Shown here: piece by piece, positions 1-64,000 of the stretch | Layout of the letters: each line of letters opens with the position of its first letter | Position numbering within the stretch: position 1 is the stretch's first letter | From: Psammoneis japonica | Lineage: Eukaryota | Assembly (NCBI GenBank): GCA_008632985.1 | Contig: QPGO01000051.1 | Location: 248,001-312,000, forward strand | Direction: 5' to 3' | DNA length: 64,000 bases | Position numbers and translations under genes: made by a program | The notes under the pieces: generated by a model | What the model was told of the DNA's origin: nothing | Database searches by the model: none | The model's input: the letters and a program-made list of their open reading frames with translations, nothing else

Positions 1-257
1 CAGCTGCATGGTGCCGTCAATGCCCGTGAGAACCAGCCGGACAGCAAGATGTTGTGTGAGCATGAGCTTGAATGGCCACAGAAGGGTGGCTCCAGCTGGT
101 GCTGGTTGCAGTGGAGTCATCACACAAAATTTTTGAATCTTGGGCTGGATGGCCTGTGCAAGCCAAAAAACATGTCATTTTGTGCCTCTCTTTTCCCCTG
201 TGGTTTTTGGAGACAAGGGTCACCAGCAGAGTGGGTGTTTGTGCACGCTTCAGATTC

Positions 258-280
258 AGAGAGAGAGAGAGAGAGAGAGA
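258..280. repeat. (GA)n microsatellite
   Basis: About 11 AG/GA units read directly. Confidence 0.95.
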
Positions 281-292
281 TGGGTTTCATCT

Positions 293-432
293 TGCTTTTG
301 TCCACAGCATGCACTGAGCAGCAGTGCCTTGCTGATGTGATCAAAACAAATGCTGCCATTTTCAGGTGCTTTTGTCCACAGCATGCACTGGGCAGCAGTG
401 CCCCGCTGATGTGATCAAAACAAATGCTGCCA
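293..432 (+). repeat. Two-copy tandem duplication, period 74 bp
   Basis: tgcttttgtccacagcatgcactg...gatgtgatcaaaacaaatgctgcca at 293-358 and 367-432. Confidence 0.9.
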
Positions 433-1367
433 CAGCATTGTCTCAGCTGTTTGGCACCCCAGAGTGTGCAGTCATTTTTGAAGAAGCAGTTGACAGGTCT
501 GCGCTGACAAGTCTCCTTGACAGCACACAAAGCACCACTCAGGAATTTCTTCTTCTTTTTCTGCAGCAAATCGTGCTAAATTTGGCCATTTTGCCACTTG
601 TTGGCTTGGTTTGGCAGCTTCAAAAATTCTCATTGCCTGGCACTTTTGCTGTTTGTCAATTTGGGTGTCAAGCACTGGCGGTGCTTTCACCCTGCTTTCA
701 TTTGTTGACCTGCCCCATTCAGCCCACAGCAAGAAAGAAAAATTCCATGCTTGCATCTTGGACAGATGTCAGTTGTGCCCCCCCCACAAACTTTGGCCAA
801 ACCAGAGGCATCACACCACATGATGTGCAAAGGGCCGGGGTGTCTGGCTGCAGGCATTGTGGGGGCAAAGTTCTCAGCAACACAAGCAAATGACTTTTGT
901 TGATCTCAGGAGGAACAGCAGCAGATTTTGAGCCATCTTTTGCCAAATCTCTTTCTTGGAGTGTGCCTGCACTGCTTTTTTGCAATGCAGATCAGGAGAA
1001 TGTGCGGGGCCATTCACAAAAGTGCCGCTTGACGCACCCGGGCATGCAGCGGCAGGTTGAGATGCAGCACCGCCAAGGGAAAACCAGTGTCGTGCTGGCG
1101 GTGCTCGAACACAACATTGTCAAAAGTTGAAAGAAGGCGAGCTCTTTTGTGCACAACTTGGCACTTCTCCCTTGTGGTCCCCACATTGAAAGATGTTGAA
1201 AGTTGCGTCTTTCAACCAAAACGTTGTTGAAAGTCATTTGGCGACAAACACTGCGATGACGCTCTGTCAATGTGTCAGAATGCTGAGTGCGTGCCAGCGC
1301 GCTGCGCATTGAAGTGAGTGAAGCATTTCATTCGTGAGTGAGTCGTGAGGCGACTCCCGCGCAGTCT

Positions 1368-1445
1368 CAAGTCGCAGTAGAACACATTTCTACCAAGGAC
1401 CATCAGATCGCGGGCATGTTCACAAAGCCATTGCCAAAGGATCAG
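1368..1445 (+). mobile_element. Ty1/Copia RNase H C-terminal remnant
   Basis: QVAVEHISTKDHQIAGMFTKPLPKDQ resembles the Copia pol terminal motif (QIADMFTKPL). Confidence 0.75.
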
Positions 1446-1611
1446 CGTATCAAATTGCACATCATTAAAAGCGAGTCGAAGATCGCGGCGAACTGCAGAT
1501 CGCGAGGTTCCTGTCGATCACCTCACTTCCTTTATTATCTCCTCTCATTTTACCACAATCTGAAACTAGTGCACTTTGCTTCACTGCTCTTTCAAACAAA
1601 CACCATGTATC

Positions 1612-3171
1612 ATGACGCCGTCTCGATGGGTTGCGATTTTCATTGGTCTAGTCATCCTTGGAGTCGCGCAATGGATACTGTTGTTCTCGGCGTCCGCATA
1701 CCGCACTTTTAGCTCTCAGTTCGAGTACTCGAACGCTTACTCATCCACCGCAACTAGGTCACATAATAAAAGAGTGAACGCAGGATCTCTTCCTATTGAG
1801 GACAAAAACTGGCAATTTGCACCAGCCGAAAGCAAGGCAATTCGTAAATGGGGATGTGATTGCACCGAAACACCGTTTGTCTTTGTTCACATTGGAAAGG
1901 CCGGTGGAGGGAGTGTGAGGGGAAGACTAGCGGCAAGTAGTCACAACTACACAAGAGAAAGGCCCATGCATCCAGATATGGCTTACTATCCAGTTCTGGA
2001 GGAAGGCACGCACGGGAATGGAACAACCACTATTCGAGCACGTTTTTTGTAACAGTTGTTTTACTCATCGTCGACCAGTGGAAGAAAAGGCATACGAAGG
2101 TACACTACTCTGCCAGGCTTCCACTCCAATTGGACAAGCCATTGGTTGTCCGGAAGTAGTCTCAAGGTATCAACAAGGACTTGAGCAGTATCCATATGCA
2201 TGTGGTCTGGATAACGATCGTTGTGATCTGGTGTACCTCGGCCACAACTTGTTTGGTGCTGAAATTCATTGGCTTCCCGGACCGTACCTTGCAAAGTGGT
2301 GGTCAGCTCGGTGGGGAACCAACAACACCGTGACTTCACTCTGGGATCGTATAGACGAAAATAAAACATGGTGTCCCCTTCACGACATGGAGAGACCGCA
2401 ATCCTTACGCGACTACTTGATGAACTATGACAAGTGCTCTGTCCCAATACAGAATCACGTGGATGTGCAAGCAACTCTGACGCTTTCCCCTTTCCTTGCT
2501 GGAGCTCAAGGCCTAGAGATTAAATCATGGTCGCCCATTTATGCATCCATGCCGGTTCTTCGTGCAGTTTTGGTTCGAGATCCCTTTGCCTGGCTCTTGT
2601 CGAAATACATGTGGCACCACAAAGTGAGCGACACAGATAATCCCCCGCCAAAATGTGACGATATCGAAACAGCGGTGCAGCGCGGCATCAAGATTCCCCC
2701 AAAGAGAACGGCATGGATGTTCTTAAACCAGGGTGGCTTTGTCGCATGTCACTCGGGTACATTATGTATCTGTGCGGAGAAGACTGTATTGTACGATATG
2801 CTTCCGGCACGGCTGCTCTGGAAGATTTGGAACTACAAGCAGAGGGTAACTTGCGTCAGGGTTTTGCAGTGGTGGGACTGCTTGAGGATGGCGATCGAGT
2901 CTTTTACGACATGGTTTCCGCCCGTGTACAATACATTGACACGTCGCTCAACTCTCATATTCAGGGAGATCATCACGCTTCCCGGAAAAGCAAGGAAGGG
3001 TCAGCGTGCCGTCAGTTGTATGAAGATCCATCGTTTCAACAGAAATTGATGGAGGCGTCACCAGAGCTAGCGGTCCTCGACCGATTGTATAAAGTTGCAA
3101 AGGAAGTTAACAGATTCCAACGAAAAGAGCTAGAAGGGTGTTCTCAAAAGTCGTTCATTTCGAAAAAATGA
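1612..3171 (+). CDS. Membrane-anchored sulfotransferase-family protein (two homopolymer frameshifts, about 2045 and 2698)
   Basis: N-terminal TM segment; 5'-PSB motif FVHIGKAGGGS; 3'-PB-like VLVRDPFAWLLSKY; C-terminal FAVVGLLE...LDRLY. Three overlapping ORFs join after single-base fixes in a T6 and a C5 run. Confidence 0.75.
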
Positions 3172-3692
3172 AACACGGAAGCAGAAAAAGTGGCGGCTTG
3201 GGACTACAGACCCTATAAAGTCGATAAATTGTTGGTAGGTTTGAAGGTACAGGAATTACTTTCAACACAATGTAGAATACCGTATTGTAACTGCTCTCGA
3301 AGCGTGAAACTGTTGTGGAGATGATTGCTTCTTTTGCGTTTGAGGCCGTTTTTCTGAGGAATTGGTACAGCTGGAGGCTCTACTAGTAGAAGGGAACAAT
3401 AATCTTTCCGCCTAGATTGTCTAGCCTTTCACAGCATCAAAAAATGATTCCGTAAAACTCGCGATATGGACTCTAGCATGATTTTCCAGACGACCATCCA
3501 CTAAACTATACTGTAATTGAGGCACGAAAAATAACTTCAAGAACAAACTAAAGGACACTAAAATTCATCAACACAACATTCATGGATCCCCCCCATACTA
3601 TATATACTGCGGCACTTTTCACTGGTAATCAGTTGGGGAAGCAATCAGTCAATCGACGCGTTACTTTCGACTTGAGGGTGAAAATTCTGTCT

Positions 3693-4032
3693 CTACATGA
3701 CACTGCAGCAACAAAATCCGCCTTCATCATCCCAGTTGTCTTCGTTGTAACCGAGAACTTTCGCCGCCTCCTGCTGTTCCTTGGTTAAATCCTCCCAATC
3801 TGCAAAATGAAAATCAAAGAAAGACAAAGACCGTGAGAAGACGTACCGATATATTGAAGACAGACACGGCCCATCTTGACCACACTTTTTTATGCTTACC
3901 AGATTCGTCCACCAATTCGGGCTCTTCGTCTTTGTTCCACATTCTCTTGTCGTATCCAAGGACTTTAGCCGCCTCCTGTGCTTCCTCGGGGAGATCGTCC
4001 CAGTCTTCATCCTCGTACTTTGACTTTGTCAT
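3693..4032 (-). CDS. Small acidic two-repeat protein (W-x-x-L...AAKVLGY...W) with C-terminal CCCSVM; intron 3899-3800
   Basis: GTAAGC...TTTGCAG intron gives MTKSKYEDEDWDDLPEEAQEAAKVLGYDKRMWNKDEEPELVDESDWEDLTKEQQEAAKVLGYNEDNWDDEGGFCCCSVM. Confidence 0.8.
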
Positions 4033-4803
4033 GATGAGATAGAGAGTTGTTGCGGTTCAGCCAAACGTGTATGGGCGACAACACAAATAATGACAACCGA
4101 TCACCTACTCAAGATGGATGTCCTCGTTGAAAAATGAAAAATTGTTGGTCCGACAAAACACGTGGGGTCGAATCGGCATGTGACAGCGTTGGACCGTTGA
4201 AGGAATCCGTTGAGCCTCTATTTGATCGATACTAACTCATTATGATGATATATTATGTATGTAAGAGACAATAATAAAGATGTATTTGACACCCATAACC
4301 CGTTTCAGTGGAGTCGTCGTCGAAAGTCGATGTGGCAATGACGTGAAGATGCGTCCCGTAGTGCGAACTGCAATAGACAATGAATGCTTATGGTATCGGT
4401 CAACGTCTTCAGACAGGAGCCTTTGTAATTTACCCCGACAGTGTATGATAGATACAATGGGTGGGGGGAGTAAGGAAAGAGCATATGATATCGGTCAAAC
4501 GGACAACGCTTTGGTAAGAATCTGTCATTCATCATCTTCATCTCGAGTGAAACAATAAAAACGCTGTCTGTTCCGTAAACTTGTATATAAATAGCTTAAC
4601 ATCATTTCTAAAGCCTTTATCACTTAAAACAACTAGTGCATAAGCCAAGGATCACTTTCAGGACTTGTTCGCCTACAAGAACGCTCAGCCATAAAGATGA
4701 GAACCACACGTCTTCTTCTTCTTCTCGCCCGTCATAACATCCTGTTTCTCTTCGCCCAGAAAACCATCCACTTGACCCATACTGCACAGCTCCAACTCGT
4801 CTT

Positions 4804-5009
4804 CTAATCGTCTTCCCAGTTGCCTTCGTTGTAGCCAAGGACACCGGCGGCGGCTTGCTGAGCGGGCGTAAGGTCTTCCCAATCACTCTCCTGGACCAAC
4901 TTTGGTTCCTTGTCCTTGTCCCATAACTTCTTGGTGTATCCTAGGACTTTGGCTGCCTCTTGAACCTCCTTTGGAGCTCGTCCCAGTCGTAATCGTCGTA
5001 CTTGCCCAT
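4804..5009 (-). CDS. Intronless tandem paralogue of the small acidic repeat protein (1-bp frameshift near 4973)
   Basis: With one C restored it reads MGKYDDYDWDELPKEVQEAAKVLGYTKKLWDKDKEPKLVQESDWEDLTPAQQAAAGVLGYNEGNWEDD*. Confidence 0.75.
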
Positions 5010-5318
5010 GATTGGCTCTTGCACAATCGCCGCTTTTTGGGATTGTGTGTTGCGTTTATTGCGTGTTTGGTGTTTGCGCTGGCGTTGTGTTTTCGTTCGC
5101 GTTCGGCGATGCAGCGAAAGATACGCTATATTTAAAAACATCAGAAAGTGTATATTTTTACTATGTTGCAAAACGTGCCGTTCGCATGTCTGTCGTCCAC
5201 CTTTTTGCTTTTTTGCTTTGCTTTCTGCATTGTTCTTGCGAAGAGTGAAAACAGTATAATAGAAAGCATGCTTACTTTTAGCCTACTACTGTTGGAGTAA
5301 ACCGGACAAACCACCACG

Positions 5319-7418
5319 ATGACGAGTAGTATTGACGAGATCAAGTGCCCATGTTGCAACAATCCATGGGCTCGCGCCACTGAGGGATTCTTTGCCGGGT
5401 CAGGAGTAGTGTGTATGACATGTGCAGTCGATTCCAATCAAGATATGGATCTTTCGGTGGATCCGGCGAAGAACTTTTTTCAGTATGCCAACGGAGGTTG
5501 GATGAAGAACAATCCCATTCCTCCCGGATATCCTTCGTGGAATACATTTACGGCTCTCCATGTCAAGTCTCAAGAGAATCTAAAGGAACTGTTGGAAGAA
5601 CTCCTTGAAAAAGACAATCTCAACGAGAATGAAGCGAAGCTAAAACTCTTTTTCCAAACAGCCATGGATGAAGCTGCGATTGAGCAACATCGACTGACTC
5701 CTTTGAAACCGTTACTTAACAGGTGTGAAGAGATTGCTACAAAACAAGGCAGTGACTTGTCCAAGAGTTTGGGTGAAACTTTCTACAAGTATGGCATTTG
5801 TCCGTTTGTGCGTGTTAGTGCCAGTCCCGATTCAAAGCATTCCATGCACTCTATTCTTCAAGTATCACAGGGCGGCCTAGGATTGCCCGACCGGGACTAC
5901 TACTTTGACGAGGACAAGGAAGAAATTCGTAGTCAGTACAAATTTCACATTGCCAAAATGCTTCAACTTACATGTGATGACAAACAAGCCGTCGTCGACA
6001 CGACCGACATGGCAGAAGAGATTTACAAGTTGGAGGAGCAACTTGCAGAGGCACACATGACCAAGACAGAGTGCCGCGATCCTCAAGCTACCTATAACAA
6101 AATGACCAACGTAAAGGAACTCCAAGACATGATCAGCGGTAATACCAGCTTTGACTTTTGTGCCTTTCTCATGGGCGCCACGGGCGATAGTCTTTCGGAG
6201 GAACAATTGGGCGAAGTGAATGTTCGCAACGTGGCAGCGCTGGAACGCGTAGCTCAAGTTGTCTCCCAACTTGAATCAAAGATTCTACAGTATTATTTGC
6301 ATTGGCACATTGTCCGTGCTACGGCCAAATACATGTTTGATGATTTGGTACAGGAGAGCTTTCGTTTCAACGAGCAAGTCTTGGCGGGTACCAAGGAAAT
6401 CAAGCCGCGTTGGAAGCGTGCCATGCAGTTTGTCGAGGACGCCTTGGGTGAAGCCCTGGGACAGTTGTACTGTGCGCGGTACTTTGATGAATCAAACAAG
6501 GAGCGAGCTCTCCGTATTGTCGAACATGTACGTCAAGCTCTTGAAGACCGTTTGAGAGAAGTCGATTGGATGACGGCCGAGTCAACGCGAAAGAGCGCTT
6601 TGGAAAAGATGAATGCCTTTGGTGTCAAGATTGGATATCCCGATAAGTGGATTGATTACTCTGATTTAAAGTTTGGCGCGGACGATGCTCTTGTCAACAT
6701 GGCATTGGCTGCCGATGCGTTTGAGGTTCGGCGCATGGTCAAAGAGGACGTCAACCAAGCCACGAACCGCGACAAGTGGTTCATGACTCCGCAAACAGTC
6801 AACGCTTACTATCACCCCAACTTGAACGAGATTGTCTTTCCCGCTGCCATTTTGCAGGATCCGTTCTTCACCAAGGACGAAGTCACCAATTATGGAGCAA
6901 TGGGAGCCGTTGTGGGTCATGAGATGACTCATGGATTCGATGACAAGGGACGAAAGTTCGATTCTTCTGGAAATATGGTGGATTGGTGGACGGAGAAGGA
7001 TGGCGACGAGTACGAACGCCGAGTCAAGGTCATGGTACAACAAGCCAATGATTACCAAGTTTATGGTCAGTCAGTCAGAGGTGAGTTGACATGCGGTGAA
7101 AACATTGCCGATTTGGGTGGACTCCGCTTGGCGCTGCGAGCACTCATGGCGCAGGAGGATCTAGTCAAGACGGATGAATCCAAGGAGGATAGTGCCTTTA
7201 CACCGGTACAGAAATTCTTTTTGGGGTGGGCGCAATGCTGGCGTCAAAACATTACCAAGGAAAGATCTTTGCAGCTGTTGACGATTGATCCGCATGGTCC
7301 CAATGAGATGAGGTGCAATGGTCCGCTCTCAAATATGCCGGAGTTTCATGATGCCTTCAAAGTTGCAGAGGGATCGCCCATGTACAAGCCAGCCGATCAA
7401 CGTGTTGATATCTGGTAG
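5319..7418 (+). CDS. M13 family zinc metalloendopeptidase (neprilysin/PepO-like)
   Basis: 699-aa intact ORF; NFFQYANGGW, GLGLPDRDYY, VNAYY, HEMTH (HExxH), GENIAD, DPHGP motifs. Confidence 0.95.
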   Translation: MTSSIDEIKCPCCNNPWARATEGFFAGSGVVCMTCAVDSNQDMDLSVDPAKNFFQYANGGWMKNNPIPPGYPSWNTFTALHVKSQENLKELLEELLEKDNLNENEAKLKLFFQTAMDEAAIEQHRLTPLKPLLNRCEEIATKQGSDLSKSLGETFYKYGICPFVRVSASPDSKHSMHSILQVSQGGLGLPDRDYYFDEDKEEIRSQYKFHIAKMLQLTCDDKQAVVDTTDMAEEIYKLEEQLAEAHMTKTECRDPQATYNKMTNVKELQDMISGNTSFDFCAFLMGATGDSLSEEQLGEVNVRNVAALERVAQVVSQLESKILQYYLHWHIVRATAKYMFDDLVQESFRFNEQVLAGTKEIKPRWKRAMQFVEDALGEALGQLYCARYFDESNKERALRIVEHVRQALEDRLREVDWMTAESTRKSALEKMNAFGVKIGYPDKWIDYSDLKFGADDALVNMALAADAFEVRRMVKEDVNQATNRDKWFMTPQTVNAYYHPNLNEIVFPAAILQDPFFTKDEVTNYGAMGAVVGHEMTHGFDDKGRKFDSSGNMVDWWTEKDGDEYERRVKVMVQQANDYQVYGQSVRGELTCGENIADLGGLRLALRALMAQEDLVKTDESKEDSAFTPVQKFFLGWAQCWRQNITKERSLQLLTIDPHGPNEMRCNGPLSNMPEFHDAFKVAEGSPMYKPADQRVDIW

Positions 7419-8945
7419 AGAGAGGGAGACACAAATCTATCGTGTGTTTAAGATTTCTTCCTGAGAGAGTTACTTGTTGTATCCTGATCTACTCTTTGTT
7501 GTAAATCGATTTCTCTCTCGAACTCACTTCGCGCTCGACAATCGTAATATTGGAGAGATAGTAGCTTGGGAACTAGCAAATATCTTTATCCAAACATAGA
7601 TCTAAATAGATACACAATTGCATTGGGCGATTGGCGTGTCTACTCGCATCTCGGGTTTGTGCCGGGCATTGATGGTTGATGTTCTTTCTCTGTTTGGCGC
7701 GTGTTTACCCCTCTGTCATACCGGTACGCTCACTCATCAGTGAAACACCACGCCTCCGCTTCGACGTGCTTCAACTGAATTACGTCGTCATCGAGACACG
7801 GTGATTATCATGTGAGCGCCACTTCGTGTCATTATCAAGAATGCTTTGCAATACCTTGTCTTGGCGATCGCTGGATGACGCCCAGCCAAGTCAGGAATCA
7901 ACGGAGCCGTTGTGGCTTTTTGCGGTAGGAGGGTTGAAGTGGAGACCAATGCATCCGCCACGACACATTCACGTCACCATCCTTCGCGTAGTGGTCACCG
8001 GATCCATCCCTTTGAAAGTATTAACTTGGGAAAAGCTGCTGGCTTGGAGTCACGTGGTGCTAACAACATGCCAGAGGATCGTCAAGACAGGCCAATTTAT
8101 CCACTCGTGAGAATCGCCGTGACGTCCATCTTGACCAACCTACTCCATTTGATCGGAGCAGCACTTCGAGAATCGGTTGCAGGACTAACGCCAATCATGC
8201 GACAAACCGCGACTTTGAAATTCAGATTTTGAAGGGGTGGCGGGGCGTCGACCTCTCTTGCCTCGGTGGAACTGTACGATTTGAACCTCCTTGCCGTCAG
8301 GGTTGTGGCGGACTTAGGCGCTAAGGACAGGAATGTCTCAAGTATGACGCAGTGAATGCTAATTTTCAAAAGCGCGAGCATCGTATAAAATGCATTGAAT
8401 ATATTTTTTGTTTGGTTTTCATAATCATAATCTGTCCGGTAGGCCTAATACTCTACACGGTAAACTAACTTATTCCCTCTCGAGCCCCAGTAACCCCTGC
8501 CCGCGATGATAAATCCGACAACCCATGAGCATTTACGACGCACGAGAAGTCTGTATATAACACTTGCTTCTTCTTTCTCATTCTCTTTCGTCAGCGCCAC
8601 TACGCTTTTTGACTTGAAAACTGGAACAAGTGCTGCTGCTGTTCAACAATAGGTTTCAGAGGTGGACTAGATCTCGAGTTTTCTTCTGCCGGTGTATCTG
8701 CACAAAACCGGTTCCGAAACGGCGGCCGTCTATCACATGTCATTAATGACAATGCGCGCCGGAGTGTGATCTAGAAAGCTCTTCCTATATCATATCGCTG
8801 CTGCAGTGTAAACTTGAGTGCCAAAATGACAAGTGCTTGCGCACAACAAGCTGACATCTGAAAGGTCTGAACCAAAAATAAGACACAAAATCACGGACAA
8901 ACTTCTCCACCTGCAACAGCAAAAAGGCCAGCCTCATCGAATACC

Positions 8946-10236
8946 CTACAACTCGGGATCAGAAACTTCCTCCAAATATTTGTCAATCGTCTGCCTCTCG
9001 CTCCCATCCATGCATCGGATATCGTAGAATGCAATGTAATGGTCGTCAAAGTCTTTGGCCATCACACGCTTGTTGTTGCGGCAGTAGATCACGTCCTGCC
9101 CCTCCTTGTACTTGGACGTTGGTGTTTTTTGGATGGGCAATAGATTCTTTTCAACCGTCTGCCTCTCTCTGTTATTAGAGAAGAGGATAGTGTAGTATGG
9201 ACTTTTGTCGTCGCGGTGAATACTAATGATTTTGGCAGAAGCGACATGGTTCGTATTGTTGTTCGTGTACATGACGTTCTCGCCGACTTTGTACTGGTGC
9301 TTTGGAGCGCTCGGCTTGGGAGGCGATGCTTCGATGTCGTCTTTTTCTGATTCCGATTCGACTGACGTTAGGGAGGTGTAGGTTGAAAACTGCTGTGAAC
9401 TAACGGTGGGGAGGTGTAGGTTGAAAACGGCTCGTGAACAGCACCACTGTTGCAACTAATGCCGTGATGAGGAGAGCTGAACACAAGAAAAGGAAAAGAA
9501 CGAATGTAACGTTAGAAAGAAGCGTCATTATGATGGATGGTGGGTAGCACAAGCAACAAAAGTAACAAAAAACTTACGATACAATCGGCTCCTTGTCTTC
9601 AAAGGTCAAATCGGTCTTCGAATCCTCGTCGTAACGATACGTCTTGCCTTGCGCCTCGTGGCTGCGACGCGTGATGGGAGGCTTCTGTGTTTCAGAACGA
9701 TTCCACCACAGCTGCTTGTACAACGCCTCAATTTTATCCGCAAGGACAAGAAAAAGACAGACAAGAAATCCAACGAAAAAAAAAACAGACATTGATGTTC
9801 ATCAAAATGATGCACACGTTCCTCAAAGTGAAGCACGCTACGAGCAAGACAAACTCGACCCGCACAAGCTCACCAGGATCCTGACGCAGGCAGGACACGG
9901 ACTGGCCATCGTCACCAAGGAAAAACACGGCATTCAAGATGACAAAAGTGTACAACATGGTGATATTGTCGATGCGATACTTTACTTTCTTGCCAGAACT
10001 GCGATTGTGAGACGACGAAAGCACGTGGCAAGGTGCGTGCTTGCGTATTTCAGATTTTCGCGTGTAGGGAATCGTGTCCGCGAAGTGGCAAGTTGGTTTT
10101 GACACAATTTAAACCGGTGCTGGGTTTGATCCAAGTAATCATCTCGATCCAAACTCGGAATACCGCTGCAATCCTCATCGTCATGGCCGAACACAGCGTT
10201 GCTGTAGTCCGAGTCCGAGGTTGTTTCTGGCGGCAT
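8946..10236 (-). CDS. Hypothetical protein with TM segments and two C-terminal repeats (YKxGxxVxY...ERQT); frameshifts near 9985 and 9780, intron about 9577-9477
   Basis: ORFs 9982-10236, 9734-10105, 9574-9792 and 8946-9455 chain via A-run indels and a GTAAGT...CAG intron; the repeats YKVGENVMY...RERQT and YKEGQDVIY...SERQT. Confidence 0.5.
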
Positions 10237-10420
10237 GTTGGTGCTGCGCTAGCCAGCCTTCTTTCGGCTTGGTTCCGGCACACTGGAATGGGATTCCAGC
10301 CGAAGCCGGAACAGACGCGCTGTGGCGGTTGCTGCCGTCTGAATCCTGACGGGGGTGATTGCGTTCGGCCATGGTGATGTTTTGTTGACGACAGTGAGAC
10401 TGTGACGTCGATCTTGCCTT

Positions 10421-10530
10421 GAGAAAAGGGAATAAATCTACCGGTACGCATGTGATGAGAAAAAGGGAATCTAGCTACGCATGAGAAAAAGGGAATCTAC
10501 GCATGAGAAAAAAGGGAATCTCTACTCATG
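10421..10530 (+). repeat. Imperfect tandem repeat, 4 x GAGAAAAAGGGAATCT(..)ACGCAT
   Basis: Four units read directly, sitting at the left edge of a TpA-depleted block. Confidence 0.85.
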
Positions 10531-11740
10531 GGATCGGGAAACCCAAAAACCATCTGCCTGTTTTTGCCAAGTTTCACACCGGCAGCACCGTCCATGAATG
10601 GCATTTGCAAATTGTTTGTGAATGCAGCACGTCAATGCAACAGAAAAAGCACATGAATTGTGCCAACGGCAGCCATTGAAGCAAGATCGCCAACACATGC
10701 AGCGCGTGCACAAAGCTGCAGAGTGAGCAGGAAAAAAATGCTGTTTCGACAATGGCGCACCTTCGACGCAGCGAGCCCCTCCCAGACACCCACTCATCGA
10801 CTTTTTGACATCACTCGACAAACCACATTTTAGCTGGAACATGTGTGCTCAATTTTTCAGCCGTTGACTCGTTTTTGGTGCCGTGGAGGTTGCTTTGTGG
10901 TGGGAAGGACAAAACAACAGCATGAGGTGCATTTTTCGACGACTCGTTCACACCGGTGCCAGCATCTTCTCAATCAGCATCATGTTGTTTTGGCAGGATG
11001 ATGTTTTTGCACGACTTTTTCGAAAGTCTGGACAGCGGGAGAGTCAAAAAGGCCGCGAAGATTTTCAGCTTCCCGCCAGCAAGAGACTTCAATGTGAGGG
11101 GCAAATCAAAATCAGATGTGATTGACCACTGGCACGCATTTGTGATGCAGTTGACATGCCTCTCCCAGAGTTGGTGTTTGACCCAGAAGCATCAGGAAAG
11201 CAGTGCACCAGGGGTGATGAGCCAACTGGGGTGCGTTGAAGCAAAGGCAGAGAAGGACTGTGGGTGCATGGATGGTGGTTCTGATGATGAGCATGGTTGA
11301 CAGGATGTTCTGCCAAAAGGGGGCAACATTCCGAAAACATCTGGAAGACAAAACAGCATGTTCAGTGTAGAAAACCAACAGATTGAACTGCTCCAGAGAG
11401 CTGACGCTTGCCTCCATCTTAATCGCACTCTGTCAAACCTCCCAGCGGTGGGACTGCAGTGTGTCTGAACAGGTGGCACTTCCAAGATGGTGCTCCCTCC
11501 AATCCCATGCCCGTGGCACAAATGACTGTGAAACAGTTTGGGTGCTGCCGTTCGCCGCCACTTCAATTTAGCATGCAATGCCTCAACCAACGGATGTTGA
11601 TTGTTGGGAGGAACAGGAAATCCAAGCGATTCGTTTGACAACCACCAGCAGATGGCGAAGCACTGCACTCTCAGTGGCATTCTCAGCATGTGTTGATGCG
11701 ATGAAGGATCATCCCAGTGCAATGATGAGAGTCCCCGTCG
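10530..11740. mobile_element. Degenerate TpA-depleted repeat block
   Basis: About four TA dinucleotides in 1.2 kb; Cys/His/Trp-rich spurious ORFs; no recognisable intact domain. Confidence 0.55.
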
Positions 11741-11920
11741 TGTCTAGCAGATTGAGGAAGAAAGTTTAAGATCATGCTGATCAAACGTGCGACTCCTCGT
11801 GATTGGTGGTTGGATCAATAGGATTCATCTTTGTCACTTTTGCTGTAATTGTGTAATCCCTCTTAGAGTATAATGCTTTGAAGTCACGTCAAAAATTTCT
11901 TAAAGTCTCTATCGTAGGCA

Positions 11921-13971
11921 CTACTGAATGATTTTCTTTATCCGTCGAACGCGTTTCATAAAGAACTCTTTTGCAATGCGCATCATTACACGACGCCATC
12001 CAACCGAAGTAGCCAAGTCCCAGTATATCCTGCGCTTTCTGTATCCAGTCAACAAAGACCAGTCATTCAGCAGCGTCATGAAACGAACGGGGTCAAACAA
12101 CCTCGTCTCTGGCGAGCGACAAATTTCCAGAAAGGTTTCCTCAGCTCGTTTCGAGACTTTTGGGTTTAGCATCAAGTGATTGATCGAATATGGGTAAATC
12201 ACACGCAGAATATTAAAGTTGGGATCGAGTTTCAAGGCAATGCCCTCCAACGTAGCGAGAGTTCGGACATTGTTTAGAAAGTATGGCGGAACCGAAAACT
12301 CGAAACTTGCAATGAGTTCCGAAAGTGACGCTAGTGCATGATCAAAGCGCACTCGCGGCAGTTCTGTCAGGCGTCCTTTGTATTCCGTGGCCAGACAAGC
12401 ATGTCATCCAAGGCTTGCTTCAATGCATTCACAAACTCTTCTCTATCCTCGGGTTCCTTCAGCTGCTCCTCGGGCAACAAACCAAGGTCTACACAAAGGT
12501 CGGCAACTGCATCAATGTTGCGAGCAAAGACAAGTTGACAGGTTGCACAAACAATGCCATCCTGAAATCGCTGAGGAACGGAGCTGACCAATCCAAAGTC
12601 GAGATAACCCAACTCGGTTTTGCCAGAATCGGTGCGAACCTTGAGAATGTTTCCTGTATGGGGGTCCAAATGGACGAGGCCCGTGGTCAATAGCTGAGAT
12701 AGGGATATCTCGATTGCTTTCCGAATTAAATTCAGGTTTTCTTCTAGCTCTGCCTCGGGATCACCGCAATCAAATGACCCACATATATCGGTCAACTTTG
12801 TGCCTTTGATCCACTCCATGACAATGACTCGGTTGGTGCTTAGCTCTGGAATAAGTTCTGGGACAACAATTTTCACGTCCGGTGCGGTACCGCGCTTGTG
12901 GCAATACATGTCGGCAAACAATTTCATATTTTTCGCTTCTCGCTCAAAGTCCATATCCTCCAATACGCGAGCAGTAAACTCGTCAACCGTTTTGACAAAC
13001 TGTGCGGATTTGAAAAAGGGCTCGCCCGGGACCAGAGGGAACCAGTTTGGCCACTTTAATTGCTCCAACCAAATTGCCACTGAGTGAAAGAGGGTAGCAT
13101 CTTTCTCGACAGTCTTTCGGATTCCGGGTCGCTGAACCTTGACGGCAACGTCGCCGTATCCGGGCAATCTCGCTTTGTACACTTGTGCAATACTGGCAGC
13201 GGCAATGGGCTGCGCTGAGAAGCTATTCAAGAAGGCATCGAAATCATCAGTATTTGTCAAGTAAAGCTGGTTCTTTTTCTTCAACCTAATTTTCATCATT
13301 TCACGTCGAATTATTCTCTTGGCAGTATTATTGTCGAACGGAAGCATGCTGTCTTGCAAGTTGGCAAGTGCCTCTGCAAGCGGCGGGTGGAGAATGTCTG
13401 GCCGTGTCGCTAGAGCTTGACCGAGCTTCACGAATGTCGGGCCCAGTGTCGGAAGGCCTTGAGCGACTCTCTGAGCATTCGTCAACTTTCCTCGTGTAAG
13501 TAGCCAGAACTCATCCCAGTCTCGCGAGCTTGCTGCTAATTGAGGACCTTGCCTCACAAAGCTGCAAACAAGCGGCCGGACGATTTTGCCGCTGAGGACT
13601 GTAGTAATTTCCATCAAACGTCGAAACGTCTTTCTCTTCCCCACCGATTGATGGAATTGAAGATACTTTTCATGAGCCGTTTGATCACTGAGATGCAAAG
13701 GCCCAAGCCGATTGAACGGTTTTCGTGTCGGATTCCTTGCGAGAACACTACTTGTTGAGAACGACCTGCAATGTTGCCAGCACACTACAAGTAGCAAACA
13801 TAGTAATCTTGGACGTAAGTTTTGCTTTTCCATCGTTAGTTTCATTGCTAGAATTCGGACGGGAACGATGATTCGAACAGCCAACGCGAAGAAAAACGGT
13901 GTCATCATCATCGCACTCCGTTCTTGTTTTCCCGCTCGAAAATCCATCCGCGTTCCGAAGAGTGACGTCAT
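11921..13971 (-). CDS. ABC1/UbiB-family atypical kinase, likely organelle-targeted (frameshift near 12389; true start probably internal)
   Basis: LGPTFVKLGQ, AAASIAQVYKA, VAVKVQRP, HLDPHTGN, YLDFGLV; restoring one C joins to ...VPPYF...LEGIALKLDPNF. Confidence 0.9.
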
Positions 13972-14069
13972 CGGTGTCGATACGCGCGATCTATCTTCAA
14001 GTCTGTCGTGTTCGCGTGTCCGCCTCTATCTACTGTAACTCCATCAGAACAGCACTGCACAAGCTTCTA

Positions 14070-14215
14070 AACTCTCTCTACTCTCTACTCTAGCTAGCTA
14101 GCTACTTAGTAGTAGTATTAGCTAGCTACTAGTAGCTGGCAACTCTAGAGTAGAAGCACTCTACTCTCTAGAGAGCTAGCTAGAGTAAAGCCCTTTAGCT
14201 AGCTATTAGTAGATA
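14070..14215. repeat. CTAG/TAG-rich low-complexity intergenic tract
   Basis: tagctagctagctacttagtagtagtattagctagctactagtag...ctctagag...gctagctagag. Confidence 0.8.
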
Positions 14216-14782
14216 GAAGCAGACATGATCAAAGATCAAGTCTAAGCAAATCCAGAAACGCTTCTTGTCTAGCCTGTGAAACATGTGAACTAATGTTTCG
14301 GATCTCTAGCTGTTCATGGCAACATGATGTAGACAAAAGAAGGGGAGAGACAAGCTCATGGGAATCGTGGATAAAGCAAAGACGATCCAATGAACCAGGT
14401 AACATTCTATTCTAGAGAAGCAGATATCAAGGCGAGAAACGCAACTGCGTACACTACGTCCGGTTTCTTCTCCTCGAGAGCGAAACAATAGGAGAGCAAG
14501 ACGTGGAACGAGAGACTCGCCAGAGACTCGTTTTGAAGAAGGCAAGCGAGCCATTTTCCGATGGAATCGAAACATGCAAGACGCAAAGAAAGTGAATGTA
14601 TATTATTACATATGTCCATCGAACCCTCATGTATGGTTCAATAGCTTGAGCACAGCTCCCACAGAACTTCTCTACAACCACCACCGTTTGTTCCACTCTC
14701 TAGTAGAGAGGTTTTTCCGGCGTTGTTGGCTTTTCGTGTTCCTTGGTCCATGCGCAGAAGTACGTACGCAATACAGTTGTTG

Positions 14783-17700
14783 TCATCTCTGAGCTGCCTC
14801 CAACCTGCTGGTTTCGTCCTCTTCGGGGATCTTTGAAATTTGCTCACCAGCGCCTTCATCTTCTGCCAGCTGCCCAATGACCTCTAGCTGGGCTCGAGAT
14901 AGCTCCGTTCCATTCGAAAGCTCCAAATTCCGAAGAGACTGGTCGAAGAACAACGCGCAAGAGAGAATAAGACGAATGCATTTTCGGAGAGAAAGGGAAA
15001 AGAGGCCGTGTACTTCTACATAGAGAACTCTGACGTACCCTTGGATTGTGTGTAATTCGGATACCACCGGCTTCTGGTTTGTCTGATTTCAACGCGCCAG
15101 ACAAACCAAACCGCGACATCCTCCCGGAACCTTTCTTTCCTCCGATAGGACGGTTTTTCTTGGATGAGCTAGATGCTCTGCCGAGATAACGACTAAAGGA
15201 ACCGCCCCCATCGACCTTCATCGACAAGGACTGGGCTGCAACACGTGTCGTATCATCCGCAGAATGCCGATGATCTTGTGCCACGTCGTCATGGTTTCCA
15301 TTTAAATGAATCCCTTCATCACACGGCGCTTTAAATTCAGACGAATTCATCTTTTTTTCTTCTTCAAAATCAGAATGGGCTTCGTCTTCAGGCAACTCCT
15401 TGATCTCCCCTGCGACAGCAGCTGCGGCAGTAACACCACCCGATGGCTCTTTAATGGAAAGTCCCCAATGTGACGCAACCGCCGGGTTGGAGCGCTCTTC
15501 TTCTTCAGCTACAACAGCTGCAGCTGCGGCTGCCACAGCGGAAGCAGCCATGGCGGTGGCTGCAAGCGTTTCAGAATCTTCATATTCCTCTTCATTCTGG
15601 AAGCGTATTCGGTGCTGTCGGAAAGACTGAAGCTTGGAATCTTCGATTGCGCTCTTGAATTCCTTTCGTAAAGCGCGAATCTTGGGGACAAAAATGAGTA
15701 ATAGCACTGCCAACGCCGTAACAAAGATAATACCTGATTGTACGTAAAACTTGGCCTGAGGCTGGTCCCACACCACAATCAAAATCGGAATACCCATGCA
15801 CCATGCCTGCAAGAAAGCAGCCATGCTAATGCCAATGTACCGACTCTCGTTGTATTCGGTTTCAATGTTACGCGACTTGTAGGATTGAAAGTTGGCAACG
15901 ACAAGAATGCCCATGTTTACCACCAACATGGTGATAACAAATGGCAAAGCATTCTCGTTGCTGCAAGTCGCATAAGACTCAGTGTCCCTATTAAACATGT
16001 CCACGGATCCATCAATAACTCGGTCCCACTCCAACGGAGCCACTAGAGTCCATGCAAGCAAAATGACAAAGTTGACACCAAACAGTGCTACAAAAGTAAT
16101 GAAAAAGTCGAATGGCGTGACGAGAATTTTGTCCAACGCTGGGTCCTTATATGCCTATCAGAAATGTAAGAAAGGAAAGCAAACTGCCGTCAACACCGAG
16201 ATTCATGCCGTTGAGACTTAACAACGACAACAAAAAACAGCGTACCTTGTAAATTCCTCGTGTCTTTGCAAACAGAGCACTAAAGGCAATACTGGCACCC
16301 GTCAGGTAGACCCACGGGGACGCCATACACGCTGCATCCAAATTCTCGACAGGTTCTTCTAGACTAAGAGGAATAATGGTGCACGCCATGACAAAGGTCC
16401 CAAAGCTCACCATGATCAAGAAGAGCTGTTGAGATTGACGCACTACCGCCATGTCGCGGTAGCATACCATCCAGATAAACGACACGATGGAACAAAACAT
16501 GACAATCGCCATGAGTGTGTATCCCACCGCCTGTCCAACTGAACCGATCAAATTCATATCCATGTTGACTGGTGGCAAACCCAAGGGAGCAGTGGTAGTT
16601 CCGTCGTTATAAACATACGGACTTCCCTCGATCTCCTTCCATCCCTCCTCCGAGAAGGAGTGAGTAGGAACAAACTTGAATTGAACACGGCCATCATCGT
16701 CAAGCTCCTCATAGTCCTGAACATTCCACACAGTGTAGGTTAACGTGTTGTGATCCCTCGTCCCTGTATCAGGCTTGATTAGGACATTGCCCGACGCGCC
16801 TTCAAAATCAAGCTCAGAAAAGATTTTGTAGACCTCTTCACCTGCAAAAAAGTCCTCTTGTGCCCCACACATGCTTACACCTAATGCAATGATGGCATCA
16901 TAGACGAGCGGGCTAAAAGATCCCGGTTCAGGTGAAAAAGGGGCTGTCCGATCAAATCCACTGACATTCTCCAATGACTCTGGGAGACGGGATCGAACAT
17001 AGTCGACAAATTGTTGATCTTGTACCGACCTACGCCACAAAACTCGAAATTGTTCATAGGACGATTCAGGATTTTCTTCAAGCGGAAAGCCTTCGTTTGC
17101 ATTTGGAAGAATCGGTTTCAGGACGTTCCCTCCTGAGAACCCAACCATGCCGATACCCCGCGTCGCTTTTGCCAACGGCGAGTCTGAGGATAGAGAGGGT
17201 TAAAACGAAAAGATATGTAAGAAAGCATTCACCATACCATTGTACAGAAACGACACTACAAACGTAATGACAAAGCAGCATCAATCGTATACTGACTCAC
17301 TTGGCTCAAACGCTGCGTTTCGTTGAAAGGTCTTTAATTGAAATGCGGGAAAGTACCACAAAAAGTCTTCCCCAACTATTCCTTCTTCCAGTGCTGCCGT
17401 CATGATTGGTTTGTAATGGTCTTCAAAGGCAATGGCATAAAAGACTCTGATTTGTGTATTCTTGAGAGACTGAATTGCAGTTTTCATTTCCGCTCCGTCT
17501 GGATCGGCCGAAAAGCTAAAGGCCACCGACTCGGTGAGTAGCCCTTGTTCTGCAGCTGCATCTTGGAAAGCTTTTTGCAAGGCTGATCCATAGGCATCCG
17601 TCACAAACAAGACAGCCACATGGGAATAATTTGTGGCTTGGGTGAAAAAGTCCACCGCCACTTGTGCGTCTCCTACCGAACTCGAGCAGACTCGACCAAA

Positions 17701-18357
17701 GGTGGGATATTGTTCAGTCACATCAAAGTCTGATGATGTAGACCCATAAGAAATTTGCGTCACATTGTTGACCCCACTGAGAATTGCCAAGGGTGACGTA
17801 GTGGCGGACCGGTATGCTCCCACCACGGCTGATGGAAGCGGTGTCTCGAGAGAATGATTTCTCTGCAATATCTGCGTCAAGATTCGTGTACTTGTAATCG
17901 GATTAAAGGACGTATCAAAGAGCTCGGTCGTCAATCGCACATTACAATCCTTTGGTATAAGTCTCCCTACATCTAACGGATGCGAATGGTGCGGATTATT
18001 GAAATTCCACGTGGCCAACATGGCTGCAAACGCATCGTTGTTGACGTCTTCTCGTATAAAAGCACGTTCGTCTGTCCCGTTGGAGAAGGGCAGAAAACAA
18101 GAAATATCCACCAATCGAAAATCACGATTGTCGTAATCTTTAATATAAAACACATTGCTGCTGCCATTGGAAGCCTCGACGGTGGTAGATCTATCCAACA
18201 AGAAGTCGCTGCGAATGTCATCGTAGTAGGAAAGTGATGTATCGTTCGGCGCAACAGCAGAACAGACGTTTGTTATTATTGTCACGAATATCAGCACTGC
18301 ATAAAAACATGAAAGCGATACTGATGGCTGTTTATGATGTTGTTGTTGTCGTGTCAT
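14783..18357 (-). CDS. Class C (GABA-B-like) GPCR with Venus-flytrap/ANF-receptor domain and 7TM; introns 17300-17184, 16245-16155, 15038-14939
   Basis: Signal peptide; VVGAYRSATTSPLA and QISYGSTS binding-domain motifs; 7tm_3 features (VVRQSQQLFL, ALFAKT, EYNESRYI, LIFVPK); three GT-AG introns keep the frame. Confidence 0.9.
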
Positions 18358-19016
18358 GGTTCTGGTGTTTCAAGGAGTAGGTGGAAAGGATGTGGGTGCT
18401 GTAATTCACAACATACCGCTGCTCATGGTTGTGTCTGCGAAGTCCTGATGATTGAGAATGCACGATCCCTGCGCTCTGCTTCTCAGTAGCTCTTCGTATA
18501 AAAGCTTCGTAGGGAGGACATGCGTTAATCGTTGCTTCGTCATTCAAAGAAGATGTACAGCCCTATCAATATTCGGCTGTCTTACCAAACCACATGGGCA
18601 GAATCGACTCCAAACATGGACAAAACTACAAGCAGACAAAGTTCTGCTGACGCAAAAAGCGCGGGAACTTCTTCGAATTCATGAACTTTATTCAGAAACG
18701 AATAAAGTGAGTGTTTGTCTGCTGACACTCGTTTTTTGTCACACTCACCACTCGTTGCTCTCCATCATGCACAACACGCACCTGGCTCATTATTTTCTTT
18801 TTTGTTCTGAAGTGGTCGTTGCTGCTACTATTTTTGTTGTCAGTGATTGTTCTTACACAATCTTGGAGAATCTTGACACGTTATTGAATCATCCATTGCT
18901 ATTGCTATTTTGCTACGCTCTGACTCTCCCTAGTCATAGCACCCTCCTATTCGGCCTCTCGTTGCCGAAATCATTATTCTTATTCCAGACTTCTTGCACT
19001 ACATAAGCATTGCCCC

Positions 19017-22000
19017 ATGGCGTCTTCTTCTTCTTCTTTACAAGAGAACGACGAACAACAAGTCGTTCTGGATGACTTTTCGTACGATGGAATTCCTGAA
19101 ACAGATGCGTCCTTACCATCTCGATTGACCTTTTTCTGGATGAGACCCATGTTTCGTCGAGCTGCATATTTGCATCGTCATGGACAAGCACTGGAGCACG
19201 AGGACTTGTTGCCACTTCCAGAAAAAGATCATGGTGCAACAGTACAGCCTATTTTCGACAAGGCGTGGGATGAGCATAACGCAAAAGCAAAAAACATAAA
19301 CAAAGTTGACGATGATTCAGCATCCTCGTGGAGCTCTACGCGAGTACTGAGAAAGTCACTGTGGTCCGTCATTGGGAAGAAAATGATTGGAGCTGGGTTT
19401 GTGAAAGTCTTTAATACAGCCCTGCAGTTTGGGTACCCGCTATTGCTAAATGCCATATTGAAATTCATTGAAGACATGCAAGCGGGCAAGCTCGACGAGA
19501 GTGAGCAAAACCGAGGCTACTGGTTGGGAGCGCTCTTGTTTTGTATCATGGCTCTCAAGGCCATGATGGAGAACCTTTACTTTCAAACCGTCTATCGCGC
19601 CTCATTTCAAGCTCGTGTCGCCGTATCGTGTGCCGTATACGAAAAGGCACTCCGCATGGCCAACTCGGAGCGACAAGGAACGACGCTCGGAGAGTTAGTG
19701 AATCTCATGCAAGTCGATGCAACCAAGATTGAAATGTTTATTCCACAGTTTCATGTCTTGTGGGACGGACTTTTGCAAATCGTTGGGTACATGGTAATTC
19801 TGTACACTCTTATTGGCTGGCCGTGCTTTGCCGGCCTCATTGTAATGATGCTCTCGGCGCCCGTCCAAACCATGCTCATGGGGAAGCAATTTGCTCTCAA
19901 CCGCCACATGGTGCAGTACACGGATTCTCGTGTAAAAAGCACCAATGAAGCACTGCAAGGGATTCGCTGTGTCAAAATGTACTCATGGGAAGAGTCCTTT
20001 TTCCGCTTGATTGCAAAAAGCCGAGACATGGAAATGGGTGTAGTCAAGGAGACCCAATATCTCCGTGGATTCTCAAGGGCATATATGGAAGCGTTGCCTG
20101 GAATTGTGGCTGTAACATCGTTTGTTGTTTACGCCCTTGCAACAGATAATGCCAACATTTCGGCATCCACACTGTTTGCGGCATTGGCCGCCTTTGATCA
20201 ATTGCGCTTCCCGCTATTGTTTTATCCCATGACCTTGGCGCAGTTGGCTCAGGCGGCTGTGAGTGCCGTTCGCGTAGAGAAGTTTCTTCAGTATCGCGAA
20301 GTTGGGAGCGTCTCGGACGATGAAGATCACAAGGGAGGGAGCTACACGAGAAACCAAGAAGGCTCCAAGGGCGAAATCCGCGTGGAGGAAGCTACTATCT
20401 ACTGGCAAGATCCAGATGTTCCAATTGCCTCTGTTAGTCAGCATAGTAGCGTTAGTATGAGTGCCAAATCAGTCTCCAAGTCCGTTGATGGGGACAGCAA
20501 GTCTGTCGCTGACGAGCAGACAGCCGACGTGGACGAAAGTGGATCGGATCATGCGTTTAGTGAGGAAGAACCCATCAAGAACTATCCCAAGCCCATTCTC
20601 AGCGACACATCGCTCAATATTGCACCCGGTGAGCTCTGCGCTGTTGTGGGACGCGTGGGATGCGGAAAAAGTACTCTGTGTAATGCCATTCTCAACGAGA
20701 CTGTCCTTGGCGGTGGTCACATTGCGCTCAACGGCAGCGTTGCATATGCGGCGCAGACGCCTTGGGTACTCAACGCCACTTTGAGAGACAATATTCTGTT
20801 TGGGATGCCCATGGACAAGGAAAAATATGACAAAGTCATTGATGCATGTCAGTTACGACATGATTTATCGCTTTTGAAGCACGGTGATCTGACCGAGATT
20901 GGGGAGAGAGGCATCAATCTCTCTGGTGGCCAAAAGCAGCGTGTCAGTGTTGCTCGTGCGGCTTACTCAAATGCCGATGTGGTCATTCTCGACGACCCAC
21001 TGTCGGCGCTGGATCCCGCTGTGGCGATGCAATTGTTTCATGAATGCATCGTCAAGTTCATGAAGGGGAGAACGAGGCTACTGGTTACGAACGCGTTGCA
21101 ATGTGTCCACCTTTGTGATTCGATCGTCGCTCTTGGTCACGGTAGAGTAATCGAGAAGGGCACCTACGAAGAGCTTAGCAAGAATGACGGTGGAGAAGTT
21201 CAGAGACTTTTGCAAGATTTGAAGAAGAAATCGTCGGGTGGGGACAAGAAAACCGAGTCCGATGACGATGAAACGGCCGAAGAAGCCGGAGACGACGAAG
21301 AAGACGCTACTGCTACAGAGCAACAGACAACTGCGCAAAAAGATGATGCCAAGCTTGTCACCAAAGAGGAACGAAATATCGGAGCTGTGTCGTGGTCAAT
21401 TTACAAGCGGTACTTTGTGTCGGGAGGTGGTTACGTGGCGTTTGCTTTCGTGTTCTTCTGGTTTATTCTGTGCTCTGCTAACAGCCTGATGAACTCGGTT
21501 TGGGTAACACTTTGGACGAGTGACTCTGACTACGAGCGCCAGTCCCAGGGGTTCTACCTTGGGTTGTATGGGTTGACAGCAGTAACCCTTGGAGTGTTCA
21601 CCTTCTTTCGGACTGCTTTTCTATCGCGCTTCGGTGTCAATGCATCGACGCGCTTGCACGAAAACCTTCTTTCTTCCGTGCTGCATGCCACCATGGCTTT
21701 CTTTGATACCACCCCAACAGGCAGAGTCCTGTCGCGATTCAGTAAAGATATGCATTCGATCGATCAAGAACTGTCGATTCAAATGGATTTCTTCTTTTTT
21801 GCGGCGCTGACCGTGATGGTCGCTCTTGGTACCATTTTGTTTGTGACGCCATGGTTTGGAGTTGCCGTTGTTCCGATCATGTTTGTGTACTACAAAGTCC
21901 TCAACTACTTTCGCGAAGTTTCGCGAGAAACAAAACGCCTTGAGAGCATTTCGAGGTCTCCTGTATATGCTCACTTTTCTGAAACCCTAGGCGGTCTCCC

Positions 22001-23443
22001 AGAAATCAGGTATGAGTTTTTCGCAACGAGTCTAGATGTGGATTATCGACTTTGAATCTCAGTCATCTTCATTTTATTTTTCTTTGGTTTGCTACGCAGA
22101 GCTTATGGTCAAACTACTAGATTTTTGGACAATTTCGAGGGCAAGATCGATCAGAACACGAGGGCAAACTACTGCAATAAGTCTGCGGATCGTTGGTTAG
22201 CTGTTCGCCTCGAGACAATCGGCGCTACCATTGCCAGTTGCGCGGCTATTTTCGCTGTTCAAGTTGTTGTATCGGACGGTGCTTCTGCTCAGAGAAGCGA
22301 CGATAACTTTGCGTCGCTCGCTGGACTCTCCCTGACGTATGCAATCTCCGTCACTTCATTGTTGAATTGGTGTGTACGGACATTTGCGCAACTGGAGGCG
22401 GCAATGAATTCATGCGAGCGTGTCTTGTATTACACTGACGAAATTGAGCATGAGGCGCCATCTTCGTCCAAAGAGCTACAGGACCACGTCGACTCGTTGC
22501 AATCCGATAAGCCAGACAAGTCTGATCCATCCGCTTATGCAGTTGTAGCAGCCGGCGGCACGATCAATCCGCCGCCTGAGTGGCCGACGCAGGGTGCAAT
22601 CACGTTCAAGAATTTGTTTATGCGTTATCGTCCTGAAACCCCTCTAGTATTGAAGGGCTTGAATGTGGCAATCGCAGGTGGAGAGCGCGTTGGAGTTGTG
22701 GGAAGGTAAGCAATGCTTTTCCTCCTCGTTACTTTCCATCACTTTCTTGTTCTCATCGTTGTTGCTAACCGCCACGCCATTATTTTGCTCTTCATAGGAC
22801 TGGAAGTGGCAAGAGTTCCCTTTTGCTGAGTTTGTTGCGTATGGTTGAGCCAGACTTATCCCAAACAGCCAATGACTATCAACCTCCCCTTCAGATAGAT
22901 GGTGTTGACCTATTACGAATCGGACTGAGGGATCTCCGAAGCAAGCTTGGGATCATCCCGCAGAACCCTGTTCTATTCTCTGGAACTGTCAGGAGCAACA
23001 TTGACCCTTTTGACGACTACACGGACGAGCAAATCTGGAGGGCTCTTGAGCAATGTGCCATGAAGGAAGCTGTTGAAGGCATGCCAGATGGGCTTCTAGC
23101 CCCCGTTTCAGAGTACGGAGAAAATCTGAGTCAGGGCCAACGGCAGCTGTTGTGCCTTGGTAGAGCAGTGCTGAAGCAGTGCAGCGTACTGCTGTTGGAC
23201 GAGGCTACGTCTAGTGTTGACTATGAAACGGATCGCAGTATTCAGCAAACACTGCGTAACGCTTTCCCGGGAACTACTGTGTTGACCGTTGCACACCGAG
23301 TGAACACAATCATGGACAGCGACAAAATTCTTGTGATGTCAGATGGTTTGGCTGTTGAGTTCGCACCTCCGACAGAGCTTCTTAGCAAGGAAGATTCAAT
23401 TTTCTCCGAGATTGTTCGGCATGCCGAGGCGGAGCGCAACTAG
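19017..23443 (+). CDS. ABCC/MRP-family ABC transporter; introns 22010-22099 and 22706-22797
   Basis: TMD-NBD-TMD-NBD layout; Walker A GRVGCGKS and GRTGSGKS; signatures LSGGQKQR and LSQGQRQ; Walker B ILDD and LLDE. Confidence 0.95.
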
Positions 23444-24207
23444 CTACAAGCGAGAGATAGATTAGCTACCACCCTATACACGGAGTAAGAATAAATACCA
23501 ATATGTTCAAGTTTTCTGTAACCGCCAGGGCTTTTTCGTTATTCGTCTGACATCGCAACCTTTAGTGTTGGATCAAGCGATTTCTTGTTATCATAATAAT
23601 TGCCTATCCACGCCTGGATGCGGTGCGGTAACTGGGAGACTTTTGTCTCTTGCTGCACAGTTCTCAATACCAGTGTGTACGAGAAAAGTTCAGTGCAACA
23701 TCTGGTCTTTGCAACAGGAAGTGACACCATCATGACGCATGATGAATTATGATTAATTACGATAGGAAAGAAGAACACAGTCGTCAGCTGCTACACTCTC
23801 GAGAGAAAGAGAGGCACTTCGAATTTGTTGGAAGAAGAAGATGCGAGAGAGGGTAGCAAGATCAAGCTCACGATGTCGTAAAAGCCTTTCTGTACTCCAC
23901 CTATTTTTAGGTTAAGCTCTCTAATTTGCATGATCAGAAATCTCGAAGGAGTCGAAAGATAAAAGTTCGGGATCTTCGGAGCAAGGGGACAAGCGTATGA
24001 TGGATTTGATTCACCCCACGTCACTTACGAAAAGATACCAACAAGACTTACTTAGCTCTAGAAGTCAAAATTAAAAGATGCTTTATTTCTTTAGTTTTCG
24101 CATAGAGCTATTAGTAGCGTTAGTTGCCCTAGCATACGAATTCAAATCCGATTTTCCAGAGTAACCGCAGGTGGTCAAACTGTGTCTCGATGAGGAACGG
24201 TCACACC

Positions 24208-24837
24208 TTAGCTAAGGTTTTCGATGATTCCCTTGCCGTTCACAAGCTCCTGGGCCATAAAGCCAGCAGCAGCAAGCATGGCAAGACGTCCGTGCTGAAG
24301 TTCCTTGGTGGCCATGATATCGAACTCTTCGGGGTCCTCCGGTTTGAGTCCCAAGGGGTCAAATCCAATGTCACCCGGGTAGTAGTCTTCCTTGAGGAGA
24401 CCAGGCTGGTCGACCGGGACATCAGCGGGGTCGACCCATCCAATCTCGGCACGCTGCTGTTCGGCGGCACCAATTCCGGTGATAAGCAAGGCCCAGAAGA
24501 GCGGAGGGACCTGAGCAAGGTGGGTGATGGCGGGTCCGCTGATTTGGGCATCAAAGAGGAAGGAGGATCCCTCCACCTTCTCTCCGACCAAGAATCCAAC
24601 AGCAGCAAGCATGGCCACACGTCCATGAGTGACCTCGGCTTCGCGGTAACGCTTGAGGGTGTTGGCGTCGGCCTTCTCAGCGAACCCGAGAGGATCGAAG
24701 AAACCAGCCGGGGGAAGAGCGCCAGGCATGTTGTCAATGGAGAAGGCATTGAGCGAAGTGGAGGACCTGGACACAGATGCAGGAGCAAAGGCGGCGGCGG
24801 AACCGGCAAGGGCGAGGACGGAGGCAGCGAACTTCAT
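24208..24837 (-). CDS. LHCX: Lhcx (LI818-like) fucoxanthin-chlorophyll protein, Lhcx1-like
   Basis: Presequence MKFAASVLALAGSAAAFAP; FFDPLGF, REAEVTHGRVAMLA, SFLFDAQISGPAITHL, GWVDP, KELQHGRLAMLA. Confidence 0.92.
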   Translation of the reverse strand: MKFAASVLALAGSAAAFAPASVSRSSTSLNAFSIDNMPGALPPAGFFDPLGFAEKADANTLKRYREAEVTHGRVAMLAAVGFLVGEKVEGSSFLFDAQISGPAITHLAQVPPLFWALLITGIGAAEQQRAEIGWVDPADVPVDQPGLLKEDYYPGDIGFDPLGLKPEDPEEFDIMATKELQHGRLAMLAAAGFMAQELVNGKGIIENLS

Positions 24838-24966
24838 GATTGATGTATGGGGACGAGTGTTACAACTTTGGTAAATTGCAAAATATGATGAGGAAAGTGC
24901 GAGAAGTGTGGGCGAGAATCTTTTTCTTTCTCTTTTTCTCGTAAAGCGTTCTGTGTTGGATCGCGA

Positions 24967-24998
24967 TGACGTATGTTTTGTCACTTGACGCATGACGT
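24967..24998. promoter_or_regulatory. Two TGACGT motifs (bZIP/aureochrome-type) upstream of Lhcx
   Basis: TGACGT at 24967-24972 and 24993-24998, 130-160 bp upstream of the ATG. Confidence 0.45.
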
Positions 24999-25165
24999 GG
25001 CAGCCGAACGAAAAGGGAACAAAAGCAGAATACGGTACGGGAATACCGTACTGACTGTAGTACAGTATGTACAGTAGATAGACTACGTAAGAGAGATATG
25101 TATGATAAACATCAACATGCACGCACAGGCAGACAGACCTTTGCCATGATCGGAAAATTTTTTTT

Positions 25166-25257
25166 GGACGCGGAGCGTCCCTGGAGCAGGGACATTTGTC
25201 CCGCGGAGCGGGAGGGACGCGCGAAGCGCGCCCCCGAGGGACAGGGTGTCCCTCGGG
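25166..25257. other. Cluster of five GC-rich mini-hairpins, probably a mobile-element terminus
   Basis: GGACGC-GGA-GCGTCC, GGGACA-TT-TGTCCC, CCCGC-GGA-GCGGG, CGCGC-GAA-GCGCG, CCCGAGGGACA-GGG-TGTCCCTCGGG. Confidence 0.75.
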
Positions 25258-25447
25258 TCCCTCGCAAATCGGCCGGAAATCGTCGGGTTGAGCCGCCGAC
25301 CAGACCGGTCACCCTAGACGGACGACAGACGGTCCGACCACCGCACTGCCGCCGCTCGCTCGTTGCTGTTGTTGCACTGTGGCCTCTAGCTAGCTAGAGT
25401 CTACCGTTTTCATTGCGATTGTTGCAATTCGTTGCAATTGGACTTGT

Positions 25448-28400
25448 ATGGCATACGCTGTCGGCATCATTTGTCCACAATGCCATCTCTCATCAATGAA
25501 AAAGATGCTCCAACTGCACAGGCCCAGGACGGGTTGGAAGTTGGAACCACCAGCAACCACTGCAGCAGGCACAATCTTCTGCTCGCATCACAACAATCCA
25601 CACAAGAAGGACAAGTCCAGTGACGAGCCGAGCGACGAGGCAAAAGCGAGTGAGGTGGACCACGTCAATCGACTTGCCACTGAGCTTGAGGCCTCCTTTT
25701 GGAAGACTCAAATGAGGGTGAGGCAGAAGAGCGCGAAGACAGTCCATGATGCTCCAAGCATGCGCAGAAATGCAAGACAAAGCAGACCGAACTGAAGATG
25801 GCTACAAGACAGCGGTTGCAGCATTTGACGTTTTTGCCAAAAAAAGGACATCCACCAGTCCGTCAGTTGGAACGAAAGCATCTGCGTGGAGAAACTCTCA
25901 CTGTGCCGAACTGCAGCAAATTGATGAGGCAATTCTATGCTTTCTCAATGGAGCACAAGATTGAACGCAAAGGTGCTCACAAGGGGACTCATTGGAAGCC
26001 CAAGTCACAGGCACAATGTGGTTCTGGTGTGCACATGGTGCTCAAGAAGAAGTTGGGGCATGGAGCACTTTACAAAAAATCCAAGCATGACGAACTCAAC
26101 AAATCTCTAAAAGCAAGGGCCCGCGTGCACTGTTTGCAAGTGAGGAGAAGGAGTGTCTCAATGGCAGCAATCGTCCTCAAAAAAAGGATGATGACAACTG
26201 CATGGCTTGGTGGGACAGGGCTTGCAAGACATTGAAGTCCGTGTCTCTCAAGCATGTTTTTAATTTGGTTGAGCAGCACAACAAAGCCGCGCCCTTGTGC
26301 AACAAGCTGGTTGATGAAAAGAAGGCAGCATCAACTCGCAGCTTCAAAGCTGGCACAAGTGAGGAGAGGAAGGTTGTTGATGGAAAATCCAAATTGGAAA
26401 ACAAAGTGGGAGCTGTTGTTTCGGCATTGGAAAAAACTGCAAACGATGATGAACAAGATTGAGAAAGAGGGCAAGAGGGCGGTGGCTTAAAAACTCCAGT
26501 CACATTGACAGCAGATTGGCGTGCTGTTTGCATCACCAGTGTTCATTGCAAGAGTCTCAAATTTGACAACCTAACATGCTCTGTCGTGCGACGCCACTGG
26601 CAGTTTCGGGTCGACGGCAGATTGGCTTGCTGTTTGCACCACTGGCATTCATTGCAGGAGTCTCAATTTTGGCTGCTGCATCATGTGCTCCATCACATGT
26701 CACACGACATGTGATGGTGTGACACTGCCAACAGTTTCGGATCGACCATTGGGAATCGAAATGCTGCACAACCTGCATCCTTTGCACACGCTTTCCCCAG
26801 TGTGTGCTTCTCCAAATTTGAAATTGCTGCATGGTTTCAAACAAAACAGAAATCCACAATTCACAATGACACACATGGAGTCAAAGTCATTGGATGCATT
26901 GTGCAATTTATGTTGAGAATGAAATGAGCAACGGGAAAATCGGTGAAAGCATCATTGAGACATCACGCCGTAAAGTGGGACACCGGCGGCTCGCATCATT
27001 GTGCTGCTGCAGTTTGCTGCGTGCAAATTGACTTGGCGAAACTTTGTGAGGGTTTCGTGTCCCTTGGAAATTGTGCGTGTTGTGTGCGATTGATTGTGTG
27101 TCTGTGCATGGCACTTGCATGTGTGTCGTGTCCCTCAGGAATTGGGTGCACTGTCCCTCTGAGTCGGTCTGACACAGAAAATTCTGCAATTTCCCTCCGT
27201 TCTCAACAGGCTCTATCTCTGCACTCAGTTTTGTGGCCAATTCACTTGGCTCTCCAAGCGAGGCTGCCTCCCGGCTGCTGAGCGAAAAATCTGCAAATTC
27301 ACAGATTAATTTGTGAAGGCAAATCTGAGTGCTTCATTTTCGCTTCAGACAAGCAAACGTTGCAGTTTCAACAACTGTGAGTCTGCACTTGATGTGAAAC
27401 AACAAACCAGTTGCGTGTTTGTCATTGCAACAAAGAGCCATGTTGTGTTTTGTTTGTGAGAAAAGGCAGTGCAATCGCCCAAAAAGGGTGGCATTTTTGT
27501 TGAAATCTTGCAATGCATCGGCATGAGTTGCCATCACAAGAAGGCAGTTTCCTTTGAAAATGACAACTTCTTGTTGTTTCTTGTGCATCATGTCATTTTT
27601 TGTCAACCAAAGCAGAAAAAATGCCTGCACCTTGAATTGCACCAGAGGGTGCTGCCCCCTCATTGCAACAACGATCTTTGAGGGTGACAAACGTCGTGTC
27701 TCGCAACTCTCTGTGCAGTGGCTGTGTGGGGATTTGGAGTTTGTTGCAAATTTTTCAATGTCACAAATTTTGATTTGGCAGTCAGTTGCCATGATTGGAA
27801 AATTCTGCTGTTTCTCTCCGCTCTCAATGGGCTCCATCTCTGCACTTGGTTTTGCAGTCAAACTCACTTGGCTCCAAGCAAGGCTGCCCCCCAGAAACCT
27901 GAGAAACTCTCACTTTTCCACAGGAGCTTGCTCACAATGCAAAGTCCAAAGCAGCTGGCCCACTGGCTGACAAGCATTGCATTTTTCTTCTGGCCTCCTG
28001 CAGCTCCCCCACCTGCTGCAGCCAAAGTCACAGAGACAATCACCCCCCCCCCCCCTGGCATTCCAGACTGCTGCTGCCAAAAAGCACAGGTGCCCTCATG
28101 TTTATTTGGCAAAGCTTTGGGACACACCTTGCAATTGTGGCACTCCACTTTTGCTGCAAGTGGCGGGAGGGCACGTGCTCCATCACAGCTGGCTCTGAGC
28201 AGCTGTGCACATGTGCAGCATCTCTGGGTTGGAGATGTGTGGCTCTGCAAAAAAGCAAAAACATCCTGCCAAATGACAGCCCCTTGGGCACAATGAAGAT
28301 GCTGCATCAGCAGCCTGCAAAATCAGCCCTTGCAACAAAAAATTCAAGTGTGTGACCTCAAGCAACATGGTGGCCAAGTGGGTCCATGAGGCAACAACAG

Positions 28401-31300
28401 TGCTGGGGCTGCTGAAATGGGGCACAGACGCGTTCCAGGTCTAGGTGGGACCTCGCACTACTGAACTGTGACATCGATAGTTTTTTGAATCACGTCGTAT
28501 GTCGCGCACGTAGATTTCTACGTGATTTTTTTGACATTTTGTGTCATTTTACGGTACACTTATTGAGCGATCCGTCCAACAACTTTTGACATTTTTTGTT
28601 ACAGCGCGATTCTATAATGTCTTAAGAATCGCGTAGGGCAGGTGCATTTGCAAAAACGTCGAGTGGTAAGAGGCATAATTGTACCACAAACTTGGCCGTT
28701 TATTTGATGTTGAAGATAAATGTATGCATTAATTAAATTCTCGTACTACGGAGCTCGCACGTAGAATTCTACGGGCCCAATGTCACACGGAGTCCCACCT
28801 AGGGCTGGAACGCGTCCACAAAACTGCTGACACAAGCTCCCTTGTGTCCTTCCTTTCACATGGCTGTCCACAAAAGCAAGCCAGCCATGGCACCACTCAC
28901 AAGTGCACCAGCAGGCACTGGTCCAGCAGCATCATGCCACTCAGGTGTGCCCAACAGCAGCTGGTGGGTGCCGTTGACAATGTCGCCTCAGAAGCCATGT
29001 TGGAAGCACATTTCTTTCTCAACTTGGCAGAGGACAATGAACAAGCCATCACCCCACCCACCATCCAAAAGATGGCCAAGGCTTTGCAGCTGGATGTGGC
29101 TGCACACCAACCAACTTGCCTCTGCACTTGTCTTGTCAAAGCATGCACAGAGGAGCAGACAGCACTGTGGATCCCTGCTCCAAGCCTTGCAAAGTTTTGC
29201 ACGAGAAGCAGGCAGTTGTTGACAAAGATGTGAAAAAAGCCATTTCCAAAATTGCGCCAGCACTCCAAGGCCGTTGGTTGGAGAACCTCTCATGCATCAA
29301 AGCCACTTTCAAGACCTTTGCTTGGTGTGCTGACAAAGGGTTGCCATTTGGCGCAGATCTGTTGAATGACAAATGCATTGTTTGGCTGGCGCAAATCATC
29401 TCACATTGCTCAGGCTCCCTTTCTTCCCTCTGAGCAATGCCAGAGTTTCACAAAGAGCAAACTGCCAAGCAGTGGAGACCCACTTGCACCAAAGGAAAAT
29501 GAAGCAGTTTGTGCAAGTGTGTCTTCATGGCCAACAGTGTTTTCAGGCAAAGAGATGCCCCAATGTTGTTGCACTTGCAGGAGCTCCAAAGATTGGAGGT
29601 CAATCATGCTGTCATGATCTTGCCATTGGCCAGCCATGCCAGCTGTGCAGCTGACCAACATGTTCCCCAATGCACTGAAGATGCAGCAAGAACAGCACAA
29701 AAATCAGCTGGGTGTTTGTGGCCTGAACAGTGCTGGGTGCTGGGGGGCCTTGGGGCATTTTTGAGCCAAAATGCCATCTTCTTGCAGGGTGCATCTTGCC
29801 CAGAAAGAAAGCCTGGGAAGCTGCAAATTGCAGCATGCATGCAGACAAAAGGTCATTTTTGTCACGCCCTTTGTGACATTTAAAGGCTGCAACACATCGC
29901 CGCGACACATTGACTCTTGTTGGCAGCTGCATGTTGCGCTCCTCCCCATGTGTCACGCGTCCATGCGGCTCTTTACTGACGTGCACTGACACTGCACAGT
30001 TTTGGCAGAACAGTGTGGGTGTGTGCGAAGGAACACACAGAACTGCACAGAGTTTTGCGCGTTCGACAGTGATCAACGTTGCTGCGGACAACTCCCACTC
30101 AGGGTTTCGAACCCCTGGCCTCCTGCCCAATGGTTGCGATGAACCACTCCGCTGTGAATTCACAACGCAGCATGCGTGCAGACAAAAGGTTGTTTTTGTC
30201 ATGCCCTTTGTGACATTTAAAGGCTGCAACACGTCGCCGTGATGCGCCTGACTCTTGTTGGCAGCTGTGCACTGCAAAATGGATCAAACATGTGCATGGC
30301 ATGCAGCAGTGCATCTCTGGCAACAACCAAGTCGCGCATGCTTTGGCAAAAAAAGGCACGCGTGAAAGCCTTGATGCACTGTGAGCGATGGAGGACAATC
30401 ATCTGTGTGGAAAGCAGTTGGCGCAGCATTTGAAAAAAGCAACAAATGTGCAGAAGTGTTTTGTCTTGAGGATCAAAGAAACAAGACAAGAAAAATGTGA
30501 GAATGTCTTGGGAGCAAAATTGCACAGAGAAAAAGCGTGACCAGCTGGGGCAACATCGCCAAGAAAAGAGCCACCATGATGGTGACAGCACTTCCAATTA
30601 AAGGCAAAATGGAGTGTCATGCCTTGCACCACCCTTGGCATCTTCATCATGTTGCAAGCGCCTGTTGCTCCAAAGTGCCGTGGCAGGTTGGCACTGTGAG
30701 CAGCAGGCAGTCAAACACAATTTCGTTCACAGCATTCCCAACAAACCATCTCTGCCATTGGCGCATGCCATTCAGCAAGGAAATGAAATGCTCTGCTCAG
30801 TTTGGACAAGGAAATCAGTGTTTTTTCATCTTTTTCTCAACCCTTCACTGTCTCTCTTGTCTTCCACTGTGTTTTGGTGCTGATTTGTCACTGGAAATTT
30901 GAAATGGGATGGCTCAAAGGTGGCACACCCATGCTTGGAATCCACTTTTGGGATGGTGATTTGTGTCTAGAAGGTGCTGAGCCAAAGGTGGGAGCCATTG
31001 GAGGCATTTGCAGATGAATCATCTATTGTAAATGAGATGGGGCCAAAGTGGTGCAGTCTGTTCCTCTGCTCGTTGCAAGCTTTCTCTGGAAAGGCACCCT
31101 CTGCCCCCCATTGGCAAGAGAGCTCGGATCCGCTAATTCTTTTACTGAAGACATTGTGCCAGGTCAAACTGCATGATGCACAAGAAAGACATGATGAAGC
31201 TTCGTCTGATGGCTCGACTCCCTTGAAGGAGCTTTCCAGTTGAACAGACAAATCAGGTGAAGCCGTGGAGCGGTGTCTTGCGGAGTGGACCGTGAAGGGA
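25448..31300. mobile_element. Composite TpA-depleted repeat block between the two Lhcx genes; left part may be a Crypton/tyrosine-recombinase N-terminal remnant
   Basis: Very few TA outside the MITE; frameshifted TEDGYKTAVAAFDVF...LMRQFYAF...HWKPKSQAQCGSG segment; internal ~100-bp duplications (27180-27281/27801-27903; 29830-29929/30167-30267). Confidence 0.55.
28427..28816. mobile_element. MITE copy 1 (390 bp, ~25-bp TIRs, 4-bp TSD CACA)
   Basis: gacgcgttccaggtctaggtgggac ... gtcccacctagggctggaacgcgtc, flanked by caca on both sides; homologous to 50418-50813; retains many TA. Confidence 0.9.
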
Positions 31301-31557
31301 AGAAAGACGTGTGGCACCCTTCATATGAAAGCACAACAGTACTCTCAACCTATACTTTGAAAATATATTCTGATTAAACGTGAAATGCGCAGTAAGACGA
31401 GGCAATGAACAGTGCTGAAATGCGAAAGGAAGAGGCTTGCTACCTGACTTGTTTGTAATGGTTACTATAAGGAGAGGGATCGGTCTCTCCAGCAAATGTA
31501 TGTTTGTTCTAAACCGAGGAATGGTCATCGCTTAGAATGCTCCACTTCTCCAGAACC

Positions 31558-32277
31558 CTAAGGAAACTGGACGGGGAGGGTAGACGGGTCGAAACGGTCA
31601 GTAGCGAGACCCAAGTTCACAAAGATTTCCTCCCCATTGACGAGCTCCTGTGCTACCATGCCGGCAATACCAAGCATGGCAAGACGGCCGTTCTGCAACT
31701 CCTTGGTAGACATCTCCAGGAATTCTTCGGGGTCCTCGGGTTTGAGCCCAAGAGGGTCAAAACCAACGTCACCAGGGTAGTAGTCTTCCTTGAGAGTTCT
31801 GCCAGTTCCCAAGACGTTGCCAGGATTCTCCCATCCTTCGATAGCTCGGTTGAACTCGAGACCTCCAATCACCAATGCCAGAAGCTCGAAGAAGAACGGC
31901 GATACTGCTCGAACCTCATCAAGGTGGCGGATCGCCGGGCCGATGTCTTTGTTCCAGGCTTCAAAGAGAGGGTGATACTCAATGGGCTCCTCCGTGACGA
32001 GCAAGCCGATGGCAGCCAACATGGCAACGCGGCCATGCTGCGTCTCAGCCTCGCGGTAGTTCTTCATCGTCTCGAGATCGCAATCGGTCGCAAAGCCAAA
32101 AGGATCAAAGTCCTCGACCGGAGGGAGGGAACCTGGGAGGCCCCAAGCGAACTTGCTTCCATCCGGCACCCATCCGTTGAGCTCCGCGTTGAGAGAAGTG
32201 GAAGACTTGGATACCGTGGAAGGGGCAAAGGCAGCGGCGGAACCGGCAAGGGCGAGGACGGAGGCAGCAAACTTCAT
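31558..32277 (-). CDS. LHCX: Second, divergent Lhcx-family light-harvesting protein
   Basis: Same presequence; FDPFGF, REAETQHGRVAMLA, GPAIRHL, YYPGDVGFDPLGLKP, KELQNGRLAML. Confidence 0.88.
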   Translation of the reverse strand: MKFAASVLALAGSAAAFAPSTVSKSSTSLNAELNGWVPDGSKFAWGLPGSLPPVEDFDPFGFATDCDLETMKNYREAETQHGRVAMLAAIGLLVTEEPIEYHPLFEAWNKDIGPAIRHLDEVRAVSPFFFELLALVIGGLEFNRAIEGWENPGNVLGTGRTLKEDYYPGDVGFDPLGLKPEDPEEFLEMSTKELQNGRLAMLGIAGMVAQELVNGEEIFVNLGLATDRFDPSTLPVQFP

Positions 32278-32380
32278 GGTGGGGAGAAAGATACGTTTCG
32301 CCTTGGAACACCAATCGAATTTGTGAATAGAGGATGCGGATTTTGCGAAGAGCAAAAGCGTTCTAAAGATATCGATGACG

Positions 32381-32395
32381 AACGTCACTGACGTT
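32381..32395. promoter_or_regulatory. Palindromic pair of TGACGT motifs upstream of the second Lhcx
   Basis: AACGTCA-C-TGACGTT, about 105 bp upstream of the ATG. Confidence 0.45.
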
Positions 32396-32612
32396 TGCGT
32401 ATCTATTGTATCTTGCGTGTTCCATGCCTACTCGAGTGTACCGGTACCGGTTATGTATGGTACGTATGTACTGCTGCGCCGATGTCACCGCTTGAGTCAC
32501 ATGCAGATAAAAGATTCCTTTACATGCTTCGTTGTCATGAAGGAAGAACGTTGATCGTAGAATCTCACCTTTGTTCGTTGTTCTCAGCTATCGGGCAGGC
32601 CACCATACAGTA

Positions 32613-32940
32613 TGGTACTACAAATTGCAAAACAATTGCGCGATACACGTGCCCGAAGCTCGAATATCGTTGCCCGAAGCAACATTCTTCCTTCGCGCAG
32701 ATGTCCTTTCTACATAGCATATGGTATTGAAAATCTAATTGTAGTCGCATGAGTCGTTGAAGTAATTTCATCAATGACCTCTGTGGTACTGTGCTACGTG
32801 ATCTACACAAATCGGACATTCTGGAATGCTGGTATATTTTCTACGGACTCTACGTGCGCGAAGCTCGAATTTCGTGCCCGAAGCAACAATCACCCTTCGG
32901 GCACGTGTATCGCGCAATTGTTCAGCAATTCGAAGTACCA
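32613..32940. mobile_element. Foldback/MITE-like element with ~46-bp inverted repeats
   Basis: Perfect 28-bp inverted repeat aacaattgcgcgatacacgtgcccgaag (32631-32658) / 32895-32922, extending outward with 4 mismatches; internal direct repeat cgaagctcgaat...tgcccgaagcaaca. Confidence 0.75.
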
Positions 32941-33321
32941 CCCGCCATGGCGCGCGACGGTTTCTGACAGTGGCACTTGGTGACACGCACGCCCCAGTAC
33001 AGTACGAGTACAGTATGACAAAACGAGAATAGGGAAAAATGACGTGGACATTGTGAGGATGTCAACATCTTGGTCATCATGACGTGTATCAACCTCTTAG
33101 CATAGAAGGCGGTTGTGCTCTACTAAATCAGTTGTTTCAGATTTCAGATCAGATCAGATCAGAGGAGAGGAGAGAGGAGCGATCCCTTTTATTGTTTCAC
33201 TACTTCCATCCTTTTAGTCGACTTGCCATACGTCTGACGGTACGAGAGAATGGACTAAACAGAAACAATATTACAAGTTTTTTTTTTAAAGTACCGCAGC
33301 AGCCTTCTTTCTCGATTGAGC

Positions 33322-34329
33322 ATGTTGGATGGAGCCTCCCTTTTTCATGCGGCATGCGCAATTTTGCTCGCGACAAAGGCCCCGACGATGAATCGAGAAT
33401 TCCGTTTTGTGCCGTACGGCTGCTCTTTTGACGAATCAGACAACCGTCCCACCGTGTCGTGCGATGGCCGCATCCCGGGAGGCGTTTCCCTGGAGCTGAC
33501 GCACTGGACAGACAATGAAACACCAGACGACCTGTATGCAGACACATCCACCGAAATGGCTCTCATTTTAGCCAAACAATCGTCAGCAAGACCTGAACTC
33601 GACAACGCTCTGATTCTAAACAATCATTACGATACTGACGGTGTTCTTAGTGTCTGGGCTTGTCTTGAACCGAAACAAGCTCTTATGTACGCAGACTTGT
33701 TGATTCAAGGAGCCGAGTCGGGAGACTTTGGAGAGTGGACTTCGGATGAGGGAGTAAAGCTGGATTGTATTTTAGGATCCATCCTATGCCAGCACGATAG
33801 CGAAGAAGTAGCATTCAAGAGTGCTTTCAAAGAACTACCAAGGATTCTTGAGGATCTAAGAGAAACCGGTGGGGAGTCCTATAAGGATTTGTGGATGGAT
33901 GGATTTGCAGCTGCCATGGACGACTGGCAGGATATTCAAGACGGCAAAGTGTCTTTCGAAAAGAGCAATGACAAAATCGTTACTGTGAAGGAGACGACAA
34001 AGCGTCTGTCTCCATACGCATTGTATCGAGGGTTAGTTGAAACCGACACATGGAAACAATCGACACGGGTCTTAAGAGTATCGCCCGACCAAAAGTACAC
34101 GTACGAGAAGATTGGTCATGGATGGGTTCAGAAACTCAAGCAACGACACATGGTACCTTCTGTGGACGTTGAATCGCTAGTGTCTGGACTGAATGGCGAG
34201 TATGGAGAAAACGTGTGGACACCAGGTGGGCCCAGCGGCTTGGTTGCGATTTGTCGTACGACAAGGGCTTTGAAAGAATCGCCGGAGAATATTGTAAGGT
34301 CCCTTCTAAAGTTTGATTCCGGCTGCTGA
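33322..34329 (+). CDS. DHH-like / DUF6687-type hypothetical protein
   Basis: Intact intronless ORF; SCDG...LELTHW...TP...ADTSTE and NNHYDTDG...GDF motifs. Family assignment is from memory, not a search. Confidence 0.65.
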   Translation: MLDGASLFHAACAILLATKAPTMNREFRFVPYGCSFDESDNRPTVSCDGRIPGGVSLELTHWTDNETPDDLYADTSTEMALILAKQSSARPELDNALILNNHYDTDGVLSVWACLEPKQALMYADLLIQGAESGDFGEWTSDEGVKLDCILGSILCQHDSEEVAFKSAFKELPRILEDLRETGGESYKDLWMDGFAAAMDDWQDIQDGKVSFEKSNDKIVTVKETTKRLSPYALYRGLVETDTWKQSTRVLRVSPDQKYTYEKIGHGWVQKLKQRHMVPSVDVESLVSGLNGEYGENVWTPGGPSGLVAICRTTRALKESPENIVRSLLKFDSGC

Positions 34330-34727
34330 ATGTGCTGACGAGCGTATGTAATGCAGATTCAGTAGTGTCAAGATTCGTGAATCAAGCTTCTCTAAAGAGT
34401 CAGGCGCAATCTCCGGCTACACTTTGCGCGTATTGACAAAGGAAGCTCTAACATAGTATGCTTAGTGCTTCGCAACTAGTGGGGCTTCAGTTCAAACTTA
34501 AGCAGTACCTTGCCACTTGTCTCACCAAAACCGAGGGTTAGTTGTCCGTCTTAAGCTAGTAGATTGAGATGCAGGGCTCTAGTAGTAGATGCCAAAGGAG
34601 GACGAGTATAATCGCAGTTACGACAGATATCGGACACAACACAAATCTACTAGAGTAGAGTTGTCCATGCAGTTCAAAAAACCCTTACAAGAAATCGCAT
34701 ACAAATGACAAGGCAGTACCAACATCA

Positions 34728-36944
34728 CTAAAACTCTGCACCATCAAAGTCTTCTGAAAACATTCCAAACGCTGGATCGTTTGCAGCCTTGTTGGTCCAC
34801 TCGGCCGCTGCCTTTTCCAACAAGCGTACAATATCCGAATGATTGGAAGCCCTTGCTCGGTCCATGGGGCTTTCTCCATTTCCATTGAGCAACAAGACAG
34901 CGGCGGGCGCTGCCTTGAGCAAGGGCAATATTGTATCCGTGTTGGAACAATGGGCCGCAGCAAAATGAAGCGGCGAGTCTTGAGACCGATTCTGCATGGA
35001 GGCACCGTCGGGCCATGCCTCCAATAGCATCAGCACCACCTCGTCGGGTGCTTCATAGGCCGTGGCACAATGCAATGGCAAATTGCCGTGCTTGTTTTGG
35101 ATGTAAACCGCGTCAGGATAGGCCTTGAGCAAGACCTTCACGACAGCCGCATCTCCCTTGTACTTGGAAGCATCGTGCAATGGCGTGTTGTTGCTCTTGG
35201 AACGTGCCTCGGTTCCCTTGGGATAGGCTTCAATCAATGCCTGTACTACTTCCTCCTTGGCTTGTGACTGCGCCGCCAAATGGAGTGGTAAATGACCACG
35301 TTGTGTTTTAATGGCTGCGGCTTCTGGATTGAGTTCTACCAAGTATTCAATGACATCTCGCGTCGCATGAATGTTTTGTGACGCGACATGAAGCGGTAAA
35401 CGTTTGAGCCGATCAGGAGTGGCGGCCGCCTCCTTTGTTCCCAAGGCTGTAATAATGTCTTTGGCTCCATCGGGTTGAGCCGATGCCAAGTGCAAAGGAG
35501 TGGCACCAAAATCATTCTCCATGCTGGCGGCACGTTGCGCATCAGGTCCCGTCATTAAATGCCGTGCCAGGGCAGGAGGTGGCTCAAAAAAGGCGCAACA
35601 ATGAAGTGGATTCAAGTTTTCATTATTGGTGGACGTCAAGGGAGTGTCCAGATTGCTGCTGCTGCCGCCCTGATGAGTCTTGCCCATGAAGAGGTCAATG
35701 ATTTGACACGTTTTGGGATCCAAATCTGCACCCTTCTTGACGTCCAGAGACGAAAAGGCATTTGCCACCAACATGTGGAGAGGCGTATCATCATTGACAG
35801 TACCCTCAACGAGTCCGTCGGGATTGGCTTGTACGAGTTGTCTAACAAAGTCTGGCGACATGTAATCAATACGAGCTCCAGCATAGTGAATGGGAAGCAT
35901 ACCCGCTTCATCGGCAATGGTGGCGGCCATGGGTGCTTCTTCCAAGAGTTTGGCTAAAATACTCTCGTGCGCACCATGAGCAATTGCGACATGCAGAGGT
36001 GTCGCTCCCGATGAATCTTGCAAGATGCGTGTCTCGGCCAAGCTGATATCCATTAGATACGTCAAGACCGAAACAGCCGATTGCACCACGTCTTCCTTGG
36101 GGTCTAGTCCACGCAATGCTTCACAGCACGCCTTGCTGGATACAAACATGTGCAGGGGTGTATCTCCTTCCATGTTTTGAACCGATAAAGCACGCGGTGC
36201 TCCCAAGACGAGTCTCTTGAGTACAGACGTCTCACTACTTGTTTCCAGATTGGCACACCACAAGTGCAACGCCGTGTTGCCATTCGGGTCTTGCGTCAAG
36301 AACAATTGACGCGTCTCATCGTTGCGGTCCTGCTTGAGCATATCCAGCAAGATTCCCACAAGTGGTGGCGGTGCCTTCCAAACCGCTGTATGAAGCAATG
36401 TAGAGGAGGTATCGTTGGGCGTCGGTGATGCCAATCCCCCATTCATAAAGCACACCAACTTGTCTTGAATCGAAAGACGTTCGACATTCTTCAAATGCTG
36501 ACAAAGAGACGCCCAGTCTGATTCACGTAAGGCCCGAGCCATGGGAGATTGGACCTTGCCTCCGTTGTTATTGATGTTTCTGTTCTGACCGTGTTCTTGT
36601 TGATTATGTTGCTCCTCTGGCTGAACAAAAATATACGCAGGAAAGTTGGCAGGCAGCATACTGTTGGGATCACGAGCCGGTGGACGTTCACTTCCTGCAT
36701 CACCCGCATCATAACCCAAGCGATGTGACAGTCGAGAATCACGACGATTCTGCATACCACCGAATCGATCCGGACTGAGACTGTTTCGTTCGACTTGTTG
36801 GTCTTCGTCAATACGACCCGGGCGAACCGCTTCAGAACGACCAACAGATTGACTACGACGAGAACGACGAGTAGGAGTGTTTGATGCAGCAGCAGCGGTT
36901 CTGCCCAAATCGTTGGAACTAGCACGGCGTTGGGCGGCTCTCAT
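34728..36944 (-). CDS. Ankyrin-repeat protein with disordered N-terminus (start uncertain)
   Basis: Many GNTALH/GDTPLH/GATPLH/LPLH ankyrin motifs in a long intact ORF. Confidence 0.9.
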   Translation of the reverse strand: MRAAQRRASSNDLGRTAAAASNTPTRRSRRSQSVGRSEAVRPGRIDEDQQVERNSLSPDRFGGMQNRRDSRLSHRLGYDAGDAGSERPPARDPNSMLPANFPAYIFVQPEEQHNQQEHGQNRNINNNGGKVQSPMARALRESDWASLCQHLKNVERLSIQDKLVCFMNGGLASPTPNDTSSTLLHTAVWKAPPPLVGILLDMLKQDRNDETRQLFLTQDPNGNTALHLWCANLETSSETSVLKRLVLGAPRALSVQNMEGDTPLHMFVSSKACCEALRGLDPKEDVVQSAVSVLTYLMDISLAETRILQDSSGATPLHVAIAHGAHESILAKLLEEAPMAATIADEAGMLPIHYAGARIDYMSPDFVRQLVQANPDGLVEGTVNDDTPLHMLVANAFSSLDVKKGADLDPKTCQIIDLFMGKTHQGGSSSNLDTPLTSTNNENLNPLHCCAFFEPPPALARHLMTGPDAQRAASMENDFGATPLHLASAQPDGAKDIITALGTKEAAATPDRLKRLPLHVASQNIHATRDVIEYLVELNPEAAAIKTQRGHLPLHLAAQSQAKEEVVQALIEAYPKGTEARSKSNNTPLHDASKYKGDAAVVKVLLKAYPDAVYIQNKHGNLPLHCATAYEAPDEVVLMLLEAWPDGASMQNRSQDSPLHFAAAHCSNTDTILPLLKAAPAAVLLLNGNGESPMDRARASNHSDIVRLLEKAAAEWTNKAANDPAFGMFSEDFDGAEF

Positions 36945-37233
36945 CGTCGTCGCTGTTGGATGGAGTTGGGTGCGTTTTTTTATTTCAGAGACAGAAAGTG
37001 TCATTCGGTCTTTTTTGCGATGACCCACAAATGTCCCAAATGTCCCGTGCGAAAAAATTAGAAATACAACATTCAGAATTGAAAGTAAATTATGTTCAAG
37101 TGCGTTTTTCCCTCCATCGCGAAAAATGAAAACGCTCGCCAGAAAATGAGAACTGCGATCATCATCACGCATCACGCACCCATCAAACATCAAACATATA
37201 ACAACCCTTGCTGATCAGCAGCCAAAACCAACA

Positions 37234-39446
37234 ATGGTTCTATCTCTTCGTCGCCTCTCCATTGCGAATCTTCTTCACTTTTGTCTCTTTTTATTCACGT
37301 GTTTGAATGTGACTGCCTTTCTTCCTCATAGCAGCACAACGAGCCATTGTTTCATCGACAAAAAATACAATCATCAACGCATCAATTACAATCCCAAAAG
37401 AACTATGAATATTCAATCCTTTCAATTCCCATCATGCTCCGCTTCTTCGTTGTACGCTTCGGTAATCCCTTCGTCGTTTTCCTTGTTTGCAACACCCTCC
37501 ATGTACTTGGTTCGGATTGTCTTTTTACGCAGTCTGGCCCTCGTTTATGCGGTTGCCTTTTTGGTGGCTCGCAATCAGAACAAGGCCTTGATTGGCGACA
37601 ATGGAATTACGCCAGCTCGTAATGTACTGAGACAAGCCTATGAACGCGGTCGAGCTACTCGACAACGACGAGAAGAGTGGTTGGAAATTCAAAAACAAGC
37701 AAGACAACAACGACGAATGCGTCGCAAGAAACGAAAAACACGGTTCTTGCGATTGCTTTGGAGTAATCCCATTCGAGCCATTGGCGATTCCCTCAATCAA
37801 ATGGAATTTATAAAGCCATACGAGAGAAATGCTGGGATCGGTCGGATCGAATGGGACGACCCGTTACGACGTTGCTTTGGTTTGCACCCGACAAGTACGA
37901 ATTGAATCCGTGGTTGGATGGGATTGCCAACGCGGGCCTCGCCCTGGCGGCAGCTGTGTTTGTCTTGGGCTCGGCCAATGTCCCATTGTTACTGGGACTA
38001 TGGGCATGCCAACGATCACTCATGGCGGTTGGCGGACCGTGGTATGGATACGGATGGGAACCTCAGTTGGCCGAGCTCGGATTTCATGCCCTCTTTCTCG
38101 TTCCACCGCTCTCGCTCAATCCATTTCATGGCAACGTTTCGACAGTCGCCACGTGGGCCATGCGGTGGTTCTTGTTTCGAATCATGATGGGAGCCGGACT
38201 GATCAAACTCAAACCACGTTCGGATAAAAAGTGGAAAGACTTGACGGCCATGAATTACTTTTATGAAACACAACCCGTTCCCAATCCATTCACGAGATAC
38301 TTTCATTGGATGCCACAATTCTGGCATAAGTTTGAAGTGCTCACCAACCACTTTGTCGAAGTTGTGGCACCCTTTTTGCTCATTTTGCCTGGCTTGCCAA
38401 CCAGCTTGAGACGAGCCGGGGGATTGATTCAATTGATTTTTCAATCCGTGTTGATTTCTTCTGGGAACTTGAGGTAAGTCAACGTATTTGTCTCTGCATT
38501 GGCGTTGGGGTGGTGTATGGATGTAAAAGAATTGTTTATTCGTTATGCGTGTAGTCGCTTCAGTATTCTAACTCTTGCCTGTCTGTTTCATAGCTTCCTC
38601 AATTGGTTGACCATGGTAGGTTCTGGAAAGTGTAACGACAAGGAATCCGCTCACCGGACAAATGACAACTAACCTTTTGTTTCACTACTTTTGCCAACAC
38701 AACAGGTACCTGCATTATTTGCGTTGGACGACGGGTTTCTTGGAAAATACTTTTCGGAATCATCGCGGACGGCCGCAGCAGCGGCTGCGTCCGCCAAAAC
38801 CTCCTATCGCCTTGGGTGGGTTCGGAATGCAGTTGACATTAGCTTTGGTGTTTTAATTGCGTCCCTGAGTGTTGCAATAGTCAAGAACTTGCTTGCAAAA
38901 CAGCAAGTGATGAATGGTTCCTTTGACCCGCTGCGACTCGTCAATACCTACGGGGCTTTTGGATCTGTCAATGAAGATCGATACGAACTCGTCGTGTCGT
39001 CAGCCAACAGTGTTGTCGGTCCCTGGCAAGAATACGAATTCAAAGTGAAACCTGGAAGTCTTGACAGGTCTCCCAAATGGATTAGCCCTTACCATTATCG
39101 ATTGGATTGGCAACTATGGATTGCATCTACAGTTGGATCGATCGAAGCAAGTCCGTGGATGTATTCTTTCTTGCAAGAGATTTTGCTAGGAAACAAAGAA
39201 GTATTGGATTTGCTGGAAAATGATCCATGGTCAAACGAAGAACGATACAACTCACAAACAGGAGAAATCATGAAGCCAAAGTATATTCGTGTCGACAGAT
39301 ACCGCTACAACTTTCATAGGAAACAAAAGGGCAAGTTTCGCTTCAAGCATCCCTACTGGGACCGCGAATACGCTGGAAGATTCTTCCCCAGACAAGGAGT
39401 GGCAACTTTGGAGGATCTAAAGGAGTTTACGAAATCTAACCGCTAG
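37234..39446 (+). CDS. Lipase maturation factor (LMF) family protein; frameshift near 37808, introns 38474-38593 and 38616-38705
   Basis: LIGDNGITP, WYGYGWEPQLAELGF, FRIMMGAGLIK, YETQPVPNP, SGNLSFLNWLT, VNTYGAFG, SPYHYRLDWQLW. Confidence 0.9.
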
Positions 39447-39539
39447 CTAGTATATTTTTTTAAACTTTTCGGAACGTGTCCGGGTGTCTTCAATCTTTAT
39501 CGTGCTCGGCATTACTCGGCATGAACAGGACAGACTGAC

Positions 39540-39720
39540 TTGTACGGTAGTCTAGTTAAAACCTGCTTCACGCTCTCTCTAATCACGAGATGAGATAGTA
39601 GAGAATAGTACCGTAGCTCAAGCTCTACGCTCTCTAGCTCTAGGGAGTACCGAACGCACAACGTTAGGGCTAGAGAGTAGCTCTAGAGTAGACTAGACTA
39701 GGGCCCTAGCTCTTTTAGAG
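39540..39720. repeat. CTAG/TAG-rich low-complexity tract between convergent genes
   Basis: ctctagctctaggg...gctagagagtagctctagagtagactagactagggccctagc. Confidence 0.75.
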
Positions 39721-40029
39721 AGCGCTCCCAACATGGGAGCGGTCAATCTGTGGGGAGACAACAGAGATGTGTCTACACCTCAACCAGTCGGTCAGGCAGA
39801 CGGCGCAGACACCTTCAATTTTGATAATATGTCCTACGACACTGAGGACAGATCATTCAACGGAAACATGAGACACGATTGGCCAACGAGGGTGAGGAGA
39901 AGCTTCAAAGCATAACTGTTTAGTTCTTCCCATTTTAATCCAACGTTTACATAATTTAGCTATTGCTGTAATTTGGACCCCGACTTTTCTGTACTCTAAC
40001 CCGGTTTAGTTTGTGTAAGATGATTTTTG

Positions 40030-40904
40030 TCATGATGAAATACTCATTCTCGCTTTAAAGATCCGAAGCCTTGGGCCTCTAGCATTTTTCAAATCTTGAT
40101 TGATAGACCCATGTGCAACGCCATCATTCGACACAGCCAGGTCAAAATCATCCGTAGATGACACGGGGGATACCTGTGGGCATTGGGCTGCCATAGCGGA
40201 CACATGCCGTTGCTTGACCTTTGTCGTTTTCTGCTTCTTTCGCGGCGGAGAGACTTCGGCACAAACTCGTTTGGTGCTCCCTTCAGTTTCAATCAAAGAT
40301 CCAGTGGAAACGCATGGAACTACACGAAGCTCAGGAGCTCCTTCTCTTAGCGCTTGAGACGTTTTTCTCGCGCTTTTTTGTTGCCAACGTCTCGATACGT
40401 GTTGGTAGCAACGTCCTTTTTCAAGAATCGTCCGCCCATTCTCCGTACCGCTTGCACAATAGAGCGAGCAATGAGCGGCTTGTCTCGACGCTTGGCTTTC
40501 AGGTATGCCGGTTGCTCTTTTTTGACCAGTTTCCGATACCACACATTTCCCGAGTTGTGATTGGTCTCTCCGCCACGGCCGCAAAGAACATCGTATTTGC
40601 CCACTTTTGTAATCACTTCATCGGGTGGAGGGACTGAATAGGTCGGCTCCTTGCTCTGCTTTAGATAAGAGCTGTTCAGCGTATCCGACTCGTATCCTTC
40701 ATCGGAGGAGGCCGCATCTGGCAGACAAGTCGAATGATCGAGAGATACGATTCGCGGACCCGTGTTTGATTCTGCCGTTTCAGCCCCATCACGCAGCCCA
40801 AGAGTTCTGGGACGTGGTATGGGAGGGACGTGTTCCTCGCTACTAGCGGTAGAAGCCTGCTCTTCAAGGTGGCTAACCGCGAGAGCAATACTCTCCAAAC
40901 CCAT
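40030..40904 (-). CDS. DUF6824-domain protein (diatom-expanded family); frameshift near 40365
   Basis: DVLCGRGGETNHNSGN...IVQAVRRMGGRFLKK...KAREKTSQALRE, which needs one A restored in an A-run. Confidence 0.85.
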
Positions 40905-41450
40905 GGTCAAACTACGATTGCTTTAGTCGTGTGCCATGCAATTTTTTTGGCTAAAATGTTGACAAGTGCGTGGCTTCTCGCCGTGACTCTCTTCCTGTGT
41001 CGTGTCGTGTTGCGCTTTTTGTGCGGTTCAGCGAGTCCGTTGGCCTCGCGGGACTGCACGGCATGTGCTTCCACCTCCAGTATGTTCGTACGTGAGCTCT
41101 ACGACAAATTGAAATTTCGCGTCAATTTTGACACGTCTGGATGATGTCACGACTAATTATGTTGCCGTGACACTGCGCGGTTCTCAGAATTCAGTCACGC
41201 GAATCATCATCCTTTTTGCCCTTTTGCCATTCAACCCACATTTTCAATTTGCCTTGAAAGCGAAATAGCGGTGCTGTTTGGTGACAGGCAACACATCATG
41301 GGATCTCTAGAGCTCTAGCTAGAGAGAGAAGACCATGAGGCGGCACCTAGCGTTAACTAGTAATTATTGCGTTGGATCCTATGTCTAGAATCACCCTTGG
41401 ATATTGGGAGATGAAGATCATTGCATTGAGCCGGAATTAACGGTAACTCG

Positions 41451-43258
41451 TTACGTTTGTGGGGCCTTCTTCATGAGAGAAGCAAAGGTGACTGGCATTC
41501 TTGTGGACCCACCCATCAAAGGGTTGTTCGTGGCACCGACGGCTTCTGCTCGATCAACAAGTACCTCGTCGTCCTCGGACTCTTCAATTTCACTCAAAAG
41601 GCCCTCGTATTCATCGTCGTCGTCGTCTTCACTGAAAGAGCTTTGGATGTTTCTCGATAAACTTGCGTCTTGATTAGGCACTGCTGGGGAGGGCAACAAG
41701 AACTGTTTCCAAAAGAGAGAGGAACCATTGTCAGAAATTGGTTGATTTTGCTTGAATGATTTCAATTCCAATTCATGAACATATTCTTCGCTTTCATGCA
41801 AATCGGGTAATTCTTTGGAGGCATGGTATGCGCAGTATGCCAAGAGTGCGGCCAACAAGTAAGGCCATCCCGGAAGAGCCGAATGTTCACTGAGAGTCAT
41901 GAGACTACCAAGTACGAGCGGCCCAATTCCTTCAGTCAGGGCCTTGATACCATTAATCGCACCCAAGGCTTCTCCAACGGCCTGAGGCTCAACGTTCCCC
42001 GAGACCAAGGAACTGAGTGACGGATAAACCAGGTTGCCCAGCAACGAGAATGCTGCACAGACAAACAGGTGCCACGGCTCAAAGGCAAACCCCAAAATGA
42101 TGCACTGCATCACAAAACTAATCAATCCCATTTGCATTGACTTTAATTCACCAAACATTGGAACCATTATTCGAACCAAGACCGCTTCGGCAATCATAGT
42201 GGACAAACCCAAGGCCGACATTAACTCTCCCAGTCTTTCTGGACCGAGATGAAAATGTTGGGCGGCATAGAGAATCAAGGTAGAAATGACGGCCCACAGG
42301 CGGTGTAGTAGAAAAATGCCACCTTGCCGACACGACGCAAGAATGGATCAATCGAGATGAGAGCCAAGCTCTCAAACGGCGAGGACCACGAGAGAGACGT
42401 TTGATCTTGCTGCTGTTGTCGTTGAGGATTACTCTCGGGTAGTATGAAATAAATGTATACCAAATCCAATAATGTGAGAGTTAGCGAGGCAGCAAAGACA
42501 TGCCGTGTCTTGCCCGCATTGGCGATATATCCTCCGGCCATGGGTCCAATCGTAAAGCTCAACCCAAAGGTTGCAAGAGCCAACCCATATGCTGCGACAC
42601 GATCGTTCCGTTCAGTCACTGTATCAGAAATGTAAGCAAAGACCAGGGTAAAGGTCGAGCTGAAAACACCACTAAGTGCCAACAAGACAACAAACATGGT
42701 AATAGCTGTCGACGAGAGAGTATCATTGATCGTCGCAGGGTTGCTTTTGTCGGAAAACATGGGAAACGCCCAGGTATCTTCTTCTCCCTCCGATAACATC
42801 GTCACATTGTTGCCATTGTCAGTTGCTTGCTGTTGTTGAGAGGCAGTCAGGGTTGTAAAAGACATGACAGCCAAGGAACAAACCGGAGCACAGGTTCCAG
42901 CTACAGTAACGAATAAACATAAACGTCTTCCAACGACATCACTGAGCTTGCCGAAGAGCGGGCAAGCGACAAAAGCGAGCAACCCTCGTACACATTCTGC
43001 GACTCCCATTACCAAATAAACATGCGACGACCCATATTGTTGTATTAAGATTCCTGGTAACACCGCGCGAGTCAATGCCAATGCTAAAAACTCCATCAAC
43101 AACACCGGTAGCACGTACAAGTGCTGTTGCTGCTGCTGATTATTCTTGATGGATGCATGGTGTTGTTGATTCTCCGATGAAAGCTGTGCTAAACGAGGCG
43201 GTGAACCATAAGCCGATGATGGAGCAGTTTCCATCATGCGTGGAGAATACAACGACAT
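41451..43258 (-). CDS. MFS transporter, HIAT1/MFSD14 (TetA-like) type; frameshift near 42300
   Basis: Motif A GKLSDVVGRR, FAYISD, FGLSFTIGPMAGG, GEALGAINGIKALTEGIGP; one C restores YYTALWAVISTLILY. Confidence 0.88.
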
Positions 43259-43329
43259 TGTTTTATGGGGTCTTTTGTTGTTATTGTTGATAAAAACTCA
43301 TTGGAACAAAACACAACGGCATGACGAGG

Positions 43330-44245
43330 AGCGAGGTGTGCAAGGTTTTGTGTCCTTTTGAAAAAGACCTTTCTCGCAGGCATGCTTGTTGGTTTGTCTG
43401 GATCAATGCTTGAGCTCCACAACTGGGGTCCTGCTCCTAAATCAAAATGCACAGCTACACTGATGTGCAACCGATGTGCCTTTGATGGTGTGATGTGTGA
43501 TGTGCCATGGCAGTTGCGGAATCAAAACAGTTGACATTGCTGTCATTCAGAGTTGTTGATCTCTCCCGACACACAGGGTGTGCACAGGCTTCACTCGTCA
43601 TCAAAGCCGCTGTCATTCTTTTTTGCACACACACAACAATGGGCACCAACGGCAGCTTGCTTTCAGAGCTGGCACACATTTTCTTGGCATCAGCAGTGCT
43701 GAAAATGCAGAGTCCAGTTACAAGCTCCTTTTGAGACTGTGCTGACATGGCTGCAAAGACCCACCAGTGCTTCTTGCACGTGGCCTGCCTCCTCTGCTGC
43801 ACGAATTGAGAGGCAGCAGAGAGCACTGGGGCTGTGCCCTGGTGGAAAAGGTGCAGCAAACAAAACATCACTGCAGGAAAAAGGAAAAAAGGTTCCTGTG
43901 TGCAGATCAGACAAGCAAGAAGGGCTCGTGGAAAAAGACAAGAAAAGAGGATTTTTTCAAGCAGGAAAGAGATGGTGGTGTGGAGGCCGGGGCTGGCCGG
44001 GAACCTTGTCAGAAAAGCAAGTGTGGCTGTGCTGTGCATGAGGGCTCTCTCTGCCCAGGCCACATTGTCAGTGTCATGCCAGCAAATGAATGTGTGCTGG
44101 GTTCCCCACGACAGTGGCATGTGCGCGGACATTGCGTTGTTGGAGAACAAGAGAGACAAAGAACAAGTGTGCGCTTTGTTTTCGCGCTTCTTTCTGCACC
44201 CTTGCACCACAGCACGCGCACTGTGCCCGCATCGTTTTCTCTTCG
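43330..44245. mobile_element. Degenerate TpA-depleted block next to the YR retrotransposon
   Basis: About three TA, all toward the MFS gene side; Cys/His-rich spurious ORFs. Confidence 0.5.
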
Positions 44246-44691
44246 GGATTCGATGATGTGAGATGCCGATCCGCATCCGACAAAAGTCCTAGACTGCCAG
44301 CCCAAGAACCACTGAGAAGAACCTTGGCATTGGAATGCTTGGGAGTCTCATGGAGTGGAGCTCTCGGCAACACTCTACTCCGCACAAGGGGGGTTGGGCA
44401 AAACCCACACCCTCCGCAGGGTCTCGAGTAAAACTCGAGGGCTCGTGATCAGGAACCTCTAGGATCTGCTCATGGCGCTTCCAGTCGAGACCAGTGGGAG
44501 GTGCCTCCGGCATTTCGCAACGTCGGAACCCCACACCAGATGAATCTCAGACTTGGAATCGAAGATGATGCCCGATGCTGTTCCTGTGACTTCGTAGCTG
44601 ATGCGTCGTCTAAAGCAGATCGTCAAGGAACCTGGTCCAGACTTTGCAGGTAGACTCCCGTGGTCCAACAGTGAAGTTGAGCGCAAAATCC
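44246..44691 (-). repeat. Split direct repeat B2
   Basis: ~445-bp copy of 44963-45407. Confidence 0.95.
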
Positions 44692-44710
44692 AGGGAGTGG
44701 TGGGTGGGTG

Positions 44711-44959
44711 CAAAAAATCGCTTTTCCAATGCTTTGGAATGATCCAGTCACGTTGATCAGGGTTCCTGTCTCAACAAAGATGGAAAAGTGAGAGCAACAA
44801 AACGCTGACAGGTTTGACCGGTCTCCGTGACCAGTCATCTTGGAGACCAGTCATCTTGGGCCAGAAGTGCCCGCTTCTGGAAGAGGCACAAGTCTTGGGA
44901 CATTTTCCGATGAAAGGTCTTGCATCGCACTGTTCGTCTCCATCTAAACTTGGGTGCGA
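44711..44959 (-). repeat. Split direct repeat A2
   Basis: Copy of 53531-53763 with a 16-bp internal duplication. Confidence 0.95.
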
Positions 44960-44962
44960 GGA

Positions 44963-45407
44963 GGATTCGATGATGTGAGATGCCGATCCGCATCCGACAA
45001 AAGTCCAGACTGCCAGCCCAAGAACCACTGAGAAGAACCTTGGCATTGGAATGCTTGGGAGTCTCATGGAGCAGAGCTCTCGGCAACACTCTGCTCCGCA
45101 CAAGGGGGGTTGGGCAAAACCCATGCCCTCCGCAGGGTCTCGAGCAAAACTCGAGGGCTCACGATCAGGAACCTCTAGGATCCACTCATGGCGCTTCCAG
45201 TTGAGACCAGTGGGAGGCACCTCCGGCATTTCGCAACGTCGGAACCCCATGCTAGATGAATCTCAGACTTGGAATCGAAGATGACGCCCGACGCTGTTCC
45301 TGTGACTTCACAGCTGATGCGTCGTCTAAAGCAGATCATCAAGGAACCTGGTCCAGACTTTACAGGCAGACTCCCGTGGTCTGACAGTAAAGTTGAGCGC
45401 AAAATCC
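44963..45407 (-). repeat. Split direct repeat B1
   Basis: Copy of 44246-44691. Confidence 0.95.
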
Positions 45408-45493
45408 CCCCCGATGAGAACTCCCAGGTGGTGGCCACCTGAAAAAAGAAATCTTGAGATCCAACGAAGAAGAGGCAGGTGGTGAAGCTTGTC

Positions 45494-47024
45494 TCACATT
45501 TCCTGTGTGCATCTCAGGAAAGAGGGAAGGAGGAGAGAGATGTTGGCACAGTGTTGCCTCATCTTGTGTGAGGGCCGAGCGGCCCCAGCTCGCTCCTTCC
45601 TTTTCCATTGATTCACTGCATCGATGTCGTCTTCCGACACACTCTGGGAAACAGCTCGCGAGTCAGACCCACGATGGAACGATCGGCTCACATCGCACTT
45701 CTCTTGATGTCGCCATGAGAAGTGATGTCGGCACCAAACAGAGCCGGGTGGTCGTTGAACAGTTCACCCAGAACAAGATGGAGAAGGGTGTTCAACTCCC
45801 AAGTGGTTGCAACCTTCCCTCCAGGGTCTGATGCAGCCGGCCCTCTAGCACGTCCTTTCGAAGCTTGCAAGGACACAACAGCTCGGGTCCATCCACGGAT
45901 CTGATGCCGGAACCTGTCACATTTACGCTTGGCAGAAGGTGCTGCCGCTCACCGTGTTCTCCCCCAACTCGTCGAGCAAAGGGATCACAACACACGAGTT
46001 GTGGAGTGGGAGGTGTTCCCGCAACGCCCCCAAATGATGAGCAATCCCTCTGGCCCACAAAGGGACAGGGTGAAGCTCACTGCAAAACAGAAGCCCCCGG
46101 CCAGAAACCCAAACCGATCCCCGGCGTTTGTGGCTTGAAGAAACTTGTCTTCAAGCCTTGGCAGCAGATGTTGCACAATTTGAACAGAAATTGCCCTGTC
46201 CGGCCTCCAATCCTGGCCCATTTGTCTCTTGCATCCAGTCACAAACCTTTGAAACCACAAGGAGGCACACGGGTCCTCGCATGTCTGAAGGTGTTGCTTG
46301 CCTTCAAGATCCGCCAACGCAAGGGCCCGAGAGTTGGCGGAGGCTGATGCCCTGACCTGGTTTGAGCAAGCTGTTCGAAGCTTCCTGACGGTGTCAAACT
46401 GGGAGTGCGAGCCTGAACAGTGACCGGGGGGTGTGATGCCAAGACTGTCTGCATTGCCACCTCATGTCCACAGTGATCATGCGGAGGCAAGGGGCCTGGT
46501 TCCAGATGAGGGCCATGAAGACCAAGACGATCCAACAGGGCCAATCCCTGAGCCACCTTGGACGCGTTGTTCTCCACAGTGGAACTTTCTCTGCTCCAGA
46601 ATGCACCCAAATTGATCTGCCTGATGCAAGCCAATGCCACCTCATCACGTGGAGAAGTCGGGATAGGGTCTCTGCGATGCAACTCATGAAAAATGCAAGT
46701 GTCGCACTTGAAAGCCACCATTGGATGGTCCCCAGCACGAGCTTGGAAGAACTTGTTCCTGTCCTGGGGCTTTCGAAACCAAATGTTGTCTTCAATTTGC
46801 GCCGCATCCTCACCTGGCTGGGCCCCGTCATCGTTTTGATGGTCGTCCGGGAGAATCCCGCCCAAGTGAAGGTGACGCTTGCGCTCGAAGCATGACACCC
46901 TGGACACCACGCTCTGCGACACGGAGGCCAACCTCGGACACTGTGCACAAAATTTGCGCAAAATGTCCCTCGCGTCCACTTCAGCCTCCTCCCACACTTT
47001 TGCAACGCCCGGTCCATGGAGCAC
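45494..47024 (-). pseudogene. Tyrosine recombinase of the retrotransposon (frameshifted, catalytic residues mutated)
   Basis: AFWSRESSTV; SLCGPEG (expected SLRGxE); SRSFHRGS...VNQW...MRQHC (expected RSxRRG...W...HY). Confidence 0.8.
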
Positions 47025-47063
47025 ATCTTTGGTGTCCCTCGGAGCTGCTGCGGACTGTGAGAG

Positions 47064-50061
47064 ATGAAGGGGAAAACAAGACCGATGAGCAAAGGTTCGA
47101 ACATTTCTTCAGGCCAGAACGCCCCAGCTCCCGCCGGCACCAGAAAGACGAGGTCCGCTGCCTCACACAATTGTTTCTGCCACTCCGGAGTCATTGGGTG
47201 CGGACAGACAAAAATGTGGAACGATTTCTGGCGCTTGAGGTGGGCAATGCAGAGTTCTTCGAGAGCCGTTCTAGCCGCGGCGGGCGGTGGGGCCCAGACC
47301 CAAGTGCCTGACCGGAACACTGGCATCTCAACCGCTTCGCAGGGCGGGCAGTGCCACTCAGATGTGTCGCGGCCCTTCTGGAACCAATCGACAGGAGAAA
47401 GGAGTTCGGCCGTCAGTGATCCCACCCAGGAATGGATCCAATCGAACAGCAGAGGTGCCCGCTCAGTCGCTGCCAAGTGCAAAGGAACAAACGAGAGCAT
47501 CTTGGCCCCATTCAAGACCCCTTCCACAAGATGCCTCGAAAACCCCATCTGTGCCTTGGGCTGTCATGCGTTTGCCCGAGACATGAACCAAGTGGAGAAT
47601 GAACCCGCACTTGGCCTCGAGCACCCGCAACCGTGTCACCTGCTCCAGGAGTTTCAGATTCGACGAGGTTTTTGTAGACTGCAATCTCTGAGACTGAGTT
47701 GTCAGTGAAAAAGCAGAGAGTGGTGCCATCCATTTCCCCCCGACTCAGCCAGCTCCTGGACTGCATCGATTGTGCTCGAAAGTTCCTTCCAATTTGAAGA
47801 ATTGGATTGATCATCGTCGCCCCAGATCCCAATCCGAAACACGATCGCCCCGTCCTTAGTCTGGACGGATGAACCAAGGCCCTTCCCAGACGCATCAGCG
47901 AATCCGCACAGGACCACCACAACCTTGGAGGAGCAGACAATTCCAGCAGCAGGCTCATCCGGTTCCACAATCCGTCGCAAAGCCCGCAAGTCAGAGAACA
48001 ACTGAGGCACTGCACGCACGGTCTCGGGGTGCTTGCCGTCCCGAAGGTTCTCACCAAGCTCACACGGATCAGCACTGAGCTTGTCGGCCTTGTGATGGAT
48101 CCATGCTGTGCACTCCTCATCTGACACAGCCCACCCATCCGCCTTTCGGTTTGGGCGCCAACTGTCCAGTGTCAGGTGAATCCCTTTGAGGAAGGGCATC
48201 AAAAAGGGGCAAGTCATGGCGGCATGGACAAGAAACCCACGCTTTCGTTCGAGGTCCTTAAAGTTGCACTCGGGAGGCCGAGTCATCCATTCCATCGCAT
48301 GACTTAGAAGGGACTCAATCATGCCCTTGCCCTTGTCCCACTTGGCCTGTGAAAGAGATTGGGTGACATTGCGGGCAAGCACGCGGAAAATGGCACCAGC
48401 CCAGGCACCCATCTCCTGCTGGGATGGGGGCTGAACTTTGCGCGGGGCGTTCTGGAGTCCAAGACACTGAAGCCTGGCAGCCATCTGATGTGCCACTTGC
48501 CACGCCTCTTCTTCACTGGCTCCCATGCCTGCAAGTCATCTGCGAAGGTTTTGATGTCTCCAGCGATGATCTTCAGGATGGAGTTCCATTTGATCATGAG
48601 TGGGTCTTGAACCTTGCAACTGGGATCCCCTGGGAGGTTAAAAAGAACTTTGTCAAAGCCCGCGGGGTTCCCCGGACGGCTGGGATCCCCTCGGGCCACT
48701 TCGTCAGCCCAATGATGCGTCTGCACCGCGTTGCAAGGGCTGGGCTTCATTCCCATAAACAGACGGTTCCAACGCTCCATGCCAACAGGAGATTCAGTCG
48801 GCAAGGGCCGTGGGAGGTGGTTGCGGAGCGGAGTGAGATCAACACCGGCAAAGGGTCGAATCCGTGGGTCCATGAAAAAATTGAGAAACATGTCCCCCAG
48901 ATCCAAATCAACAGAGAAAGTTGATTCGGTCATGCACCCTAACACCGACGCTGCAGTTGGAAGGAAGAAAGAAGGAGCCCAGAGAGCGTCGTTTAGACCG
49001 GATGAAGTGCCGTTGTGCACCATCCGGATGTCCTCGACTGCTTCCTCCATCCTCCCGTCAGACCTCGGGACCAAAGACACAGCCTCAGGGACCCAGAAAC
49101 AGTCTGCAAGACTCGAAACTGGAGCACGCTCAATGCATCCATGGTCCCGGACCTTCTGGATTTTGGTTGCCATGCGCTGCACTTCGTTTGCAGAGCCGCA
49201 AACCCGTTGCCACTTGCGGTTCCTGGGTGGCGTGCCTCTTGCGAAAATCGGAAGACCATCGCGTGCTCCCTGGCGTTGCTCAGGCGAGGGCCTGCGCCAG
49301 AAGAAAAGAGAAGAGCCCCGGCCCCAGCTCCACCAGGAACTTGGCAAAGTTTGAGTTAGAACGTCAGTGCCAAGATTCCCGTCCAACAGTGACGCTGGGA
49401 GTGGTGGGTCTCGATGCAAGCCCCCCTGATGACTCAACAGAGAGTCCCCAAACCATTGTCGCAAGCGCAGCAGCTGAGGAACCCATTCCCACCCGTGGCA
49501 TCGACTCATGTGCCCCAAGAACGAGCGAGTCAAACGGCGGTGCCACCACCAAAGAGCCATCACACGCAAAGCTGGAAGGACAGGCCCAAACATGGGAAAC
49601 AAAAGCGCAATCCGCTTGTCCCATGGACGAAAAGGCGGCAATGCCGAATCCCCTTTTGCCGCCTTGGCAGTGACAAGGGACAGGTTGATCCATTCGTGAG
49701 GCAAATGCCGACCAAGCCGAGGCAGCCAAGTGGCCACAGCCGGCTCAATGGCAGGTTCCGAAGGACCCAAAGATGGGTCGAGGACCGCCGGCCGGGTGCT
49801 GGTGGAGCGCTGCTCAATGACGTGGTCAATGACCGAGGCAAGTAGATTCAGTGGGATCAACTGACTCCACACCTCCCCAGAGAGCAAATCCATCATCTCC
49901 CTTGTCCGGAATCGAAGTGGGAAATCCCACGCAGCCAGGAGTTCGTCGTCACTCAACTCCCTGAGGATCCACCCCGCATGGGACCGGTGAGACTGATGTG
50001 ACACTGGCCGGTGAGTGACTTGTGGGCTCACACGATCGCCCTCCCTGTGACACACCCCCAA
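47064..50061 (-). pseudogene. Reverse transcriptase + RNase H + MT-like region of the retrotransposon
   Basis: DIRMVHNGT, DLDLGDMFLNF, MGMKPSPC, FADD; RNase H CGFADASG...SSNWKEL...FFTDN; WVWAPPP...FVCP...W segment. Confidence 0.85.
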
Positions 50062-50417
50062 AGGTTCTGAGGGGCACGGCTGTCCCGCCAGTTTGCAGTC
50101 AATGATGTGGCCAATCGTGCAACACAGGCCCCCCCTGAACTCTGGGAGAGAGCCCCCGACACAGAAAAGGGTCGTTCAAAAGGACGTGACGCCGCCAACC
50201 ACTGAATGGGGTGGGCCAACGTGACACAAGTGCTGAAGCCCTTTCAAGCCACGTCTTGACATCTTGCCGACCGGGGCCAAGTGCATCGGAACATTGCACT
50301 CCAATCGAGAGATCCTCTCCAAGCATGCCGGGTCCCCAGACACCAGTGCCACATCGCCAGCAGGCGCCAAATTGCCAATCCCTGAGAATGGCATGCGTTG
50401 AAGAGATGCACCCTTCT

Positions 50418-50813
50418 GGCGTGTTCCAGCTCTAGGTGGGACCTCGCACTGCTGAACTGTGACATGATTGTTTTTTGTCATCCGTCGCATGTTTCGCACG
50501 TGCATTTCTACGTGTTCTATCATAAAAAATTGTTCCACACTGCCTGTTTTGCGAAGCCAAAGGCTTTCTGTTGTCTGCACTCATGTCAACAAAAATGTGC
50601 TGGGTGTGTTCTTTAATGTCTAAAGAACATGCCCGGGCATGCTGTAAAGAATGTGCTTCAAGTGTGGAGGAGGAGATGCGTTCGCAAAATTGCCTCTTTT
50701 TCTGTTGGCGATCATTCATGCATGCATTGCTCAACAATTTTACTGCGGAGCTCGCACGTAGAATTCTGCGGGCCCAATGTCACAAAAAGTCCCACCCAGG
50801 ACTGGAACCCGTC
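50418..50813. mobile_element. MITE copy 2 nested in the retrotransposon
   Basis: ggcgtgttccagctctaggtgggac ... gtcccacccaggactggaacccgtc; flanks ttct/tcct; homologous to 28427-28816. Confidence 0.88.
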
Positions 50814-51037
50814 TCCTGACCCTCGCAGAGGTGGATGACAGCACACTCCAACAGGGTGGGAGGATCGTTCACACAACACAATGCGACACGAGGCCACTCA
50901 GATGGCCTTGACGCCAGGAGCCAAATGGGGGGGGCGGTGGAAATGATCAAGCAAGACCCATGGAACAAAAACAATTTGCGACCGCGGATGACAAGCCCCA
51001 CATTTTCGAACACAGGTGAGTCCACCCCCTCCGAGTT

Positions 51038-53215
51038 TCATTTCTTGGATTCTATCGCTTTCAGACACCCATTGACCTCTTTGAGTTCCGTTTTCAGTTT
51101 GTTCACCTCCTGGTGCGCCGTGTCAGCTCTGGCCTGTGCCGACTTGGCTTCGGTTCCAGCATTTTTTGCCTTTTCCGTCAGCATTGTCACTGCAGCTTGC
51201 AATGCAGTGACAGCTTCAAAGCCGGAGTTCGTAGCCAGAAATTTCACATGCTCCGATGCCATGGAGGGGTGGTCCCTGAAGTTGTGAGCTGTGTGCTCGG
51301 CCACAATGTCGTGAGACCGAAAAATTGCCCAAAGAATCTGGCTGCACACAGCATCCAGATCTGTCCCCTCGACAGACGTGAAGATGCCGGAGCGAACCTG
51401 ATTGAGATCATCGAAGATTCTGTGCACCAATTTCGAAGTCAAGGACCACGCCTGCTTTTGAGAGAACTTGCTCAGTTGCACCAGGTTCTTGCAAGTTTCA
51501 TCCACAAACTGAATCAAACCCCGAATAAATGCTGCTGACTTCGACAGGGCATCTCGAACCACCTGGCCTTCAAACGACCCCCCCGGGATTCGCTGAGCGA
51601 TGTCGTTCAAAATGTTTCGCTCGATCGTCCCAATTTTATCCATGATAAAATGCTTGGTCCCTGTTGAGCCAGTGGACCAGTGATCATGGGAGGCCATCTT
51701 GTCCAAGAACGACGGGTGAAGGCCCGCCGACTGCGCTCCTTTTGCCGAGCCCGAATCCAAAATTCTCGGCATGCCATGCTGAAAACTCGCCAGAGTCCTT
51801 GCATCCTCCTCCGTGCTGATCTTTGGGTCCATGCGCTTAGCCAGACCAGCCAAAAAATGGTGCAAAGCCGCTGGTTCCGTGCCCGCGATTCGATCCAACA
51901 ACAAATTTGCATCTGTAAGGCAGCCATGCACCCTGGAGGAAAAATGTTGTGCCACCCATGCTTGACATTCTCCAAAAGACGAGACACCGACCCCAGAGAA
52001 CTTGACAGCCGAAGTGTCTGACTTGGACTTCAACTCGTTCACCGCTTGGCTCAGATCCCGCATCTGTCGGTCCACGGAGCTCGAGCTTCCGACTCCTGTA
52101 AACCCCAATCCGCTGCCAGATCCAATCGCGCCTCCAAACGAGGCTCCCGCATTTTCAAGATTCTGAACTCTGCCAATCAACTGGTTGCAAACTTCAAGCA
52201 TGACTGTCCTCAGAGAGTCCATGTCACGCTCAGCTGCCAACCCAGAAATTTTGTTTTGCAAGTTCTGGATGGCGGCACTCACATTTGATGCCAGTCCATT
52301 GGAGCCGGCACGAACATTCGACTCCTGTGCCAAATCTACGGACAAGTCTCTGGGAGGGCACTCGGGTGAGCCGACTGTTGACAGACCAGCAAGTGTTCCC
52401 CAAATCGCAGGGGCTTCCACTTGCTGATCGAATTCCGGTGGAGGAGAACCGAGGGTTGCATCCAGCTGCTCCAACTTGCGGCTGAGGACGCTGACTGAGG
52501 AGTTCGATTCCTTGAAGTGCGCACATGCCTTGTTGCCCATCTCCACCACCGTGTTGCCGGTCTCCGTCAAGTTTCTTTCCAGGGACTGAACAACTCTAGC
52601 CAGGGCCGCAGGACTTTTGTTCGCGGCCAGAAATTGCGCCAGGGTGGTGGAAATCACCCGCTGGTGGGGTGTGAAGTGTCCGAAAAGTGCCCCAGGAAAT
52701 TCCTCGCTGCGGGGATCTTTGCCCTTCACCAGCGTCTTGTAAGCCGCAGCGACTTTGTGCTCCTTCAAAGACGCCCCACATTCTTCCTCCGTAGGACAGC
52801 GAGTGTCGCTGTTCCCGAGAGCCAGAAACTTCTGATGCCACCCTGCCAAAGTGTCGGTGTTCCCTTCCCACCTAACCAGCACCTCCGCCAAGACAAACGA
52901 GCCGTCCAAAGTGGGCTGGCAAAAAGCCGTGTCTGGTGTCTTGAGAATCGACACCATGCCGTCCGAAGGAATGACCTTCTTCGAGCCCTTGTGTTTCACC
53001 TTGCAATCCCCAGCTTTCTTGAAACAGAACGTGGCTCCACCCCCGACAACCCCAAGGCAACGGGAGTTGTCGGCACCTTCGATCCAGGTGACATGAAAAC
53101 GAGGTGCATCAGACGAAGGAGACGTGCCTTCCTCCATCGAGCCAGATGCACCTCGAGCCGCTCCCTCATCCTCCACTGCGAAAAAATCAACGCGGGGAGC
53201 GCCGTGATTTGACAT
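51038..53215 (-). CDS. ORF1 (gag-like, coiled-coil) of the YR retrotransposon
   Basis: Long open frame directly after A1; C-terminal coiled coil; only one Tyr in the 732-aa track ORF. Confidence 0.7.
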   Translation of the reverse strand: MSNHGAPRVDFFAVEDEGAARGASGSMEEGTSPSSDAPRFHVTWIEGADNSRCLGVVGGGATFCFKKAGDCKVKHKGSKKVIPSDGMVSILKTPDTAFCQPTLDGSFVLAEVLVRWEGNTDTLAGWHQKFLALGNSDTRCPTEEECGASLKEHKVAAAYKTLVKGKDPRSEEFPGALFGHFTPHQRVISTTLAQFLAANKSPAALARVVQSLERNLTETGNTVVEMGNKACAHFKESNSSVSVLSRKLEQLDATLGSPPPEFDQQVEAPAIWGTLAGLSTVGSPECPPRDLSVDLAQESNVRAGSNGLASNVSAAIQNLQNKISGLAAERDMDSLRTVMLEVCNQLIGRVQNLENAGASFGGAIGSGSGLGFTGVGSSSSVDRQMRDLSQAVNELKSKSDTSAVKFSGVGVSSFGECQAWVAQHFSSRVHGCLTDANLLLDRIAGTEPAALHHFLAGLAKRMDPKISTEEDARTLASFQHGMPRILDSGSAKGAQSAGLHPSFLDKMASHDHWSTGSTGTKHFIMDKIGTIERNILNDIAQRIPGGSFEGQVVRDALSKSAAFIRGLIQFVDETCKNLVQLSKFSQKQAWSLTSKLVHRIFDDLNQVRSGIFTSVEGTDLDAVCSQILWAIFRSHDIVAEHTAHNFRDHPSMASEHVKFLATNSGFEAVTALQAAVTMLTEKAKNAGTEAKSAQARADTAHQEVNKLKTELKEVNGCLKAIESKK

Positions 53216-53530
53216 GCTTTCTGCCCTCGAGAGCAAGGCATCGAATGCAGAATCTGGGTCAGGGGAAATGACTTCCCCAATTCCGCACGCTCAATGTCCG
53301 AATGTCCCATGTCGCCAGTCATTTCTTCAAGATTTGAGCCCCCAAGAGAGGGGCTCAAGCCTTCAACACCCCCCTGATGACCCACCGCAGAGGGTGGGGC
53401 CCGAGAAGCAGGCGACGCGGGAGACTGCACCAAAAAAGGAGAAATGACATTGGACTCTCACGTTGACGAAGGCACCATCATCGATGCCAGAGGAGAAGCA
53501 GTCGGACATGGTCGGGAGAGGGAGAGGGAG

Positions 53531-53763
53531 CAAAAAATCGCTTTTCCAATGCTTTGGAATGATCCAGTCAAGTTGATCAGGGTTCCTGTCTCAACAAAGA
53601 TGGAAAAGTGAGAGCAATAAAACGCCGATAGGTTTGACCGGTCTCCGTGACCAGTCATCTTGGGCCAGAAGTACCCGCTTCTGGAAGAGGCATAAGTCTT
53701 AGGACATTTTCCGATGAGAGGTCTTGCATCGCACGGTTCGTCTCCATCTAAACTTGGGTACGA
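53531..53763 (-). repeat. Split direct repeat A1 (5' end of the element; retains its TA dinucleotides)
   Basis: Copy of 44711-44959. Confidence 0.95.
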
Positions 53764-53995
53764 TAGGAGCGCCAAAAAATTGTGCGTTCTCAACGGTCGA
53801 AGAATCATCCCCTCCTTTTTTCGCCTTTCCCTTTCTCACATCATTTTTGTATCGGCCACGAAGTTGAATCAGCGTAGCGGACTGCCAACGGACGTTTGCC
53901 CCAACGGCTCAAACCATGCTCATGCGCAATGTTCCTCTGCTCTTGCTCTACAGTGCTGCTACTAGTAGAGTAGGAGGCCACAGCGTTGAGCCATC

Positions 53996-55630
53996 ATGAG
54001 AAATGGGGATCGGTTGAATGCAAGTGATGCTAAGCGACCACTGACACGGCGACACTCTGTTGGCATCGTCTGGTCAGGGTTCGCCCTTGCTTTCCTTGTA
54101 GCCGATACCTTTCTTTCTTCCATGTCGATGCAAGAGCTCAAATCGGTCCTAACCTACCAGGAATCCCATTCGGCACTTGTTGAACAAACGGTAGAGTTGC
54201 AAGCAAACGATCCATTTCCTCGGTGGGGTGATTCCAGAGGAATTGACATTGAAGCGATTGTAGCATTCTTCAAAACGTGGAGGTCAAAGACCAACAAGAA
54301 TCTGGATTTTCTGGATCCTCATGACACGTATCCTATTGGAAACACCGTCGTATTGTTTGGCCCACCCACAGACCCCAATGAAAGCAATTCTAGTAGTGAA
54401 GAAACAGATCCAAAGGCTTGGGTAGAAATCTCCGCAAAAATTACTCGACAACTCATCCCAAACAGACTAGTTCCAGGAGAAAAACTGCTTGTTGATGCAC
54501 TGGAGATGCTCCGTAAGTCCGTTTCTCTCAAATGGAGTAGACTCAAGCAGGTTGCACTGAGGTCTGGGCTGCCAATCATTATCAACTATGCAGACTATCG
54601 AGGATGCAGCAAGGAAAATCTCCTTTTCAATGGAACTACCTACAGTGTTCCAATCTTTTCCCTTTGTTCTGCATTCAAGGCAGAATCGTGCAATTACACA
54701 TTTCCATTACCGTCATATTTCGCTATTGAGCATGCAATGGGCAGTCCCGACGAGTGGGATAATGTTTTTAGACAACAAGATTTAAAGTACCATTGGGAAA
54801 ACAAGACGAAACTAGCGGTATGGAGAGGAACGAATACGGGGTTTCCCAGTCAGAAGGACTGTCTTCGCTATAGAATGGTCCAAGAAGCATCCAAATACCA
54901 AGACCAACTTTTTGACGTTGCATACGCCGTAAGATGGGCAGGAGCGAACGTTCGTCGTTCCCGGATTCCCTTTGAGGACTTTCAAAACTACAGAGCAATA
55001 CTTGACGTGGACGGGAACTCGTGGTCAGGTCGATTTGTCAAGCTTCTGTCAATGAATTCTGTCGTACTAAAGGTGGAGCCGGAGTTTACTGATTTCTTTA
55101 TGCCACAGCTTCAACCTTGGGTTCACTACGTACCAGTACGGGCCGACTTGTCTGATCTTGCTAATATTACAAAGTTCGTCCTGGCAGATGAGAATGCACC
55201 AAAAATGAGGGAAATTGTTCAGAACGCACGCGATTGGTCCAGAGATTTTTCTGTCTACAACAATGTGGTGGAATCGATCCTCTCCATCTTGTCTTTTTAC
55301 GTGGAACTGCTTGACAGGAATAATCCTCATTGGGAAGACGTGTGGCGAAGAAACCTGCCACATCTAGTGAAGCCGGGGTTGAATTGGGTTGCGATTCGTT
55401 CGACCAAGGGACGAGAGATCATTAATTGTGGATGCCCTCAAACTTGTAACAAGGACGCACGAAGCAAAAAGAGGAACAATCTTCCCTTTACTTGCCAGCA
55501 ACGTGTCCACTACATGATGTCCACACATGGAATGTCTCAAAATGCATCGTGTATCCATGCAAGCAATCCAGATTCTGGTGCGTGTGGGCCCGAGTGCGAC
55601 CCTAACCTCTGCACAGCAACACAAACTTGA
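53996..55630 (+). CDS. Glycosyltransferase family 90 (CAP10/POGLUT-like) with C-terminal Cys-rich domain
   Basis: N-terminal TM segment; AVWRGTNTG, YRAILDVDGNSWSGRF, LQPWVHYVPV..DLSDL. Confidence 0.9.
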   Translation: MRNGDRLNASDAKRPLTRRHSVGIVWSGFALAFLVADTFLSSMSMQELKSVLTYQESHSALVEQTVELQANDPFPRWGDSRGIDIEAIVAFFKTWRSKTNKNLDFLDPHDTYPIGNTVVLFGPPTDPNESNSSSEETDPKAWVEISAKITRQLIPNRLVPGEKLLVDALEMLRKSVSLKWSRLKQVALRSGLPIIINYADYRGCSKENLLFNGTTYSVPIFSLCSAFKAESCNYTFPLPSYFAIEHAMGSPDEWDNVFRQQDLKYHWENKTKLAVWRGTNTGFPSQKDCLRYRMVQEASKYQDQLFDVAYAVRWAGANVRRSRIPFEDFQNYRAILDVDGNSWSGRFVKLLSMNSVVLKVEPEFTDFFMPQLQPWVHYVPVRADLSDLANITKFVLADENAPKMREIVQNARDWSRDFSVYNNVVESILSILSFYVELLDRNNPHWEDVWRRNLPHLVKPGLNWVAIRSTKGREIINCGCPQTCNKDARSKKRNNLPFTCQQRVHYMMSTHGMSQNASCIHASNPDSGACGPECDPNLCTATQT

Positions 55631-55795
55631 CGCAGGACGTAGCCTACAAACTAGTTCAGTCGGCGAGAGTTGTAGCATACACATAATTTTCAGTCGGCAA
55701 GAGTCGAGAGGGTGGTGACTGTCGACGTCTACAATAAAATGTGTTTTACAAATTAGTAACGAAGCAAAGTAAACCTAAGATTCAGAACCGCACTA

Positions 55796-56928
55796 CTACT
55801 CAATGCTAGCATCGTAGTAGAAAAGAGGAAGATAAACCCATTGACCAATGCTGTTGGCTTCACAGATCATTGCCCCGTCGAGTTCATGGTCGCCCACCTG
55901 TGCTGGCATAGATGCAGCCGTTGCTGTTCTCCTCTGGCTGCTCAAGTTCTGAGCGCGTCGAAACCGAGCGAGTTCTGCCTGACATCGAGAGGCGTCCTTG
56001 GCCACCTGAACGAGAACTTCGCCAAGGACAGAGGGGTGCTGGAGCTTGATAGTGGCAACATCATCCACATTGACATTGTTCCAGTTTTCAACAAGCACTT
56101 GAATGCAGCGCTTCTGGAGGGAAGTCTGACTGGTGTGGCTTGGTTCAACGATTTTGCGTTCAGCATCCAACAGGCGAATGGCTGCATCTTGATGAACTTG
56201 TGGCAAGACACCTTGGGCTGTCAGGCCATTGAAACTGGCAGCGTCCATTTCAACGTTTTGAAACAATTCTGAAAGAAGACAACTCATGTGACGGCTCGAT
56301 TCTCTCCCCTGGGGCATTCCTCTCAGCAACAAAAGCCAAAAGTCCGGATCATTGACATGCACAATCCGAGAGGAGGTGTCAATGTCTAGAATGTTTTCCT
56401 TGAACATTCCGAGAGCAGCGTTCAATGCCTTTTCTTCATTCAAAGCCTTTGCATGTTCAATGCATGCACCGCATGTGTTGCTGCTGATGTCTTGAGTCCA
56501 GAACTTCTTGGTCTTCCAACGCAAATGTTGAATGCCAAAATGCTGAGAGAGGTGGCAAAGCGATGTGGCATTCTGAGTGTCAATGTCAAGAGCATCATCA
56601 GCAGCATGGATGTGATCCAACAAAGCAGGAAAGGCTTTCGCAGCAAGCTCTGGTGGCTCAATCTTGCTCGTCTGAGTTTGCTGTTCAGCAAACTCATTTT
56701 GAAAGAGCGAGCAGTGACAATCGCTCTTTCTTGCTCCCACGACAAGCACAATCTCATGCACATGGCAGTCCTTGCTTTTCAGTTCGTCGGACGAACAGTC
56801 CTTGCAGCTTGTCTGCACGCACCAGTCACTCAGACTCTGTTCCGGGTCAATCCTCCAGCTCAGTTCGGGGTGTTCTGGTTCTTGGTCAGAATCGAAAGCA
56901 TCCTGAACCGCGTCCGGGTCATTCGCAT
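55796..56928 (-). pseudogene. Diatom-type BTB/POZ-domain gene eroded by TpA mutation
   Basis: LSWRIDPEQSLSDW...CHVHEIVLVVG...AFPALLDHIH...LCHLSQHFGI; Tyr occurs only in the last 14 codons. Confidence 0.75.
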
Positions 56929-57006
56929 GCTGTTGTTTGCTGCGGCAACTGTCCCTTGAAGATCAACGAGACATTGCCACCAAAATGATCCACTCCAATC
57001 CGACCA

Positions 57007-60000
57007 TGGAAATGAGCTAGATGACAGCATGAGCTGGGGCAACAACCATCTAAAGCAGATGTGTGTCAACAGCGACCACTGTCAAAGAGATTCTGATCCT
57101 CGTGAAAGTCAAAATCCGCAAGAAGTGAGAGAGAGCTTCAAACCAAAAGTCTGAAGAGAGCAAAGAAGATGCCGGTTTGGCACTGGATTCCACGAGAAAG
57201 GAAGTGGATCGGACAACCCAGGAACCAAAAGGCCATCAATGGACCAAACCACTCAATGAGAAAAACCCAACAGTCCTCAATCAGACAAAGAAGCCAAACG
57301 CTCATGAAAGTCAAGACAGTGAAGTCCCATGCGAGACCTGCCAACTCCCGTGTGTGACCAACCCACGTCATAGATCAGAAACCGCAACTCTCGTTGCTTG
57401 CTCTCCCTCTCGAGAAGACGTCGACTGCAAGACGTCAGATCGCCATTGAAAAAAATTCAAACGAAGTTCGCACCAAAACACAACCCATCATGCAATGATG
57501 CGACACCACATGCAGAGATGTGACAACCCCAGTCATCACACCTGATTGCCATCACCCTTTTCATGTGCAACACATGCATTCAAACTTGAATCAACATGTG
57601 CACAAAGTGAGTCCACCAGCTGCCTGCCACCTCATCAACTTCTTCCGCAAATGCCAAACTTTTCCTGAACCAAACCCTTTGCAAAGATGTCTGCCAACTG
57701 TTCCTCACAAGCAATCTTTTGAATGTAAATCAAAGAGTCAGGCCTTGCAATGCGAGACACCTGAAGAAATGACACTTGACCGCGACATGCTTGGCACGAG
57801 AAGTCATCTTCGGCATCGTGGCCAGCGTCAAAGCACTGTTGTTGTCCTCAAAAATGGCAGAATGGAGCAACATTTCATCATCCCAATCAATGCTCATTGA
57901 AGAAGAAACTTCCTTGATGAGTCTTTTCATGGGCAGCAGGACTCTCATCACCTGAGACAAGAGGTGACATGCTCCACCTCGAGCACAGACAAAGCAATCT
58001 TGGTCTGCAGCTTGGAAGCCCATGTCAAGGGGTTGCTGCCAATGGTCAACAAGCAACCAGACCAACTCTTGACACACACACAGAATCCTGTGGGTCCTCA
58101 TGGTTCCAAAGCCCAGTGAAATCCATGTCACAACAACAATCCAACCTTGAGTCATCGAAGACGTCACAGCAAAAATGACACTGCGATCCTTTGTGCCTTG
58201 AAGATGCCTGGCAATCCACTTGGCAGCTTCCTCATGGCTCTTCTTGGGATTGTGCATGAACCCAACACAGCTGCAAACCACATTTTGAATGTTGGGCCTG
58301 GCACTGGAAGCCAGATGGAGCATCACACCAATGGCACTTGCACAGCTCCACGATTCAACTCGTTTGGATCCGTCGGCATCGGTGGCCAAAGGAGATGAGC
58401 TGGCAGGAGTCTTCTTGACATGACAATCCTCCACATTTGCAGCAGCAATGATCTTCTTGACAAGACCCTTTTGAGTGAGATGAGCAGTTCCAGCCTCATC
58501 ATCCCCATCATTGTCAACGCCAAGAAAGTCATTTGCATCGTCAGAAACATCAAGTTCATGACTGCTGGTCTTGAGCTCACTCACGATGTCATCGATTCTC
58601 ACAAGATCCTTCACAAAGAATGAACAATCATCAACATGTGCAAGGCAAACAACATCTTTGCCGATGAACAAACAAGGGTCGCTCTCACCAGAGTGCAATC
58701 CAACCTCTTCCAGACCCTTGGACAGGTGCTGGAACCATGCAGTCACTGCTTGGCGCAAGCCGCAAAGGCTCTTGTTTAGCTTCAGTGTGCAGTCTCCCTC
58801 ATGTTTCATCTCAAAGAGCTTGGGTGATTCAACACAAACACCCCTTCAAGAATGTCTGCCTGAGCAAAAGCGAGGGCATGATCCACTTGACGTGACACCA
58901 ATCCACACAGGTTCGACAGACTCATGAGCAATGAGCAACCACACTGAACCATGCTCTGCTGGACCACCGGAGCATCCGTCGGGGCATCTCTTGATTTTAA
59001 ATGCCCAAGTGCCAGTCAAAACATTGCATTTGATGGCGCCGACTCGCGCAGCACGGAGCAAATGAATTTTGTTGCGTTGGGTCATTGATTTCAGATTGCA
59101 TGGCCTTCTTGAACTCTTCTGCATGCACCCTGCCATTGCTTCATGATGTAAAGGGGGGCACCAGGATCGCGAGTCTTCTTGCTTGCAAAAGAATCCAACA
59201 GGCAGGGTGACAATGGACATGCTGAATTGACACCATCACCATCGAGATCAGCGAACATTGCACGCATCTTTGCAAATTCCACTGTTCTGCAACCAGACTT
59301 GAGCCAACAAGTTAAGTTGGAGATGAAAGAGGCCGCGCCTTTAAGAGCATGCCCATCACAACCATGGTGTTTGTCGGAACCTTCACAACCATGACAATCT
59401 GGAGGATGAATGGTTCTTCCAGAGCATGTCCAAACCGGAGTTGGGTCACTTGGAGCTTCTTGGAAATGGCCGTCATTGTTGACAATCAAAGGCATTTCTT
59501 GAGATCTTGGGATTCTTGAGTCTCCCTCTGGAGGCTCGGACACATCAGCTGGAGCCAAAGGAGACTCAATGCTCAGAGGAGCAACTTCGTCATGAATGAA
59601 ATTGGGAGAGGACAGAGAAAAAATGCCCCTGACAGATTAATTTTGACCCCTCACAGATCAGTCGTAAAATGGGAATCCACGACTAAAACAACATGCACCG
59701 CTTCGCCACTTCTGCATCCCAGAATTTAGAAAAACAGTTTTGCACGGTCAGGGTTGGGGTTTTGCATGGTCAGGGTTGGTTTTTGGGGTTTAGGTTGGGG
59801 GGCAGGGAGTGGGACTTTTGGCAAACTCCAGTTTGTGAATGAGCAAGATTCCACAAAAAAAGTCAATCTATGACAGGACCGAGCCAATCTGTGAGGAGTT
59901 GGCACCCAAGGACAGAAGACCTGGCAAAACATCTTCAGAACATGGAACACTTGACCATCTGGGAGTGGCAGAACATCCTTGGGAAGAAGACGGCACCCTT

Positions 60001-63000
60001 GGAGATCTGGGCATTCTTTCCCTCTGTTCCGTTGGTGCTGACCTGTGCTCATCGTTGCCTTCACAACTCTTCCTGTTGGCACGTTGATCACATGATTTCT
60101 CAGCAGCAAGCCAATCATCTGACAATGGAGGCAATTCTAAACCATCATCAGCATCCACATGATTTCTCAAAGCAGTGAAAAGATCCAGCCAGTTGCGTGG
60201 TGGCATCCGTTCATCATCCAAGTGAACCACCTCAAACCAATTGTCACAAACAACAACATGGAGTTGAGGCAACACAGAACCACTCTTGAGATTCTGCATT
60301 GAACCAATGTTGCTCGCATGGTCAGGCAAATGACCCACAAACTGTCCCCTGCAGCTTCAGGCTTTCCAATGAATCATTTTCTTGCCATCTTGCAATGTTG
60401 GATCCAACACGTGGGTCGGGCATCCCCAAACAGCCAAATTTGTGAGGGTTGATTTTGAAGAAACTTTCACTCCCATGAAGACTTCTTTGGGACATGATCT
60501 GTTGAAATCCATTTGTGGGGTCAAGTTCCATGAGTGGACAGAATGACTCATGGCCATGGGCCACAAATCCATCTCTGCTGCATCTGGCCATTGAACTGCT
60601 GCAGCATGAAACACCACAGATCTTGCACATGTTGCTTGCTTGGCAATGGCGTTCTGATGGTGCGCACCTTTCTCCTTGAGTTCCATGAGGAATTCTTTGC
60701 TCACAAAAATCCTGTCATCCAATTGACATGCTTGGACAGAGACACCAGCAGAAGCAGCCTCCCTCTTGAAACTGATTTTGCTCTTGACAGTCTCGAAGGC
60801 ACTGGACAAAACTTGATGATGAACTGACACCTTGCCAGATGCAGTGTCAACAAAAACAGTTCTGCCGCCACATTTGTCTGCCTCTTTGGTCTTCCCATGG
60901 GATTTGAACAGACGACCTTGAACAGAGGATGCACGCTGGCCTGCAGCAACAAGTTGTCCAGGATGAAGAATGTCAGTCTTGAGAGATTGATCCCAGCTGG
61001 GAACCTTTTCAGCCCACACAGCTCCGGTCAGACGAGGAGTCATTTGACCATGTTGACATGCAGCGCACTTGGGATTTTTGACAGCAGTGGAGCTGATGGT
61101 TCTTGCAGCATGCTGAACATTCAATGTGATCAAAGCCAAGATGACCAAGGCAAAAGTGCCACTGCAAAAGTCTCTTTTTTGCTTCTGAAACAAATTTTGG
61201 TTGAATTCATCCATCACACACACGTGTGGATGCATTTCTTCTGGTTCGCTGCTGAAAAAGGATTCCTTCCAATCGCAGCAGGGAGCCTGTCAGTTTCATG
61301 ACAAGGCACAGCAACAGTGCCACCGTCACACCAATGAAAGAAAGCGAGGTCCTTGGAGGTGTTGACATTGAGGAGCCTGCAGCCCAAGCTGCTGCCACAT
61401 TTGTCGTCCCCACAATGAGCAACACTCAACAACTTCACAGGAGAAGTCGGAATGCAAAAGCACTCTGTGCGGACATGTTGTTCACGTCCGGCATCATCAA
61501 ATGCCATCCATTCAACAACACCCACACCCTCTGACGACATCAACATGACCTCCAACATGAAGGAAGTGGCTCAGTTTGTCAAATGTTTGAAAGTTTCAAA
61601 GGTGCAAAGTCTTCCTTGTCAAAGGCAGAAGTTGCGTTGGCCCCAGAATTGAACAAGATCTTGAGTTGCTTGTCGTGAGGGGACAAAAAGGACATCGGAA
61701 GATGGCTGACTTGTTCCCTCAAATCAACATTCACAAAATGGTGCGCGAGCATGCACGATGCAACATTTGGAAGTTGGAAGGTCCGAATCATGGTTTGTGA
61801 TCTCGTGAATCGATTTGTCACAACAATGATGACAACACTTGAAATCAAAATCTGGCACTTGATCATGCAGATGCTTGATTTCTTGAAGAGTCATGTGACG
61901 TTTCTTGGAAGAGCTTGGCCACAGAGCTGGGTAAATCCCAACAAACATCAAAATGATCACCAACACATGAATCAATTGATGATGGAATGTTGAACAAAAT
62001 GTTGTCCGTTGAGCCTTCTGGAACAACTGTGGCTCAGTTGAGACTTCAGGATTGGGCAGCTCCTTCTTCTTGGGCATCTCCACATCATGTTGGACAAATC
62101 CTGGCATCCATTGGAATGCACATGGATGACATTTGCAGACTGCAAAGCAGAGCATCACAAAAGACCACATGGATGTCATGCTGCATGCCGACAAAATGCA
62201 CAAGGCTTCTGGATGCACTTCCAATGCCACTCGGATCTGAATCTTCTTTTGCATCAGTTTCCCTCTGATGATTGGTTTTAAATGGGACAGGACTCTTTGT
62301 GAATGACAAACCAACAATCCACTGGCCCATTGGTTCAACAAGTTGCACACCAAAGCACAGCCCATGAAGATCCGATTCGATGCACTCTGGGCCAAAGTGC
62401 ACTCTTGAGAGGCTTGGGCAGTGCCAGAACCTTGCACAGAAGCATCCCAAGATGTCATTGGCATTGGAAGTGCAACTCTTGGATTGGCTTTGAGCAGCAG
62501 CAGTGGCACTCTGAGTGTTTGCATCGGCAGCTCCCTCTGGAGCTGAATGATTGGCAGTTTCATGAGTGGCCCAGCACCCACATCTGCCACACCAATGCTT
62601 GGTCACACCATTGGAGACTCAAGCATGAGATTCTCCATGTCTCAGAGGAATCTCACAAGGATCCCTTTGAGTTCAAGCAGCCTGGCATGGCCAGCAATTG
62701 CAGCAATCGCCACGACCACAACCACCTCCACCCCAATCTCCATGACCACCACCACGTCCACCATGGCCTGGGTTTCCACATCCACTGCCACCACCTTGAC
62801 TGTTGTTGTTCCGGGGTTGAGGGCAGCTTGGATGGATGTGGCCTCATTGACCACAGTTGCAGCAAACACAATTGTCTGCGCAGTTTAGAGAAGTGGCAAA
62901 TCTGGACTTGCCTGCATTTGAAGAAGTTCATTCTTCACAATCATCCACCAAACTTGTGTGTGACTTGTTTGCATGCACAGTGAGATTGCCGTGCATGCAT

Positions 63001-64000
63001 CTCATCAAATCCACATCAACTTTGTTGAAAGAGAGTCACAAATTGAATCTAAAATGACTCGAGAACTGTTGATGTTGCAAGACCACTGCAAATGATCAAA
63101 GCAGCATCTTCGGGAAGCTTGTGATGGCCTTCTTGGCATCTGCACAATTCAACAACCTTTGCAGCACAGTTCTTGACATTCTCTCCTGGCTCTTCCTTGA
63201 GTTTCACAGCCTTGAGTTTGTCCACCACCATGCACAGAGCCCACTCAGTTGATGAATGCAACTTGTTGGCAGTGACAAGCTTGCAGACAACGGGCCCATG
63301 CGTGGGTCCACCAATGTGCTTCTGGGTGTCACCGTGTGGGGTGACAACCAACCAAGTTTAGAAAGAACTGTTTGGGCCAAAGCAAGTTTTGATGATCACA
63401 TTGGCCACCCATTGTGAGCGACTCTTGCAGATCCGACAAGCTGCAATCCATCACGAGATTCAACTCTTGAGGTGCCCCAGTCCTCGGGTCTCTCCTCTGG
63501 ATGCAGAGCGCGGAATCCGTGCCACTCATGAGAACACATTTGCCAACAGAGTTGGTCCAACTGATGAGAGTCACCTTGCAATCCTTGCCAGTGTCAATCT
63601 TTGACTCCAAGCCTTTGTGACAGCAAGAGACAATTGTTGTTGTGTGACAGAATGACATCGGACGTTGACATCTAGGTCCACAAGCCATGGCATGTGGACC
63701 AGTGATTCTCGGACCATCGGTCCAAGTGATGTGCCTCAAGAAGTGGAGAAGTGACCTTGAGATTGATCCCCAAACTTGGCACTTGAATCATCTGACGTGT
63801 CATTGTTGCCAAACAAACTGGCGTCATGCCGACAAGAGTGTTTCTTGATCCTCCAGAACAATCACTCATTTCGGAGAATCAGAGGTCTTGCTTCATGTCA
63901 ATTTGCAGACCAGTCAATTCAAAGCAATGACAACACTTGGGCTCACAACCACGGAAGTGAGCTAGATGACAGCATGAGCTGGGGCAACAACAACTGTCCA
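57007..64000 (-). mobile_element. Ty1/Copia (CoDi-like) LTR retrotransposon, degenerate; 5' LTR runs off the window
   Basis: Order gag, PR (61214-61558), IN (60357-61235, GAHHQN, WGCP..VLDP), RT/RH (57730-59220, SLCGLRQA, HVDD, KHVAVKCHFFR); LTR-end match 57003-57046 vs 63948-63991. Confidence 0.9.
63938..63950 (-). other. Primer-binding site, half-tRNA-iMet type (mutated)
   Basis: Minus strand GGTTGTGAGCCCA next to the LTR end; the Ty5/copia-type PBS is GGTTATG(A/G)GCCC. Confidence 0.65.

Follow-up and report, generated by a model that had tools for sequence, protein, structure and literature searches.

Why should five stretches of a diatom contig contain almost no TA? We analysed 64,000 nucleotides of Psammoneis japonica (contig QPGO01000051.1, positions 248,001 to 312,000; hereafter, the window). 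An earlier note on this DNA had pointed out five such blocks and attributed them to a mutator that acts on TpA.

Five blocks depleted in TA

The five blocks do exist, with edges within ~130 bp of those first proposed. Block B3 is interrupted by an insertion, so we list it as two parts.

1..1377, no strand assigned: TA-depleted block B1; extends past the left edge of the window; no family assigned to its content
10524..11744, no strand assigned: TA-depleted block B2; no family assigned to its content
25455..28428, no strand assigned: TA-depleted block B3, left part; no family assigned to its content
28817..31323, no strand assigned: TA-depleted block B3, right part, recognised by composition
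43457..53617, minus strand: TA-depleted block B4; most of it is a single three-ORF retroelement that bears split direct repeats, with ~790 bp of unassigned TA-free DNA at the left
55850..64000, minus strand: TA-depleted block B5; a degenerate Ty1/Copia element from ~57003 to past the window end, with 1.15 kb of TA-free DNA at the left

Together the blocks cover 26,391 bp and hold 102 TA, where the frequency in the remaining DNA predicts 912 (Poisson P ~7e-257, with the rest of the window as the baseline). The ratio of observed to expected TA (o/e) is 0.01–0.10 in the blocks versus 0.58 in the other 37.6 kb, and 90–99% of the TA is gone from each block. None of the 84 one-kb windows inside the blocks has more than 10 TA, and none of the 134 outside has fewer than 23, which separates the two sets completely. 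The intervening genes have normal TA, as the earlier note had said (o/e 0.41–0.84 per kb). The dinucleotides AA, TT, and AT are not depleted in the blocks.

CA and TG are enriched (o/e 1.29–1.89 in the blocks versus 1.16 elsewhere in the window), and CG is reduced to roughly half (0.35–0.67 versus 0.98), which bears out the suggestion that CpG decay runs alongside the loss of TpA. In B1, B2, both parts of B3, and B5, the combined loss of TA and CG equals the combined gain of CA and TG within 2–10%. B1 has a single TA, exactly as reported (o/e 0.01, at position 577), with o/e of 0.39 for CG, 1.89 for CA, and 1.64 for TG (loss of 100 versus gain of 102). B2 has 4 TA (o/e 0.05), with CG at 0.59 and both CA and TG at 1.67 (loss of 70 versus gain of 77). 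The left part of B3 has 12 TA versus 114 expected (loss of 199 versus gain of 207), and the right part has 9 versus 91 (183 versus 193). B5 has 26 TA in 8151 bp, the “about two dozen” of the earlier note, versus 315 expected (562 versus 519). The balance is poor for B4 (loss of 488 versus gain of 258), which has 50 TA versus 300 expected, a GC content of 0.549, and o/e of 0.10 for TA and 0.67 for CG; the genes are probably an unsuitable baseline for the element in this block. Many consecutive 1-kb windows of B3 and B5 have TA o/e of 0.01–0.14 and mean CA/TG o/e of 1.49–1.87. One-kb windows of B4 fall below the TpA cut-off, but their CA/TG is mostly 1.27–1.54. The counts of CA and TG are near even in all six regions (147:155, 132:122, 321:317, 281:276, 893:829, and 938:767), in agreement with the claim that both strands are affected about equally.

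The earlier note had also assigned every block to a transposon, of unrelated classes. This holds for two of the five, B4 and B5, which have recognisable retroelement genes; the other three did not match any family. A tblastn search with 192 retroelement proteins gave no match in B1–B3, and the stop-to-stop frames of B1 (8 frames), B2, and the left part of B3 had no Pfam match. Across the blocks, 2 of 133 stop-to-stop frames match Pfam (RVT_2 and a weak BTB), and tyrosine makes up just 0.11% of the residues of 206 stop-to-stop frames. Rfam and tandem-repeat scans of the window found nothing relevant. The left part of B3 sits between a pair of paralogous genes for light-harvesting proteins.

Direction, strand, and timing of the change

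Within B3, B4, and B5, we examined these features:

28429..28816, no strand assigned: MITE-like insertion within B3, TA-normal, with terminal inverted repeats of ~25 bp
44246..44691 (A), 44693..44959 (B), and 44963..45407 (A'), minus strand: split direct repeats at one end of the B4 element; A and A' share 94% identity across 446 bp
46871..50538, minus strand: ORF2 of the B4 element, encoding a reverse transcriptase / RNase H polyprotein (tblastn with 150 relatives, E down to 1e-179)
50420..50813, no strand assigned: second copy of the MITE within B4, partly mutated, recognised by its similarity to the B3 copy
51041..53290, minus strand: coiled-coil ORF1 of the B4 element, 750 codons long and Gag-like in its position
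53514..53763, minus strand: repeat B' at the opposite end of the B4 element, 88% identical to B; its outer ~150 bp lie beyond the depleted block
55799..56962, minus strand: open frame of 388 codons that weakly matches BTB/POZ (Pfam BTB, E = 1.1e-5, 26 bits versus a cut-off of 20.5)
57733..58845, minus strand: Copia reverse-transcriptase frame (Pfam RVT_2, 55.3 bits versus a cut-off of 31.6)

We classify the element in B5 as Ty1/Copia by its RVT_2 match, which is above the cut-off, and by a polyprotein that is collinear with those of its relatives (tblastn with Copia polyproteins covers 57653–59154 and 59922–61531). A 44-bp direct repeat (57003–57046 and 63948–63991) is probably the edge of an LTR that is cut off at the end of the window. 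The BTB-like frame lies in TA-free DNA outside of the Copia element. Its sole tyrosines are among its last residues, which are beyond the depleted block, and we found no homologue; a host gene caught by spill-over is one candidate for it.

The element in B4 has the order B', ORFs, A', B, A on the minus strand, which is similar to the split direct repeats of DIRS and Ngaro elements (whose layout we take to be A1-ORFs-B1-A2-B2). We liken it to DIRS/Ngaro by this layout alone and do not file it as a member. The polyprotein and its relatives have nothing above the cut-off in Pfam, no match in NCBIfam, and no solved structure (by profile or by single sequence); RVT_1 matched the relatives only below its cut-off. 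ORF2 has 1962 relatives at E ≤ 0.001, with consensus motifs FVDD, DASG, and TDN. Its frame is broken near 48530 and near 47000, and is also split by the second MITE copy. Relatives of the element have an ORF1 of 763–791 amino acids. A DIRS/Ngaro element would also carry a tyrosine recombinase gene; intact relatives have a third ORF (497 or 525 amino acids) without a match in Pfam or NCBIfam, and the 497-residue product also has none among sequences with solved structures.

Both elements have lost their tyrosines. ORF1 of the B4 element has one tyrosine in 750 residues, and the ORF2 frames of 618 and 389 residues have none. At the 8 columns of ORF2 where tyrosine is conserved (from an alignment of 19 of the 150 listed relatives), we found three histidines, three cysteines, one phenylalanine, and one valine; unlike tyrosine, most other classes of conserved residue were retained at 50–100%. 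Similarly, at 10 conserved-tyrosine columns, the Copia reverse transcriptase has four cysteines, three histidines, and one each of isoleucine, tryptophan, and valine, and its YVDD-type motif reads HVDD. (Of 42 matches, 25 were aligned, and the 19 of these with normal tyrosine gave the consensus.) So across two unrelated retroelements, tyrosine was kept at 0 of 18 columns and 13 of 18 have histidine or cysteine, in a ratio of 6:7; none have arginine (CGY). Loss of TA is not characteristic of the family, to judge by 80 metagenomic loci that carry relatives of one element: their TA is normal (o/e 0.40–0.84, with 0 of 1821 one-kb windows below 0.30), in a set that is skewed toward unmutated copies, as one of the two scan patterns demanded tyrosine or phenylalanine.

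Repeats within the B4 element give an independent view. A and A' differ by 18 substitution events: six are CA versus TG, six are TA versus CA or TG, four are CG versus TG or CA, and two are adjacent pairs of such steps. All 18 are at steps derived from TA or CG, with no transversions and no other transitions. With AA, TT, and AT not depleted either, it is TpA specifically that is lost, to CpA or TpG, as the earlier note had claimed. (Six of the events are ambiguous, because a difference of CA versus TG can stem from an ancestral CG or TA.) In the other pair, 8 TA remain in the outer repeat B' versus 1 in the inner repeat B, and at all 6 differences of TA versus CA or TG, it is B' that carries the TA.

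The MITE, presumably a DNA transposon, is present in two states. The copy in B3 holds 27 TA and 28 CG in 388 bp, with the outermost TAs in its two terminal repeats, and its flanks are free of TA for 339 bp leftward and 1081 bp rightward. The copy in B4 has only 9 TA. In the aligned arms, the B3 copy carries the TA at 5 of 5 differences of TA versus CA or TG.

Taken together, the loss of tyrosine, the substitutions between A and A', the MITE pair, and the normal TA of relatives argue that the change took place on DNA, after integration, on both strands, and region by region. As read from these comparisons, the direction is from TA to CA or TG, rather than a gain of CA and TG, and the change is specific to the TpA step. 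Within one element, the two repeats were mutated independently of each other. Unrelated elements and their flanks were hit, with adjacent genes spared, and the action is progressive: the unmutated MITE, the partly mutated MITE, and the saturated host elements form a series.

The surviving TAs point to a preference for certain flanking bases. None of the 102 TAs in the blocks are in ATAC, GTAC, or ATAT, versus 30.6% of 1497 TAs outside the blocks; these three contexts make up 24.6% of 25,444 TAs in the relatives. The 5' neighbours of the surviving TAs are also skewed (chi-square 84, P = 4e-18). By 3' base, the ratio of blocks to the rest is 0.05 for TAC, 0.03 for TAT, 0.19 for TAA, and 0.15 for TAG. 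These counts indicate that R-TA-Y sites are gone and that Y-TA-R sites survive best. If the attacked base were the A of 5'-TAY, then a particular product should predominate in each of four mixed contexts; the predicted product gained more in two of these, equally in one, and less in one. Because this result is mixed, we make no claim as to which base is attacked.

Proposed mechanism and its rivals

We propose that the blocks are probably silenced and mostly dead mobile-element DNA, with a near-saturated footprint of TpA-specific DNA hypermutation and with the decay of methyl-cytosine on top. Either position of the TpA palindrome would change from T:A to C:G, leaving each site as CpA or TpG, and methyl-cytosine decay (CpG to TpG or CpA) would be superimposed in the same blocks. 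The silenced state of the DNA, which is marked by CpG decay, may be what recruits the mutator, and the process would be of the same kind as the one that was measured in Bigelowiella natans. Changing TpA to CpA or TpG never makes a stop codon, but it removes all tyrosine codons, TAA and TAG, and any signals that contain TA, so an element would lose its function while its frames stay open. If the mutation is real, then the leading candidate for its chemistry is that a TadA/ADAT2-like enzyme deaminates the adenine of 5'-TA in DNA; we give this about an even chance. Under the same assumption, a thymine-side route is a weaker candidate, and some other chemistry is weaker still. As the earlier note had remarked, the enzyme is not evident locally: the 64-kb window contains no deaminase or other candidate enzyme.

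Could the thymine of TpA have been attacked in the same hypermutation? For instance, a TET/JBP-type dioxygenase could convert T to 5-hydroxymethyl- or 5-formyl-uracil, which mispairs with G, giving T to C. The footprint is symmetric, and A-to-G on one strand is indistinguishable from T-to-C on the other. TA and CG are both lost in the same blocks, and both steps begin with a 5-methyl-pyrimidine (T or 5mC), which might let a single reader of methyl-pyrimidine-purine steps mark the two of them. The mixed outcome for 5'-TAY also fits an attack on thymine. In dinoflagellate DNA, 5-hydroxymethyluracil reportedly prefers TpA and TpC, but it is weakly mutagenic, and nothing in the window indicates a dioxygenase. 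Furthermore, the one paper that we found on this spectrum (bioRxiv 10.64898/2026.01.13.699255) proposes adenine deamination and puts forward an ADAT2-like candidate. We consider it unlikely that thymine was the target.

It is more doubtful that the TAs are real and that a long-read platform misread them as CA or TG, owing to a modified base at TpA (and 5mC at CpG). Miscalling of one strand at a palindromic site would likewise yield CA or TG and nothing else, within sharp chromatin domains. The species is absent from the protein collection (an exact look-up of 8 gene products from the window found none of them, and the best match was 63% identical), so its assembly is likely to be recent and based on long reads. 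However, the TA-normal island coincides with the exact ends of the MITE, which is simple to explain by insertion after mutation, unlike a present-day chromatin mark. With 90% or more of the TA gone from every block, both modification and miscalling would need to be near complete. The elements also show frame breaks and further decay. And B. natans has the same footprint, along with the same de novo spectrum, in Illumina data and in an older reference assembly, according to that preprint.

An ADAR-like enzyme might instead have hyperedited double-stranded retroelement RNA (A to I) before it was reverse-transcribed into DNA. Both of the identified elements are retroelements, and ADAR-type enzymes favour a 5' U (according to bioRxiv 10.64898/2026.01.13.699255). 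But the two repeats within a single integrated element acquired their mutations independently; the MITE and DNA outside of the elements (43457–44245 and 55850–57002) were mutated too; and the outcomes on the sense strand are even, where editing of a sense template would yield mainly TG. Also, TAG outlasts TAC and TAT, which is opposite to the preference of ADAR for a 3' G. These sequence comparisons largely refute RNA editing before integration, and we view it as very improbable.

The least probable of these alternatives is that the elements were always poor in TA, due to avoidance of a TA-reading nuclease or to a codon habit, for example. The genes are also somewhat low in TA (o/e 0.58), and a few relatives in the databases are poor in tyrosine, with phenylalanine at conserved tyrosine columns. 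Nevertheless, conserved and partly catalytic tyrosine columns read histidine or cysteine here, the relatives are TA-normal, the repeats of one element differ precisely at steps derived from TA or CG, and non-coding DNA and both strands are hit equally. For the copies in the window, we take the tyrosine replacements and the repeat comparison to refute native composition. Finally, as the earlier note had argued, neither fungal-type RIP nor CpG decay alone can explain the loss of TpA: RIP goes in the wrong direction (TA is down to 0.01–0.10 and CA/TG is up to 1.3–1.9), and CpG decay, which cannot remove TA, accounts for about half of the gain in CA and TG.

Significance and comparison with known systems

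If hypermutation of TpA is the correct reading, then the same footprint in a diatom extends the process to a second algal lineage, which is distant from the first and ecologically dominant, and adds ordinary retrotransposons and a MITE to the viral inserts among its targets. The co-occurrence with CpG decay and the flank preference are two handles toward the enzyme, whose identification could reveal a natural editor of DNA adenine (or thymine). More practically, TA-erased blocks yield long false ORFs without tyrosine, mask transposon domains from profile searches, and could pass for sequencing error. Tentatively, and with less confidence than in the footprint, we suggest that TpA erasure could be a conserved genome defence of the SAR supergroup or of eukaryotes more widely, in which a TadA/ADAT2-related deaminase or another base modifier is drawn to silenced mobile DNA and with time converts every TpA there, best at R-TA-Y, and reaches saturation in diatoms beside CpG methylation. 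Elements would die through the loss of tyrosine codons and TA signals, with their frames open, and some transposon lineages may escape by replacing tyrosine with phenylalanine.

Fungal RIP converts CpA/TpG to TpA, raises AT content, and makes stop codons. As in ascomycete RIP, dinucleotide-specific transitions on both strands inactivate repeated or mobile DNA, in sharp blocks between normal genes. The direction is opposite: here TpA becomes CpA or TpG, GC rises slightly, and stop codons are impossible. RIP would raise TpA/ApT and lower (CpA+TpG)/(ApC+GpT); in the blocks, TA falls and CA and TG rise. Methyl-cytosine decay at CpG occurs in the same blocks (CG o/e 0.35–0.67) and has the same products, TpG and CpA, but does not remove TpA. 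In animals, APOBEC3 acts on cDNA and ADAR on double-stranded RNA, before integration and on one strand, giving G-to-A or sense A-to-G. These deaminases resemble the process proposed here in that nucleic-acid deamination is directed against mobile elements and leaves clustered transitions in integrated copies. Unlike them, the changes here are post-integration, on both strands, bound to TpA, and include the MITE and flanking DNA. Sense-only A-to-G change before integration, as expected from ADAR, is not what we found (6 histidines and 7 cysteines, and repeats that were hit independently).

The closest match is in the chlorarachniophyte B. natans, where integrated viral DNA undergoes hypermutation of TpA to TpG or CpA (Mettrop et al., bioRxiv 10.64898/2026.01.13.699255). 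This 2026 preprint puts out of date the earlier note's remark that it knew of no described system of this kind. It is the one previous report that we found of a TpA-specific mutator of foreign DNA; we found none for diatoms, and these are absent from the main text of the preprint. (What is available of PMC4504042 mentions TA solely with regard to nucleosome positioning.) Of the 231 mutations that fell within two hypermutable regions in Illumina-sequenced mutation-accumulation lines of B. natans, 230 were A-to-G or T-to-C changes, each of them at a TpA, and the de novo rate was ~1000-fold over background (bioRxiv 10.64898/2026.01.13.699255). Across that genome, TpA-poor coding sequences are enriched in reverse-transcriptase and DDE domains (same preprint).

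The two cases differ in host (a diatom, which is a stramenopile, versus a rhizarian), in targets (retrotransposons and a MITE versus giant-virus and virophage inserts), and in extent (TA o/e of 0.01–0.10, near saturation, versus 0.45 in the B. natans virus region). We have a footprint alone, whereas a mutation rate was measured in B. natans. CpG decay coincides with TpA loss here and is not mentioned in the preprint's abstract, Results, or Discussion; likewise, we see a preference for R-TA-Y over Y-TA-R, while its main text makes no reference to flanking bases. What they share is the TpA target, the two products, the restriction to foreign or mobile DNA, and multi-kb clusters with TpA loss and CpA/TpG gain that include reverse-transcriptase genes. 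As in B. natans, the changes in the window are confined to TpA to TpG or CpA (18 of 18 repeat events at steps derived from TA or CG, and 13 of 18 tyrosine columns with histidine or cysteine and none with arginine), and mobile DNA is hit (retroelements in two of five blocks, and two MITE copies) while host genes are spared.

Extent and contents of the TA-depleted blocks

We think it quite likely that the blocks described here reflect real, TpA-specific hypermutation that struck a diatom's silenced mobile DNA after its integration, layered on CpG decay. The whole window contains 1599 TA dinucleotides, and their distribution is very uneven. Six stretches, which make up five blocks (B1 to B5), are almost without TA:

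1-1377: B1
10524-11744: B2
25455-28428: B3, left part
28817-31323: B3, right part
43457-53617: B4
55850-64000: B5

The block coordinates and TA counts in the earlier note were right to within ~130 bp. The observed/expected ratio (o/e) of TA is 0.01-0.10 in the six stretches, as compared to 0.58 in the other 37.6 kb. In sum, the blocks contain 102 TA, versus the 912 that the TA rate elsewhere in the window predicts (Poisson P ~7e-257). 1-kb windows have at most 10 TA inside the blocks (n = 84) and at least 23 outside (n = 134), without overlap. CG is also reduced in the blocks (o/e 0.35-0.67 versus 0.98 in the rest), CA and TG are raised (o/e 1.29-1.89 versus 1.16), and AA, TT, and AT are at ordinary levels. 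Relative to a gene baseline, the gain of CA + TG matches the loss of TA + CG in five of the six stretches (loss/gain of 100/102, 70/77, 199/207, 183/193, and 562/519). In B4 the loss is 488 and the gain is 258, probably because the gene baseline is ill-suited to the element in B4.

B5 holds, on the minus strand, a degenerate Ty1/Copia element with an RVT_2 domain above the Pfam cut-off and 42 polyprotein relatives (tblastn matches over 57653-59154 and 59922-61531). Its LTR is probably represented by a direct repeat of 44 bp seen at the window edge. B4 holds a second retroelement, with three ORFs, that is unrelated to the Copia element. We found 1962 relatives of its ORF2 at E ≤ 0.001, whose consensus has the motifs FVDD, DASG, and TDN; no Pfam family matched this RT/RNase H polyprotein above the cut-off. 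The element ends in split direct repeats (minus-strand order B', ORFs, A', B, A), a layout like that of DIRS/Ngaro-type elements. Profile and structure-sequence searches of the relatives' ORFs did not show a tyrosine recombinase, so we do not assign the element to that class. Three-ORF retroelements of this type (window 43457-53763, minus strand; metagenomic loci L004 and L005) are widespread, and common in marine metagenomes. Their ORF1 and ORF3 are without annotation, and the family seems to be undescribed or poorly modelled.

There are also two copies of a MITE-like element (~390 bp; its terminal inverted repeats are ~25 bp long), at 28429-28816 in B3 and 50420-50813 in B4. B1, B2, and B3 gave no family match, either with Pfam on stop-to-stop frames or by tblastn with retroelement proteins. 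So the statement that the blocks coincide with transposons of unrelated classes holds for two of them (the retroelements of B4 and B5).

Between the blocks are these genes:

M13 peptidase
ABC1 kinase
family-C receptor
ABC transporter
light-harvesting proteins (two genes)
ankyrin protein
MFS transporter
GT90 glycosyltransferase

The closest relatives of the M13 peptidase are at most 63% identical, and the named ones are nearly all from diatoms, which makes the host a diatom as well. The light-harvesting genes (chlorophyll a/b-binding family; 24208-25122, minus strand, and 31537-32391) are paralogues that border B3 and are 80-87% identical in parts; they may have been duplicated in connection with the insertions at B3.

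Depletion ends at most a few hundred bases from the neighbouring genes, and it also covers 43457-44245 and 55850-57002, which lie outside recognisable elements. On one side of B4, the depleted domain ends ~150 bp inside the outer repeat of the retroelement (53618-53763 is spared), which is 380 bp upstream of the start of the GT90 gene. On the other side, depletion reaches ~790 bp past the retroelement. Because ~150 bp of repeat is spared and ~790 bp of flank is covered, the domain edges track the adjacent genes and not the element ends. We also noticed a 388-codon open frame (55799-56962, minus strand) with a weak match to BTB/POZ; it lies beyond the Copia element, in TA-free DNA, and has tyrosines solely in the end that protrudes from the depleted block. 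A homologue search with this frame found none. Possibly the mutator spilled over into a host gene and destroyed it; the frame may also be another element remnant.

Direction and context of the changes

The tyrosine codons, TAT and TAC, require TA. Across 206 stop-to-stop frames of at least 70 codons from all blocks, tyrosine is 0.11% of residues, and the second element's three long frames have 1 tyrosine in 750 residues, 0 in 618, and 0 in 389. In the Copia reverse transcriptase, none of the 10 conserved-tyrosine columns (Tyr in at least 60% of 19 homologues with normal tyrosine content) has tyrosine; instead there are 4 Cys, 3 His, and 3 others, and the YVDD-type motif is HVDD. The 8 such columns of the second element have 3 His, 3 Cys, 1 Phe, and 1 Val, and most of its other conserved residue classes are retained at 50-100%. 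A single step from TA to CA or TG turns a tyrosine codon into His (CAY) or Cys (TGY). Arg (CGY) is found at none of the conserved-tyrosine columns of either element. Since these columns hold mainly His and Cys but never Arg, TA was lost from the elements, which were not TA-poor from their origin. Among 80 metagenomic relatives of the second element, the o/e of TA is 0.40-0.84 and 0 of 1821 one-kb windows are below 0.30, although this control favours copies without mutation, since Tyr or Phe was demanded by one of the two patterns used in the scan. CA and TG counts are about equal in every block, and His:Cys at the former tyrosine columns is 6:7, so both strands were used.

By logic, neither a T-to-C change ahead of A nor an A-to-G change behind T can create a stop codon; only the conversion of TAA to TGA occurs. 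On both strands, the blocks contain 82 TAA, 74 TAG, and 1196 TGA, and they are rich in long empty open frames.

The surviving TA are not a random sample of contexts (5'-neighbour test: chi-square 84, P = 4e-18). None of the 102 is in ATAC, GTAC, or ATAT, contexts that make up 30.6% of the TA in the rest of the window and 24.6% of those in the 80 relatives, and TTAA, CTAA, and CTAG are over-represented by 2-4-fold. Relative to the rest of the window, TAC and TAT occur in the blocks at ratios of 0.05 and 0.03, versus 0.19 for TAA and 0.15 for TAG. Together, the survivor contexts and these ratios indicate that R-TA-Y sites were lost first. Judged by mixed-context products, attack on the A of 5'-TAY was favoured twice, left neutral once, and contradicted once. 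The natural substrate of TadA-type enzymes is the U-A-C of the tRNA anticodon loop. A preference for TAC would fit this type of enzyme, but it is only a lead.

Some intact database relatives of the two retroelements are also very poor in tyrosine. In P0135, 5 of 1531 residues are Tyr (14 conserved-tyrosine columns: 5 Tyr, 5 Phe, 2 Cys, 1 His, 1 Leu), and none of the 506 residues of P0178 is Tyr (9 columns: 5 Phe, 3 His, and a gap); P0130 is another. Replacing Tyr with Phe removes TA yet conserves function, so, judging from these sequences, adaptation to a TpA mutator may have occurred in some transposon lineages.

Specificity and timing from repeated copies

In the second element, 18 substitution events distinguish repeat A from repeat A', which lies 270 bp away: CA stands against TG in 6 of them, TA against CA/TG in 6 (three in each direction), and CG against TG/CA in 4, and 2 are adjacent pairs of such TA- or CG-derived steps. 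There are no other transitions and no transversions. (The CA-versus-TG sites are ambiguous, as they could also derive from CG.) The outer repeat B' extends ~150 bp beyond the depleted block and retains 8 TA, compared with 1 in the inner repeat B; at all 6 TA-versus-CA/TG differences, the TA is in B'. These differences imply that the copies mutated independently after integration, by changes tied to TpA and CpG steps.

The B3 copy of the MITE contains 27 TA, and the TA-normal stretch runs exactly from terminal repeat to terminal repeat, with no TA for 339 bp leftward or 1081 bp rightward. The copy in B4 has 9 TA, and all 5 informative differences in the arms have TA in the B3 copy. Saturated host elements, a partly mutated insert, and an untouched insert are a time series, so the process acts on a region, over time, and on DNA. 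The two copies, one unmutated and one lacking two thirds of its TA, could also be used to time the hypermutation in relative terms.

We also considered that a modified base at TpA might have been misread, strand by strand, by a long-read base-caller. This would likewise yield only CA or TG, and would itself imply an unusual base. However, it seems improbable given that the edges of the TA-normal island coincide exactly with those of the MITE, that 90-99% of TA sites are affected, that the elements also carry frame breaks and other decay, and that the same footprint appears in an Illumina-based precedent from Bigelowiella natans (bioRxiv 10.64898/2026.01.13.699255).

Proposed mechanism and the precedent in Bigelowiella natans

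The TpA mutator very probably works region by region on DNA after integration, progressively and on both strands, with its effects layered on CpG decay. If the mutation is real, adenine deamination is the leading candidate for the chemistry, at about even odds, and thymine oxidation is a less likely alternative.

In Illumina-sequenced mutation-accumulation lines of B. natans, 231 of 302 new nuclear single-nucleotide mutations were in two regions, one an integrated giant virus and the other a virophage, and 230 of these 231 were A-to-G or T-to-C, all at TpA (bioRxiv 10.64898/2026.01.13.699255). The mutation rate in these two regions was ~1000-fold over background. The authors proposed DNA adenine deamination and named, without a test, an ADAT2-like candidate; the preprint's main text mentions neither diatoms nor flanking context. 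A full-text literature search found this spectrum reported nowhere beyond that preprint, and not for diatoms. The earlier note had proposed a both-strand mutator at TpA, and knew of no described system of the kind. In substance this stands, but its novelty does not, as the preprint already describes such a process (10.64898/2026.01.13.699255). The system in the window appears to be of the same kind as that of B. natans, but in a host from a distant lineage, the diatoms.

Follow-up and report, generated by a model that had tools for sequence, protein, structure and literature searches.

The pair of direct repeats at 44246-45407 of the analysed window, a 64,000-nt stretch of the Psammoneis japonica genome, belongs in all likelihood (a probability of about 0.8) to a dead split-repeat retrotransposon lying in an island with fast TpA loss and slower CpG decay, the two copies having mutated independently. 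The fast process would convert TpA to TpG or CpA by an A-to-G change behind a T in either strand of the DNA, most readily where a pyrimidine comes next, and the slower one would turn CpG into TpG or CpA alongside it in the same 10-kb island. Independent mutation of the copies would leave a TA ancestor as TA/TG, TA/CA or a reciprocal TG/CA pair. Deamination of methylated cytosine converts CpG to TpG or CpA in silenced transposons. The features of the putative element are the following, the names B1 and B2 being those of an earlier sequence-only reading:

44246..44691, minus strand: B1, 3'-terminal B copy of a putative split direct repeat (named B2 in Ngaro elements)
44693..44959, minus strand: S, internal A repeat (A2), 88% identical to 53514-53763
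44963..45407, minus strand: B2, internal B copy of the putative split direct repeat (named B1 in Ngaro elements)
46937..50403, minus strand: relic pol gene (reverse transcriptase and probable RNase H), with a frameshift near 48530 and all conserved Tyr lost
51038..53290, minus strand: 750-codon open frame in the position of a gag-like first ORF
53514..53763, minus strand: S', 5'-terminal A repeat (A1), straddling the edge of the purged domain, TAs kept

Read along the minus strand, S' (53763-53514) is followed by the ORFs, B (45407-44963), S (44959-44693) and B (44691-44246), an arrangement of split direct repeats, A1-[ORFs]-B1A2B2, that spans 9.5 kb around B1 and B2 and is the layout reported for Ngaro/PAT-type elements (PMC8547959, PMC4157794). 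The two repeats thus appear to be the B copies of a dead Ngaro/PAT-like retrotransposon on the minus strand; if so, they would, judging from the architecture, have been identical at insertion, and their differences would have arisen in place. The likeness to the Ngaro/PAT type (DIRS order) extends from the layout to the succession of an RT-fold protein and a probable RNase H, and includes a G+C content above that of the surroundings and A and B repeat pieces scattered through the genome, both of which are described for the Ngaro elements of Cafeteria, also a stramenopile (PMC8547959). The RT family is too divergent for Pfam, and no tyrosine recombinase was detected: scanned ORFs of 45400-47563 gave no Pfam match and ORFs of 45400-47100 contained nothing recombinase-like by eye; heavy mutation, including the loss of every Tyr, may hide one. 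S carries a 16-nt tandem duplication at 44829-44859.

The relic pol gene has 1962 relatives (best E 1.1e-95), and residues 143-1267 of the related protein P0164 align to 50211-46937. A model of the RT family core (pLDDT 78.8) matches HIV-1 RT chains over ~265 columns (E about 1e-8, 1.3e-8; probability 1.00), so that, on the predicted fold, the element encodes a reverse transcriptase; RNase H is probable from a DAS...E...TDN pattern read by eye in P0164. Comparison of the RT family with Pfam RVT_1 gave only E 0.018-0.18, in three of eight relatives, and P0164 had neither a Pfam family nor a meaningful match to PDB sequences. The frame at 51038-53290 likewise had no Pfam family above the cut-off and no relative in a word-indexed search. 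Atlas neighbours of P0164 comprise RVT_1, DNA_methylase and Dam, which serve as leads only.

B1 and B2, direct repeats at 716-717 bp spacing, align over 446 columns with 94% identity, and their differences consist of 26 transitions, no transversions and a single indel column (T at 44290). All 26 changes lie within pyrimidine-purine (YR) steps, which make up 192 of the 446 positions; the chance of this is ~2.5e-7 if the changes are counted as 18 independent events. Unchanged pairs account for most of the 96 aligned YR steps (CA/CA 29, TG/TG 25, CG/CG 20, TA/TA 2), and the 20 variable ones are distributed as CA/TG 6, CA/TA 4, TA/TG 3, CG/TG 4 and CA/CG 3. The sequence-only reading had described the differences as change of TA, reciprocal TG/CA and loss of CG, and this is borne out by seven TA-vs-TG/CA, six TG-vs-CA and seven CG-vs-TG/CA steps; all of its example sites are present, and the reciprocal sites, of which it gave four, are six (44356, 44408, 44467, 44502, 44534 and 44666). 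Two adjacent GT/AC doublets (44445-6, 44594-5) each represent two overlapping YR steps. Change of the methyl-CpG type covers only 7 of the 20 variable steps, plus at most some of the six reciprocal ones, and 13 of the 20 are TA-type or reciprocal. B1 contains 7 TA, 24 CG, 33 TG and 32 CA, and B2 contains 5 TA and 23 CG, corresponding to observed/expected (o/e) TA ratios of 0.31 and 0.23. Gene-domain controls are without this pattern: the segments 3911-4020 and 4895-5003 differ by 16 transitions and 11 transversions, with 5 of the 16 transitions in YR steps, and two comparisons of FCP paralogue segments gave 14 transitions to 14 transversions and 7 to 5, with 7/14 and 4/7 of the transitions in YR steps.

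Homogeneous-rate models fitted to the 96 YR steps favoured convergence of both TA and CG on TG/CA (AIC 349.5), in agreement with the sequence-only reading, over T>C-only (350.2), stationary (352.9) and, as the worst fit, RIP-like C>T-only change (362.7, +13 against the convergent model). The fitted rate per branch is 0.64 from TA to each product and 0.08 from CG to each product when an equal decay rate is assumed for all CpGs, so that the comparison of loss rates which that reading had proposed comes out with TA faster, by ~8 times in the B1/B2 fit; the modelled ancestor had ~20 TA. Because none of the 254 non-YR positions changed, loss relative to the non-YR background is bounded at no less than 108 times for TA and at least 14 times for CpG. 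Among the reciprocal sites, at least a majority and perhaps all six go back to a TA and not to a CG ancestor, although very unequal CpG decay rates could give a CG origin for some of them.

Other copies of the B repeat, a multi-copy family with 198 contig pieces placed on the stretch, were compared as k-mer contigs from one public sequencing run, in which the variant rows listed give depth shares and not haplotypes. An outgroup comparison with other genomic copies had been envisaged in the sequence-only reading, and the data that the contigs supply for B1 and B2 themselves are thin. At the reciprocal site 44356-7, 8 contigs carry C and 17 carry A; TA contigs therefore exceed CG contigs by 9, and TA is the plurality state of the family. 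At 44408-9 the family is ~50% CA and ~48% TG, and neither a TA nor a CG ancestor is visible. At 44332 and 44352, where B1 and B2 both have TG, TA makes up 68% and 62% of family depth. CpG decay is also recorded, with C in 7/7 other contigs at 44446, where the T of B1 is derived from C; at 44569, C amounts to 72% of family depth. Conserved words of B and S had no match in two metagenome scans.

The two repeats lie in one of several islands that stand out across the window, in which 1-kb bins are bimodal and purged bins occur in runs of 2 to 10 adjacent ones:

1..1378, no strand assigned: fourth purged stretch, with 1 TA (at 577) in 1,378 bp and CG o/e 0.15 in the 1-1000 bin
25454..30968, no strand assigned: third purged island, broken by a MITE at 28442-28800 that contains TA
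43456..53618, no strand assigned: TA-purged, CpG-depleted island containing the element and a single-copy flank, at 1-9 TA per kb, the longest gap free of TA being 745 bp
56050..64000, minus strand: second purged island, with a relic Copia-type retrotransposon

Together the purged domains (23,161 bp) hold 73 TA and have o/e values of 0.05 for TA, 0.51 for CG, 1.64 for TG and 1.54 for CA, against 0.57, 0.97, 1.18 and 1.16 in the gene domains (38,147 bp); the remaining 12 dinucleotides differ between the two by no more than 0.12. A TA o/e of 0.05 is the opposite of the trace left by a TA-producing process. Within the transposon islands TA o/e is 0.01-0.1, and their borders with neighbouring genes are sharp. 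The Copia relic is marked by an RVT_2 ORF at 57730-58845 (Pfam E 9.3e-15), with more pol pieces to about 61300. Among the ORFs of the islands, 21/23 were without a Pfam match above the cut-off, the exceptions being RVT_2 and a BTB match just above the cut-off in 55796-56962, and no tRNA genes were found. The interior of the island at 43456-53618 retains an estimated ~8% of the TAs that the density of the gene domains would predict, and B1 and B2 keep ~30% of the modelled ancestral TA count, which implies that rate, age or starting composition is not uniform along the element. Three aspects go beyond the sequence-only reading, namely that the process is domain-wide, that TA is lost far more quickly than CpG and that the repeats are probably part of one retrotransposon.

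The direction of change can also be read from the two relic reverse transcriptases, with protein relatives as outgroup. Of the 26 Tyr codons (TAY) conserved among the relatives, the two relics keep none, and 22 are now TGY (Cys) or CAY (His), in all 22 cases by transition. In the Copia relic, compared with all 43 homologues, the 13 consensus Tyr codons have become TGY seven times and CAY six times, the ORF contains no Tyr in 371 residues, and HVDD stands where relatives have a conserved Tyr in what we take to be the YVDD motif of reverse transcriptases. In the relic of the B1/B2 island, for which 146 of 150 homologues were used (four with under 1% Tyr were dropped), 13 consensus Tyr columns now hold six Cys, three His, four Phe and no Tyr. 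Since TGY and CAY on the sense strand number 13 and 9, both strands were mutated. The earlier suggestion of independent hits on either strand is supported. Arg codons record the CpG class: 22 of 72 consensus Arg codons in the two relics are now Gln, His, Cys, Trp or stop, with 15 of 27 kept and 10 turned into CpG-decay products in the Copia relic, and 24 of 45 kept and 12 now Gln, His or Cys in the other. The relic genes also carry frameshifts, one stop codon and non-YR changes, as is typical of old dead copies.

The sequence around the surviving TAs is strongly skewed. RTAY accounts for 1/73 in the purged domains as opposed to 452/1472 in the gene domains, and YTAR for 40/73 as opposed to 277/1472 (chi-square p 8e-15). 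In B1 and B2, both shared TAs are YTAR, and 3/6 reciprocal sites would be RTAY, compared with 0/9 others (Fisher p 0.044). This pattern of survival indicates T-A-pyrimidine as the target, a bias reminiscent of bacterial TadA with its U-A-C site. Targeting, for its part, can be judged from the two A repeats, of which S has 1 TA and S' has 7, with TA in S' facing TG/CA in S at 6 sites and the reverse at 0. That S' was spared and S mutated argues against recognition by repeat pairing and suggests that targeting would operate by chromatin domain instead. The single-copy non-coding flank at 43456-44245 is purged as well (2 TA); in its part at 44100-44244 the depth is 56, the lowest on the covered stretch, with no sign of extra copies.

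The reading with the least to recommend it supposes cytosine deamination only, whether RIP-like or at methylated C in CpG and CpA, such that CG would pass through TG/CA to TA, TA-bearing states would be derived and the reciprocal sites would come from CpGs mutated in both copies. Formally, each of the 26 changes could be expressed as C>T or G>A; some CpG decay has indeed taken place, as 44446 and the products of Arg codons show, and diatoms possess DNMT4 enzymes related to fungal RID and have methylated transposons (PMC9998398). Set against this are the AIC of 362.7 versus 349.5, the prediction of 1.8 reciprocal sites and 15 CG/x pairs where 6 and 7 are observed, and the low TA o/e of the islands and of B1 and B2, RIP being a process that raises TpA. 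Moreover, conserved Tyr codons have become Cys or His and not the reverse, and TA is kept in S' and lost in S at 6 sites versus 0. Derivation of TA-bearing states from CA/TG, the outcome that the sequence-only reading had named as its refutation, was found in none of the pair model, the family contigs, the S/S' comparison, the Tyr codons and the composition. A RIP-like process had been an early candidate and is contradicted by Tyr-codon polarity. Hardly more credible is selection in place of mutation, through a structured RNA that tolerates G-U transitions or through avoidance of UpA and CpG against host nucleases. It could draw on a hairpin at 44352-44381 with one compensatory pair (U-A to C-G) and a G-U to A-U change, on the absence of broken pairs among 140 predicted ones, and on the fact that RNA viruses usually suppress UpA and CpG and have UpG/CpA in excess (PMC3829696). 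The minus strand, however, folds equally well, also with 0 broken pairs, the fold z-score is only -1.81, Rfam gave no match, either at E up to 1 in 43000-46500 or at the gathering score anywhere in the window, and structure gives no account of the restriction to YR steps. Viral genomes generally have a TA o/e far above 0.01-0.05, and the purge takes away the Tyr in the conserved reverse transcriptase motif along with every other conserved Tyr and extends to the single-copy non-coding flank and to both strands. A structured RNA, likewise an early candidate, was rejected on the single compensatory pair in 140, the equal fold of the opposite strand, the z-score and the lack of an Rfam family.

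An assembly or base-calling artefact, in which modified bases of silenced DNA were misread as TG/CA at TA and CG, would be only slightly easier to defend and is very improbable. In its favour, the window is ~2% off the only public run containing it (share of words 0.52; the public runs containing the window come from one study, with no RNA run among the listed holders), and the window letters T at 44446 (B1) and A at 44914 are supported by no contig of that run. At the B sites, nevertheless, the contigs agree with the window in having TG and CA and few TA, one of them matches the TA-free flank at 44100-44275 except for 2 letters and 1 gap, strand-specific miscalls should give TA and CG as often as TG and CA and not a 95% loss of TA, and the frameshifts, stop codon and non-YR changes of the relic genes also speak against misreading. 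Greater weight, short of making it likely, attaches to the same outcome by another agent, be it error-prone patch repair, set off by the T:G mismatches frequent at methyl-CpG and with G misinserted opposite T at TA, or an oxidised or otherwise modified thymine at TpA, given that TA loss and CpG loss occur in exactly the same domains and that both strands are mutated. Polymerase eta misinserts G opposite T at WA motifs. Such WA-type error should also deplete AA, yet AA o/e is 1.23 in purged domains and 1.16 in gene domains, and only transitions occur among the 26 B1/B2 differences and the 22 changed Tyr codons. Furthermore, the Results and Discussion of a preprint on hypermutable regions in Bigelowiella mention no accompanying CpG-specific mutation (bioRxiv 10.64898/2026.01.13.699255).

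That preprint, on one chlorarachniophyte, is the single precedent so far for TpA-specific hypermutation; no report of TpA purging in diatoms was found in the literature searched. It describes how, in Bigelowiella natans, integrated DNA of giant viruses and virophages is hypermutated at TpA only; 230/231 de novo mutations in the hypermutable regions were A>G or T>C, every one of them located on TpA, and the rate was about 1000 times that of the background. It proposes genome defence by an enzyme deaminating adenine in DNA, with an ADAT2-like candidate (Mettrop et al., bioRxiv 10.64898/2026.01.13.699255, 2026). The present case shares with it the conversion of TpA to TpG or CpA, depending on the strand, by A>G or T>C (with a separate CpG class here), restriction to discrete regions derived from foreign or mobile DNA (here the islands of the Copia relic and the RT-encoding element), 1-kb-window clusters depleted in TpA and enriched in CpA and TpG (there enriched for reverse transcriptase and transposase genes), and a rate that is orders of magnitude above background there and, as an indirect bound only, at least 108 times non-YR here. 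Differences lie in the host, a diatom (stramenopile) as opposed to a chlorarachniophyte; in the targets, retrotransposon islands as opposed to viral integrants; in a TA o/e of 0.05, near saturation, as opposed to 0.45 for the NCLDV region; in the coincident CpG decay; and in a 3'-pyrimidine preference, the main text of the preprint giving no flanking preference. Mutations were, moreover, seen de novo there and are deduced here from the end-state sequence.

In fungal repeats, RIP acts by C>T transitions, so that TpA rises and CpA/TpG falls, and, being triggered by homology, it mutates both members of a pair. Common to RIP and the purged islands are the restriction to transitions, in-place inactivation of transposons, a dinucleotide preference and leakage into adjacent unique DNA; the chemistry and the outcome, in contrast, are opposite, as RIP makes TpA by C>T and A>G would remove it here, and in the window S is mutated, S' is spared and a single-copy flank is purged too. 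Methyl-CpG decay is matched by an island CG o/e of 0.51 versus 0.97, the gain of TG/CA and the passage of Arg CGN to CAN or TGN, but it cannot remove TA. Beside the spectrum, direction, confinement to transposon islands, action on both strands and context bias, all of which are observed, the agent is one that we only infer, a DNA adenine deaminase (TadA/ADAT2-like) that would serve a genome defence aimed at silenced chromatin. A bolder version, which we hold tentatively and at less than even odds, would see an 'inverse RIP' in diatoms, that is, adenine deamination at T-A-pyrimidine aimed at chromatin domains and erasing every TA, Tyr codon and TAA/TAG stop in silenced retrotransposons while methyl-CpG decays; because the same signature is seen de novo in a chlorarachniophyte, such a system might be old and widespread in stramenopile-alveolate-rhizarian lineages and a major overlooked shaper of genome composition.

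The Psammoneis window would represent the end state of TpA hypermutation in a second major algal lineage, now on retrotransposons, and its flanking-base preference can be matched against candidate enzymes. For annotation, islands without TA look like long open reading frames in all six frames, by which gene callers would be misled, and TA o/e per kilobase offers a cheap marker of silenced mobile DNA in such genomes.

The window is diatom nuclear DNA, with intron-poor genes that include one for a fucoxanthin-chlorophyll protein and one for an M13 peptidase whose best source-named relatives are diatom proteins (identity at most 63%). Its base composition is sharply bimodal, divided between ordinary gene domains and purged islands, that is, TA-poor and CpG-depleted transposon stretches, the island total below excluding repeats B1, S and B2 and both copies of a probable MITE.

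Observed/expected (o/e) dinucleotide ratios and island coordinates
Gene domains, 38,147 bp: TA 0.57, CG 0.97, TG 1.18, CA 1.16
Purged islands, 23,161 bp: TA 0.05 (73 TA), CG 0.51, TG 1.64, CA 1.54
1-1378: purged island
25454-30968: purged island
43456-53618: purged island, with B1 and B2 inside
56050-64000: purged island

The remaining twelve dinucleotides differ by at most 0.12 between purged and gene domains. The process behind this composition is transition-only, restricted to TpA and active on both strands. It exceeds the background rate by at least 100 times, stays within sharply bordered transposon islands and is accompanied by slower CpG decay.

B1 (44246-44691) and B2 (44963-45407) are direct repeats spaced 716-717 bp apart; their alignment shows 26 transitions and not one transversion, plus a single-base indel. 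All 26 substitutions fall within pyrimidine-purine (YR) steps, which cover 192 of the 446 positions (p ~2.5e-7 for 18 independent events all on such steps by chance); the 20 variable steps, among which two adjacent GT/AC doublets form two overlapping steps each, comprise seven TA versus TG/CA, seven CG versus TG/CA and six reciprocal sites, with TG in one copy and CA in the other. Three repeat or paralogue pairs from gene domains, serving as controls, lack this pattern: their transition/transversion counts are 16/11, 14/14 and 7/5, and YR steps hold about half of their transitions. The three classes of difference described in the sequence-only reading, slightly under-counted there, are therefore confirmed.

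As to the direction of change, four independent lines (pair likelihood, proteins, a second repeat pair and family copies) agree on TA to TG/CA. Markov models were fitted to the 96 YR steps of B1/B2.

Akaike information criterion (AIC) of the pair models
Convergent (TG/CA from TA as well as from CG): 349.5
T>C only: 350.2
Stationary reversible: 352.9
C>T only (RIP-like): 362.7

The earlier suggestion that TA and CG converge on TG/CA thus corresponds to the model of lowest AIC, and the C>T-only model expects 1.8 reciprocal sites against the six observed. The comparison of TpA with CpG loss, also proposed in that reading, gives, in every adequate model, per-branch losses to each product of about 0.64 for TA and at most 0.08 for CpG, with a modelled ancestor of about 20 TA, a near-random content. 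Since none of the 254 non-YR positions changed, these losses exceed background by at least 108 times (TA) and at least 14 times (CpG).

Protein outgroups concern two relics, a Copia-type one in island 56050-64000 and the following:

46937-50403, minus strand: relic protein gene with one frameshift (best E 1.1e-95)

The 371-residue reverse-transcriptase frame of the Copia-type relic contains no Tyr, against 1.1-6.4% in 36 aligned relatives, while other residues are mostly retained (Trp 12/13, Cys 9/10); across all 43 homologues aligned to the window, its consensus Tyr codons have become TGY at 7/13 and CAY at 6/13, one of them yielding HVDD where relatives conserve Tyr, in the motif that we take to be YVDD. 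In the relic of the B1/B2 island, 13 consensus Tyr columns, based on 146 of 150 homologues (four with <1% Tyr left out), have become six Cys, three His, four Phe and no Tyr. Because Tyr codons are TAY, the Cys and His replacements are TA>TG and TA>CA events. On the sense strand of both relics TGY and CAY number 13 and 9, so both DNA strands were hit, as had been proposed from the repeats, which speaks against RNA editing of the element. Consensus Arg codons (n=72; 39 kept, 22 changed to Gln, His, Cys, Trp or stop) likewise give the polarity of CpG change.

The second repeat pair, S (44693-44959, between B1 and B2) and S' (53514-53763, at the island edge), has six sites with TA in S' and TG/CA in S and none in the opposite state; S' has kept seven TA and S one. 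Both B and S are multi-copy in the contigs of one public sequencing run (198 pieces aligned), which supply, in the form of depth shares within a single contig set and among the variants listed, the family outgroup that the sequence-only reading had called for. It returned a TA majority at 44332 and 44352 (68% and 62% of family depth), where B1 and B2 both carry TG. At 44356-7, A occurs in 17 contigs and C in eight, TA contigs exceeding CG by nine among the variants listed, which makes TA the plurality state; at 44446, C in all seven other contigs marks the T of B1 as a decayed CpG. The family is about evenly CA and TG at 44408-9, where polarity is not readable.

The TAs that survive are a strongly biased sample. 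RTAY accounts for 1/73 in purged domains and 452/1472 in gene domains, and YTAR for 40/73 and 277/1472 (chi-square p 8e-15); the changing adenine is thus sensitive in T-A-pyrimidine and resistant in T-A-purine, a preference that resembles what we take to be the U-A-C site of bacterial TadA. B1 and B2, which were not among the sequences from which this rule was learned, follow it: both shared TAs are YTAR, and would-be RTAY occurs at 0/7 sites with TA lost in one copy and at 3/6 reciprocal sites (Fisher p 0.044). Context thereby adds further, modest support for a TA origin of the reciprocal sites, some of which could derive from CG if CpG decay rates were unequal.

A sequencing or assembly artefact is an unlikely source of the TA-poor state: although the public run differs from the window by ~2%, the same states recur in its contigs, one of which matches the TA-free flank, and ordinary decay is present in the relic genes too. 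This run, the sole public one with stretch 44100-45500, shares 52% of sampled 31-letter words, and none of its contigs supports the window letters at 44446 and 44914; strain or haplotype divergence, or assembly error, could account for the mismatch. Taken as a biological process, the CpG part would reflect 5-methylcytosine deamination in silenced transposons, transposons of diatoms being methylated (PMC9998398), and the TpA part enzymatic adenine-to-inosine deamination in DNA. Targeting would follow chromatin domain rather than repeat pairing, because S' is spared while S is hit and the unique flank is purged. This flank beside B1 (43456-44245) has two TA in 790 bp, and read depth at 44100-44244 (56, the minimum of the mapped stretch) does not indicate extra copies.

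Fungal RIP makes TpA, the reverse of the diatom process, and its defining features, tested on the islands, were absent. The closest known case is Bigelowiella natans, where A>G and T>C changes, every one at TpA, made up 230 of 231 new mutations in integrated giant virus and virophage of mutation-accumulation lines, at ~1000 times the genome's rate, with 124 clusters of TpA-depleted, CpA+TpG-enriched 1-kb windows and an ADAT2-like deaminase proposed as agent; the main text of this 2026 preprint mentions neither diatoms nor a flanking preference (10.64898/2026.01.13.699255). The signature is of the same kind, the diatom being a second lineage, but here the process is directed at retrotransposons, near saturation and coupled to CpG decay. 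No report of it in diatoms was found in the literature searched.

The relic at 46937-50403 has 1962 relatives at E up to 0.001 in a representative library; its family (including P0164-P0313) comprises proteins of 1200-1300 residues whose core has an RT fold and which carry a putative RNase H-like motif, a predicted core model (pLDDT 78.8) matching HIV-1 reverse transcriptase (E ~1e-8, probability 1.00). The family goes unrecognised by Pfam, where RVT_1 reaches only E 0.018-0.18 in three of eight relatives. Atlas neighbours of P0164, one such member, include clusters with DNA_methylase or Dam domains, which hints at retrotransposons carrying methyltransferases.

On the minus strand, S' precedes the ORFs, which are followed by B, S and B; this arrangement is the split-direct-repeat layout (A1-[ORFs]-B1A2B2) of Ngaro/PAT-type tyrosine-recombinase retrotransposons, in which A1 is repeated as A2 and B1 as B2 (PMC8547959, PMC4157794). 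Similar divergence of S/S' (14 substitutions in ~250) and B1/B2 (26 in 445) fits this reading, as do scattered A and B repeat pieces, which explain the high, uneven read depth; a Pfam scan of ORFs in 45400-47563 and by-eye reading of those in 45400-47100 found no tyrosine recombinase, which leaves membership incomplete. If the layout means the same as in Ngaro/PAT elements, B1 and B2 would have been identical at insertion and all 26 differences would have arisen in place. At the position expected for a gag-like ORF lies:

51038-53290, minus strand: 750-codon open frame

It has no Pfam family and no relative detectable by sequence search, and is far longer than chance, even in TA-free DNA with TGA as sole stop. 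Within the element, purging has gone further in the interior than in the B repeats.

Two ~360-bp AT-rich copies of one element, probably a MITE with terminal inverted repeats (GTTCCAG.TCTAGGTGGGAC ... GTCCCACCTAGGGCTGGAAC), form TA-bearing patches inside purged islands at 28442-28800 (26 TA, 25 TG) and, in the B1/B2 island, 50433-50759 (8 TA, 40 TG); several sites are TA in the former and TG/CA in the latter, as though the purge of the latter were still incomplete. Hairpin 44352-44381, GGAG(TG/CA)GAG ... CTCT(A/G)CTCC, holds the sole compensatory pair of the B repeat; replacement of U-A by C-G and of G-U by A-U leaves its pairing intact in both B1 and B2. Three short repeat pairs at 26507-30267 (island 25454-30968) also carry reciprocal TG/CA doublets, such as CCAG/CTGG and GTCAT/GTTGT, with 0, 2 and 4 transversions.

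Because TAA and TAG are nearly missing from the purged islands at 43000-53500 and 56000-64000, open frames 150-390 codons long overlap there in large numbers on both strands and would mislead gene callers. An ORF at 55796-56962 (minus strand; weak BTB domain, E 1.1e-5) spans the island border at ~56050, with every Tyr in the short portion outside the purged domain, and could be a host-type gene that the island has captured. Between genes, patch 10523-11368 is short and partly purged (TA o/e ~0.25, CG o/e 0.62-0.98), with two gaps free of TA, 308 and 537 bp long.

Follow-up and report, generated by a model that had tools for sequence, protein, structure and literature searches.

How do two copies of one repeat within a single transposable element, presumably alike at the start and 8.8 kb apart, meet opposite fates, one keeping every TA dinucleotide and the other losing all but one of them to CA or TG? 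The question is raised by a retrotransposon of the diatom Psammoneis japonica, located in a stretch of 64,000 nucleotides (contig QPGO01000051.1, positions 248,001 to 312,000) which is hereafter referred to as the window and numbered from its first letter. The pair represents a natural experiment, and it offers a simple test applicable genome-wide.

Pairwise alignment of the internal copy, A2 (44711..44959, minus strand), with the 5' terminal copy, A1 (53531..53763, minus strand), revealed ten substitutions; A2 also carries a 16-bp tandem duplication (44829-44844), which is absent from the account given in an earlier note on this DNA. Six of the ten substitutions oppose TA in A1 to CA or TG in A2, three of each: AATAA is found as AACAA (A1 53618, A2 44798), GATAG as GACAG (53629, 44809), GTACC as GTGCC (53673, 44869), CATAA as CACAA (53693, 44889), TTAGG as TTGGG (53701, 44897) and GTACG as GTGCG (53760, 44956). 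A1 retains all seven of its TA dinucleotides (53618, 53629, 53672, 53693, 53700, 53749 and 53759), and the only one remaining in A2, flanked as CTAA, lies at 44945. The alignment and its coordinates agree with the earlier note, which had described six of seven TA sites changed by transition, evenly to CA and TG, with CTAA spared. The four further substitutions that it had counted in ~233 bp were all located: two are transversions (C at 44751 against A at 53571; T at 44931 against G at 53735), one places TG in A2 against CG in A1 (T at 44806, C at 53626), and one is A at 44914 against G at 53718. The difference in converted sites between the copies, 0/7 in A1 and 6/7 in A2, is significant (Fisher p = 0.0047), as is the 6:0 asymmetry of direction (binomial p = 0.031).

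A tyrosine-recombinase retrotransposon with split direct repeats

The host of these repeats is a degenerate tyrosine-recombinase retrotransposon of 9.5 kb (44246..53763, minus strand), in which split direct repeats are arranged in the order A1 - ORFs - B1 - A2 - B2. B1, the internal copy of repeat B, occupies 44963..45407 and B2, the 3' terminal copy, 44246..44691, both on the minus strand. The A-B and B-A junctions of the split repeats recur in contigs of the same DNA run.

All three genes lie on the minus strand. The first long frame (51038..53290), 750 codons from stop to stop with one Tyr, matched no Pfam family and is possibly Gag-like. The pol-like gene (46937..50992), frameshifted near 48530 and split close to its start by a MITE, comprises a reverse transcriptase (RT) and then a stretch aligning to the C-terminal halves of homologues of ~1250 amino acids. 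Its 618-codon RT frame had no Pfam hit, and the predicted structure of this frame (pLDDT 67.5) matches the RTs of MoMLV and HIV-1 with E about 1e-5, probability 1.00 and about 190-200 aligned columns. The third gene (45497..46721) is spread over three frames with in-frame stops and is frameshifted in the window's copy; the structure modelled for a homologue (pLDDT 79) resembles Cre recombinase (E = 8.6e-6, TM 0.67 normalised by target) as well as XerH, Tn1549 and lambda integrases, which indicates a Cre-like, tyrosine-recombinase fold. The RT fold is thus confirmed and a tyrosine recombinase identified by fold, the split repeats A1 ... B1-A2-B2 are present by coordinates, and no integrase was found among the genes of the element.

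The same combination, with the same repeat order and the internal repeats downstream of the recombinase, characterises Ngaro/PAT-type elements of the order DIRS as described in PMC4157794. The element differs from them in that its pol and recombinase families matched no Pfam model and in that the window's copy is dead. PAT is separated from Ngaro by a methyltransferase-like domain, absent in Ngaro and present in PAT and DIRS; in this respect, the segment of pol that follows the RT can be aligned to homologues, and neither side matches any Pfam family. The A1 and A2 repeats of such elements are said in PMC4157794 to be identical. By analogy with this element type, from which complete homogenisation at each transposition is assumed, the two copies would have been alike at the outset.

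Direction and timing of the TA differences

The six differences are transitions which can be read either way, at sites of repeat A without an outgroup, and no mutational bias is commoner than C-to-T deamination. CA and TG could on these grounds be ancestral, with A1 gaining six TAs through RIP-like or methylation-driven C-to-T change at CpA/TpG. The evidence from the rest of the element and of the window makes such a reversed direction very unlikely. In the RT and recombinase genes of the element, together with a Ty1/copia-type RT (57730-58845, minus strand), none of 28 conserved tyrosine codons is kept, and 21 of them now encode His (CAY) or Cys (TGY). The element's RT kept 0/9 (three now His CAC, three Cys TGY), the copia RT 0/10 (four Cys and three His, with YVDD turned into HVDD) and the recombinase 0/9 (six Cys and two His, the conserved HHY near its C-terminus now reading QHC). 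The other conserved residues are kept in 404/594 cases (Fisher p = 5e-14 against Tyr), and homologous proteins contain about 2.4% Tyr.

The MITE in the pol gene (50413..50812) provides a second polarisation. Inserted in this copy of the element only, it is partly converted: 8 TA remain, and at least 7 terminal sites read CA or TG where the other copy has TA. Three of the four inverted-repeat ends carry CTAGG, the odd one being that inside the TpA-poor island, and the palindrome CGTAGAATTCTACG has become CGCAG... in the island copy alone. Since the MITE's own inverted repeats and palindrome show TA, the lost TAs are ancestral.

Relatives of the element are the third source of evidence. TpA observed/expected ratios (o/e) range from 0.34 to 0.81 in 80 related metagenomic loci, and only 1/818 of their one-kb windows fall below 0.25, against 46/127 here. 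The depletion signature was found in 0/80 of these environmental loci, a set retrieved by intact peptide motifs and biased against mutated copies; the TpA-erasing process is not general among relatives. Within the same genome, other copies read TA where the window's copy has CA or TG at five places at least, and show adjacent CA/TG swaps at seven or more, among the 40 matches listed of 1238. Given the tyrosine codons, the MITE and the TpA-normal relatives, TA is ancestral and CA/TG derived, as the earlier note had it, and the same direction would apply to the six sites of repeat A. A gain of TA in repeats, which both the reversed direction and RIP would entail, contrasts with their TpA o/e of 0.07, and A1 has no CpG loss to match (11 CpG, against 10 in A2).

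TpA is under-represented in most genomes, with a value of 0.57 even in the window's genes, and its avoidance might be an adaptive or compositional trait of transposon families, for instance an escape from a TA-specific nuclease or from TA-targeting insertions. The loss of invariant, putatively catalytic tyrosines (YVDD to HVDD, HHY to QHC), joined to frameshifts and stops, indicates decay instead of adaptation; with relatives of normal TpA and twin repeats differing from each other, avoidance is scarcely credible.

The timing of the conversion is recorded by the B repeats. B1 and B2 differ by 26 substitutions, transitions throughout, and 13 of their sites are YpR sites of the TA-conversion kind: six oppose TG to CA and seven TA to TG or CA, and two further sites keep TA in both copies. 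These counts fit independent loss with q = 0.74 (chi-square 0.4), i.e. about 74% of TAs lost in each copy; a CpG origin of the TG/CA sites was also considered and fits poorly (chi-square 15.3). When A2, B1 and B2 are taken together, 25/37 visible site-copies are converted, against 0/7 in A1 (p = 0.0013). Because the conversions in B1 and B2 are independent, including those at the six TG/CA sites, the changes postdate the duplication of the repeats, and the process acted on DNA, on both strands, after insertion. The rate, estimated indirectly from the twin repeats with an estimated 6 hidden same-product sites, comes to about 1.4 hits for each TA site-copy, whereas substitutions of neither TA nor CpG type number 0.0022 per site-copy, a roughly 640-fold difference.

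In a retrotransposon, ADAR-like A-to-I editing of the RNA, fixed by reverse transcription before or during insertion, could also erase TA, and the 5' U preference of A-to-I editors, as discussed in bioRxiv 10.64898/2026.01.13.699255, fits the TA context. Such hyperediting predicts A>G on the sense strand only, in elements which pass through RNA, whereas T>C is as common: it accounts for three of the six changes in repeat A (3 CA to 3 TG) and, in the genes, for 8 His codons as compared with 13 Cys. RNA editing is at odds with the independence of B1 and B2, and the flanks at 43457-44245 and 55910-57002 are converted as well, as is the MITE. MITEs are normally classed as DNA transposons. All this renders RNA editing extremely unlikely, and the earlier note's view of the changes as post-insertional and affecting both strands holds on the evidence of B1/B2 and of the strand counts.

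The conversion depends on sequence context. TAs surviving in the depleted regions sit in YTAR contexts, and GTAT, ATAC, GTAC and ATAT are found 0 times there against 453 outside. A pyrimidine follows the A on the edited strand in 21/26 polarised events and in 13/16 of the informative sites (p = 0.02).

TpA-poor islands, their edges and the sparing of A1

Depletion is organised in six islands with a TpA o/e of 0.07, against 0.57 elsewhere in the window. CpG is also lowered in them (0.52 against 0.97 outside), CA and TG are raised (1.53 and 1.62 against 1.16 and 1.18), and the remaining 12 dinucleotides shift by 0.13 at most. The island of the element (43457..53617) includes 790 bp to its left and all of it except A1. 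A second (55910..64000) contains the Ty1/copia-type RT and extends into a BTB-domain frame, and a third (25455..30967) is split by an unconverted MITE copy. Apart from three islands of unassigned content and the BTB-domain frame, the targets are mobile DNA and not host genes, which have normal TpA in the window. The two cut-offs of the preprint cited above, as recomputed here on CA+TG and TpA, are both passed by 13/64 one-kb windows, including one run of 4; the element's CA+TG enrichment of 1.27-1.53 per kb window is mostly under the cut-off of 1.52, and most of its windows pass for TpA only.

The edges of the islands are sharp, as exemplified by the TAs at 55833, 55909, 56050 and 56387; they ignore the ends of elements and stop about 160-620 bp short of intact genes. 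A1 lies just beyond such an edge, next to a GT90 glycosyltransferase frame with normal TpA (53996..55630, plus strand), which is open for 544 codons from its first ATG at 53996 and matches Pfam Glyco_transf_90 with E = 1.4e-26. The end of A1 is 233 bp from this ATG, in line with the ~230 bp given in the earlier note for the spared copy and the intact GT90 gene, and the whole of A1 is within about 460 bp of the gene start.

The asymmetry would be uninformative on targeting if both twins had been converted and A1 had since regained its TAs from an unmutated repeat A, through ectopic gene conversion or recombination. Donors do exist, since repeat A, with a summed contig depth of 1487, is more abundant than the element interior, for which the depth is about 100-400. 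Restoration is nevertheless unlikely: the TA-normal state runs unbroken from A1 into the unique flank, no conversion tract is demonstrable, and the other island edges, likewise indifferent to element ends, point to a positional rule.

The twin repeats, and the island edges elsewhere, therefore argue for targeting by position. The earlier note had attributed the sparing of A1 to chromatin position as opposed to the pairing of duplicates, and the second half of this claim is supported. A MITE copy inside the third island (28430-28816) keeps 27 TA unconverted although the summed contig depth of its family is 65,000-124,000, against about 70 for unique flank, and TpA is normal in both copies of a light-harvesting gene in the window, despite their duplication. 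Chromatin as the basis of the rule is a plausible reading which fits island boundaries that ignore element ends. An odd form of RIP was considered and rejected: a process triggered by duplication would affect both copies, against 0/7 in A1 and 6/7 in A2, and the signature is that of the hypermutation of TpA described for Bigelowiella natans. The untouched MITE inside an island requires, under the positional model, a recent insertion or an episodic process.

A TpA-directed process and its known counterparts

The locus is probably best explained as a dead retrotransposon in a domain where a positional, DNA-level process rewrites TpA to TpG/CpA. After insertion, the 9.5-kb element came to lie in such a domain, with either strand open to rewriting; the reach is governed by position, while sequence identity and copy number play no part. 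The adenine of 5'-TA-3', with a preference for 5'-TAY-3', would most likely be deaminated to inosine and then copied as G; TA being its own reverse complement, a thymine-directed mechanism would leave the same sequence outcome. In A2, B1, B2 and the interior, roughly three quarters of the TA sites or more have been removed, turning Tyr codons into His or Cys codons and erasing TAA and TAG stops. The domain ends between the interior and A1, near the intact gene, so that A1 kept 7/7 TAs while six were lost in A2. A second, slower process in the same domains changes CpG to TpG/CpA, and it probably reflects cytosine methylation. The signature, its direction, its presence on both strands, its origin after insertion and the sparing of A1 are all demonstrated, whereas deamination of adenine, the enzyme and a boundary based on chromatin or methylation are inferred.

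A broader proposal, put forward tentatively and with somewhat less than even confidence, is that this diatom defends its genome with a DNA-editing system specific for TpA, either identical to that of a chlorarachniophyte or convergent with it, aimed at silent chromatin domains instead of repeats and run by an ADAT-related enzyme. It would spread over all that lies within a domain, i.e. inserted MITEs, flanks and a neighbouring gene, and halt a few hundred bases from active genes; transposons would be killed through recoding of Tyr to His or Cys even as TAA and TAG vanish. TadA/ADAT enzymes edit the U-A-C of the anticodon loop, and the match with the TAY preference points to a relative of tRNA adenosine deaminases recruited to DNA.

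The footprint also has practical implications. With TAA and TAG gone, TA-free islands contain long spurious reading frames, and profile searches fail in them because tyrosines are lost; transposon and gene annotation in such genomes must therefore allow for TpA erasure.

Among known systems, RIP in fungi is similar in disabling repeated or mobile DNA through context-specific transitions on both strands. RIP changes C to T, mainly at CpA, creating TpA and stop codons, and it recognises duplicated sequence and affects both copies. Here, in contrast, TpA is destroyed, TAA and TAG are removed, and one twin and a highly repeated MITE copy are spared. The APOBEC and ADAR editing of animal retroelements shares the deaminase-type, clustered transitions in mobile elements. 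These enzymes attack cDNA or RNA while the element replicates and leave changes on one strand only (G>A or A>G), whereas the changes described here affect resident DNA, both strands and one dinucleotide only. Defences of the RIP style, which mutate mobile DNA, have been ascribed to cytosine deamination.

The only report of a counterpart directed at adenine or TpA is a 2026 preprint on one alga (Mettrop et al., bioRxiv 10.64898/2026.01.13.699255, 2026), a single precedent from a distant lineage. According to this preprint, 230/231 mutations in two viral insertions of B. natans mutation-accumulation lines were A>G or T>C, the GC-biased changes were all on TpA, and TpA-poor clusters across the genome were enriched for RT and DDE domains. 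The P. japonica locus shares with that account the A:T to G:C transitions confined to TpA, on both strands and within particular foreign-derived regions, the TpA-poor clusters rich in CpA and TpG, the mobile targets, and a rate hundreds to thousands of times the background. In B. natans the raised de novo rate was seen directly in the lines and an ADAT2-like DNA adenine deaminase is a candidate, whereas here the footprint is what is observed. The host is a diatom (stramenopile) and not a chlorarachniophyte, and the targets are retrotransposons and neighbouring DNA instead of giant-virus or virophage insertions. Depletion is near complete, with an o/e of 0.01-0.1 against 0.45 in the giant-virus region of B. 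natans, and CpG loss coincides with it. The loss of RTAY with survival of YTAR, and the sharp position-defined edges, are features of P. japonica not described in the accessible part of the preprint. No report of TpA hypermutation in diatoms was found in the literature searched, and the signature is a real new case of a kind of hypermutation that was described only very recently. A near-saturated footprint in a second, distant and ecologically weighty lineage suggests that the process is widespread among microbial eukaryotes.

Twin repeats and TpA-poor islands

The two copies of repeat A in the 9.5-kb element on the minus strand (44246-53763) align over their full length (A2, 44711-44959; A1, 53531-53763); they are set apart by 10 substitutions plus a 16-bp tandem duplication, present in A2 (44829-44844). 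In six of the 10, a TA of A1 is replaced in A2 by CA (three) or TG (three); A1 holds 7 TA and A2 a single one, in the context CTAA, exactly as an earlier note had described from the sequence alone. The remaining four are two transversions, one TG in A2 facing CG in A1, and one A/G difference. Since, apart from the six TA-type changes, only these four and the duplication remain, A1 and A2 were presumably near-identical when the element inserted. Weak support for repeat identity at insertion may also come from metagenome contig stretches related to the element through its recombinase family (hereafter related loci): in self-comparison, 5 of 30 long ones have repeated ends at 96-100% identity, which may be an assembly effect. 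An exact search of metagenome contigs with a 23-base stretch of repeat A returned 0 matches. Converted TA sites number 0/7 in A1 against 6/7 in A2 (Fisher p = 0.0047), and 0/7 against 25 of the 37 visible site-copies when A2 is taken together with B1 and B2, the two copies of repeat B (p = 0.0013).

Two sequence classes are present in the window, namely gene regions with 10-30 TA per 500 bp and sharply bounded islands with 0-5. The low density extends over 43457-53617 (the element's own island), 55910-64000 and, a MITE excepted, 25455-30967 (the third island); in two small stretches, 1-1377 and 10524-11568, it covers the central 500-1000 bp only. Pooled o/e values in islands and elsewhere are respectively 0.07 and 0.57 for TpA, 0.52 and 0.97 for CpG, 1.53 and 1.16 for CpA, and 1.62 and 1.18 for TpG; the twelve other dinucleotides shift by at most 0.13. 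The edges are abrupt: TA is dense up to 55833, after which it occurs at 55909, 56050 and 56387. A1 lies just beyond the edge of the island containing the rest of the element. Within islands, for example at 44246-53530, TAA and TAG have been lost and TGA is the sole stop left, which is why many long overlapping open frames (e.g. 750, 618 and 389 codons) occur in all six frames and could be mistaken for genes.

The 5.5-kb third island is flanked by two light-harvesting (Chloroa_b-bind) paralogues on the minus strand (24208-24837 and 31558-32427), which share the signal peptide MKFAASVLALAGSAAAFAP and look like a tandem duplicate pushed apart by insertions. The light-harvesting protein is closest to diatom sequences labelled Nitzschia, Proboscia, Thalassiosira and Seminavis (identity up to 81%), and the host, photosynthetic and intron-poor, is treated here as a diatom or close relative. 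No Pfam family was matched by six frames from the third island, by one from the small island at 10524-11568 or by the flank frame 43455-44288 in the element's own island. The 790 bp that separate B2 from the beginning of an MFS transporter gene (43457-44245) are TA-free and rich in CA/TG; compared with the rest of the window and with 80 related loci they had no similarity, and they are either intergenic DNA into which the hypermutation has spread or an older element no longer recognisable.

The island at 55910-64000 is largely occupied by a Ty1/copia-type retrotransposon (57003-64000, minus strand; RVT_2 match at 57730-58845), with TpA o/e of 0.01-0.14 and CpG o/e of 0.19-0.55. A 44-bp match (57003-57046 and 63948-63991) is possibly the left edge of each of its two LTRs, of which the right-hand one extends past the window end. 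Almost wholly within the same island lies a BTB/POZ frame of 388 codons (55796-56962, minus strand; Pfam E = 1.1e-5), whose only Tyr (n=3) are in the last 15 codons, beyond the island edge (about 55909). The frame resembles a gene, of the host or of a mobile element, sitting beside the copia-type element and caught in the hypermutated domain.

The element and the direction of change

The copies of repeat B lie at 44246-44691 and 44963-45407, and the minus-strand order A1, interior, B1, A2, B2 is the split-direct-repeat layout of tyrosine-recombinase retrotransposons, described in PMC4157794 as having internal repeats downstream of the recombinase. A pol-like frame of 618 codons (48319-50175, minus) has 1962 relatives in a representative library, and its predicted structure matches the MoMLV and HIV-1 reverse transcriptases in a fold search (E about 1e-5); full-length pol homologues of ~1250 residues map to 50992-46937 (minus), with a frameshift near 48530. 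The third gene, the recombinase (46721-45497, minus), spans three frames with in-frame stops and belongs to a family of ~420-residue proteins, the model of which matches Cre recombinase (E = 8.6e-6). Gene identities were taken from fold searches because searching the PDB by sequence gave nothing for the pol profile or the 389-codon frame and, for the recombinase profile, an insignificant match to 2vqc alone (E = 0.021). No Pfam family was matched by any frame of the element or by 10 pol homologues, and the entire window had no Rfam match. The recombinase gene family is frequent in marine metagenome contigs, with 155 confirmed stretches, 80 of which were kept as related loci (L001-L080) and form two classes by GC, one at about 0.38-0.43 and the other at about 0.46-0.54. 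Since none of the 80 matches any Pfam family, the tyrosine-recombinase retroelements to which the element belongs seem to form an uncatalogued group.

That TA is ancestral and CA/TG derived, as the earlier note had proposed, is supported by four tests which agree, based on Tyr codons, MITE controls, TA-normal relatives and other copies in the genome. Tyrosine codons (TAY) are the sole amino-acid class always containing TA. Among columns with Tyr in at least 60% of homologues, Tyr is kept in 0/9 in the element's reverse transcriptase (3 His, as CAC, and 3 Cys, as TGY), 0/10 in that of the copia-type element (57730-58845; 4 Cys and 3 His, with YVDD changed to HVDD) and 0/9 in the recombinase gene (6 Cys and 2 His, with the conserved HHY changed to QHC), against 404 of 594 columns for other conserved residues (Fisher p = 5e-14). 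The 80 related loci have TpA o/e of 0.34-0.81, and one-kb windows below 0.25 amount to 1/818 in them versus 46/127 in the window, a comparison which may miss mutated copies, as the loci were retrieved via intact peptide motifs. Judged by these relatives, the element's family is not inherently TA-poor.

One public DNA run contains 58% of the window's words, and no RNA run is listed as containing them; contigs of the DNA run show that the element family is multi-copy. Among the 40 differences listed of 1238, these copies have TA where the element has CA/TG at no fewer than five places, and adjacent CA/TG swaps at no fewer than seven; a single one of the 40 falls inside A1. The MITE, roughly 390-400 bp long and with terminal inverted repeats (GTTCCAG..CTAGGTGGGAC) enclosing a palindrome, occurs twice in the window: one copy interrupts pol (50413-50812), and the other (28430-28816) keeps 27 TA in the otherwise TA-free third island. 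CTAGG stands at three of the four inverted-repeat ends, and CTGGG at the remaining one, which lies inside the element's island; likewise, the palindrome is perfect as CGTAGAATTCTACG in the copy outside that island and reads CGCAGAATTCTACG in the copy within. Other copies of the element are without the MITE, since contigs of the run join 50412 to 50813 directly. Its summed contig depth in this run (65,000-124,000) is about a thousandfold that of the unique flank (about 70), and the MITE is therefore probably among the commonest repeats of the genome. On a positional reading of the targeting, the untouched state of the copy at 28430-28816 needs recent insertion or episodic activity.

Timing, strand and flanking bases

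Every one of the 26 substitutions between B1 and B2 is a transition. At pyrimidine-purine steps, TA is found in both copies at two sites and in one only at seven, and TG faces CA at six. If the TG/CA sites are two independent conversions of one TA, with an equal number of hidden same-product sites, about 74% of 21 TAs were lost per copy, and independence fits the three classes (chi-square 0.4). Conversion thus took place separately in each copy after repeat duplication, bearing out the post-insertional timing suggested earlier. A CpG origin of the TG/CA sites fits badly (chi-square 15.3 vs 0.4) because 20 CpGs are intact in both copies; the genuine CpG events of this kind are two CGTG/CACG sites.

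CpG transitions form a second signature, with CG in one B copy and TG/CA in the other at seven sites. In the recombinase gene a conserved SLRG motif has become SLCG, and 8 of 12 lost arginines are now Gln, His, Cys or Trp, which is what CGN codons should give on CpG transition. Outside the TA and CpG types, repeat A carries 3 substitutions and repeat B has 0; relative to these, TA conversion is roughly 640-fold faster, an estimate which hinges on the hidden-site assumption.

CA and TG occur at much the same frequency, both in the repeats and among former Tyr codons (8 His, 13 Cys), and so both strands were affected, as the earlier note had stated. This near-equality excludes editing of a template RNA. 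MITEs are normally classed as DNA transposons, and the conversion of one of them and of element-flanking DNA (43457-44245 and 55910-57002) likewise argues against such editing.

TA survivors in islands are mostly TTAA, TTAG, CTAA and CTAG, at 14-28% of outside counts, and GTAT, ATAC, GTAC and ATAT are found 0 times against 453 outside; the comparison of trinucleotide gain and loss between islands and the rest is confounded by their unlike content and was used for survival ranking only. The sole A2 survivor is CTAA because survival favours YTAR contexts. As a pyrimidine follows the A on the A-to-G strand in 21 of 26 events with known direction and product, and in 13 of the 16 where the strands differ in that respect (p = 0.02), the preferred site is TAY, equivalently RTA under a T-to-C reading.

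Proposed positional targeting and known systems

Homology, on this evidence, cannot be the trigger of conversion, because A1 and A2 were presumably near-identical at insertion and yet only A2 was converted, because the copy at 28430-28816 of an extremely abundant MITE family keeps its TA, and because the two light-harvesting paralogues have normal TpA. Element ends are not respected: the element's island runs 790 bp past B2 and ends short of A1, and the island beyond the GT90 gene (an intact glycosyltransferase frame, 53996-55630, plus strand, with its ATG 233 bp from the A1 end) reaches about 1.1 kb past the possible LTR edge at 57003, into the BTB-domain frame. Between the edges and the coding sequences of intact genes there are about 160-620 bp. 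Protection by nearness to an active gene, as first proposed in the earlier note, would fit all edges examined. For the asymmetry alone, gene conversion that restored A1 is a live rival explanation. For targeting by position, twin repeats of this type offer a clear genome-wide test.

Mutation-accumulation lines of Bigelowiella natans are reported to show two integrated viral regions mutating ~1000x faster than the rest of the genome, with A>G or T>C in 230/231 changes, all stated to fall on TpA; that genome contains 124 TpA-poor, CpA- and TpG-rich clusters, RT and DDE domains are enriched in its TpA-poor coding sequences, and an ADAT2-like DNA adenine deaminase is proposed (Mettrop et al., bioRxiv 10.64898/2026.01.13.699255). 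The footprint in the window is of the same kind, so the process itself is not new, and the window is another case of a type of hypermutation that was described only very recently. The accessible text of the preprint makes no mention of diatoms, flanking context or trinucleotides, and full-text searching of the literature found no report for diatoms, nor of the TpA signature elsewhere. Fungal RIP differs in chemistry and makes TpA, whereas the process in the window destroys it and does not follow duplication. In comparison with B. natans, the window extends the footprint to a second lineage and to retrotransposons, with depletion near-complete and CpG decay coinciding, and it adds the RTAY/YTAR context and edges defined by position, clearest in the twin repeats.

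Follow-up and report, generated by a model that had tools for sequence, protein, structure and literature searches.

Near-total depletion of TpA steps and loss of tyrosine in retroelement domains of the diatom Psammoneis japonica

Why should long reading frames of two retroelements in a diatom chromosome be almost devoid of tyrosine? We analysed a stretch of 64,000 nucleotides of Psammoneis japonica (contig QPGO01000051.1, positions 248,001 to 312,000), here called the window, for which an initial annotation had proposed a systematic erasure of tyrosine between 45494 and 61558. The loss is real, but tyrosine is not what is targeted; the TpA step is affected, whatever the frame and outside coding DNA as well. 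The affected domains, from 43456 to 53618 and from 56050 to 64000 and beyond, reach past the proposed span, and the window contains four further depleted blocks.

Tyrosine loss and the TpA step

All of the motifs that the initial annotation quoted were found at the places given, on the minus strand. In the Copia element these are KRCPDG (58975-58992), SLCGL (58756-58770), HVDD (58627-58638) and KCHFFR (57760-57777), and in the recombinase element RMVH (49015-49026), SPC(N) (48730-48741), CGFADASG (47885-47908) and QHC (45542-45556). The frames described as nearly or wholly free of tyrosine were likewise recovered: Tyr is absent from the 618 aa of the RT frame at 48319-50175 and occurs once in the 750 aa of ORF1 at 51038-53290. 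Environmental relatives carry Tyr at the His/Cys positions. The direction of mutation is as had been claimed: CAY or TGY in the window corresponds to TAY in the relatives, and the changes therefore ran from TA to CA and from TA to TG.

Not one of the 30 columns at which relatives conserve tyrosine has retained it (15 are now Cys, 12 His, 2 Phe and 1 Ile), against ~77% retention at other conserved columns; at that retention the calculated probability of 0/30 is 0.23^30, far beyond chance. The recombinase element keeps none of 14 conserved tyrosines (8 Cys, 5 His, 1 Phe) and 493 of 615 other conserved columns, Copia pol none of 8 (4 Cys, 4 His) and 191 of 255, and the neighbouring BTB frame none of 8 (3 Cys, 3 His, 1 Phe, 1 Ile) and 95 of 134. 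Homologues contain 1.6-3.5% Tyr, a few Tyr-poor Copia relatives excepted. The expected damage to catalytic motifs is also present, since the Tyr of RT YxDD, that of RNase H YGF(A/G)DASG and both C-terminal recombinase tyrosines are gone. CpG decay adds Arg to Cys, His or Gln changes, among them the Arg to Cys change in recombinase SLRGPEG. A directional loss of tyrosine that inactivates the proteins is thus supported.

Dinucleotide counts across the 64-kb window revealed a near-total loss of TpA in all reading frames and in non-coding DNA, confined to sharply bounded blocks that make up ~25 kb. TA O/E is 0.06 in the depleted blocks and 0.57 elsewhere (86 TA in 25,351 bp, or 3.4 per kb, versus 1,469 in 37,890 bp, or 38.8 per kb), and the longest TA-free run in the window is 1,794 bp. 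CpG O/E is 0.52 versus 0.97, CA O/E 1.53 versus 1.16 and TG O/E 1.62 versus 1.17, while the remaining 12 dinucleotides are nearly constant between blocks and rest, with AA, AT and TT O/E stable. Within each flank class, the gain of CA and TG approximately equals the loss of TA and CG. The TpA step, not tyrosine, is what gets targeted, and the tyrosine loss is a by-product of the almost complete loss of TpA. Stop codons follow the pattern foreseen in the initial annotation: TAA falls from 8.95 per kb elsewhere to 1.54 in the blocks and TAG from 8.66 to 1.34, TGA in the blocks is unchanged at 23.8 per kb, and open frames of at least 100 aa, long but dead, are twice as dense (4.10 versus 2.08 per kb).

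Of the six sharp-edged depleted blocks in the window, two sit on identified retroelements, and the intervening host genes are normal:

1 to 1378, no strand: TpA-depleted block, continuing beyond the window start
10523 to 11569, no strand: TpA-depleted 1-kb block with host genes on either side (TA positions and O/E)
25454 to 31024, no strand: TpA-depleted block, with an unconverted copy of the MITE interposed at 28429-28816
43456 to 53618, no strand: TpA-depleted domain 1 (TA positions and 500-bp O/E)
53990 to 55630, plus strand: host glycosyltransferase family 90 gene (Pfam), between the two domains
56050 to 64000, no strand: TpA-depleted domain 2, the Copia element and ~950 bp past its 3' LTR end, continuing beyond the window

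Domain 1 consists of the recombinase retroelement minus its first 146 nt, plus ~790 bp past its 3' end. Its edges are abrupt, TA density being normal below 43438 and above 53618, and 27 TA are left in 45500-53300 with the nested MITE excluded. Domain 2 has 21 TA in 57100-64000. The glycosyltransferase gene serves as an internal control, with normal TA (O/E 0.55-0.56). Pfam and TE-protein searches of the block at 25454 to 31024 gave no match.

The elements and genes in the two domains

The elements in and around the two domains are:

44246 to 53763, minus strand: dead retroelement of the DIRS order (tyrosine-recombinase type), its direct repeats split (self-BLAST and alignments)
44246 to 44691, minus strand: repeat B2, 3' end of this element (alignment)
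44693 to 44959, minus strand: repeat A2 (alignment)
44963 to 45407, minus strand: repeat B1, twin of B2 (alignment)
45497 to 47095, minus strand: ORF3 remnant, tyrosine recombinase, spread over at least 3 frames and internally scrambled (tblastn, alignments)
46988 to 50355, minus strand: ORF2 remnant, RT and RNase H region, frameshift near 48526 (tblastn, alignments, motifs)
50412 to 50813, no strand: nested MITE of ~400 bp with terminal inverted repeats, a secondary insertion (alignment)
51044 to 53269, minus strand: ORF1, gag-like, no Pfam family (tblastn with relatives' ORF1)
53514 to 53763, minus strand: repeat A1, 5' end of the element (alignment)
55796 to 56962, minus strand: BTB-domain frame of a large host family (Pfam; 1,058 homologues)
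57003 to 64000, minus strand: Ty1/copia-type LTR retrotransposon, cut by the window end (RVT_2, LTR match, tblastn)

The recombinase retroelement is collinear with intact three-ORF relatives, and its sense-strand layout, A1 - ORFs - B1 - A2 - B2, is one of split direct repeats, not LTRs; such repeats were not seen at three relatives' loci, where the contigs are possibly incomplete. Split repeats, three ORFs and the predicted recombinase fold are shared with DIRS-order elements, from which this copy differs in being dead; in nomenclature we take it to be akin to the Ngaro/PAT-like types. In ORF2, conserved tyrosines are now Cys or His (RMVH, SPC, CGFADASG); the window frame has no RT Pfam hit and resembles RT at motif level only, and an intact relative reaches RVT_1 at E 0.0085, under the Pfam cutoff. 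Phage_integrase (Pfam) is not matched even by intact relatives. The alignment of relatives shows SLRGPEG, RRGS, NRW, QxY and RYT as conserved ORF3 motifs, and in the window the first has its Arg replaced by Cys and two conserved C-terminal tyrosines are Cys (codons at 45550 and 45511). The initial annotation had read the recombinase nucleophile as lost; both candidates for it, QxY and RYT, are Cys here, so this reading holds for either. In a structural model of the ORF3 of one relative, L006, the C-terminal domain has pLDDT 74-94, and its top Foldseek hits are all tyrosine recombinases (XerH at E 2e-4, then Cre, Flp and lambda Int). The ORF3 family is predicted from this model and the alignment to have the tyrosine-recombinase fold and the catalytic set R...R/HxxR...W/H...Y.

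The second element matches RVT_2 at E 9e-15, above the Pfam cutoff. The end of its LTR, 57003-57046, matches 63948-63991, and the window ends within the 5' LTR. What is left of pol (57656-61481) lies in several frames and has collinear polyprotein relatives by tblastn; no Pfam integrase hit was obtained on the mutated Copia frame. We take it to be like diatom Copia (CoDi), with which it shares RVT_2 and the LTR, the copy in the window being dead. Both elements are additionally broken by frameshifts and internal scramble. Depletion extends from this element into the BTB frame, of which codons 1 to ~305 lie inside the depleted domain and lack Tyr altogether; its final 83 codons are normal, with 3 Tyr. 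About 950 bp of this neighbour are converted. Its depth is single-copy-like, so that the gene is apparently single-copy.

A composition native to these families would leave a similar mark. Some RNA viruses avoid UpA and CpG and have CA/TG in excess, and if the element families had been selected to avoid TA and CG in this way, the joint suppression and excess found here would be their usual pattern; a few Copia relatives (P0132, 0.3% Tyr; P0127, 0.8%) are indeed poor in Tyr with no surplus of His or Cys. The recombinase element's environmental relatives nevertheless have normal TA in 80 of 80 cases (O/E 0.40-0.75), with no 1-kb window below 0.30 among them, and the depletion extends into a host gene. 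Catalytic Tyr and Arg are destroyed and frames are broken, and the loss of catalytic residues refutes native composition for these copies, an explanation to which we attach minimal probability.

An assembly artefact is also highly improbable. Nanopore miscalls at methylated motifs run from 6mA to G and from 5mC to T, and a long-read base-caller that misread silent-chromatin modifications (5mC, possibly 6mA) as T or G would err in the directions seen. Mixed-strand miscalls should, however, turn TA into CG, yet CG is depleted. The depleted sequence is moreover reproduced by contigs of run X1, which is possibly from the same source sample. The X1 contigs (31-mer, depth ~50, up to 315 kb, from which read accuracy was inferred) differ from the window at 4 of 1,422 nt (55247-56668, a single contig reaching into the BTB frame), 3 of 795 nt (58408-59198) and 1 of 607 nt (62613-63220).

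Timing, strands and sequence context

The repeats of the recombinase element record what happened to a single copy. A comparison of B1 with B2 over 445 nt gave 26 differences, every one a YpR transition: 6 double CA-versus-TG sites, 7 of TA versus CA/TG and 7 of CG versus CA/TG, with nothing else. The edge repeat A1 keeps 7 TA and its twin A2 keeps 1. Across the element's own repeats, 3 of ~395 non-YpR positions differ and ~74-85% of TA per copy are converted, which indirectly gives a calculated ratio of TpA to non-YpR rates of ~10^2 to 10^3, with a wide error, as it rests on those 3 events. The nested MITE is partially converted, with 7 TA to CA/TG changes and 0 reverse relative to the other copy; two run X1 contigs skip 50412-50813, and depth across it is 35,000-53,000. 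Contigs of other copies of the retroelement show paired exchanges of CA and TG at 46176/7, 51533/4, 52195/6, 53205/6 and 53213/4, and transitions at 1,727 places versus transversions at 555. Because the element's own repeats have diverged, the nested MITE is partly converted and the BTB neighbour is converted, the change happened in chromosomal DNA, after insertion.

Both strands are hit. Tyr to Cys and Tyr to His changes are similar in number (15 versus 12), and sense-strand CA/TG O/E is 1.45/1.27 in the recombinase element and 1.65/1.66 in Copia; the sense-strand-only A to G pattern of inherited ADAR-type RNA editing is thus not what is found. TA survival relative to a baseline of host genes, not ancestral element copies, is nil in RTAY, 7% in RTAR/YTAY and 27% in YTAR, and by arithmetic an additive per-strand model fits this survival by flank. 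Twenty polarised events, selected as TA to CA or TA to TG, agree: in asymmetric contexts 11 of 13 fall at an A with a 3' pyrimidine, and C is the 3' neighbour in 12 of 16 available A's. The preference is a bias, not a rule, since Tyr to His occurs at three T-preceded sites.

These data bear on whether the copies arrived already mutated, through ADAR-like A to I editing of element RNA or deamination of cDNA during retrotransposition. Both large targets are retroelements, and the MITE at 28.4 kb, which is of DNA type, has escaped mutation, as such editing would have it. ADARs favour 3' G, however, and the 3' preference here is for pyrimidine. The two strands are affected to about the same degree, the nested MITE is partly converted, and repeats of the same copy diverged independently, with CA-versus-TG doubles. 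The 5' U preference does match ADARs (bioRxiv 10.64898/2026.01.13.699255, Discussion). Editing before insertion is largely refuted by the converted flanks, the BTB flank and ~790 bp beyond the other element, and we consider it very unlikely.

The abundant MITE copy at 28.4 kb retains 27 TA, and two gene-flank duplicates, 80-87% identical (24226-24838 and 31624-32278), have normal TA. The process is therefore not simply repeat-induced. That this MITE stands untouched between two depleted blocks needs an extra assumption, either that it inserted recently or that targeting of the domain has ceased.

Classical RIP, or a process driven by RID/DNMT4, would be block-confined, make transitions only, spill into flanks and kill transposons, and the CpG to TpG share of the changes could be such a process. 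Diatoms carry DNMT4, of unknown function and related to fungal RID (PMC9998398). RIP nevertheless is C to T mutation with TpA enrichment, whereas TpA O/E in the blocks is 0.06. Nor does the duplication trigger of fungal RIP match what is spared, as the highly repeated MITE and the gene-flank duplicates are unconverted and a flank of single-copy depth is converted. For the TpA part the direction of change is opposite, which refutes this origin; overall we see hardly any chance of it.

Candidate mechanism and known systems

The likely explanation, in our view, is a locus-targeted A:T to G:C hypermutation at TpA, probably by adenine deamination, together with CpG decay. After integration, a host process would convert TpA to CpA or TpG in defined chromosomal domains, on both strands and near completion, and the same domains would lose CpG to TpG/CpA, as expected under cytosine methylation. 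The most likely chemistry would be enzymatic deamination of adenine to hypoxanthine, read as G, with adenine in 5'-T-A-3' as target and a 3' pyrimidine preferred, C most. The targeted unit would be the locus or domain, not the sequence family, and a targeting signal is presumed. Judged from three edges in two elements, each domain begins just inside the element's 5' repeat and ends 0.8-0.95 kb past its 3' end, which may correspond to the element's transcription unit or to silent chromatin seeded by it. The outcome would be irreversible missense inactivation (Tyr to Cys/His, Ile to Val/Thr/Met, Val to Ala), and as TAA and TAG disappear, long dead frames stay open. The accompanying CpG transitions point either to two overlapping processes or to one process that is unlike the Bigelowiella natans case.

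Thymine could be the modified base instead. T modification at TpA has precedents in base J and dinoflagellate 5hmU, and a TET/JBP-type oxygenase that turned T at TpA into 5-hydroxymethyl- or 5-formyl-uracil in silenced DNA would allow pairing with G and yield T to C. The sequence is equally compatible with this route, as A with a 3' pyrimidine is T with a 5' purine. Nothing within the window specifically supports it, and since 5hmU is weakly mutagenic, near-saturation would demand a very efficient step; we judge the thymine route unlikely.

To our knowledge, no eukaryote was known before April 2026 to direct A:T to G:C mutation at chosen loci. The signature has so far been reported solely in a preprint of 2026, for the unrelated alga B. 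natans, and the diatom would be a second lineage. Its occurrence in a diatom, on ordinary retrotransposons and near completion, suggests a process that is common across the SAR supergroup and genuinely serves to kill transposons, as opposed to an oddity confined to two viral inserts. Any mechanism must explain the action on both strands, the 3'-pyrimidine preference and the concurrent CpG decay, the sharp edges offset in the element's sense direction with spill-over into a host gene, and the sparing of short abundant MITEs and gene duplicates. For annotation there is a risk that the dead open frames, with Tyr-free, Cys/His-rich products, pass for genes; a simple TA O/E scan would flag such regions. 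More tentatively, diatoms and chlorarachniophytes may share an old defence, in which a DNA adenine deaminase of the TadA/ADAT type, with a preference for 5'-TAC/TAT, is directed to mobile DNA that has newly integrated, at its transcription unit or silent chromatin, and erases TpA until the element is dead. If so, this would be RIP in reverse, a third eukaryotic mutational immunity beside fungal RIP and animal APOBEC/ADAR, with a footprint (TA-free, Tyr-free, stop-poor open frames) readable in any genome.

The closest known system is that of B. natans (Mettrop et al., preprint, April 2026, bioRxiv 10.64898/2026.01.13.699255). There, 230 of 231 single-nucleotide mutations in two integrated viral regions of mutation-accumulation lines are A to G or T to C at TpA, at a rate that exceeds background ~1000-fold. 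Clusters poor in TpA and rich in CpA+TpG are enriched for RT and DDE domains, and an ADAT2 homologue is proposed for the process (bioRxiv 10.64898/2026.01.13.699255). Shared with the present case are TpA to TpG/CpA change on both strands of foreign DNA in bounded regions and the resulting footprint, which in B. natans includes RT and DDE domains. The hosts differ, a chlorarachniophyte there and a diatom here, as do the targets, giant-virus and virophage inserts there and Copia and tyrosine-recombinase retroelements here. In extent, Rho is 0.45 in the B. natans NCLDV region, whereas TA O/E here is 0.01-0.1, near saturation. CpG decay accompanies TpA loss here and is not mentioned in the Results and Discussion of the preprint; flank spill of ~0.8-0.95 kb including a host gene is likewise a difference from the case described there, and the 3'-pyrimidine preference, measurable here, has no corresponding analysis in the same text. 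Events arose de novo in B. natans culture lines, whereas the record here is purely a long-term sequence footprint.

ADARs and AID/APOBEC enzymes, which are directed against foreign or repetitive nucleic acid, likewise make transitions of the deaminase type and favour a particular dinucleotide context. The AID window starts just downstream of the promoter and covers both strands, and the domain edges here resemble it. ADARs, however, act on RNA, so that only sense-strand changes are inherited, and APOBEC and AID deaminate C; neither yields A:T to G:C on both chromosomal strands, as seen here. The tRNA adenosine deaminases of the TadA/ADAT2 type naturally act on A34 after the invariant U33, bacterial TadA reading U-A-C-G, a context akin to the 5'-T-A-C/T preferred here; we know of no demonstration of DNA activity for a natural algal ADAT. 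Fungal RIP shares irreversible, transition-only mutation of transposons in bounded blocks, with a dinucleotide footprint fit for genome scans, and RIP, too, leaks into flanks. The two have opposite effects on reading frames: the CpA to TpA change of RIP creates stops, whereas the TpA to CpA/TpG change found here removes them.

TpA depletion and the content of the window

Along the window, the observed/expected ratio of the TpA dinucleotide (TA O/E) falls into two classes, 0.04-0.10 in six blocks and about 0.57 elsewhere, and the edges of the depleted blocks are sharp, within about 100-150 bp. In the pooled blocks as compared to the rest, TA (0.06 versus 0.57) and CG (0.52 versus 0.97) are lowered, CA (1.53 versus 1.16) and TG (1.62 versus 1.17) are raised, and the remaining twelve dinucleotides are nearly stable, such that the combined gain of CA and TG approximates the combined loss of TA and CG. 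The stop triplets TAA and TAG are about six-fold lower in the blocks while TGA is undiminished, and consequently open frames of at least 100 aa are twice as dense there (4.10 versus 2.08 per kb), which bears out a warning in the initial annotation that such long frames would mislead. The six-frame Tyr content is 0.08% in the blocks versus 2.17%.

Features of the window (positions; strand where assigned; description)
1-1378; TpA-depleted block
10523-11569; TpA-depleted block
14856-18369; minus; family-3 GPCR-like gene (ANF receptor and 7tm_3)
24208-25308; minus; light-harvesting-protein gene
25454-28442; TpA-depleted block
28800-31024; TpA-depleted block
43456-53618; TpA-depleted block
44246-53763; minus; recombinase element, a dead DIRS-order tyrosine-recombinase retroelement with three ORFs and split direct repeats; sense order A1 (53514-53763), ORFs, B1 (44963-45407), A2 (44693-44959), B2 (44246-44691)
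50412-50813; nested MITE of 400 bp with terminal inverted repeats, inside the recombinase element
53990-55630; plus; GT90 glycosyltransferase gene, intact-looking, between the two retroelements and not reached by the depletion
55796-56962; minus; BTB-domain frame, between the two retroelements
56050-64000; TpA-depleted block
57003 to beyond 64000; minus; Copia element, a dead Ty1/copia LTR retrotransposon (RVT_2 match, LTR-end match, collinear polyprotein alignments)

The window is eukaryotic nuclear DNA, and its host genes, which encode an M13 peptidase, an ABC1 kinase, a family-3 GPCR, an ABC transporter, a light-harvesting protein, an ankyrin protein, LMF1, an MFS transporter and the GT90 glycosyltransferase, are intron-poor. 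Relatives that carry names are Mayamaea and Chaetoceros for GT90 and Fragilaria and Epithemia for the retroelement reverse transcriptase (RT), and Bacillariophyta is the commonest phylum in the nearest light-harvesting clusters; on these grounds the host is taken, with moderate confidence, to be a diatom. The GPCR-like gene is an ordinary host gene of normal TA; it is split across three consecutive frames, presumably by short introns. Neither Rfam, at gathering thresholds, nor tRNA scans matched anything in the window.

The four depleted blocks outside the two retroelements contain long frames that have no Pfam match, and tblastn with the full set of fetched Copia and recombinase-element proteins turned up no fragments beyond the two elements. 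The 1-kb block at 10523-11569, alone among host genes, may represent a solo repeat or else a fragment. Beside the light-harvesting gene, two direct stretches (24226-24838 and 31624-32278) that are 80-87% identical bracket the depleted DNA at 25.4-31.0 kb, and they appear to be a tandem gene pair that transposon insertions have separated.

Conserved tyrosines of the two retroelements

The recombinase element and intact environmental relatives, whose ORF1, ORF2 and ORF3 measure about 780, 1,300 and 530 aa, are collinear. In those relatives Pfam gave only a sub-threshold RVT_1 match and left Phage_integrase unmatched. When a relative's ORF3 was modelled with AlphaFold, the C-terminal domain came out with good confidence, and its top Foldseek matches are without exception tyrosine recombinases (XerH, Cre, Flp, lambda Int). 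The recombinase is therefore assigned by fold, since Pfam fails on the family, intact members included. Ahead of its catalytic domain, the ORF3 family (45497-47095 and relatives) also has a Cys-rich N-terminal segment in which C, W and F positions are invariant; a Trp is found where the last His is usual (NRW), and the structure model is poor over the N-terminal half. Split repeats were sought in the loci of three relatives, where the contigs may end early, and none were found. From X1, a sequencing run whose contigs were compared with the window, 3,897 contig pieces align at 80% identity or more, and thus the retroelement families are multicopy.

Every motif that the initial annotation had quoted as altered was found in the window. 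Tyr is absent from the 618 aa of the RT frame and occurs once in the 750 aa of ORF1, as compared to 1.6-3.5% in the proteins of relatives, a small Copia subgroup excepted. Against a reference of 12 of the 80 fetched loci, two pairs among them near-duplicates, the recombinase element keeps 493 of 629 conserved columns and none of the 14 Tyr columns, of which 8 now read Cys, 5 His and 1 Phe. Copia pol, set against 25 of 43 matches, keeps 191/263 conserved columns and 0/8 Tyr (4 Cys, 4 His). The losses include Tyr in the YxDD neighbourhoods of both RTs (HVDD in Copia) and in RNase H YGF(A/G)DASG, as well as the two C-terminal Tyr that are conserved in the recombinase (QxY and RYT), one or the other of which must be the nucleophile. 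Systematic tyrosine erasure, to His or Cys, is confirmed and the reading given in the initial annotation is borne out, with the generalisation that the real target is the TpA dinucleotide and not tyrosine.

Two observations concern the relatives. One environmental locus, L017 (3681-5375), has QHC at the QxY position of the recombinase, as in the window, and its close relative L013 has QYY; the former may be an isolated TA>TG change in a different host. Four Copia relatives from ENA/Logan contigs (P0132, P0127, P0131 and P0129) are apparently intact proteins of 1,400-1,600 aa with just 0.3-1.4% Tyr, in which His and Cys are not raised and Phe, Trp or Leu occupies several conserved Tyr columns. 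This subgroup might be a lineage purged of TA that escapes TpA-directed mutation.

Among the 80 environmental loci of recombinase-element relatives, TA O/E ranges from 0.40 to 0.75 and does not fall below 0.30 in any 1-kb window, although the scan used two peptide patterns, which heavily mutated copies would escape. As judged by these comparisons of sequence, the TpA depletion is derived and not native. Avoidance of TA as a native property of the elements is scarcely credible, given the normal TA of the relatives and the destruction of catalytic residues.

Conversion after insertion and on both strands

The repeats within the single copy of the recombinase element record the changes directly. 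B1 and B2 differ at 26 of 445 positions, all by transitions within YpR steps: 6 CA-versus-TG doubles, 7 TA versus CA/TG, 7 CG versus CA/TG, and no other kind. Such doubles would be expected if both strands of an ancestral palindromic step had been hit independently. A1 and A2 differ at 10 of 234 positions, 6 of which are TA versus CA/TG; seven TA are kept in the outer repeat A1 and one in A2. Tyr>Cys (15) and Tyr>His (12) are balanced, and the sense-strand gains of CA and TG are similar. Because the two directions are approximately equal, editing of sense RNA or of a single cDNA strand is out as the main cause. A comparison of the strands for signs of a transcription-coupled mechanism gave a mixed picture: CA versus TG on the sense strand is 1.45 versus 1.27 in the recombinase element and equal in Copia, and the Tyr codons lean the opposite way.

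The nested MITE inserted later than the element, as two X1 contigs lack 50412-50813. Against the copy at 28429-28816, which holds 27 TA, 11 TA sites can be aligned; 7 of them read TG or CA in the nested MITE, and the reverse occurs at none. Conversion therefore continued at this locus after the MITE arrived, and did so by place and not by family. The family, of about 400 bp with terminal inverted repeats of about 35 bp, has conserved ends and divergent middles. Its summed contig depth in X1 is 35,000-53,000, versus about 55 for single-copy contigs, and hence it is extremely abundant in the genome. The copy at 28429-28816 keeps its TA though flanked by depleted blocks on both sides.

Conversion also extends into host DNA. 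The BTB frame is a member of a large host family (1,058 homologues at E <=0.001), and its first 305 codons lie inside a depleted block. There, with 59 of the 150 matches listed as reference, none of its 8 conserved Tyr remains (3 are now Cys, 3 His, 1 Phe and 1 Ile), and the three Tyr that it does have are all among its last 12 codons, in normal DNA. X1 contig depth is 72-80 for the BTB frame, 101-134 for the GT90 gene and about 160-420 for transposon bins, and one X1 contig covers 55247-56668 with 4 differences. The low depth, the spanning contig and the Tyr losses indicate that about 950 bp of apparently single-copy host DNA by the Copia 3' end was converted. Editing in the course of retrotransposition is very improbable, since the changes are on both strands and both the flanks and the nested MITE are converted.

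In the sense direction, depletion sets in at the recombinase element only after 146 nt of the 5' repeat and reaches about 790 bp beyond the 3' end, and at Copia it reaches about 950 bp beyond the 3' LTR; these edges are steps without a gradient. The depleted domains (43456-53618 and 56050-64000) are shifted sense-ward relative to the elements (44246-53763 and 57003 to beyond 64000). Going by these three edges, the targeted unit would be a transcription unit, from start site to read-through, or a silent-chromatin domain. Targeting does not appear to be duplication-driven, because the duplicated stretches at 24226-24838 and 31624-32278 and the abundant MITE copy at 28.4 kb have normal TA.

At the 2,284 places where X1 contigs differ from the window, each of the four transitions occurs 386-455 times versus 58-82 for each transversion, and several adjacent CA<>TG pairs are among the 40 places listed. 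A base-calling artefact is most improbable, as X1 31-mer contigs at a depth of about 50 agree with the window, although X1 may be the source sample and its library type is unrecorded.

Rate, flank preference and comparison with known systems

In the recombinase-element repeats, 3 of approximately 395 non-YpR positions differ, and each copy has lost about three quarters of its TA within the B repeats, the figure for the element interior being about 85% (0.08 versus 0.52 in relatives). By rough arithmetic from these three differences, TA would have mutated at 10^2-10^3 times the background rate. Changes at CpG sites of the same repeats are about ten times rarer than at TA, and the ratio of TA to CG loss is unequal between the recombinase element and Copia, which suggests two overlapping processes; the second, beside the TpA hypermutation, would be ordinary methylated-CpG decay.

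Survival of TA in the blocks depends on its flanks, being nil for RTAY (ATAC/GTAT, GTAC, ATAT), about 7% for RTAR/YTAY and about 27% for YTAR. All ten contexts are fitted by a per-strand model in which the rate at A depends on the base 3' of it, with rates of about 2.2 for T, 1.8 for C, 0.8 for G and 0.5 for A. Twenty sites where one repeat or MITE copy has kept TA support this independently: a pyrimidine lies 3' of the mutated A in 11 of 13 asymmetric contexts (one-sided binomial, about 0.01), and for 12 of 16 available A's the 3' neighbour was C. The preference for TAC and TAT resembles the U33-A34-C35 loop, which is read by TadA. Should thymine be the base that is modified, these figures would amount to a 5'-purine preference; a thymine-oxidation route of this kind is unlikely. 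A rule that Tyr becomes His solely after a purine was ruled out, as T precedes 3 of the 5 His sites of the recombinase element.

We favour adenine deamination at 5'-TA-3' together with methyl-CpG decay. Adenine in 5'-TA-3' of DNA would be deaminated enzymatically, the activity would be directed to bounded domains of the transcription-unit or silent-chromatin kind, and methyl-CpG decay would run alongside in the same domains. Classical RIP was rejected, its mutation direction being wrong. According to the accessible part of Hoguin et al. 2023 (PMC9998398), many diatoms carry DNMT4, which is related to the fungal RIP enzyme RID and whose function is unknown; it might be relevant to the CpG part but cannot account for A:T>G:C.

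A search for literature on TpA-directed hypermutation or TpA-free transposons found nothing for diatoms, and its sole match was a preprint on Bigelowiella natans (Mettrop et al., bioRxiv 10.64898/2026.01.13.699255, April 2026). In the portion of that preprint available, A>G/T>C at TpA accounts for 230 of 231 single-nucleotide mutations in the two integrated viral regions of mutation-accumulation lines, the rate being about 6e-7 per site per generation; there are 124 genomic clusters that are TpA-poor and CpA+TpG-rich, RT and DDE domains are enriched in TpA-poor CDS, and an A-deaminase, an ADAT2 homologue, is proposed. On the strength of that portion, the two cases have in common the signature, action on both strands and confinement to foreign DNA; the TA excess here, by rough arithmetic, would be of the same order as the approximately 1000-fold measured in B. 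natans. They differ in host lineage and in that the present case has retrotransposon targets, near-saturated conversion, CpG decay alongside, host-gene spill-over and a measurable flank preference. This kind of TpA hypermutation was described very recently, and the present case, from one window, is a further instance that points to a broader phylogenetic spread and to constraints on the mechanism.

Follow-up and report, generated by a model that had tools for sequence, protein, structure and literature searches.

TpA depletion across a Copia element and an adjacent host BTB gene in Psammoneis japonica

Why should a single-copy host gene show the same loss of TA dinucleotides as the transposon beside it, and what decides where that loss ends? 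The question is raised by a window of 64,000 nucleotides in which two types of zone alternate, one with ~40 TA/kb and the other with 1-5 TA/kb, such that the TpA frequency in the stripped zones is 0.10 of that in the normal zones. The last TA-poor zone runs from 55834 past the end of the window and covers a minus-strand BTB gene together with a Copia element (Table 1). The overall observation made in the initial annotation, that a host gene shares the mutational state of the adjoining LTR up to an edge, is confirmed as real and well supported.

A stripped BTB gene between a GT90 gene and a Copia element

The proposed BTB identity is borne out by a match to PF00651 (E 1.1e-5), and the gene has both the BTB domain and the C-terminal P-x-F/Y-Y-Y motif of this algal family. 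The peptides KDCHVH, LLDHIH, and LCHLSQHFGI, cited as places where expected tyrosines read C or H, are all present in the translation, which contains no frameshift. The position of the start had to be revised: it had been put ~80 bp from the LTR and the gene drawn to 57007, which is the LTR edge and not a start, whereas the likely ATG lies 33 bp from that edge, at the same place as the aligned ATG of a paralogous copy on contig C49. The in-frame TGA at codon 4 makes this gene a pseudogene; the next in-frame Met is found far downstream of it.

Table 1. Positions of the principal features within the window
Feature	Positions	Strand	Remarks
Multicopy repeat	25153-27182		first 300 bp, adjoining LHC gene, keep TA
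Outer terminal repeat of neighbouring split-repeat element	53526-53763		TA kept from 53618
GT90 (glycosyltransferase family 90) gene, intact, TA-normal	53996-55630	+	85% duplicate on C176 stripped
TA-retaining 3' flank of GT90 (putative 3' UTR)	55631-55833	+	overlaps BTB tail
BTB/POZ host gene, pseudogenised	55796-56974	-	likely ATG 56974; 388 codons open after early stop
Spared BTB tail, family PLFYY motif	55796-55835	-	5 TA kept
TpA-stripped single-copy DNA	55834-57006		3 TA left
In-frame TGA, codon 4	56963-56965	-	CpG transition would be the simplest origin
Copia 3' LTR	57007-57400	-	polypurine tract next, on inner side
Copia internal region, broken, TA- and CG-depleted	57401-63951	-	RVT_2 match 57733-58845
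Copia 5' LTR, part	63952-64000	-	continues to G000:C52:312569

The 1173 bp between the spared tail and the LTR would be expected to contain ~41 TA (Poisson P ~2e-14 at 35/kb), and those that remain stand in slow contexts (two of the ATAG/CTAT class and one CTAG). In a short-read contig that spans 55247-56668, 4 letters differ from the window and none of these differences yields a TA, so the loss is no long-read artefact; as the run possibly comes from the assembled sample, this agreement speaks to the platform and not to an independent strain. The read depth of this contig is 54, compared with 52 for unique GT90 sequence, as expected of single-copy DNA, and no Copia-free allele was seen in the short-read data. 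CG density is 40/kb compared with 50-67 CG/kb in intact paralogues, and the CpG observed/expected ratio is 0.64 in the gene versus 0.36 in Copia. Across 87 conserved columns, TA or CG transitions account for 7 changes in the gene and leave 11 others, compared with 1 and 16, respectively, in its intact sister. With so few other lesions, the gene is best read as recently dead, its TpA loss being far ahead of ordinary decay.

Within the genome, a protein search with the BTB gene returned 16 matches, its nearest DNA relatives being 66-73% identical over part of its length. In a six-protein tree, it pairs with the intact copy beyond the other end of Copia (99/98 support), as would be expected if insertions had split a tandem pair. 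This sister gene (C52:313775-314692) has the same orientation and is reached from the 5' LTR across a 73-bp spacer and another repeat. A candidate broken paralogue on C436 was rejected, as it is instead a 98.8-99.7% duplicate of the sister-gene region that differs mostly by single-base indels; it was treated as a haplotig with errors and left out of comparisons. The last base of the C436 contig (G000:C436:22825) corresponds to the TA edge next to the sister gene (L015:1569), perhaps by chance. The 5' LTR itself holds an insert with palindromic ends (L015:671-936) that has a relative on C49. No target-site duplication is recognisable at the Copia ends, so that insertion at exactly this site is presumptive.

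Outside the genome, a single-sequence homologue search gave 3446 candidates, none at E<=0.001, and a five-sequence profile recovered 33 homologues whose identity of ~25-34% makes them too distant for DNA comparison. At the five family tyrosine columns that read C or H in the stripped gene, Tyr is found in 32, 30, 33, 22, and 31 of these 33 sequences; the homologues therefore retain Tyr, where a shared His/Cys had been named as grounds for abandoning the claim. In two more columns where half or more of the homologues carry Tyr, the gene has I and L, which are not TpA products.

Transitions are TpA-specific on both strands

None of the 10 TA common to two intact paralogues is kept in the BTB gene (4 TG, 5 CA, 1 CG), whereas a third intact paralogue, used as the control, keeps 8 of 11 (P=0.001). 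Of the shared CG, 7/14 have turned to TG or CA. The intact GT90 gene and its stripped duplicate offer a larger sample, in which 65 TA are reduced to 9 kept, with 31 now CA and 17 TG. A>G changes in this pair occur at 50/125 sites after T, compared with 14/262 after A, 14/229 after C, and 17/221 after G, or 40% versus 5-8% (50/125 vs 45/712 for the other contexts combined, P=7e-21), where the background counts include ordinary divergence between the copies. Their frequency at TAC/TAT is about double that at TAA/TAG, and C>T at CpG amounts to 35/130 (27%). The transitions are TpA-specific and fall on both strands, as seen in the TG and CA products.

Polymerase-eta A:T mutagenesis has a WA motif. 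A signature of this type was considered and rejected: ApA is not raised, the rate of A>G after A being at background, which argues against it. CG>TG/CA, the product of 5-methylcytosine decay at CpG, is found in the same zones, but this decay cannot yield TA>TG/CA, and it has removed only part of the CpG in places where almost all TpA is gone. At 44246-53763, TA is stripped with CG still at 50/kb, which indicates that TpA loss is ahead of CpG loss. This stretch consists of split direct repeats on the minus strand in the order A-ORFs-B-A-B and is presumably an Ngaro-type element, a label given by the repeat order.

Borders of the stripped zones

The edge beside the GT90 gene had been described as sharp. 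It is real and falls within the reading frame, the spared tail being in frame with the stripped part, but it can be placed only between 55834 and ~55990 (about 150 bp), the nearest conserved lost site being at 55984. Part of its sharpness is illusory because the Tyr-Tyr tail of the family is TA-rich anyway: the last 42 nt contain 5 TA in the BTB gene and 4, 5, and 5 in intact paralogues, which have 0-2 TA in each of the four preceding bins. A step at 55836 gives the best fit, logistic ramps with a scale of <=50 bp are about as good, and the data exclude ramps of >=200 bp (delta logL about >=5.8). TA counts show no gradient within the gene, being 1, 1, 0, 0, and 0 per 200 bp from 56000 to 56999.

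Elsewhere in the window, TA recovery had been reported at about 1378, 25460, 31320, and 53600, and two-state segmentation agrees closely (1378, 25455, 31324, and 53618). Of these edges, 25455 and 53618 are real yet lie inside transposon ends, the reverse of spreading. The outer terminal repeat at the second has an inner twin (44706-44959) that lost 6/7 TA; at the first, comparison of the multicopy repeat with 12 copies shows 6/7 shared TA kept in the 300 bp near the LHC gene and, beyond, 8/55 kept and 47 converted. Three window edges are 176, 203, and 234 bp beyond a stop codon. The island at 25.4-31.3 kb is flanked by LHC paralogues (24208-24840 and 31558-32277), both TA-normal. Inside it, a high-copy 390-bp repeat at 28422-28820 (97-99% identical copies) has full TA; it probably inserted not long ago and could serve for dating. 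A stripped relative of greater age is found at 50420-50813. Pfam named 1/50 ORFs from the TA-poor zones of the window.

At other loci, we observe borders that follow neither homology nor the ends of elements. On C9, an LTR of the same family stands on the 5' side of a duplicated histidine-phosphatase gene, ahead of its matched part. One 86% duplicated segment there has 4 TA kept and 26 converted near the LTR and 48 kept and 6 converted beyond 460430 (P=5e-12). A stretch of 1.26 kb on C39, for which no second copy was found, has been stripped to within ~50 bp of the next intact ORF. The LTR sits at the 5' end of the victim in the window, on C9, and on C39, where it is 50 bp from an unassigned ORF with no Pfam, Atlas, or paralogue match. 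In each of three pairs at 85-86% identity (GT90, the C105 BTB pair, and C9), a single copy is affected; for the C105 BTB pair, 5 TA are kept and 33 converted. Where stripped islands on C52, C23, C105, and C161 adjoin intact BTB genes, these genes have been spared; all stripped host genes whose frame was checked are broken or truncated. The distance between an edge and the closest long ORF is 600-700 bp in some cases (C254 and the sister BTB gene). The uniqueness of flanks was assessed at 4 LTR ends, namely both sides in the window, C39, and C9, the window's other side being mostly repeat. Read-through from the 3' LTR was rejected as a guide, since the C9 victim is beside the 5' LTR and is itself directed away from it. 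Homology is neither required nor sufficient, and the borders do not coincide with element boundaries; they appear to be set by neighbouring intact genes, not by homology or distance from the LTR.

Three further stretches were noted. A 19-kb stripped island with GT10- and GT90-type genes (G000:C176:9363-28502), between TA-normal FUT8-like and GT47 genes, is a glycosyltransferase cluster of which part has been engulfed. On C49, a stripped island of 18 kb (noted at G000:C49:222.4-223.6 kb) contains a BTB fragment at 224181-224557 and an ORF at 213573-214196 (L077:4573-5196) with a weak coatomer-beta match. Finally, L111 (G000:C68:406536-412493) is a less-stripped element with 9.6 TA/kb, 48.6 CG/kb, and frames of 1443 and 542 codons beside an LTR, and is an intermediate stage of the stripping process.

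Possible origins of the stripped domain

The closest known system is that of Bigelowiella natans, for which a preprint describes TpA hypermutation of integrated NCLDV and virophage DNA, proposes adenine deamination with an ADAT2-like candidate, and reports that some lines, but not others, have an ongoing rate exceeding the background ~1000-fold (Mettrop et al., bioRxiv 10.64898/2026.01.13.699255). In both cases, A>G and T>C are confined to TpA on both strands, the process is regional, spares ordinary genes, and can act on single-copy DNA; transposon domains are also enriched among TpA-poor coding sequences in B. natans. The two differ in that our organism belongs to a different supergroup (it is probably a diatom-like stramenopile, to judge by the BTB gene family, the LHC genes, and one truncated source label), its end state is near-saturated, host genes are hit, and borders are resolved to ~150 bp, while activity was measured in B. 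natans and only a sequence end state is read here. The text of the preprint does not discuss borders, flanks, spread, diatoms, or host-gene spill-over, although host genes may be dealt with in its supplements. In ascomycetes, the leakage of RIP (PMC3105345, PMC9453070) is a functional analogue, as a transposon-directed point mutator there overruns adjacent single-copy genes, but RIP is C>T, creates TpA, is triggered by duplication, and affects both copies, whereas here TpA is destroyed, one duplicate is affected, and edges ignore homology. The locus therefore fails RIP's defining tests of TpA direction and of restriction to both copies and their homology. When heterochromatin spreads from a retrotransposon into low-copy flanking DNA (PMC3521669, PMC3183085), the transposon likewise imposes a state on its flank; that state consists of epigenetic marks, whereas the change here is permanent and in the DNA. 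Transposon methylation in Phaeodactylum is DNMT5-dependent (PMC9998398). In the openly accessible literature, we found no report of TpA stripping in diatoms, and no look-alike stretch was found among the other genomes examined.

With moderate confidence, we favour an explanation in which a gene cut from its promoter was absorbed into a silenced domain and stripped up to the next active transcription unit. By inserting 33 bp ahead of the start of one tandem BTB copy, Copia would have separated that copy from its promoter, and the silent gene would have become part of the transposon's silenced domain. There, a DNA-level mutator, of which we see the end state, would turn A:T to G:C at TpA on both strands faster than CpG decays. 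The domain would fill the non-transcribed interval and halt at the next active unit; the observed stop lies ~200-350 bp beyond the GT90 stop codon, and the last BTB codons, probably overlapping the GT90 3' UTR, may have escaped because the domain ends there. The host gene would thus be struck for its location, most likely after silencing, although the order of silencing and mutation is unreadable from one genome. Location over homology is indicated by the spared GT90 gene and its stripped 85% duplicate, the C9 edge within homology, and the C39 flank without a copy. The likeliest chemistry may be adenine deamination by a candidate TadA/ADAT-type enzyme drawn to silent chromatin, as proposed for B. 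natans. The genome has zinc deaminase genes on C38 and C26, which are putatively TadA-like and ADAT2-like by their motifs; they are ordinary genes, and nothing ties them, or the 27 genomic matches to PF00145 (cytosine methyltransferase), to the stripping. The lack of a target-site duplication and of a Copia-free allele, the similar overhang lengths, and the edges 600-700 bp from ORFs count against this explanation. Of the heterochromatin-like bordered domain suggested initially, a domain-wide process that extends into unique host DNA and ends close to intact genes stands, and heterochromatin itself is a plausible reading of it. As for collateral damage to host genes, a host gene is indeed stripped, but outward travel from the LTR or harm to a working gene does not follow, there being no gradient in the gene.

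Such outward travel, with a limited reach of ~1.2 kb that kills a working gene, is unlikely but has points in its favour: overhangs into non-transposon DNA at three copies of one LTR family are 1173 bp (window), 1151 bp (C9), and 1262 bp (C39), the gene has lost less of its CpG than Copia has, and other lesions are few. Against this, other overhangs are about 50, 270, 600, and 1000 bp, stripping on C105 extends ~1.8 kb from the nearest repeat found, the gene has no TA gradient, and transposon ends near genes are spared, as are intact BTB genes beside islands. It seems improbable that the borders instead reflect selection, with a mutator acting broadly around transposons and changes in the promoters and UTRs of neighbours being purged. 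Edges do lie near intact genes and the spared zones include plausible UTRs, but 145-300 bp of transposon-derived DNA is also spared with most TA kept, and single transitions there should be mostly neutral.

We give equally little credence to the stripping of any untranscribed DNA, where the transposon would matter only by removing a promoter. All checked victims are broken, and the main target in B. natans is described as a transcriptionally silent single-copy region (Mettrop et al.), but an apparently broken BTB copy at C52:151 kb, with frameshifts and stops, some of whose indels are maybe assembly errors, keeps 43 TA/kb in a 10-kb stretch without a stripped island. Leakage into flanks from a homology-triggered, RIP-like process is largely refuted and very improbable. 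The victims come from duplicated families and RIP can overrun single-copy genes (PMC3105345), but only one copy per 85-86% pair is affected, the homologous segment on C9 is crossed by the edge, no copy of the C39 flank was found, the BTB gene has only distant and partial relatives at the DNA level, and the direction of mutation is opposite. That the BTB gene was mutated as cargo of a larger mobile element, a possibility the initial annotation had itself raised, is hardly credible: the stripped C49 island does contain a related BTB fragment, but the gene lies outside the LTR pair at single-copy depth, its sister is an intact tandem neighbour in the same orientation across Copia, and its reading frame continues from the stripped part into the spared tail.

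Returning to the promoter-cut gene in a silenced domain, a broader version is more doubtful, though far from implausible: chromatin-guided adenine editing may saturate TpA in silenced domains of any sequence or copy number, be fenced by active units, and routinely convert host genes cut from their promoters. If the preferred explanation is true, the GT90 transcript should end near 55830-55990 with silencing marks ending there, in a lineage that is amenable to genetics. For annotators, the process carries a warning: because it removes TAA and TAG and turns Tyr to His/Cys, dead genes keep long open frames and pass as intact. The B. natans preprint, in its text, leaves target choice open, and the present locus and its sister insertions separate the options, suggesting a mutation process whose targets are defined by where they lie in silenced DNA and do not depend on sequence repetition. 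Should the chromatin-guided reading be true, the genome would be a permanent map, at ~100-bp resolution, of past silent-domain borders.
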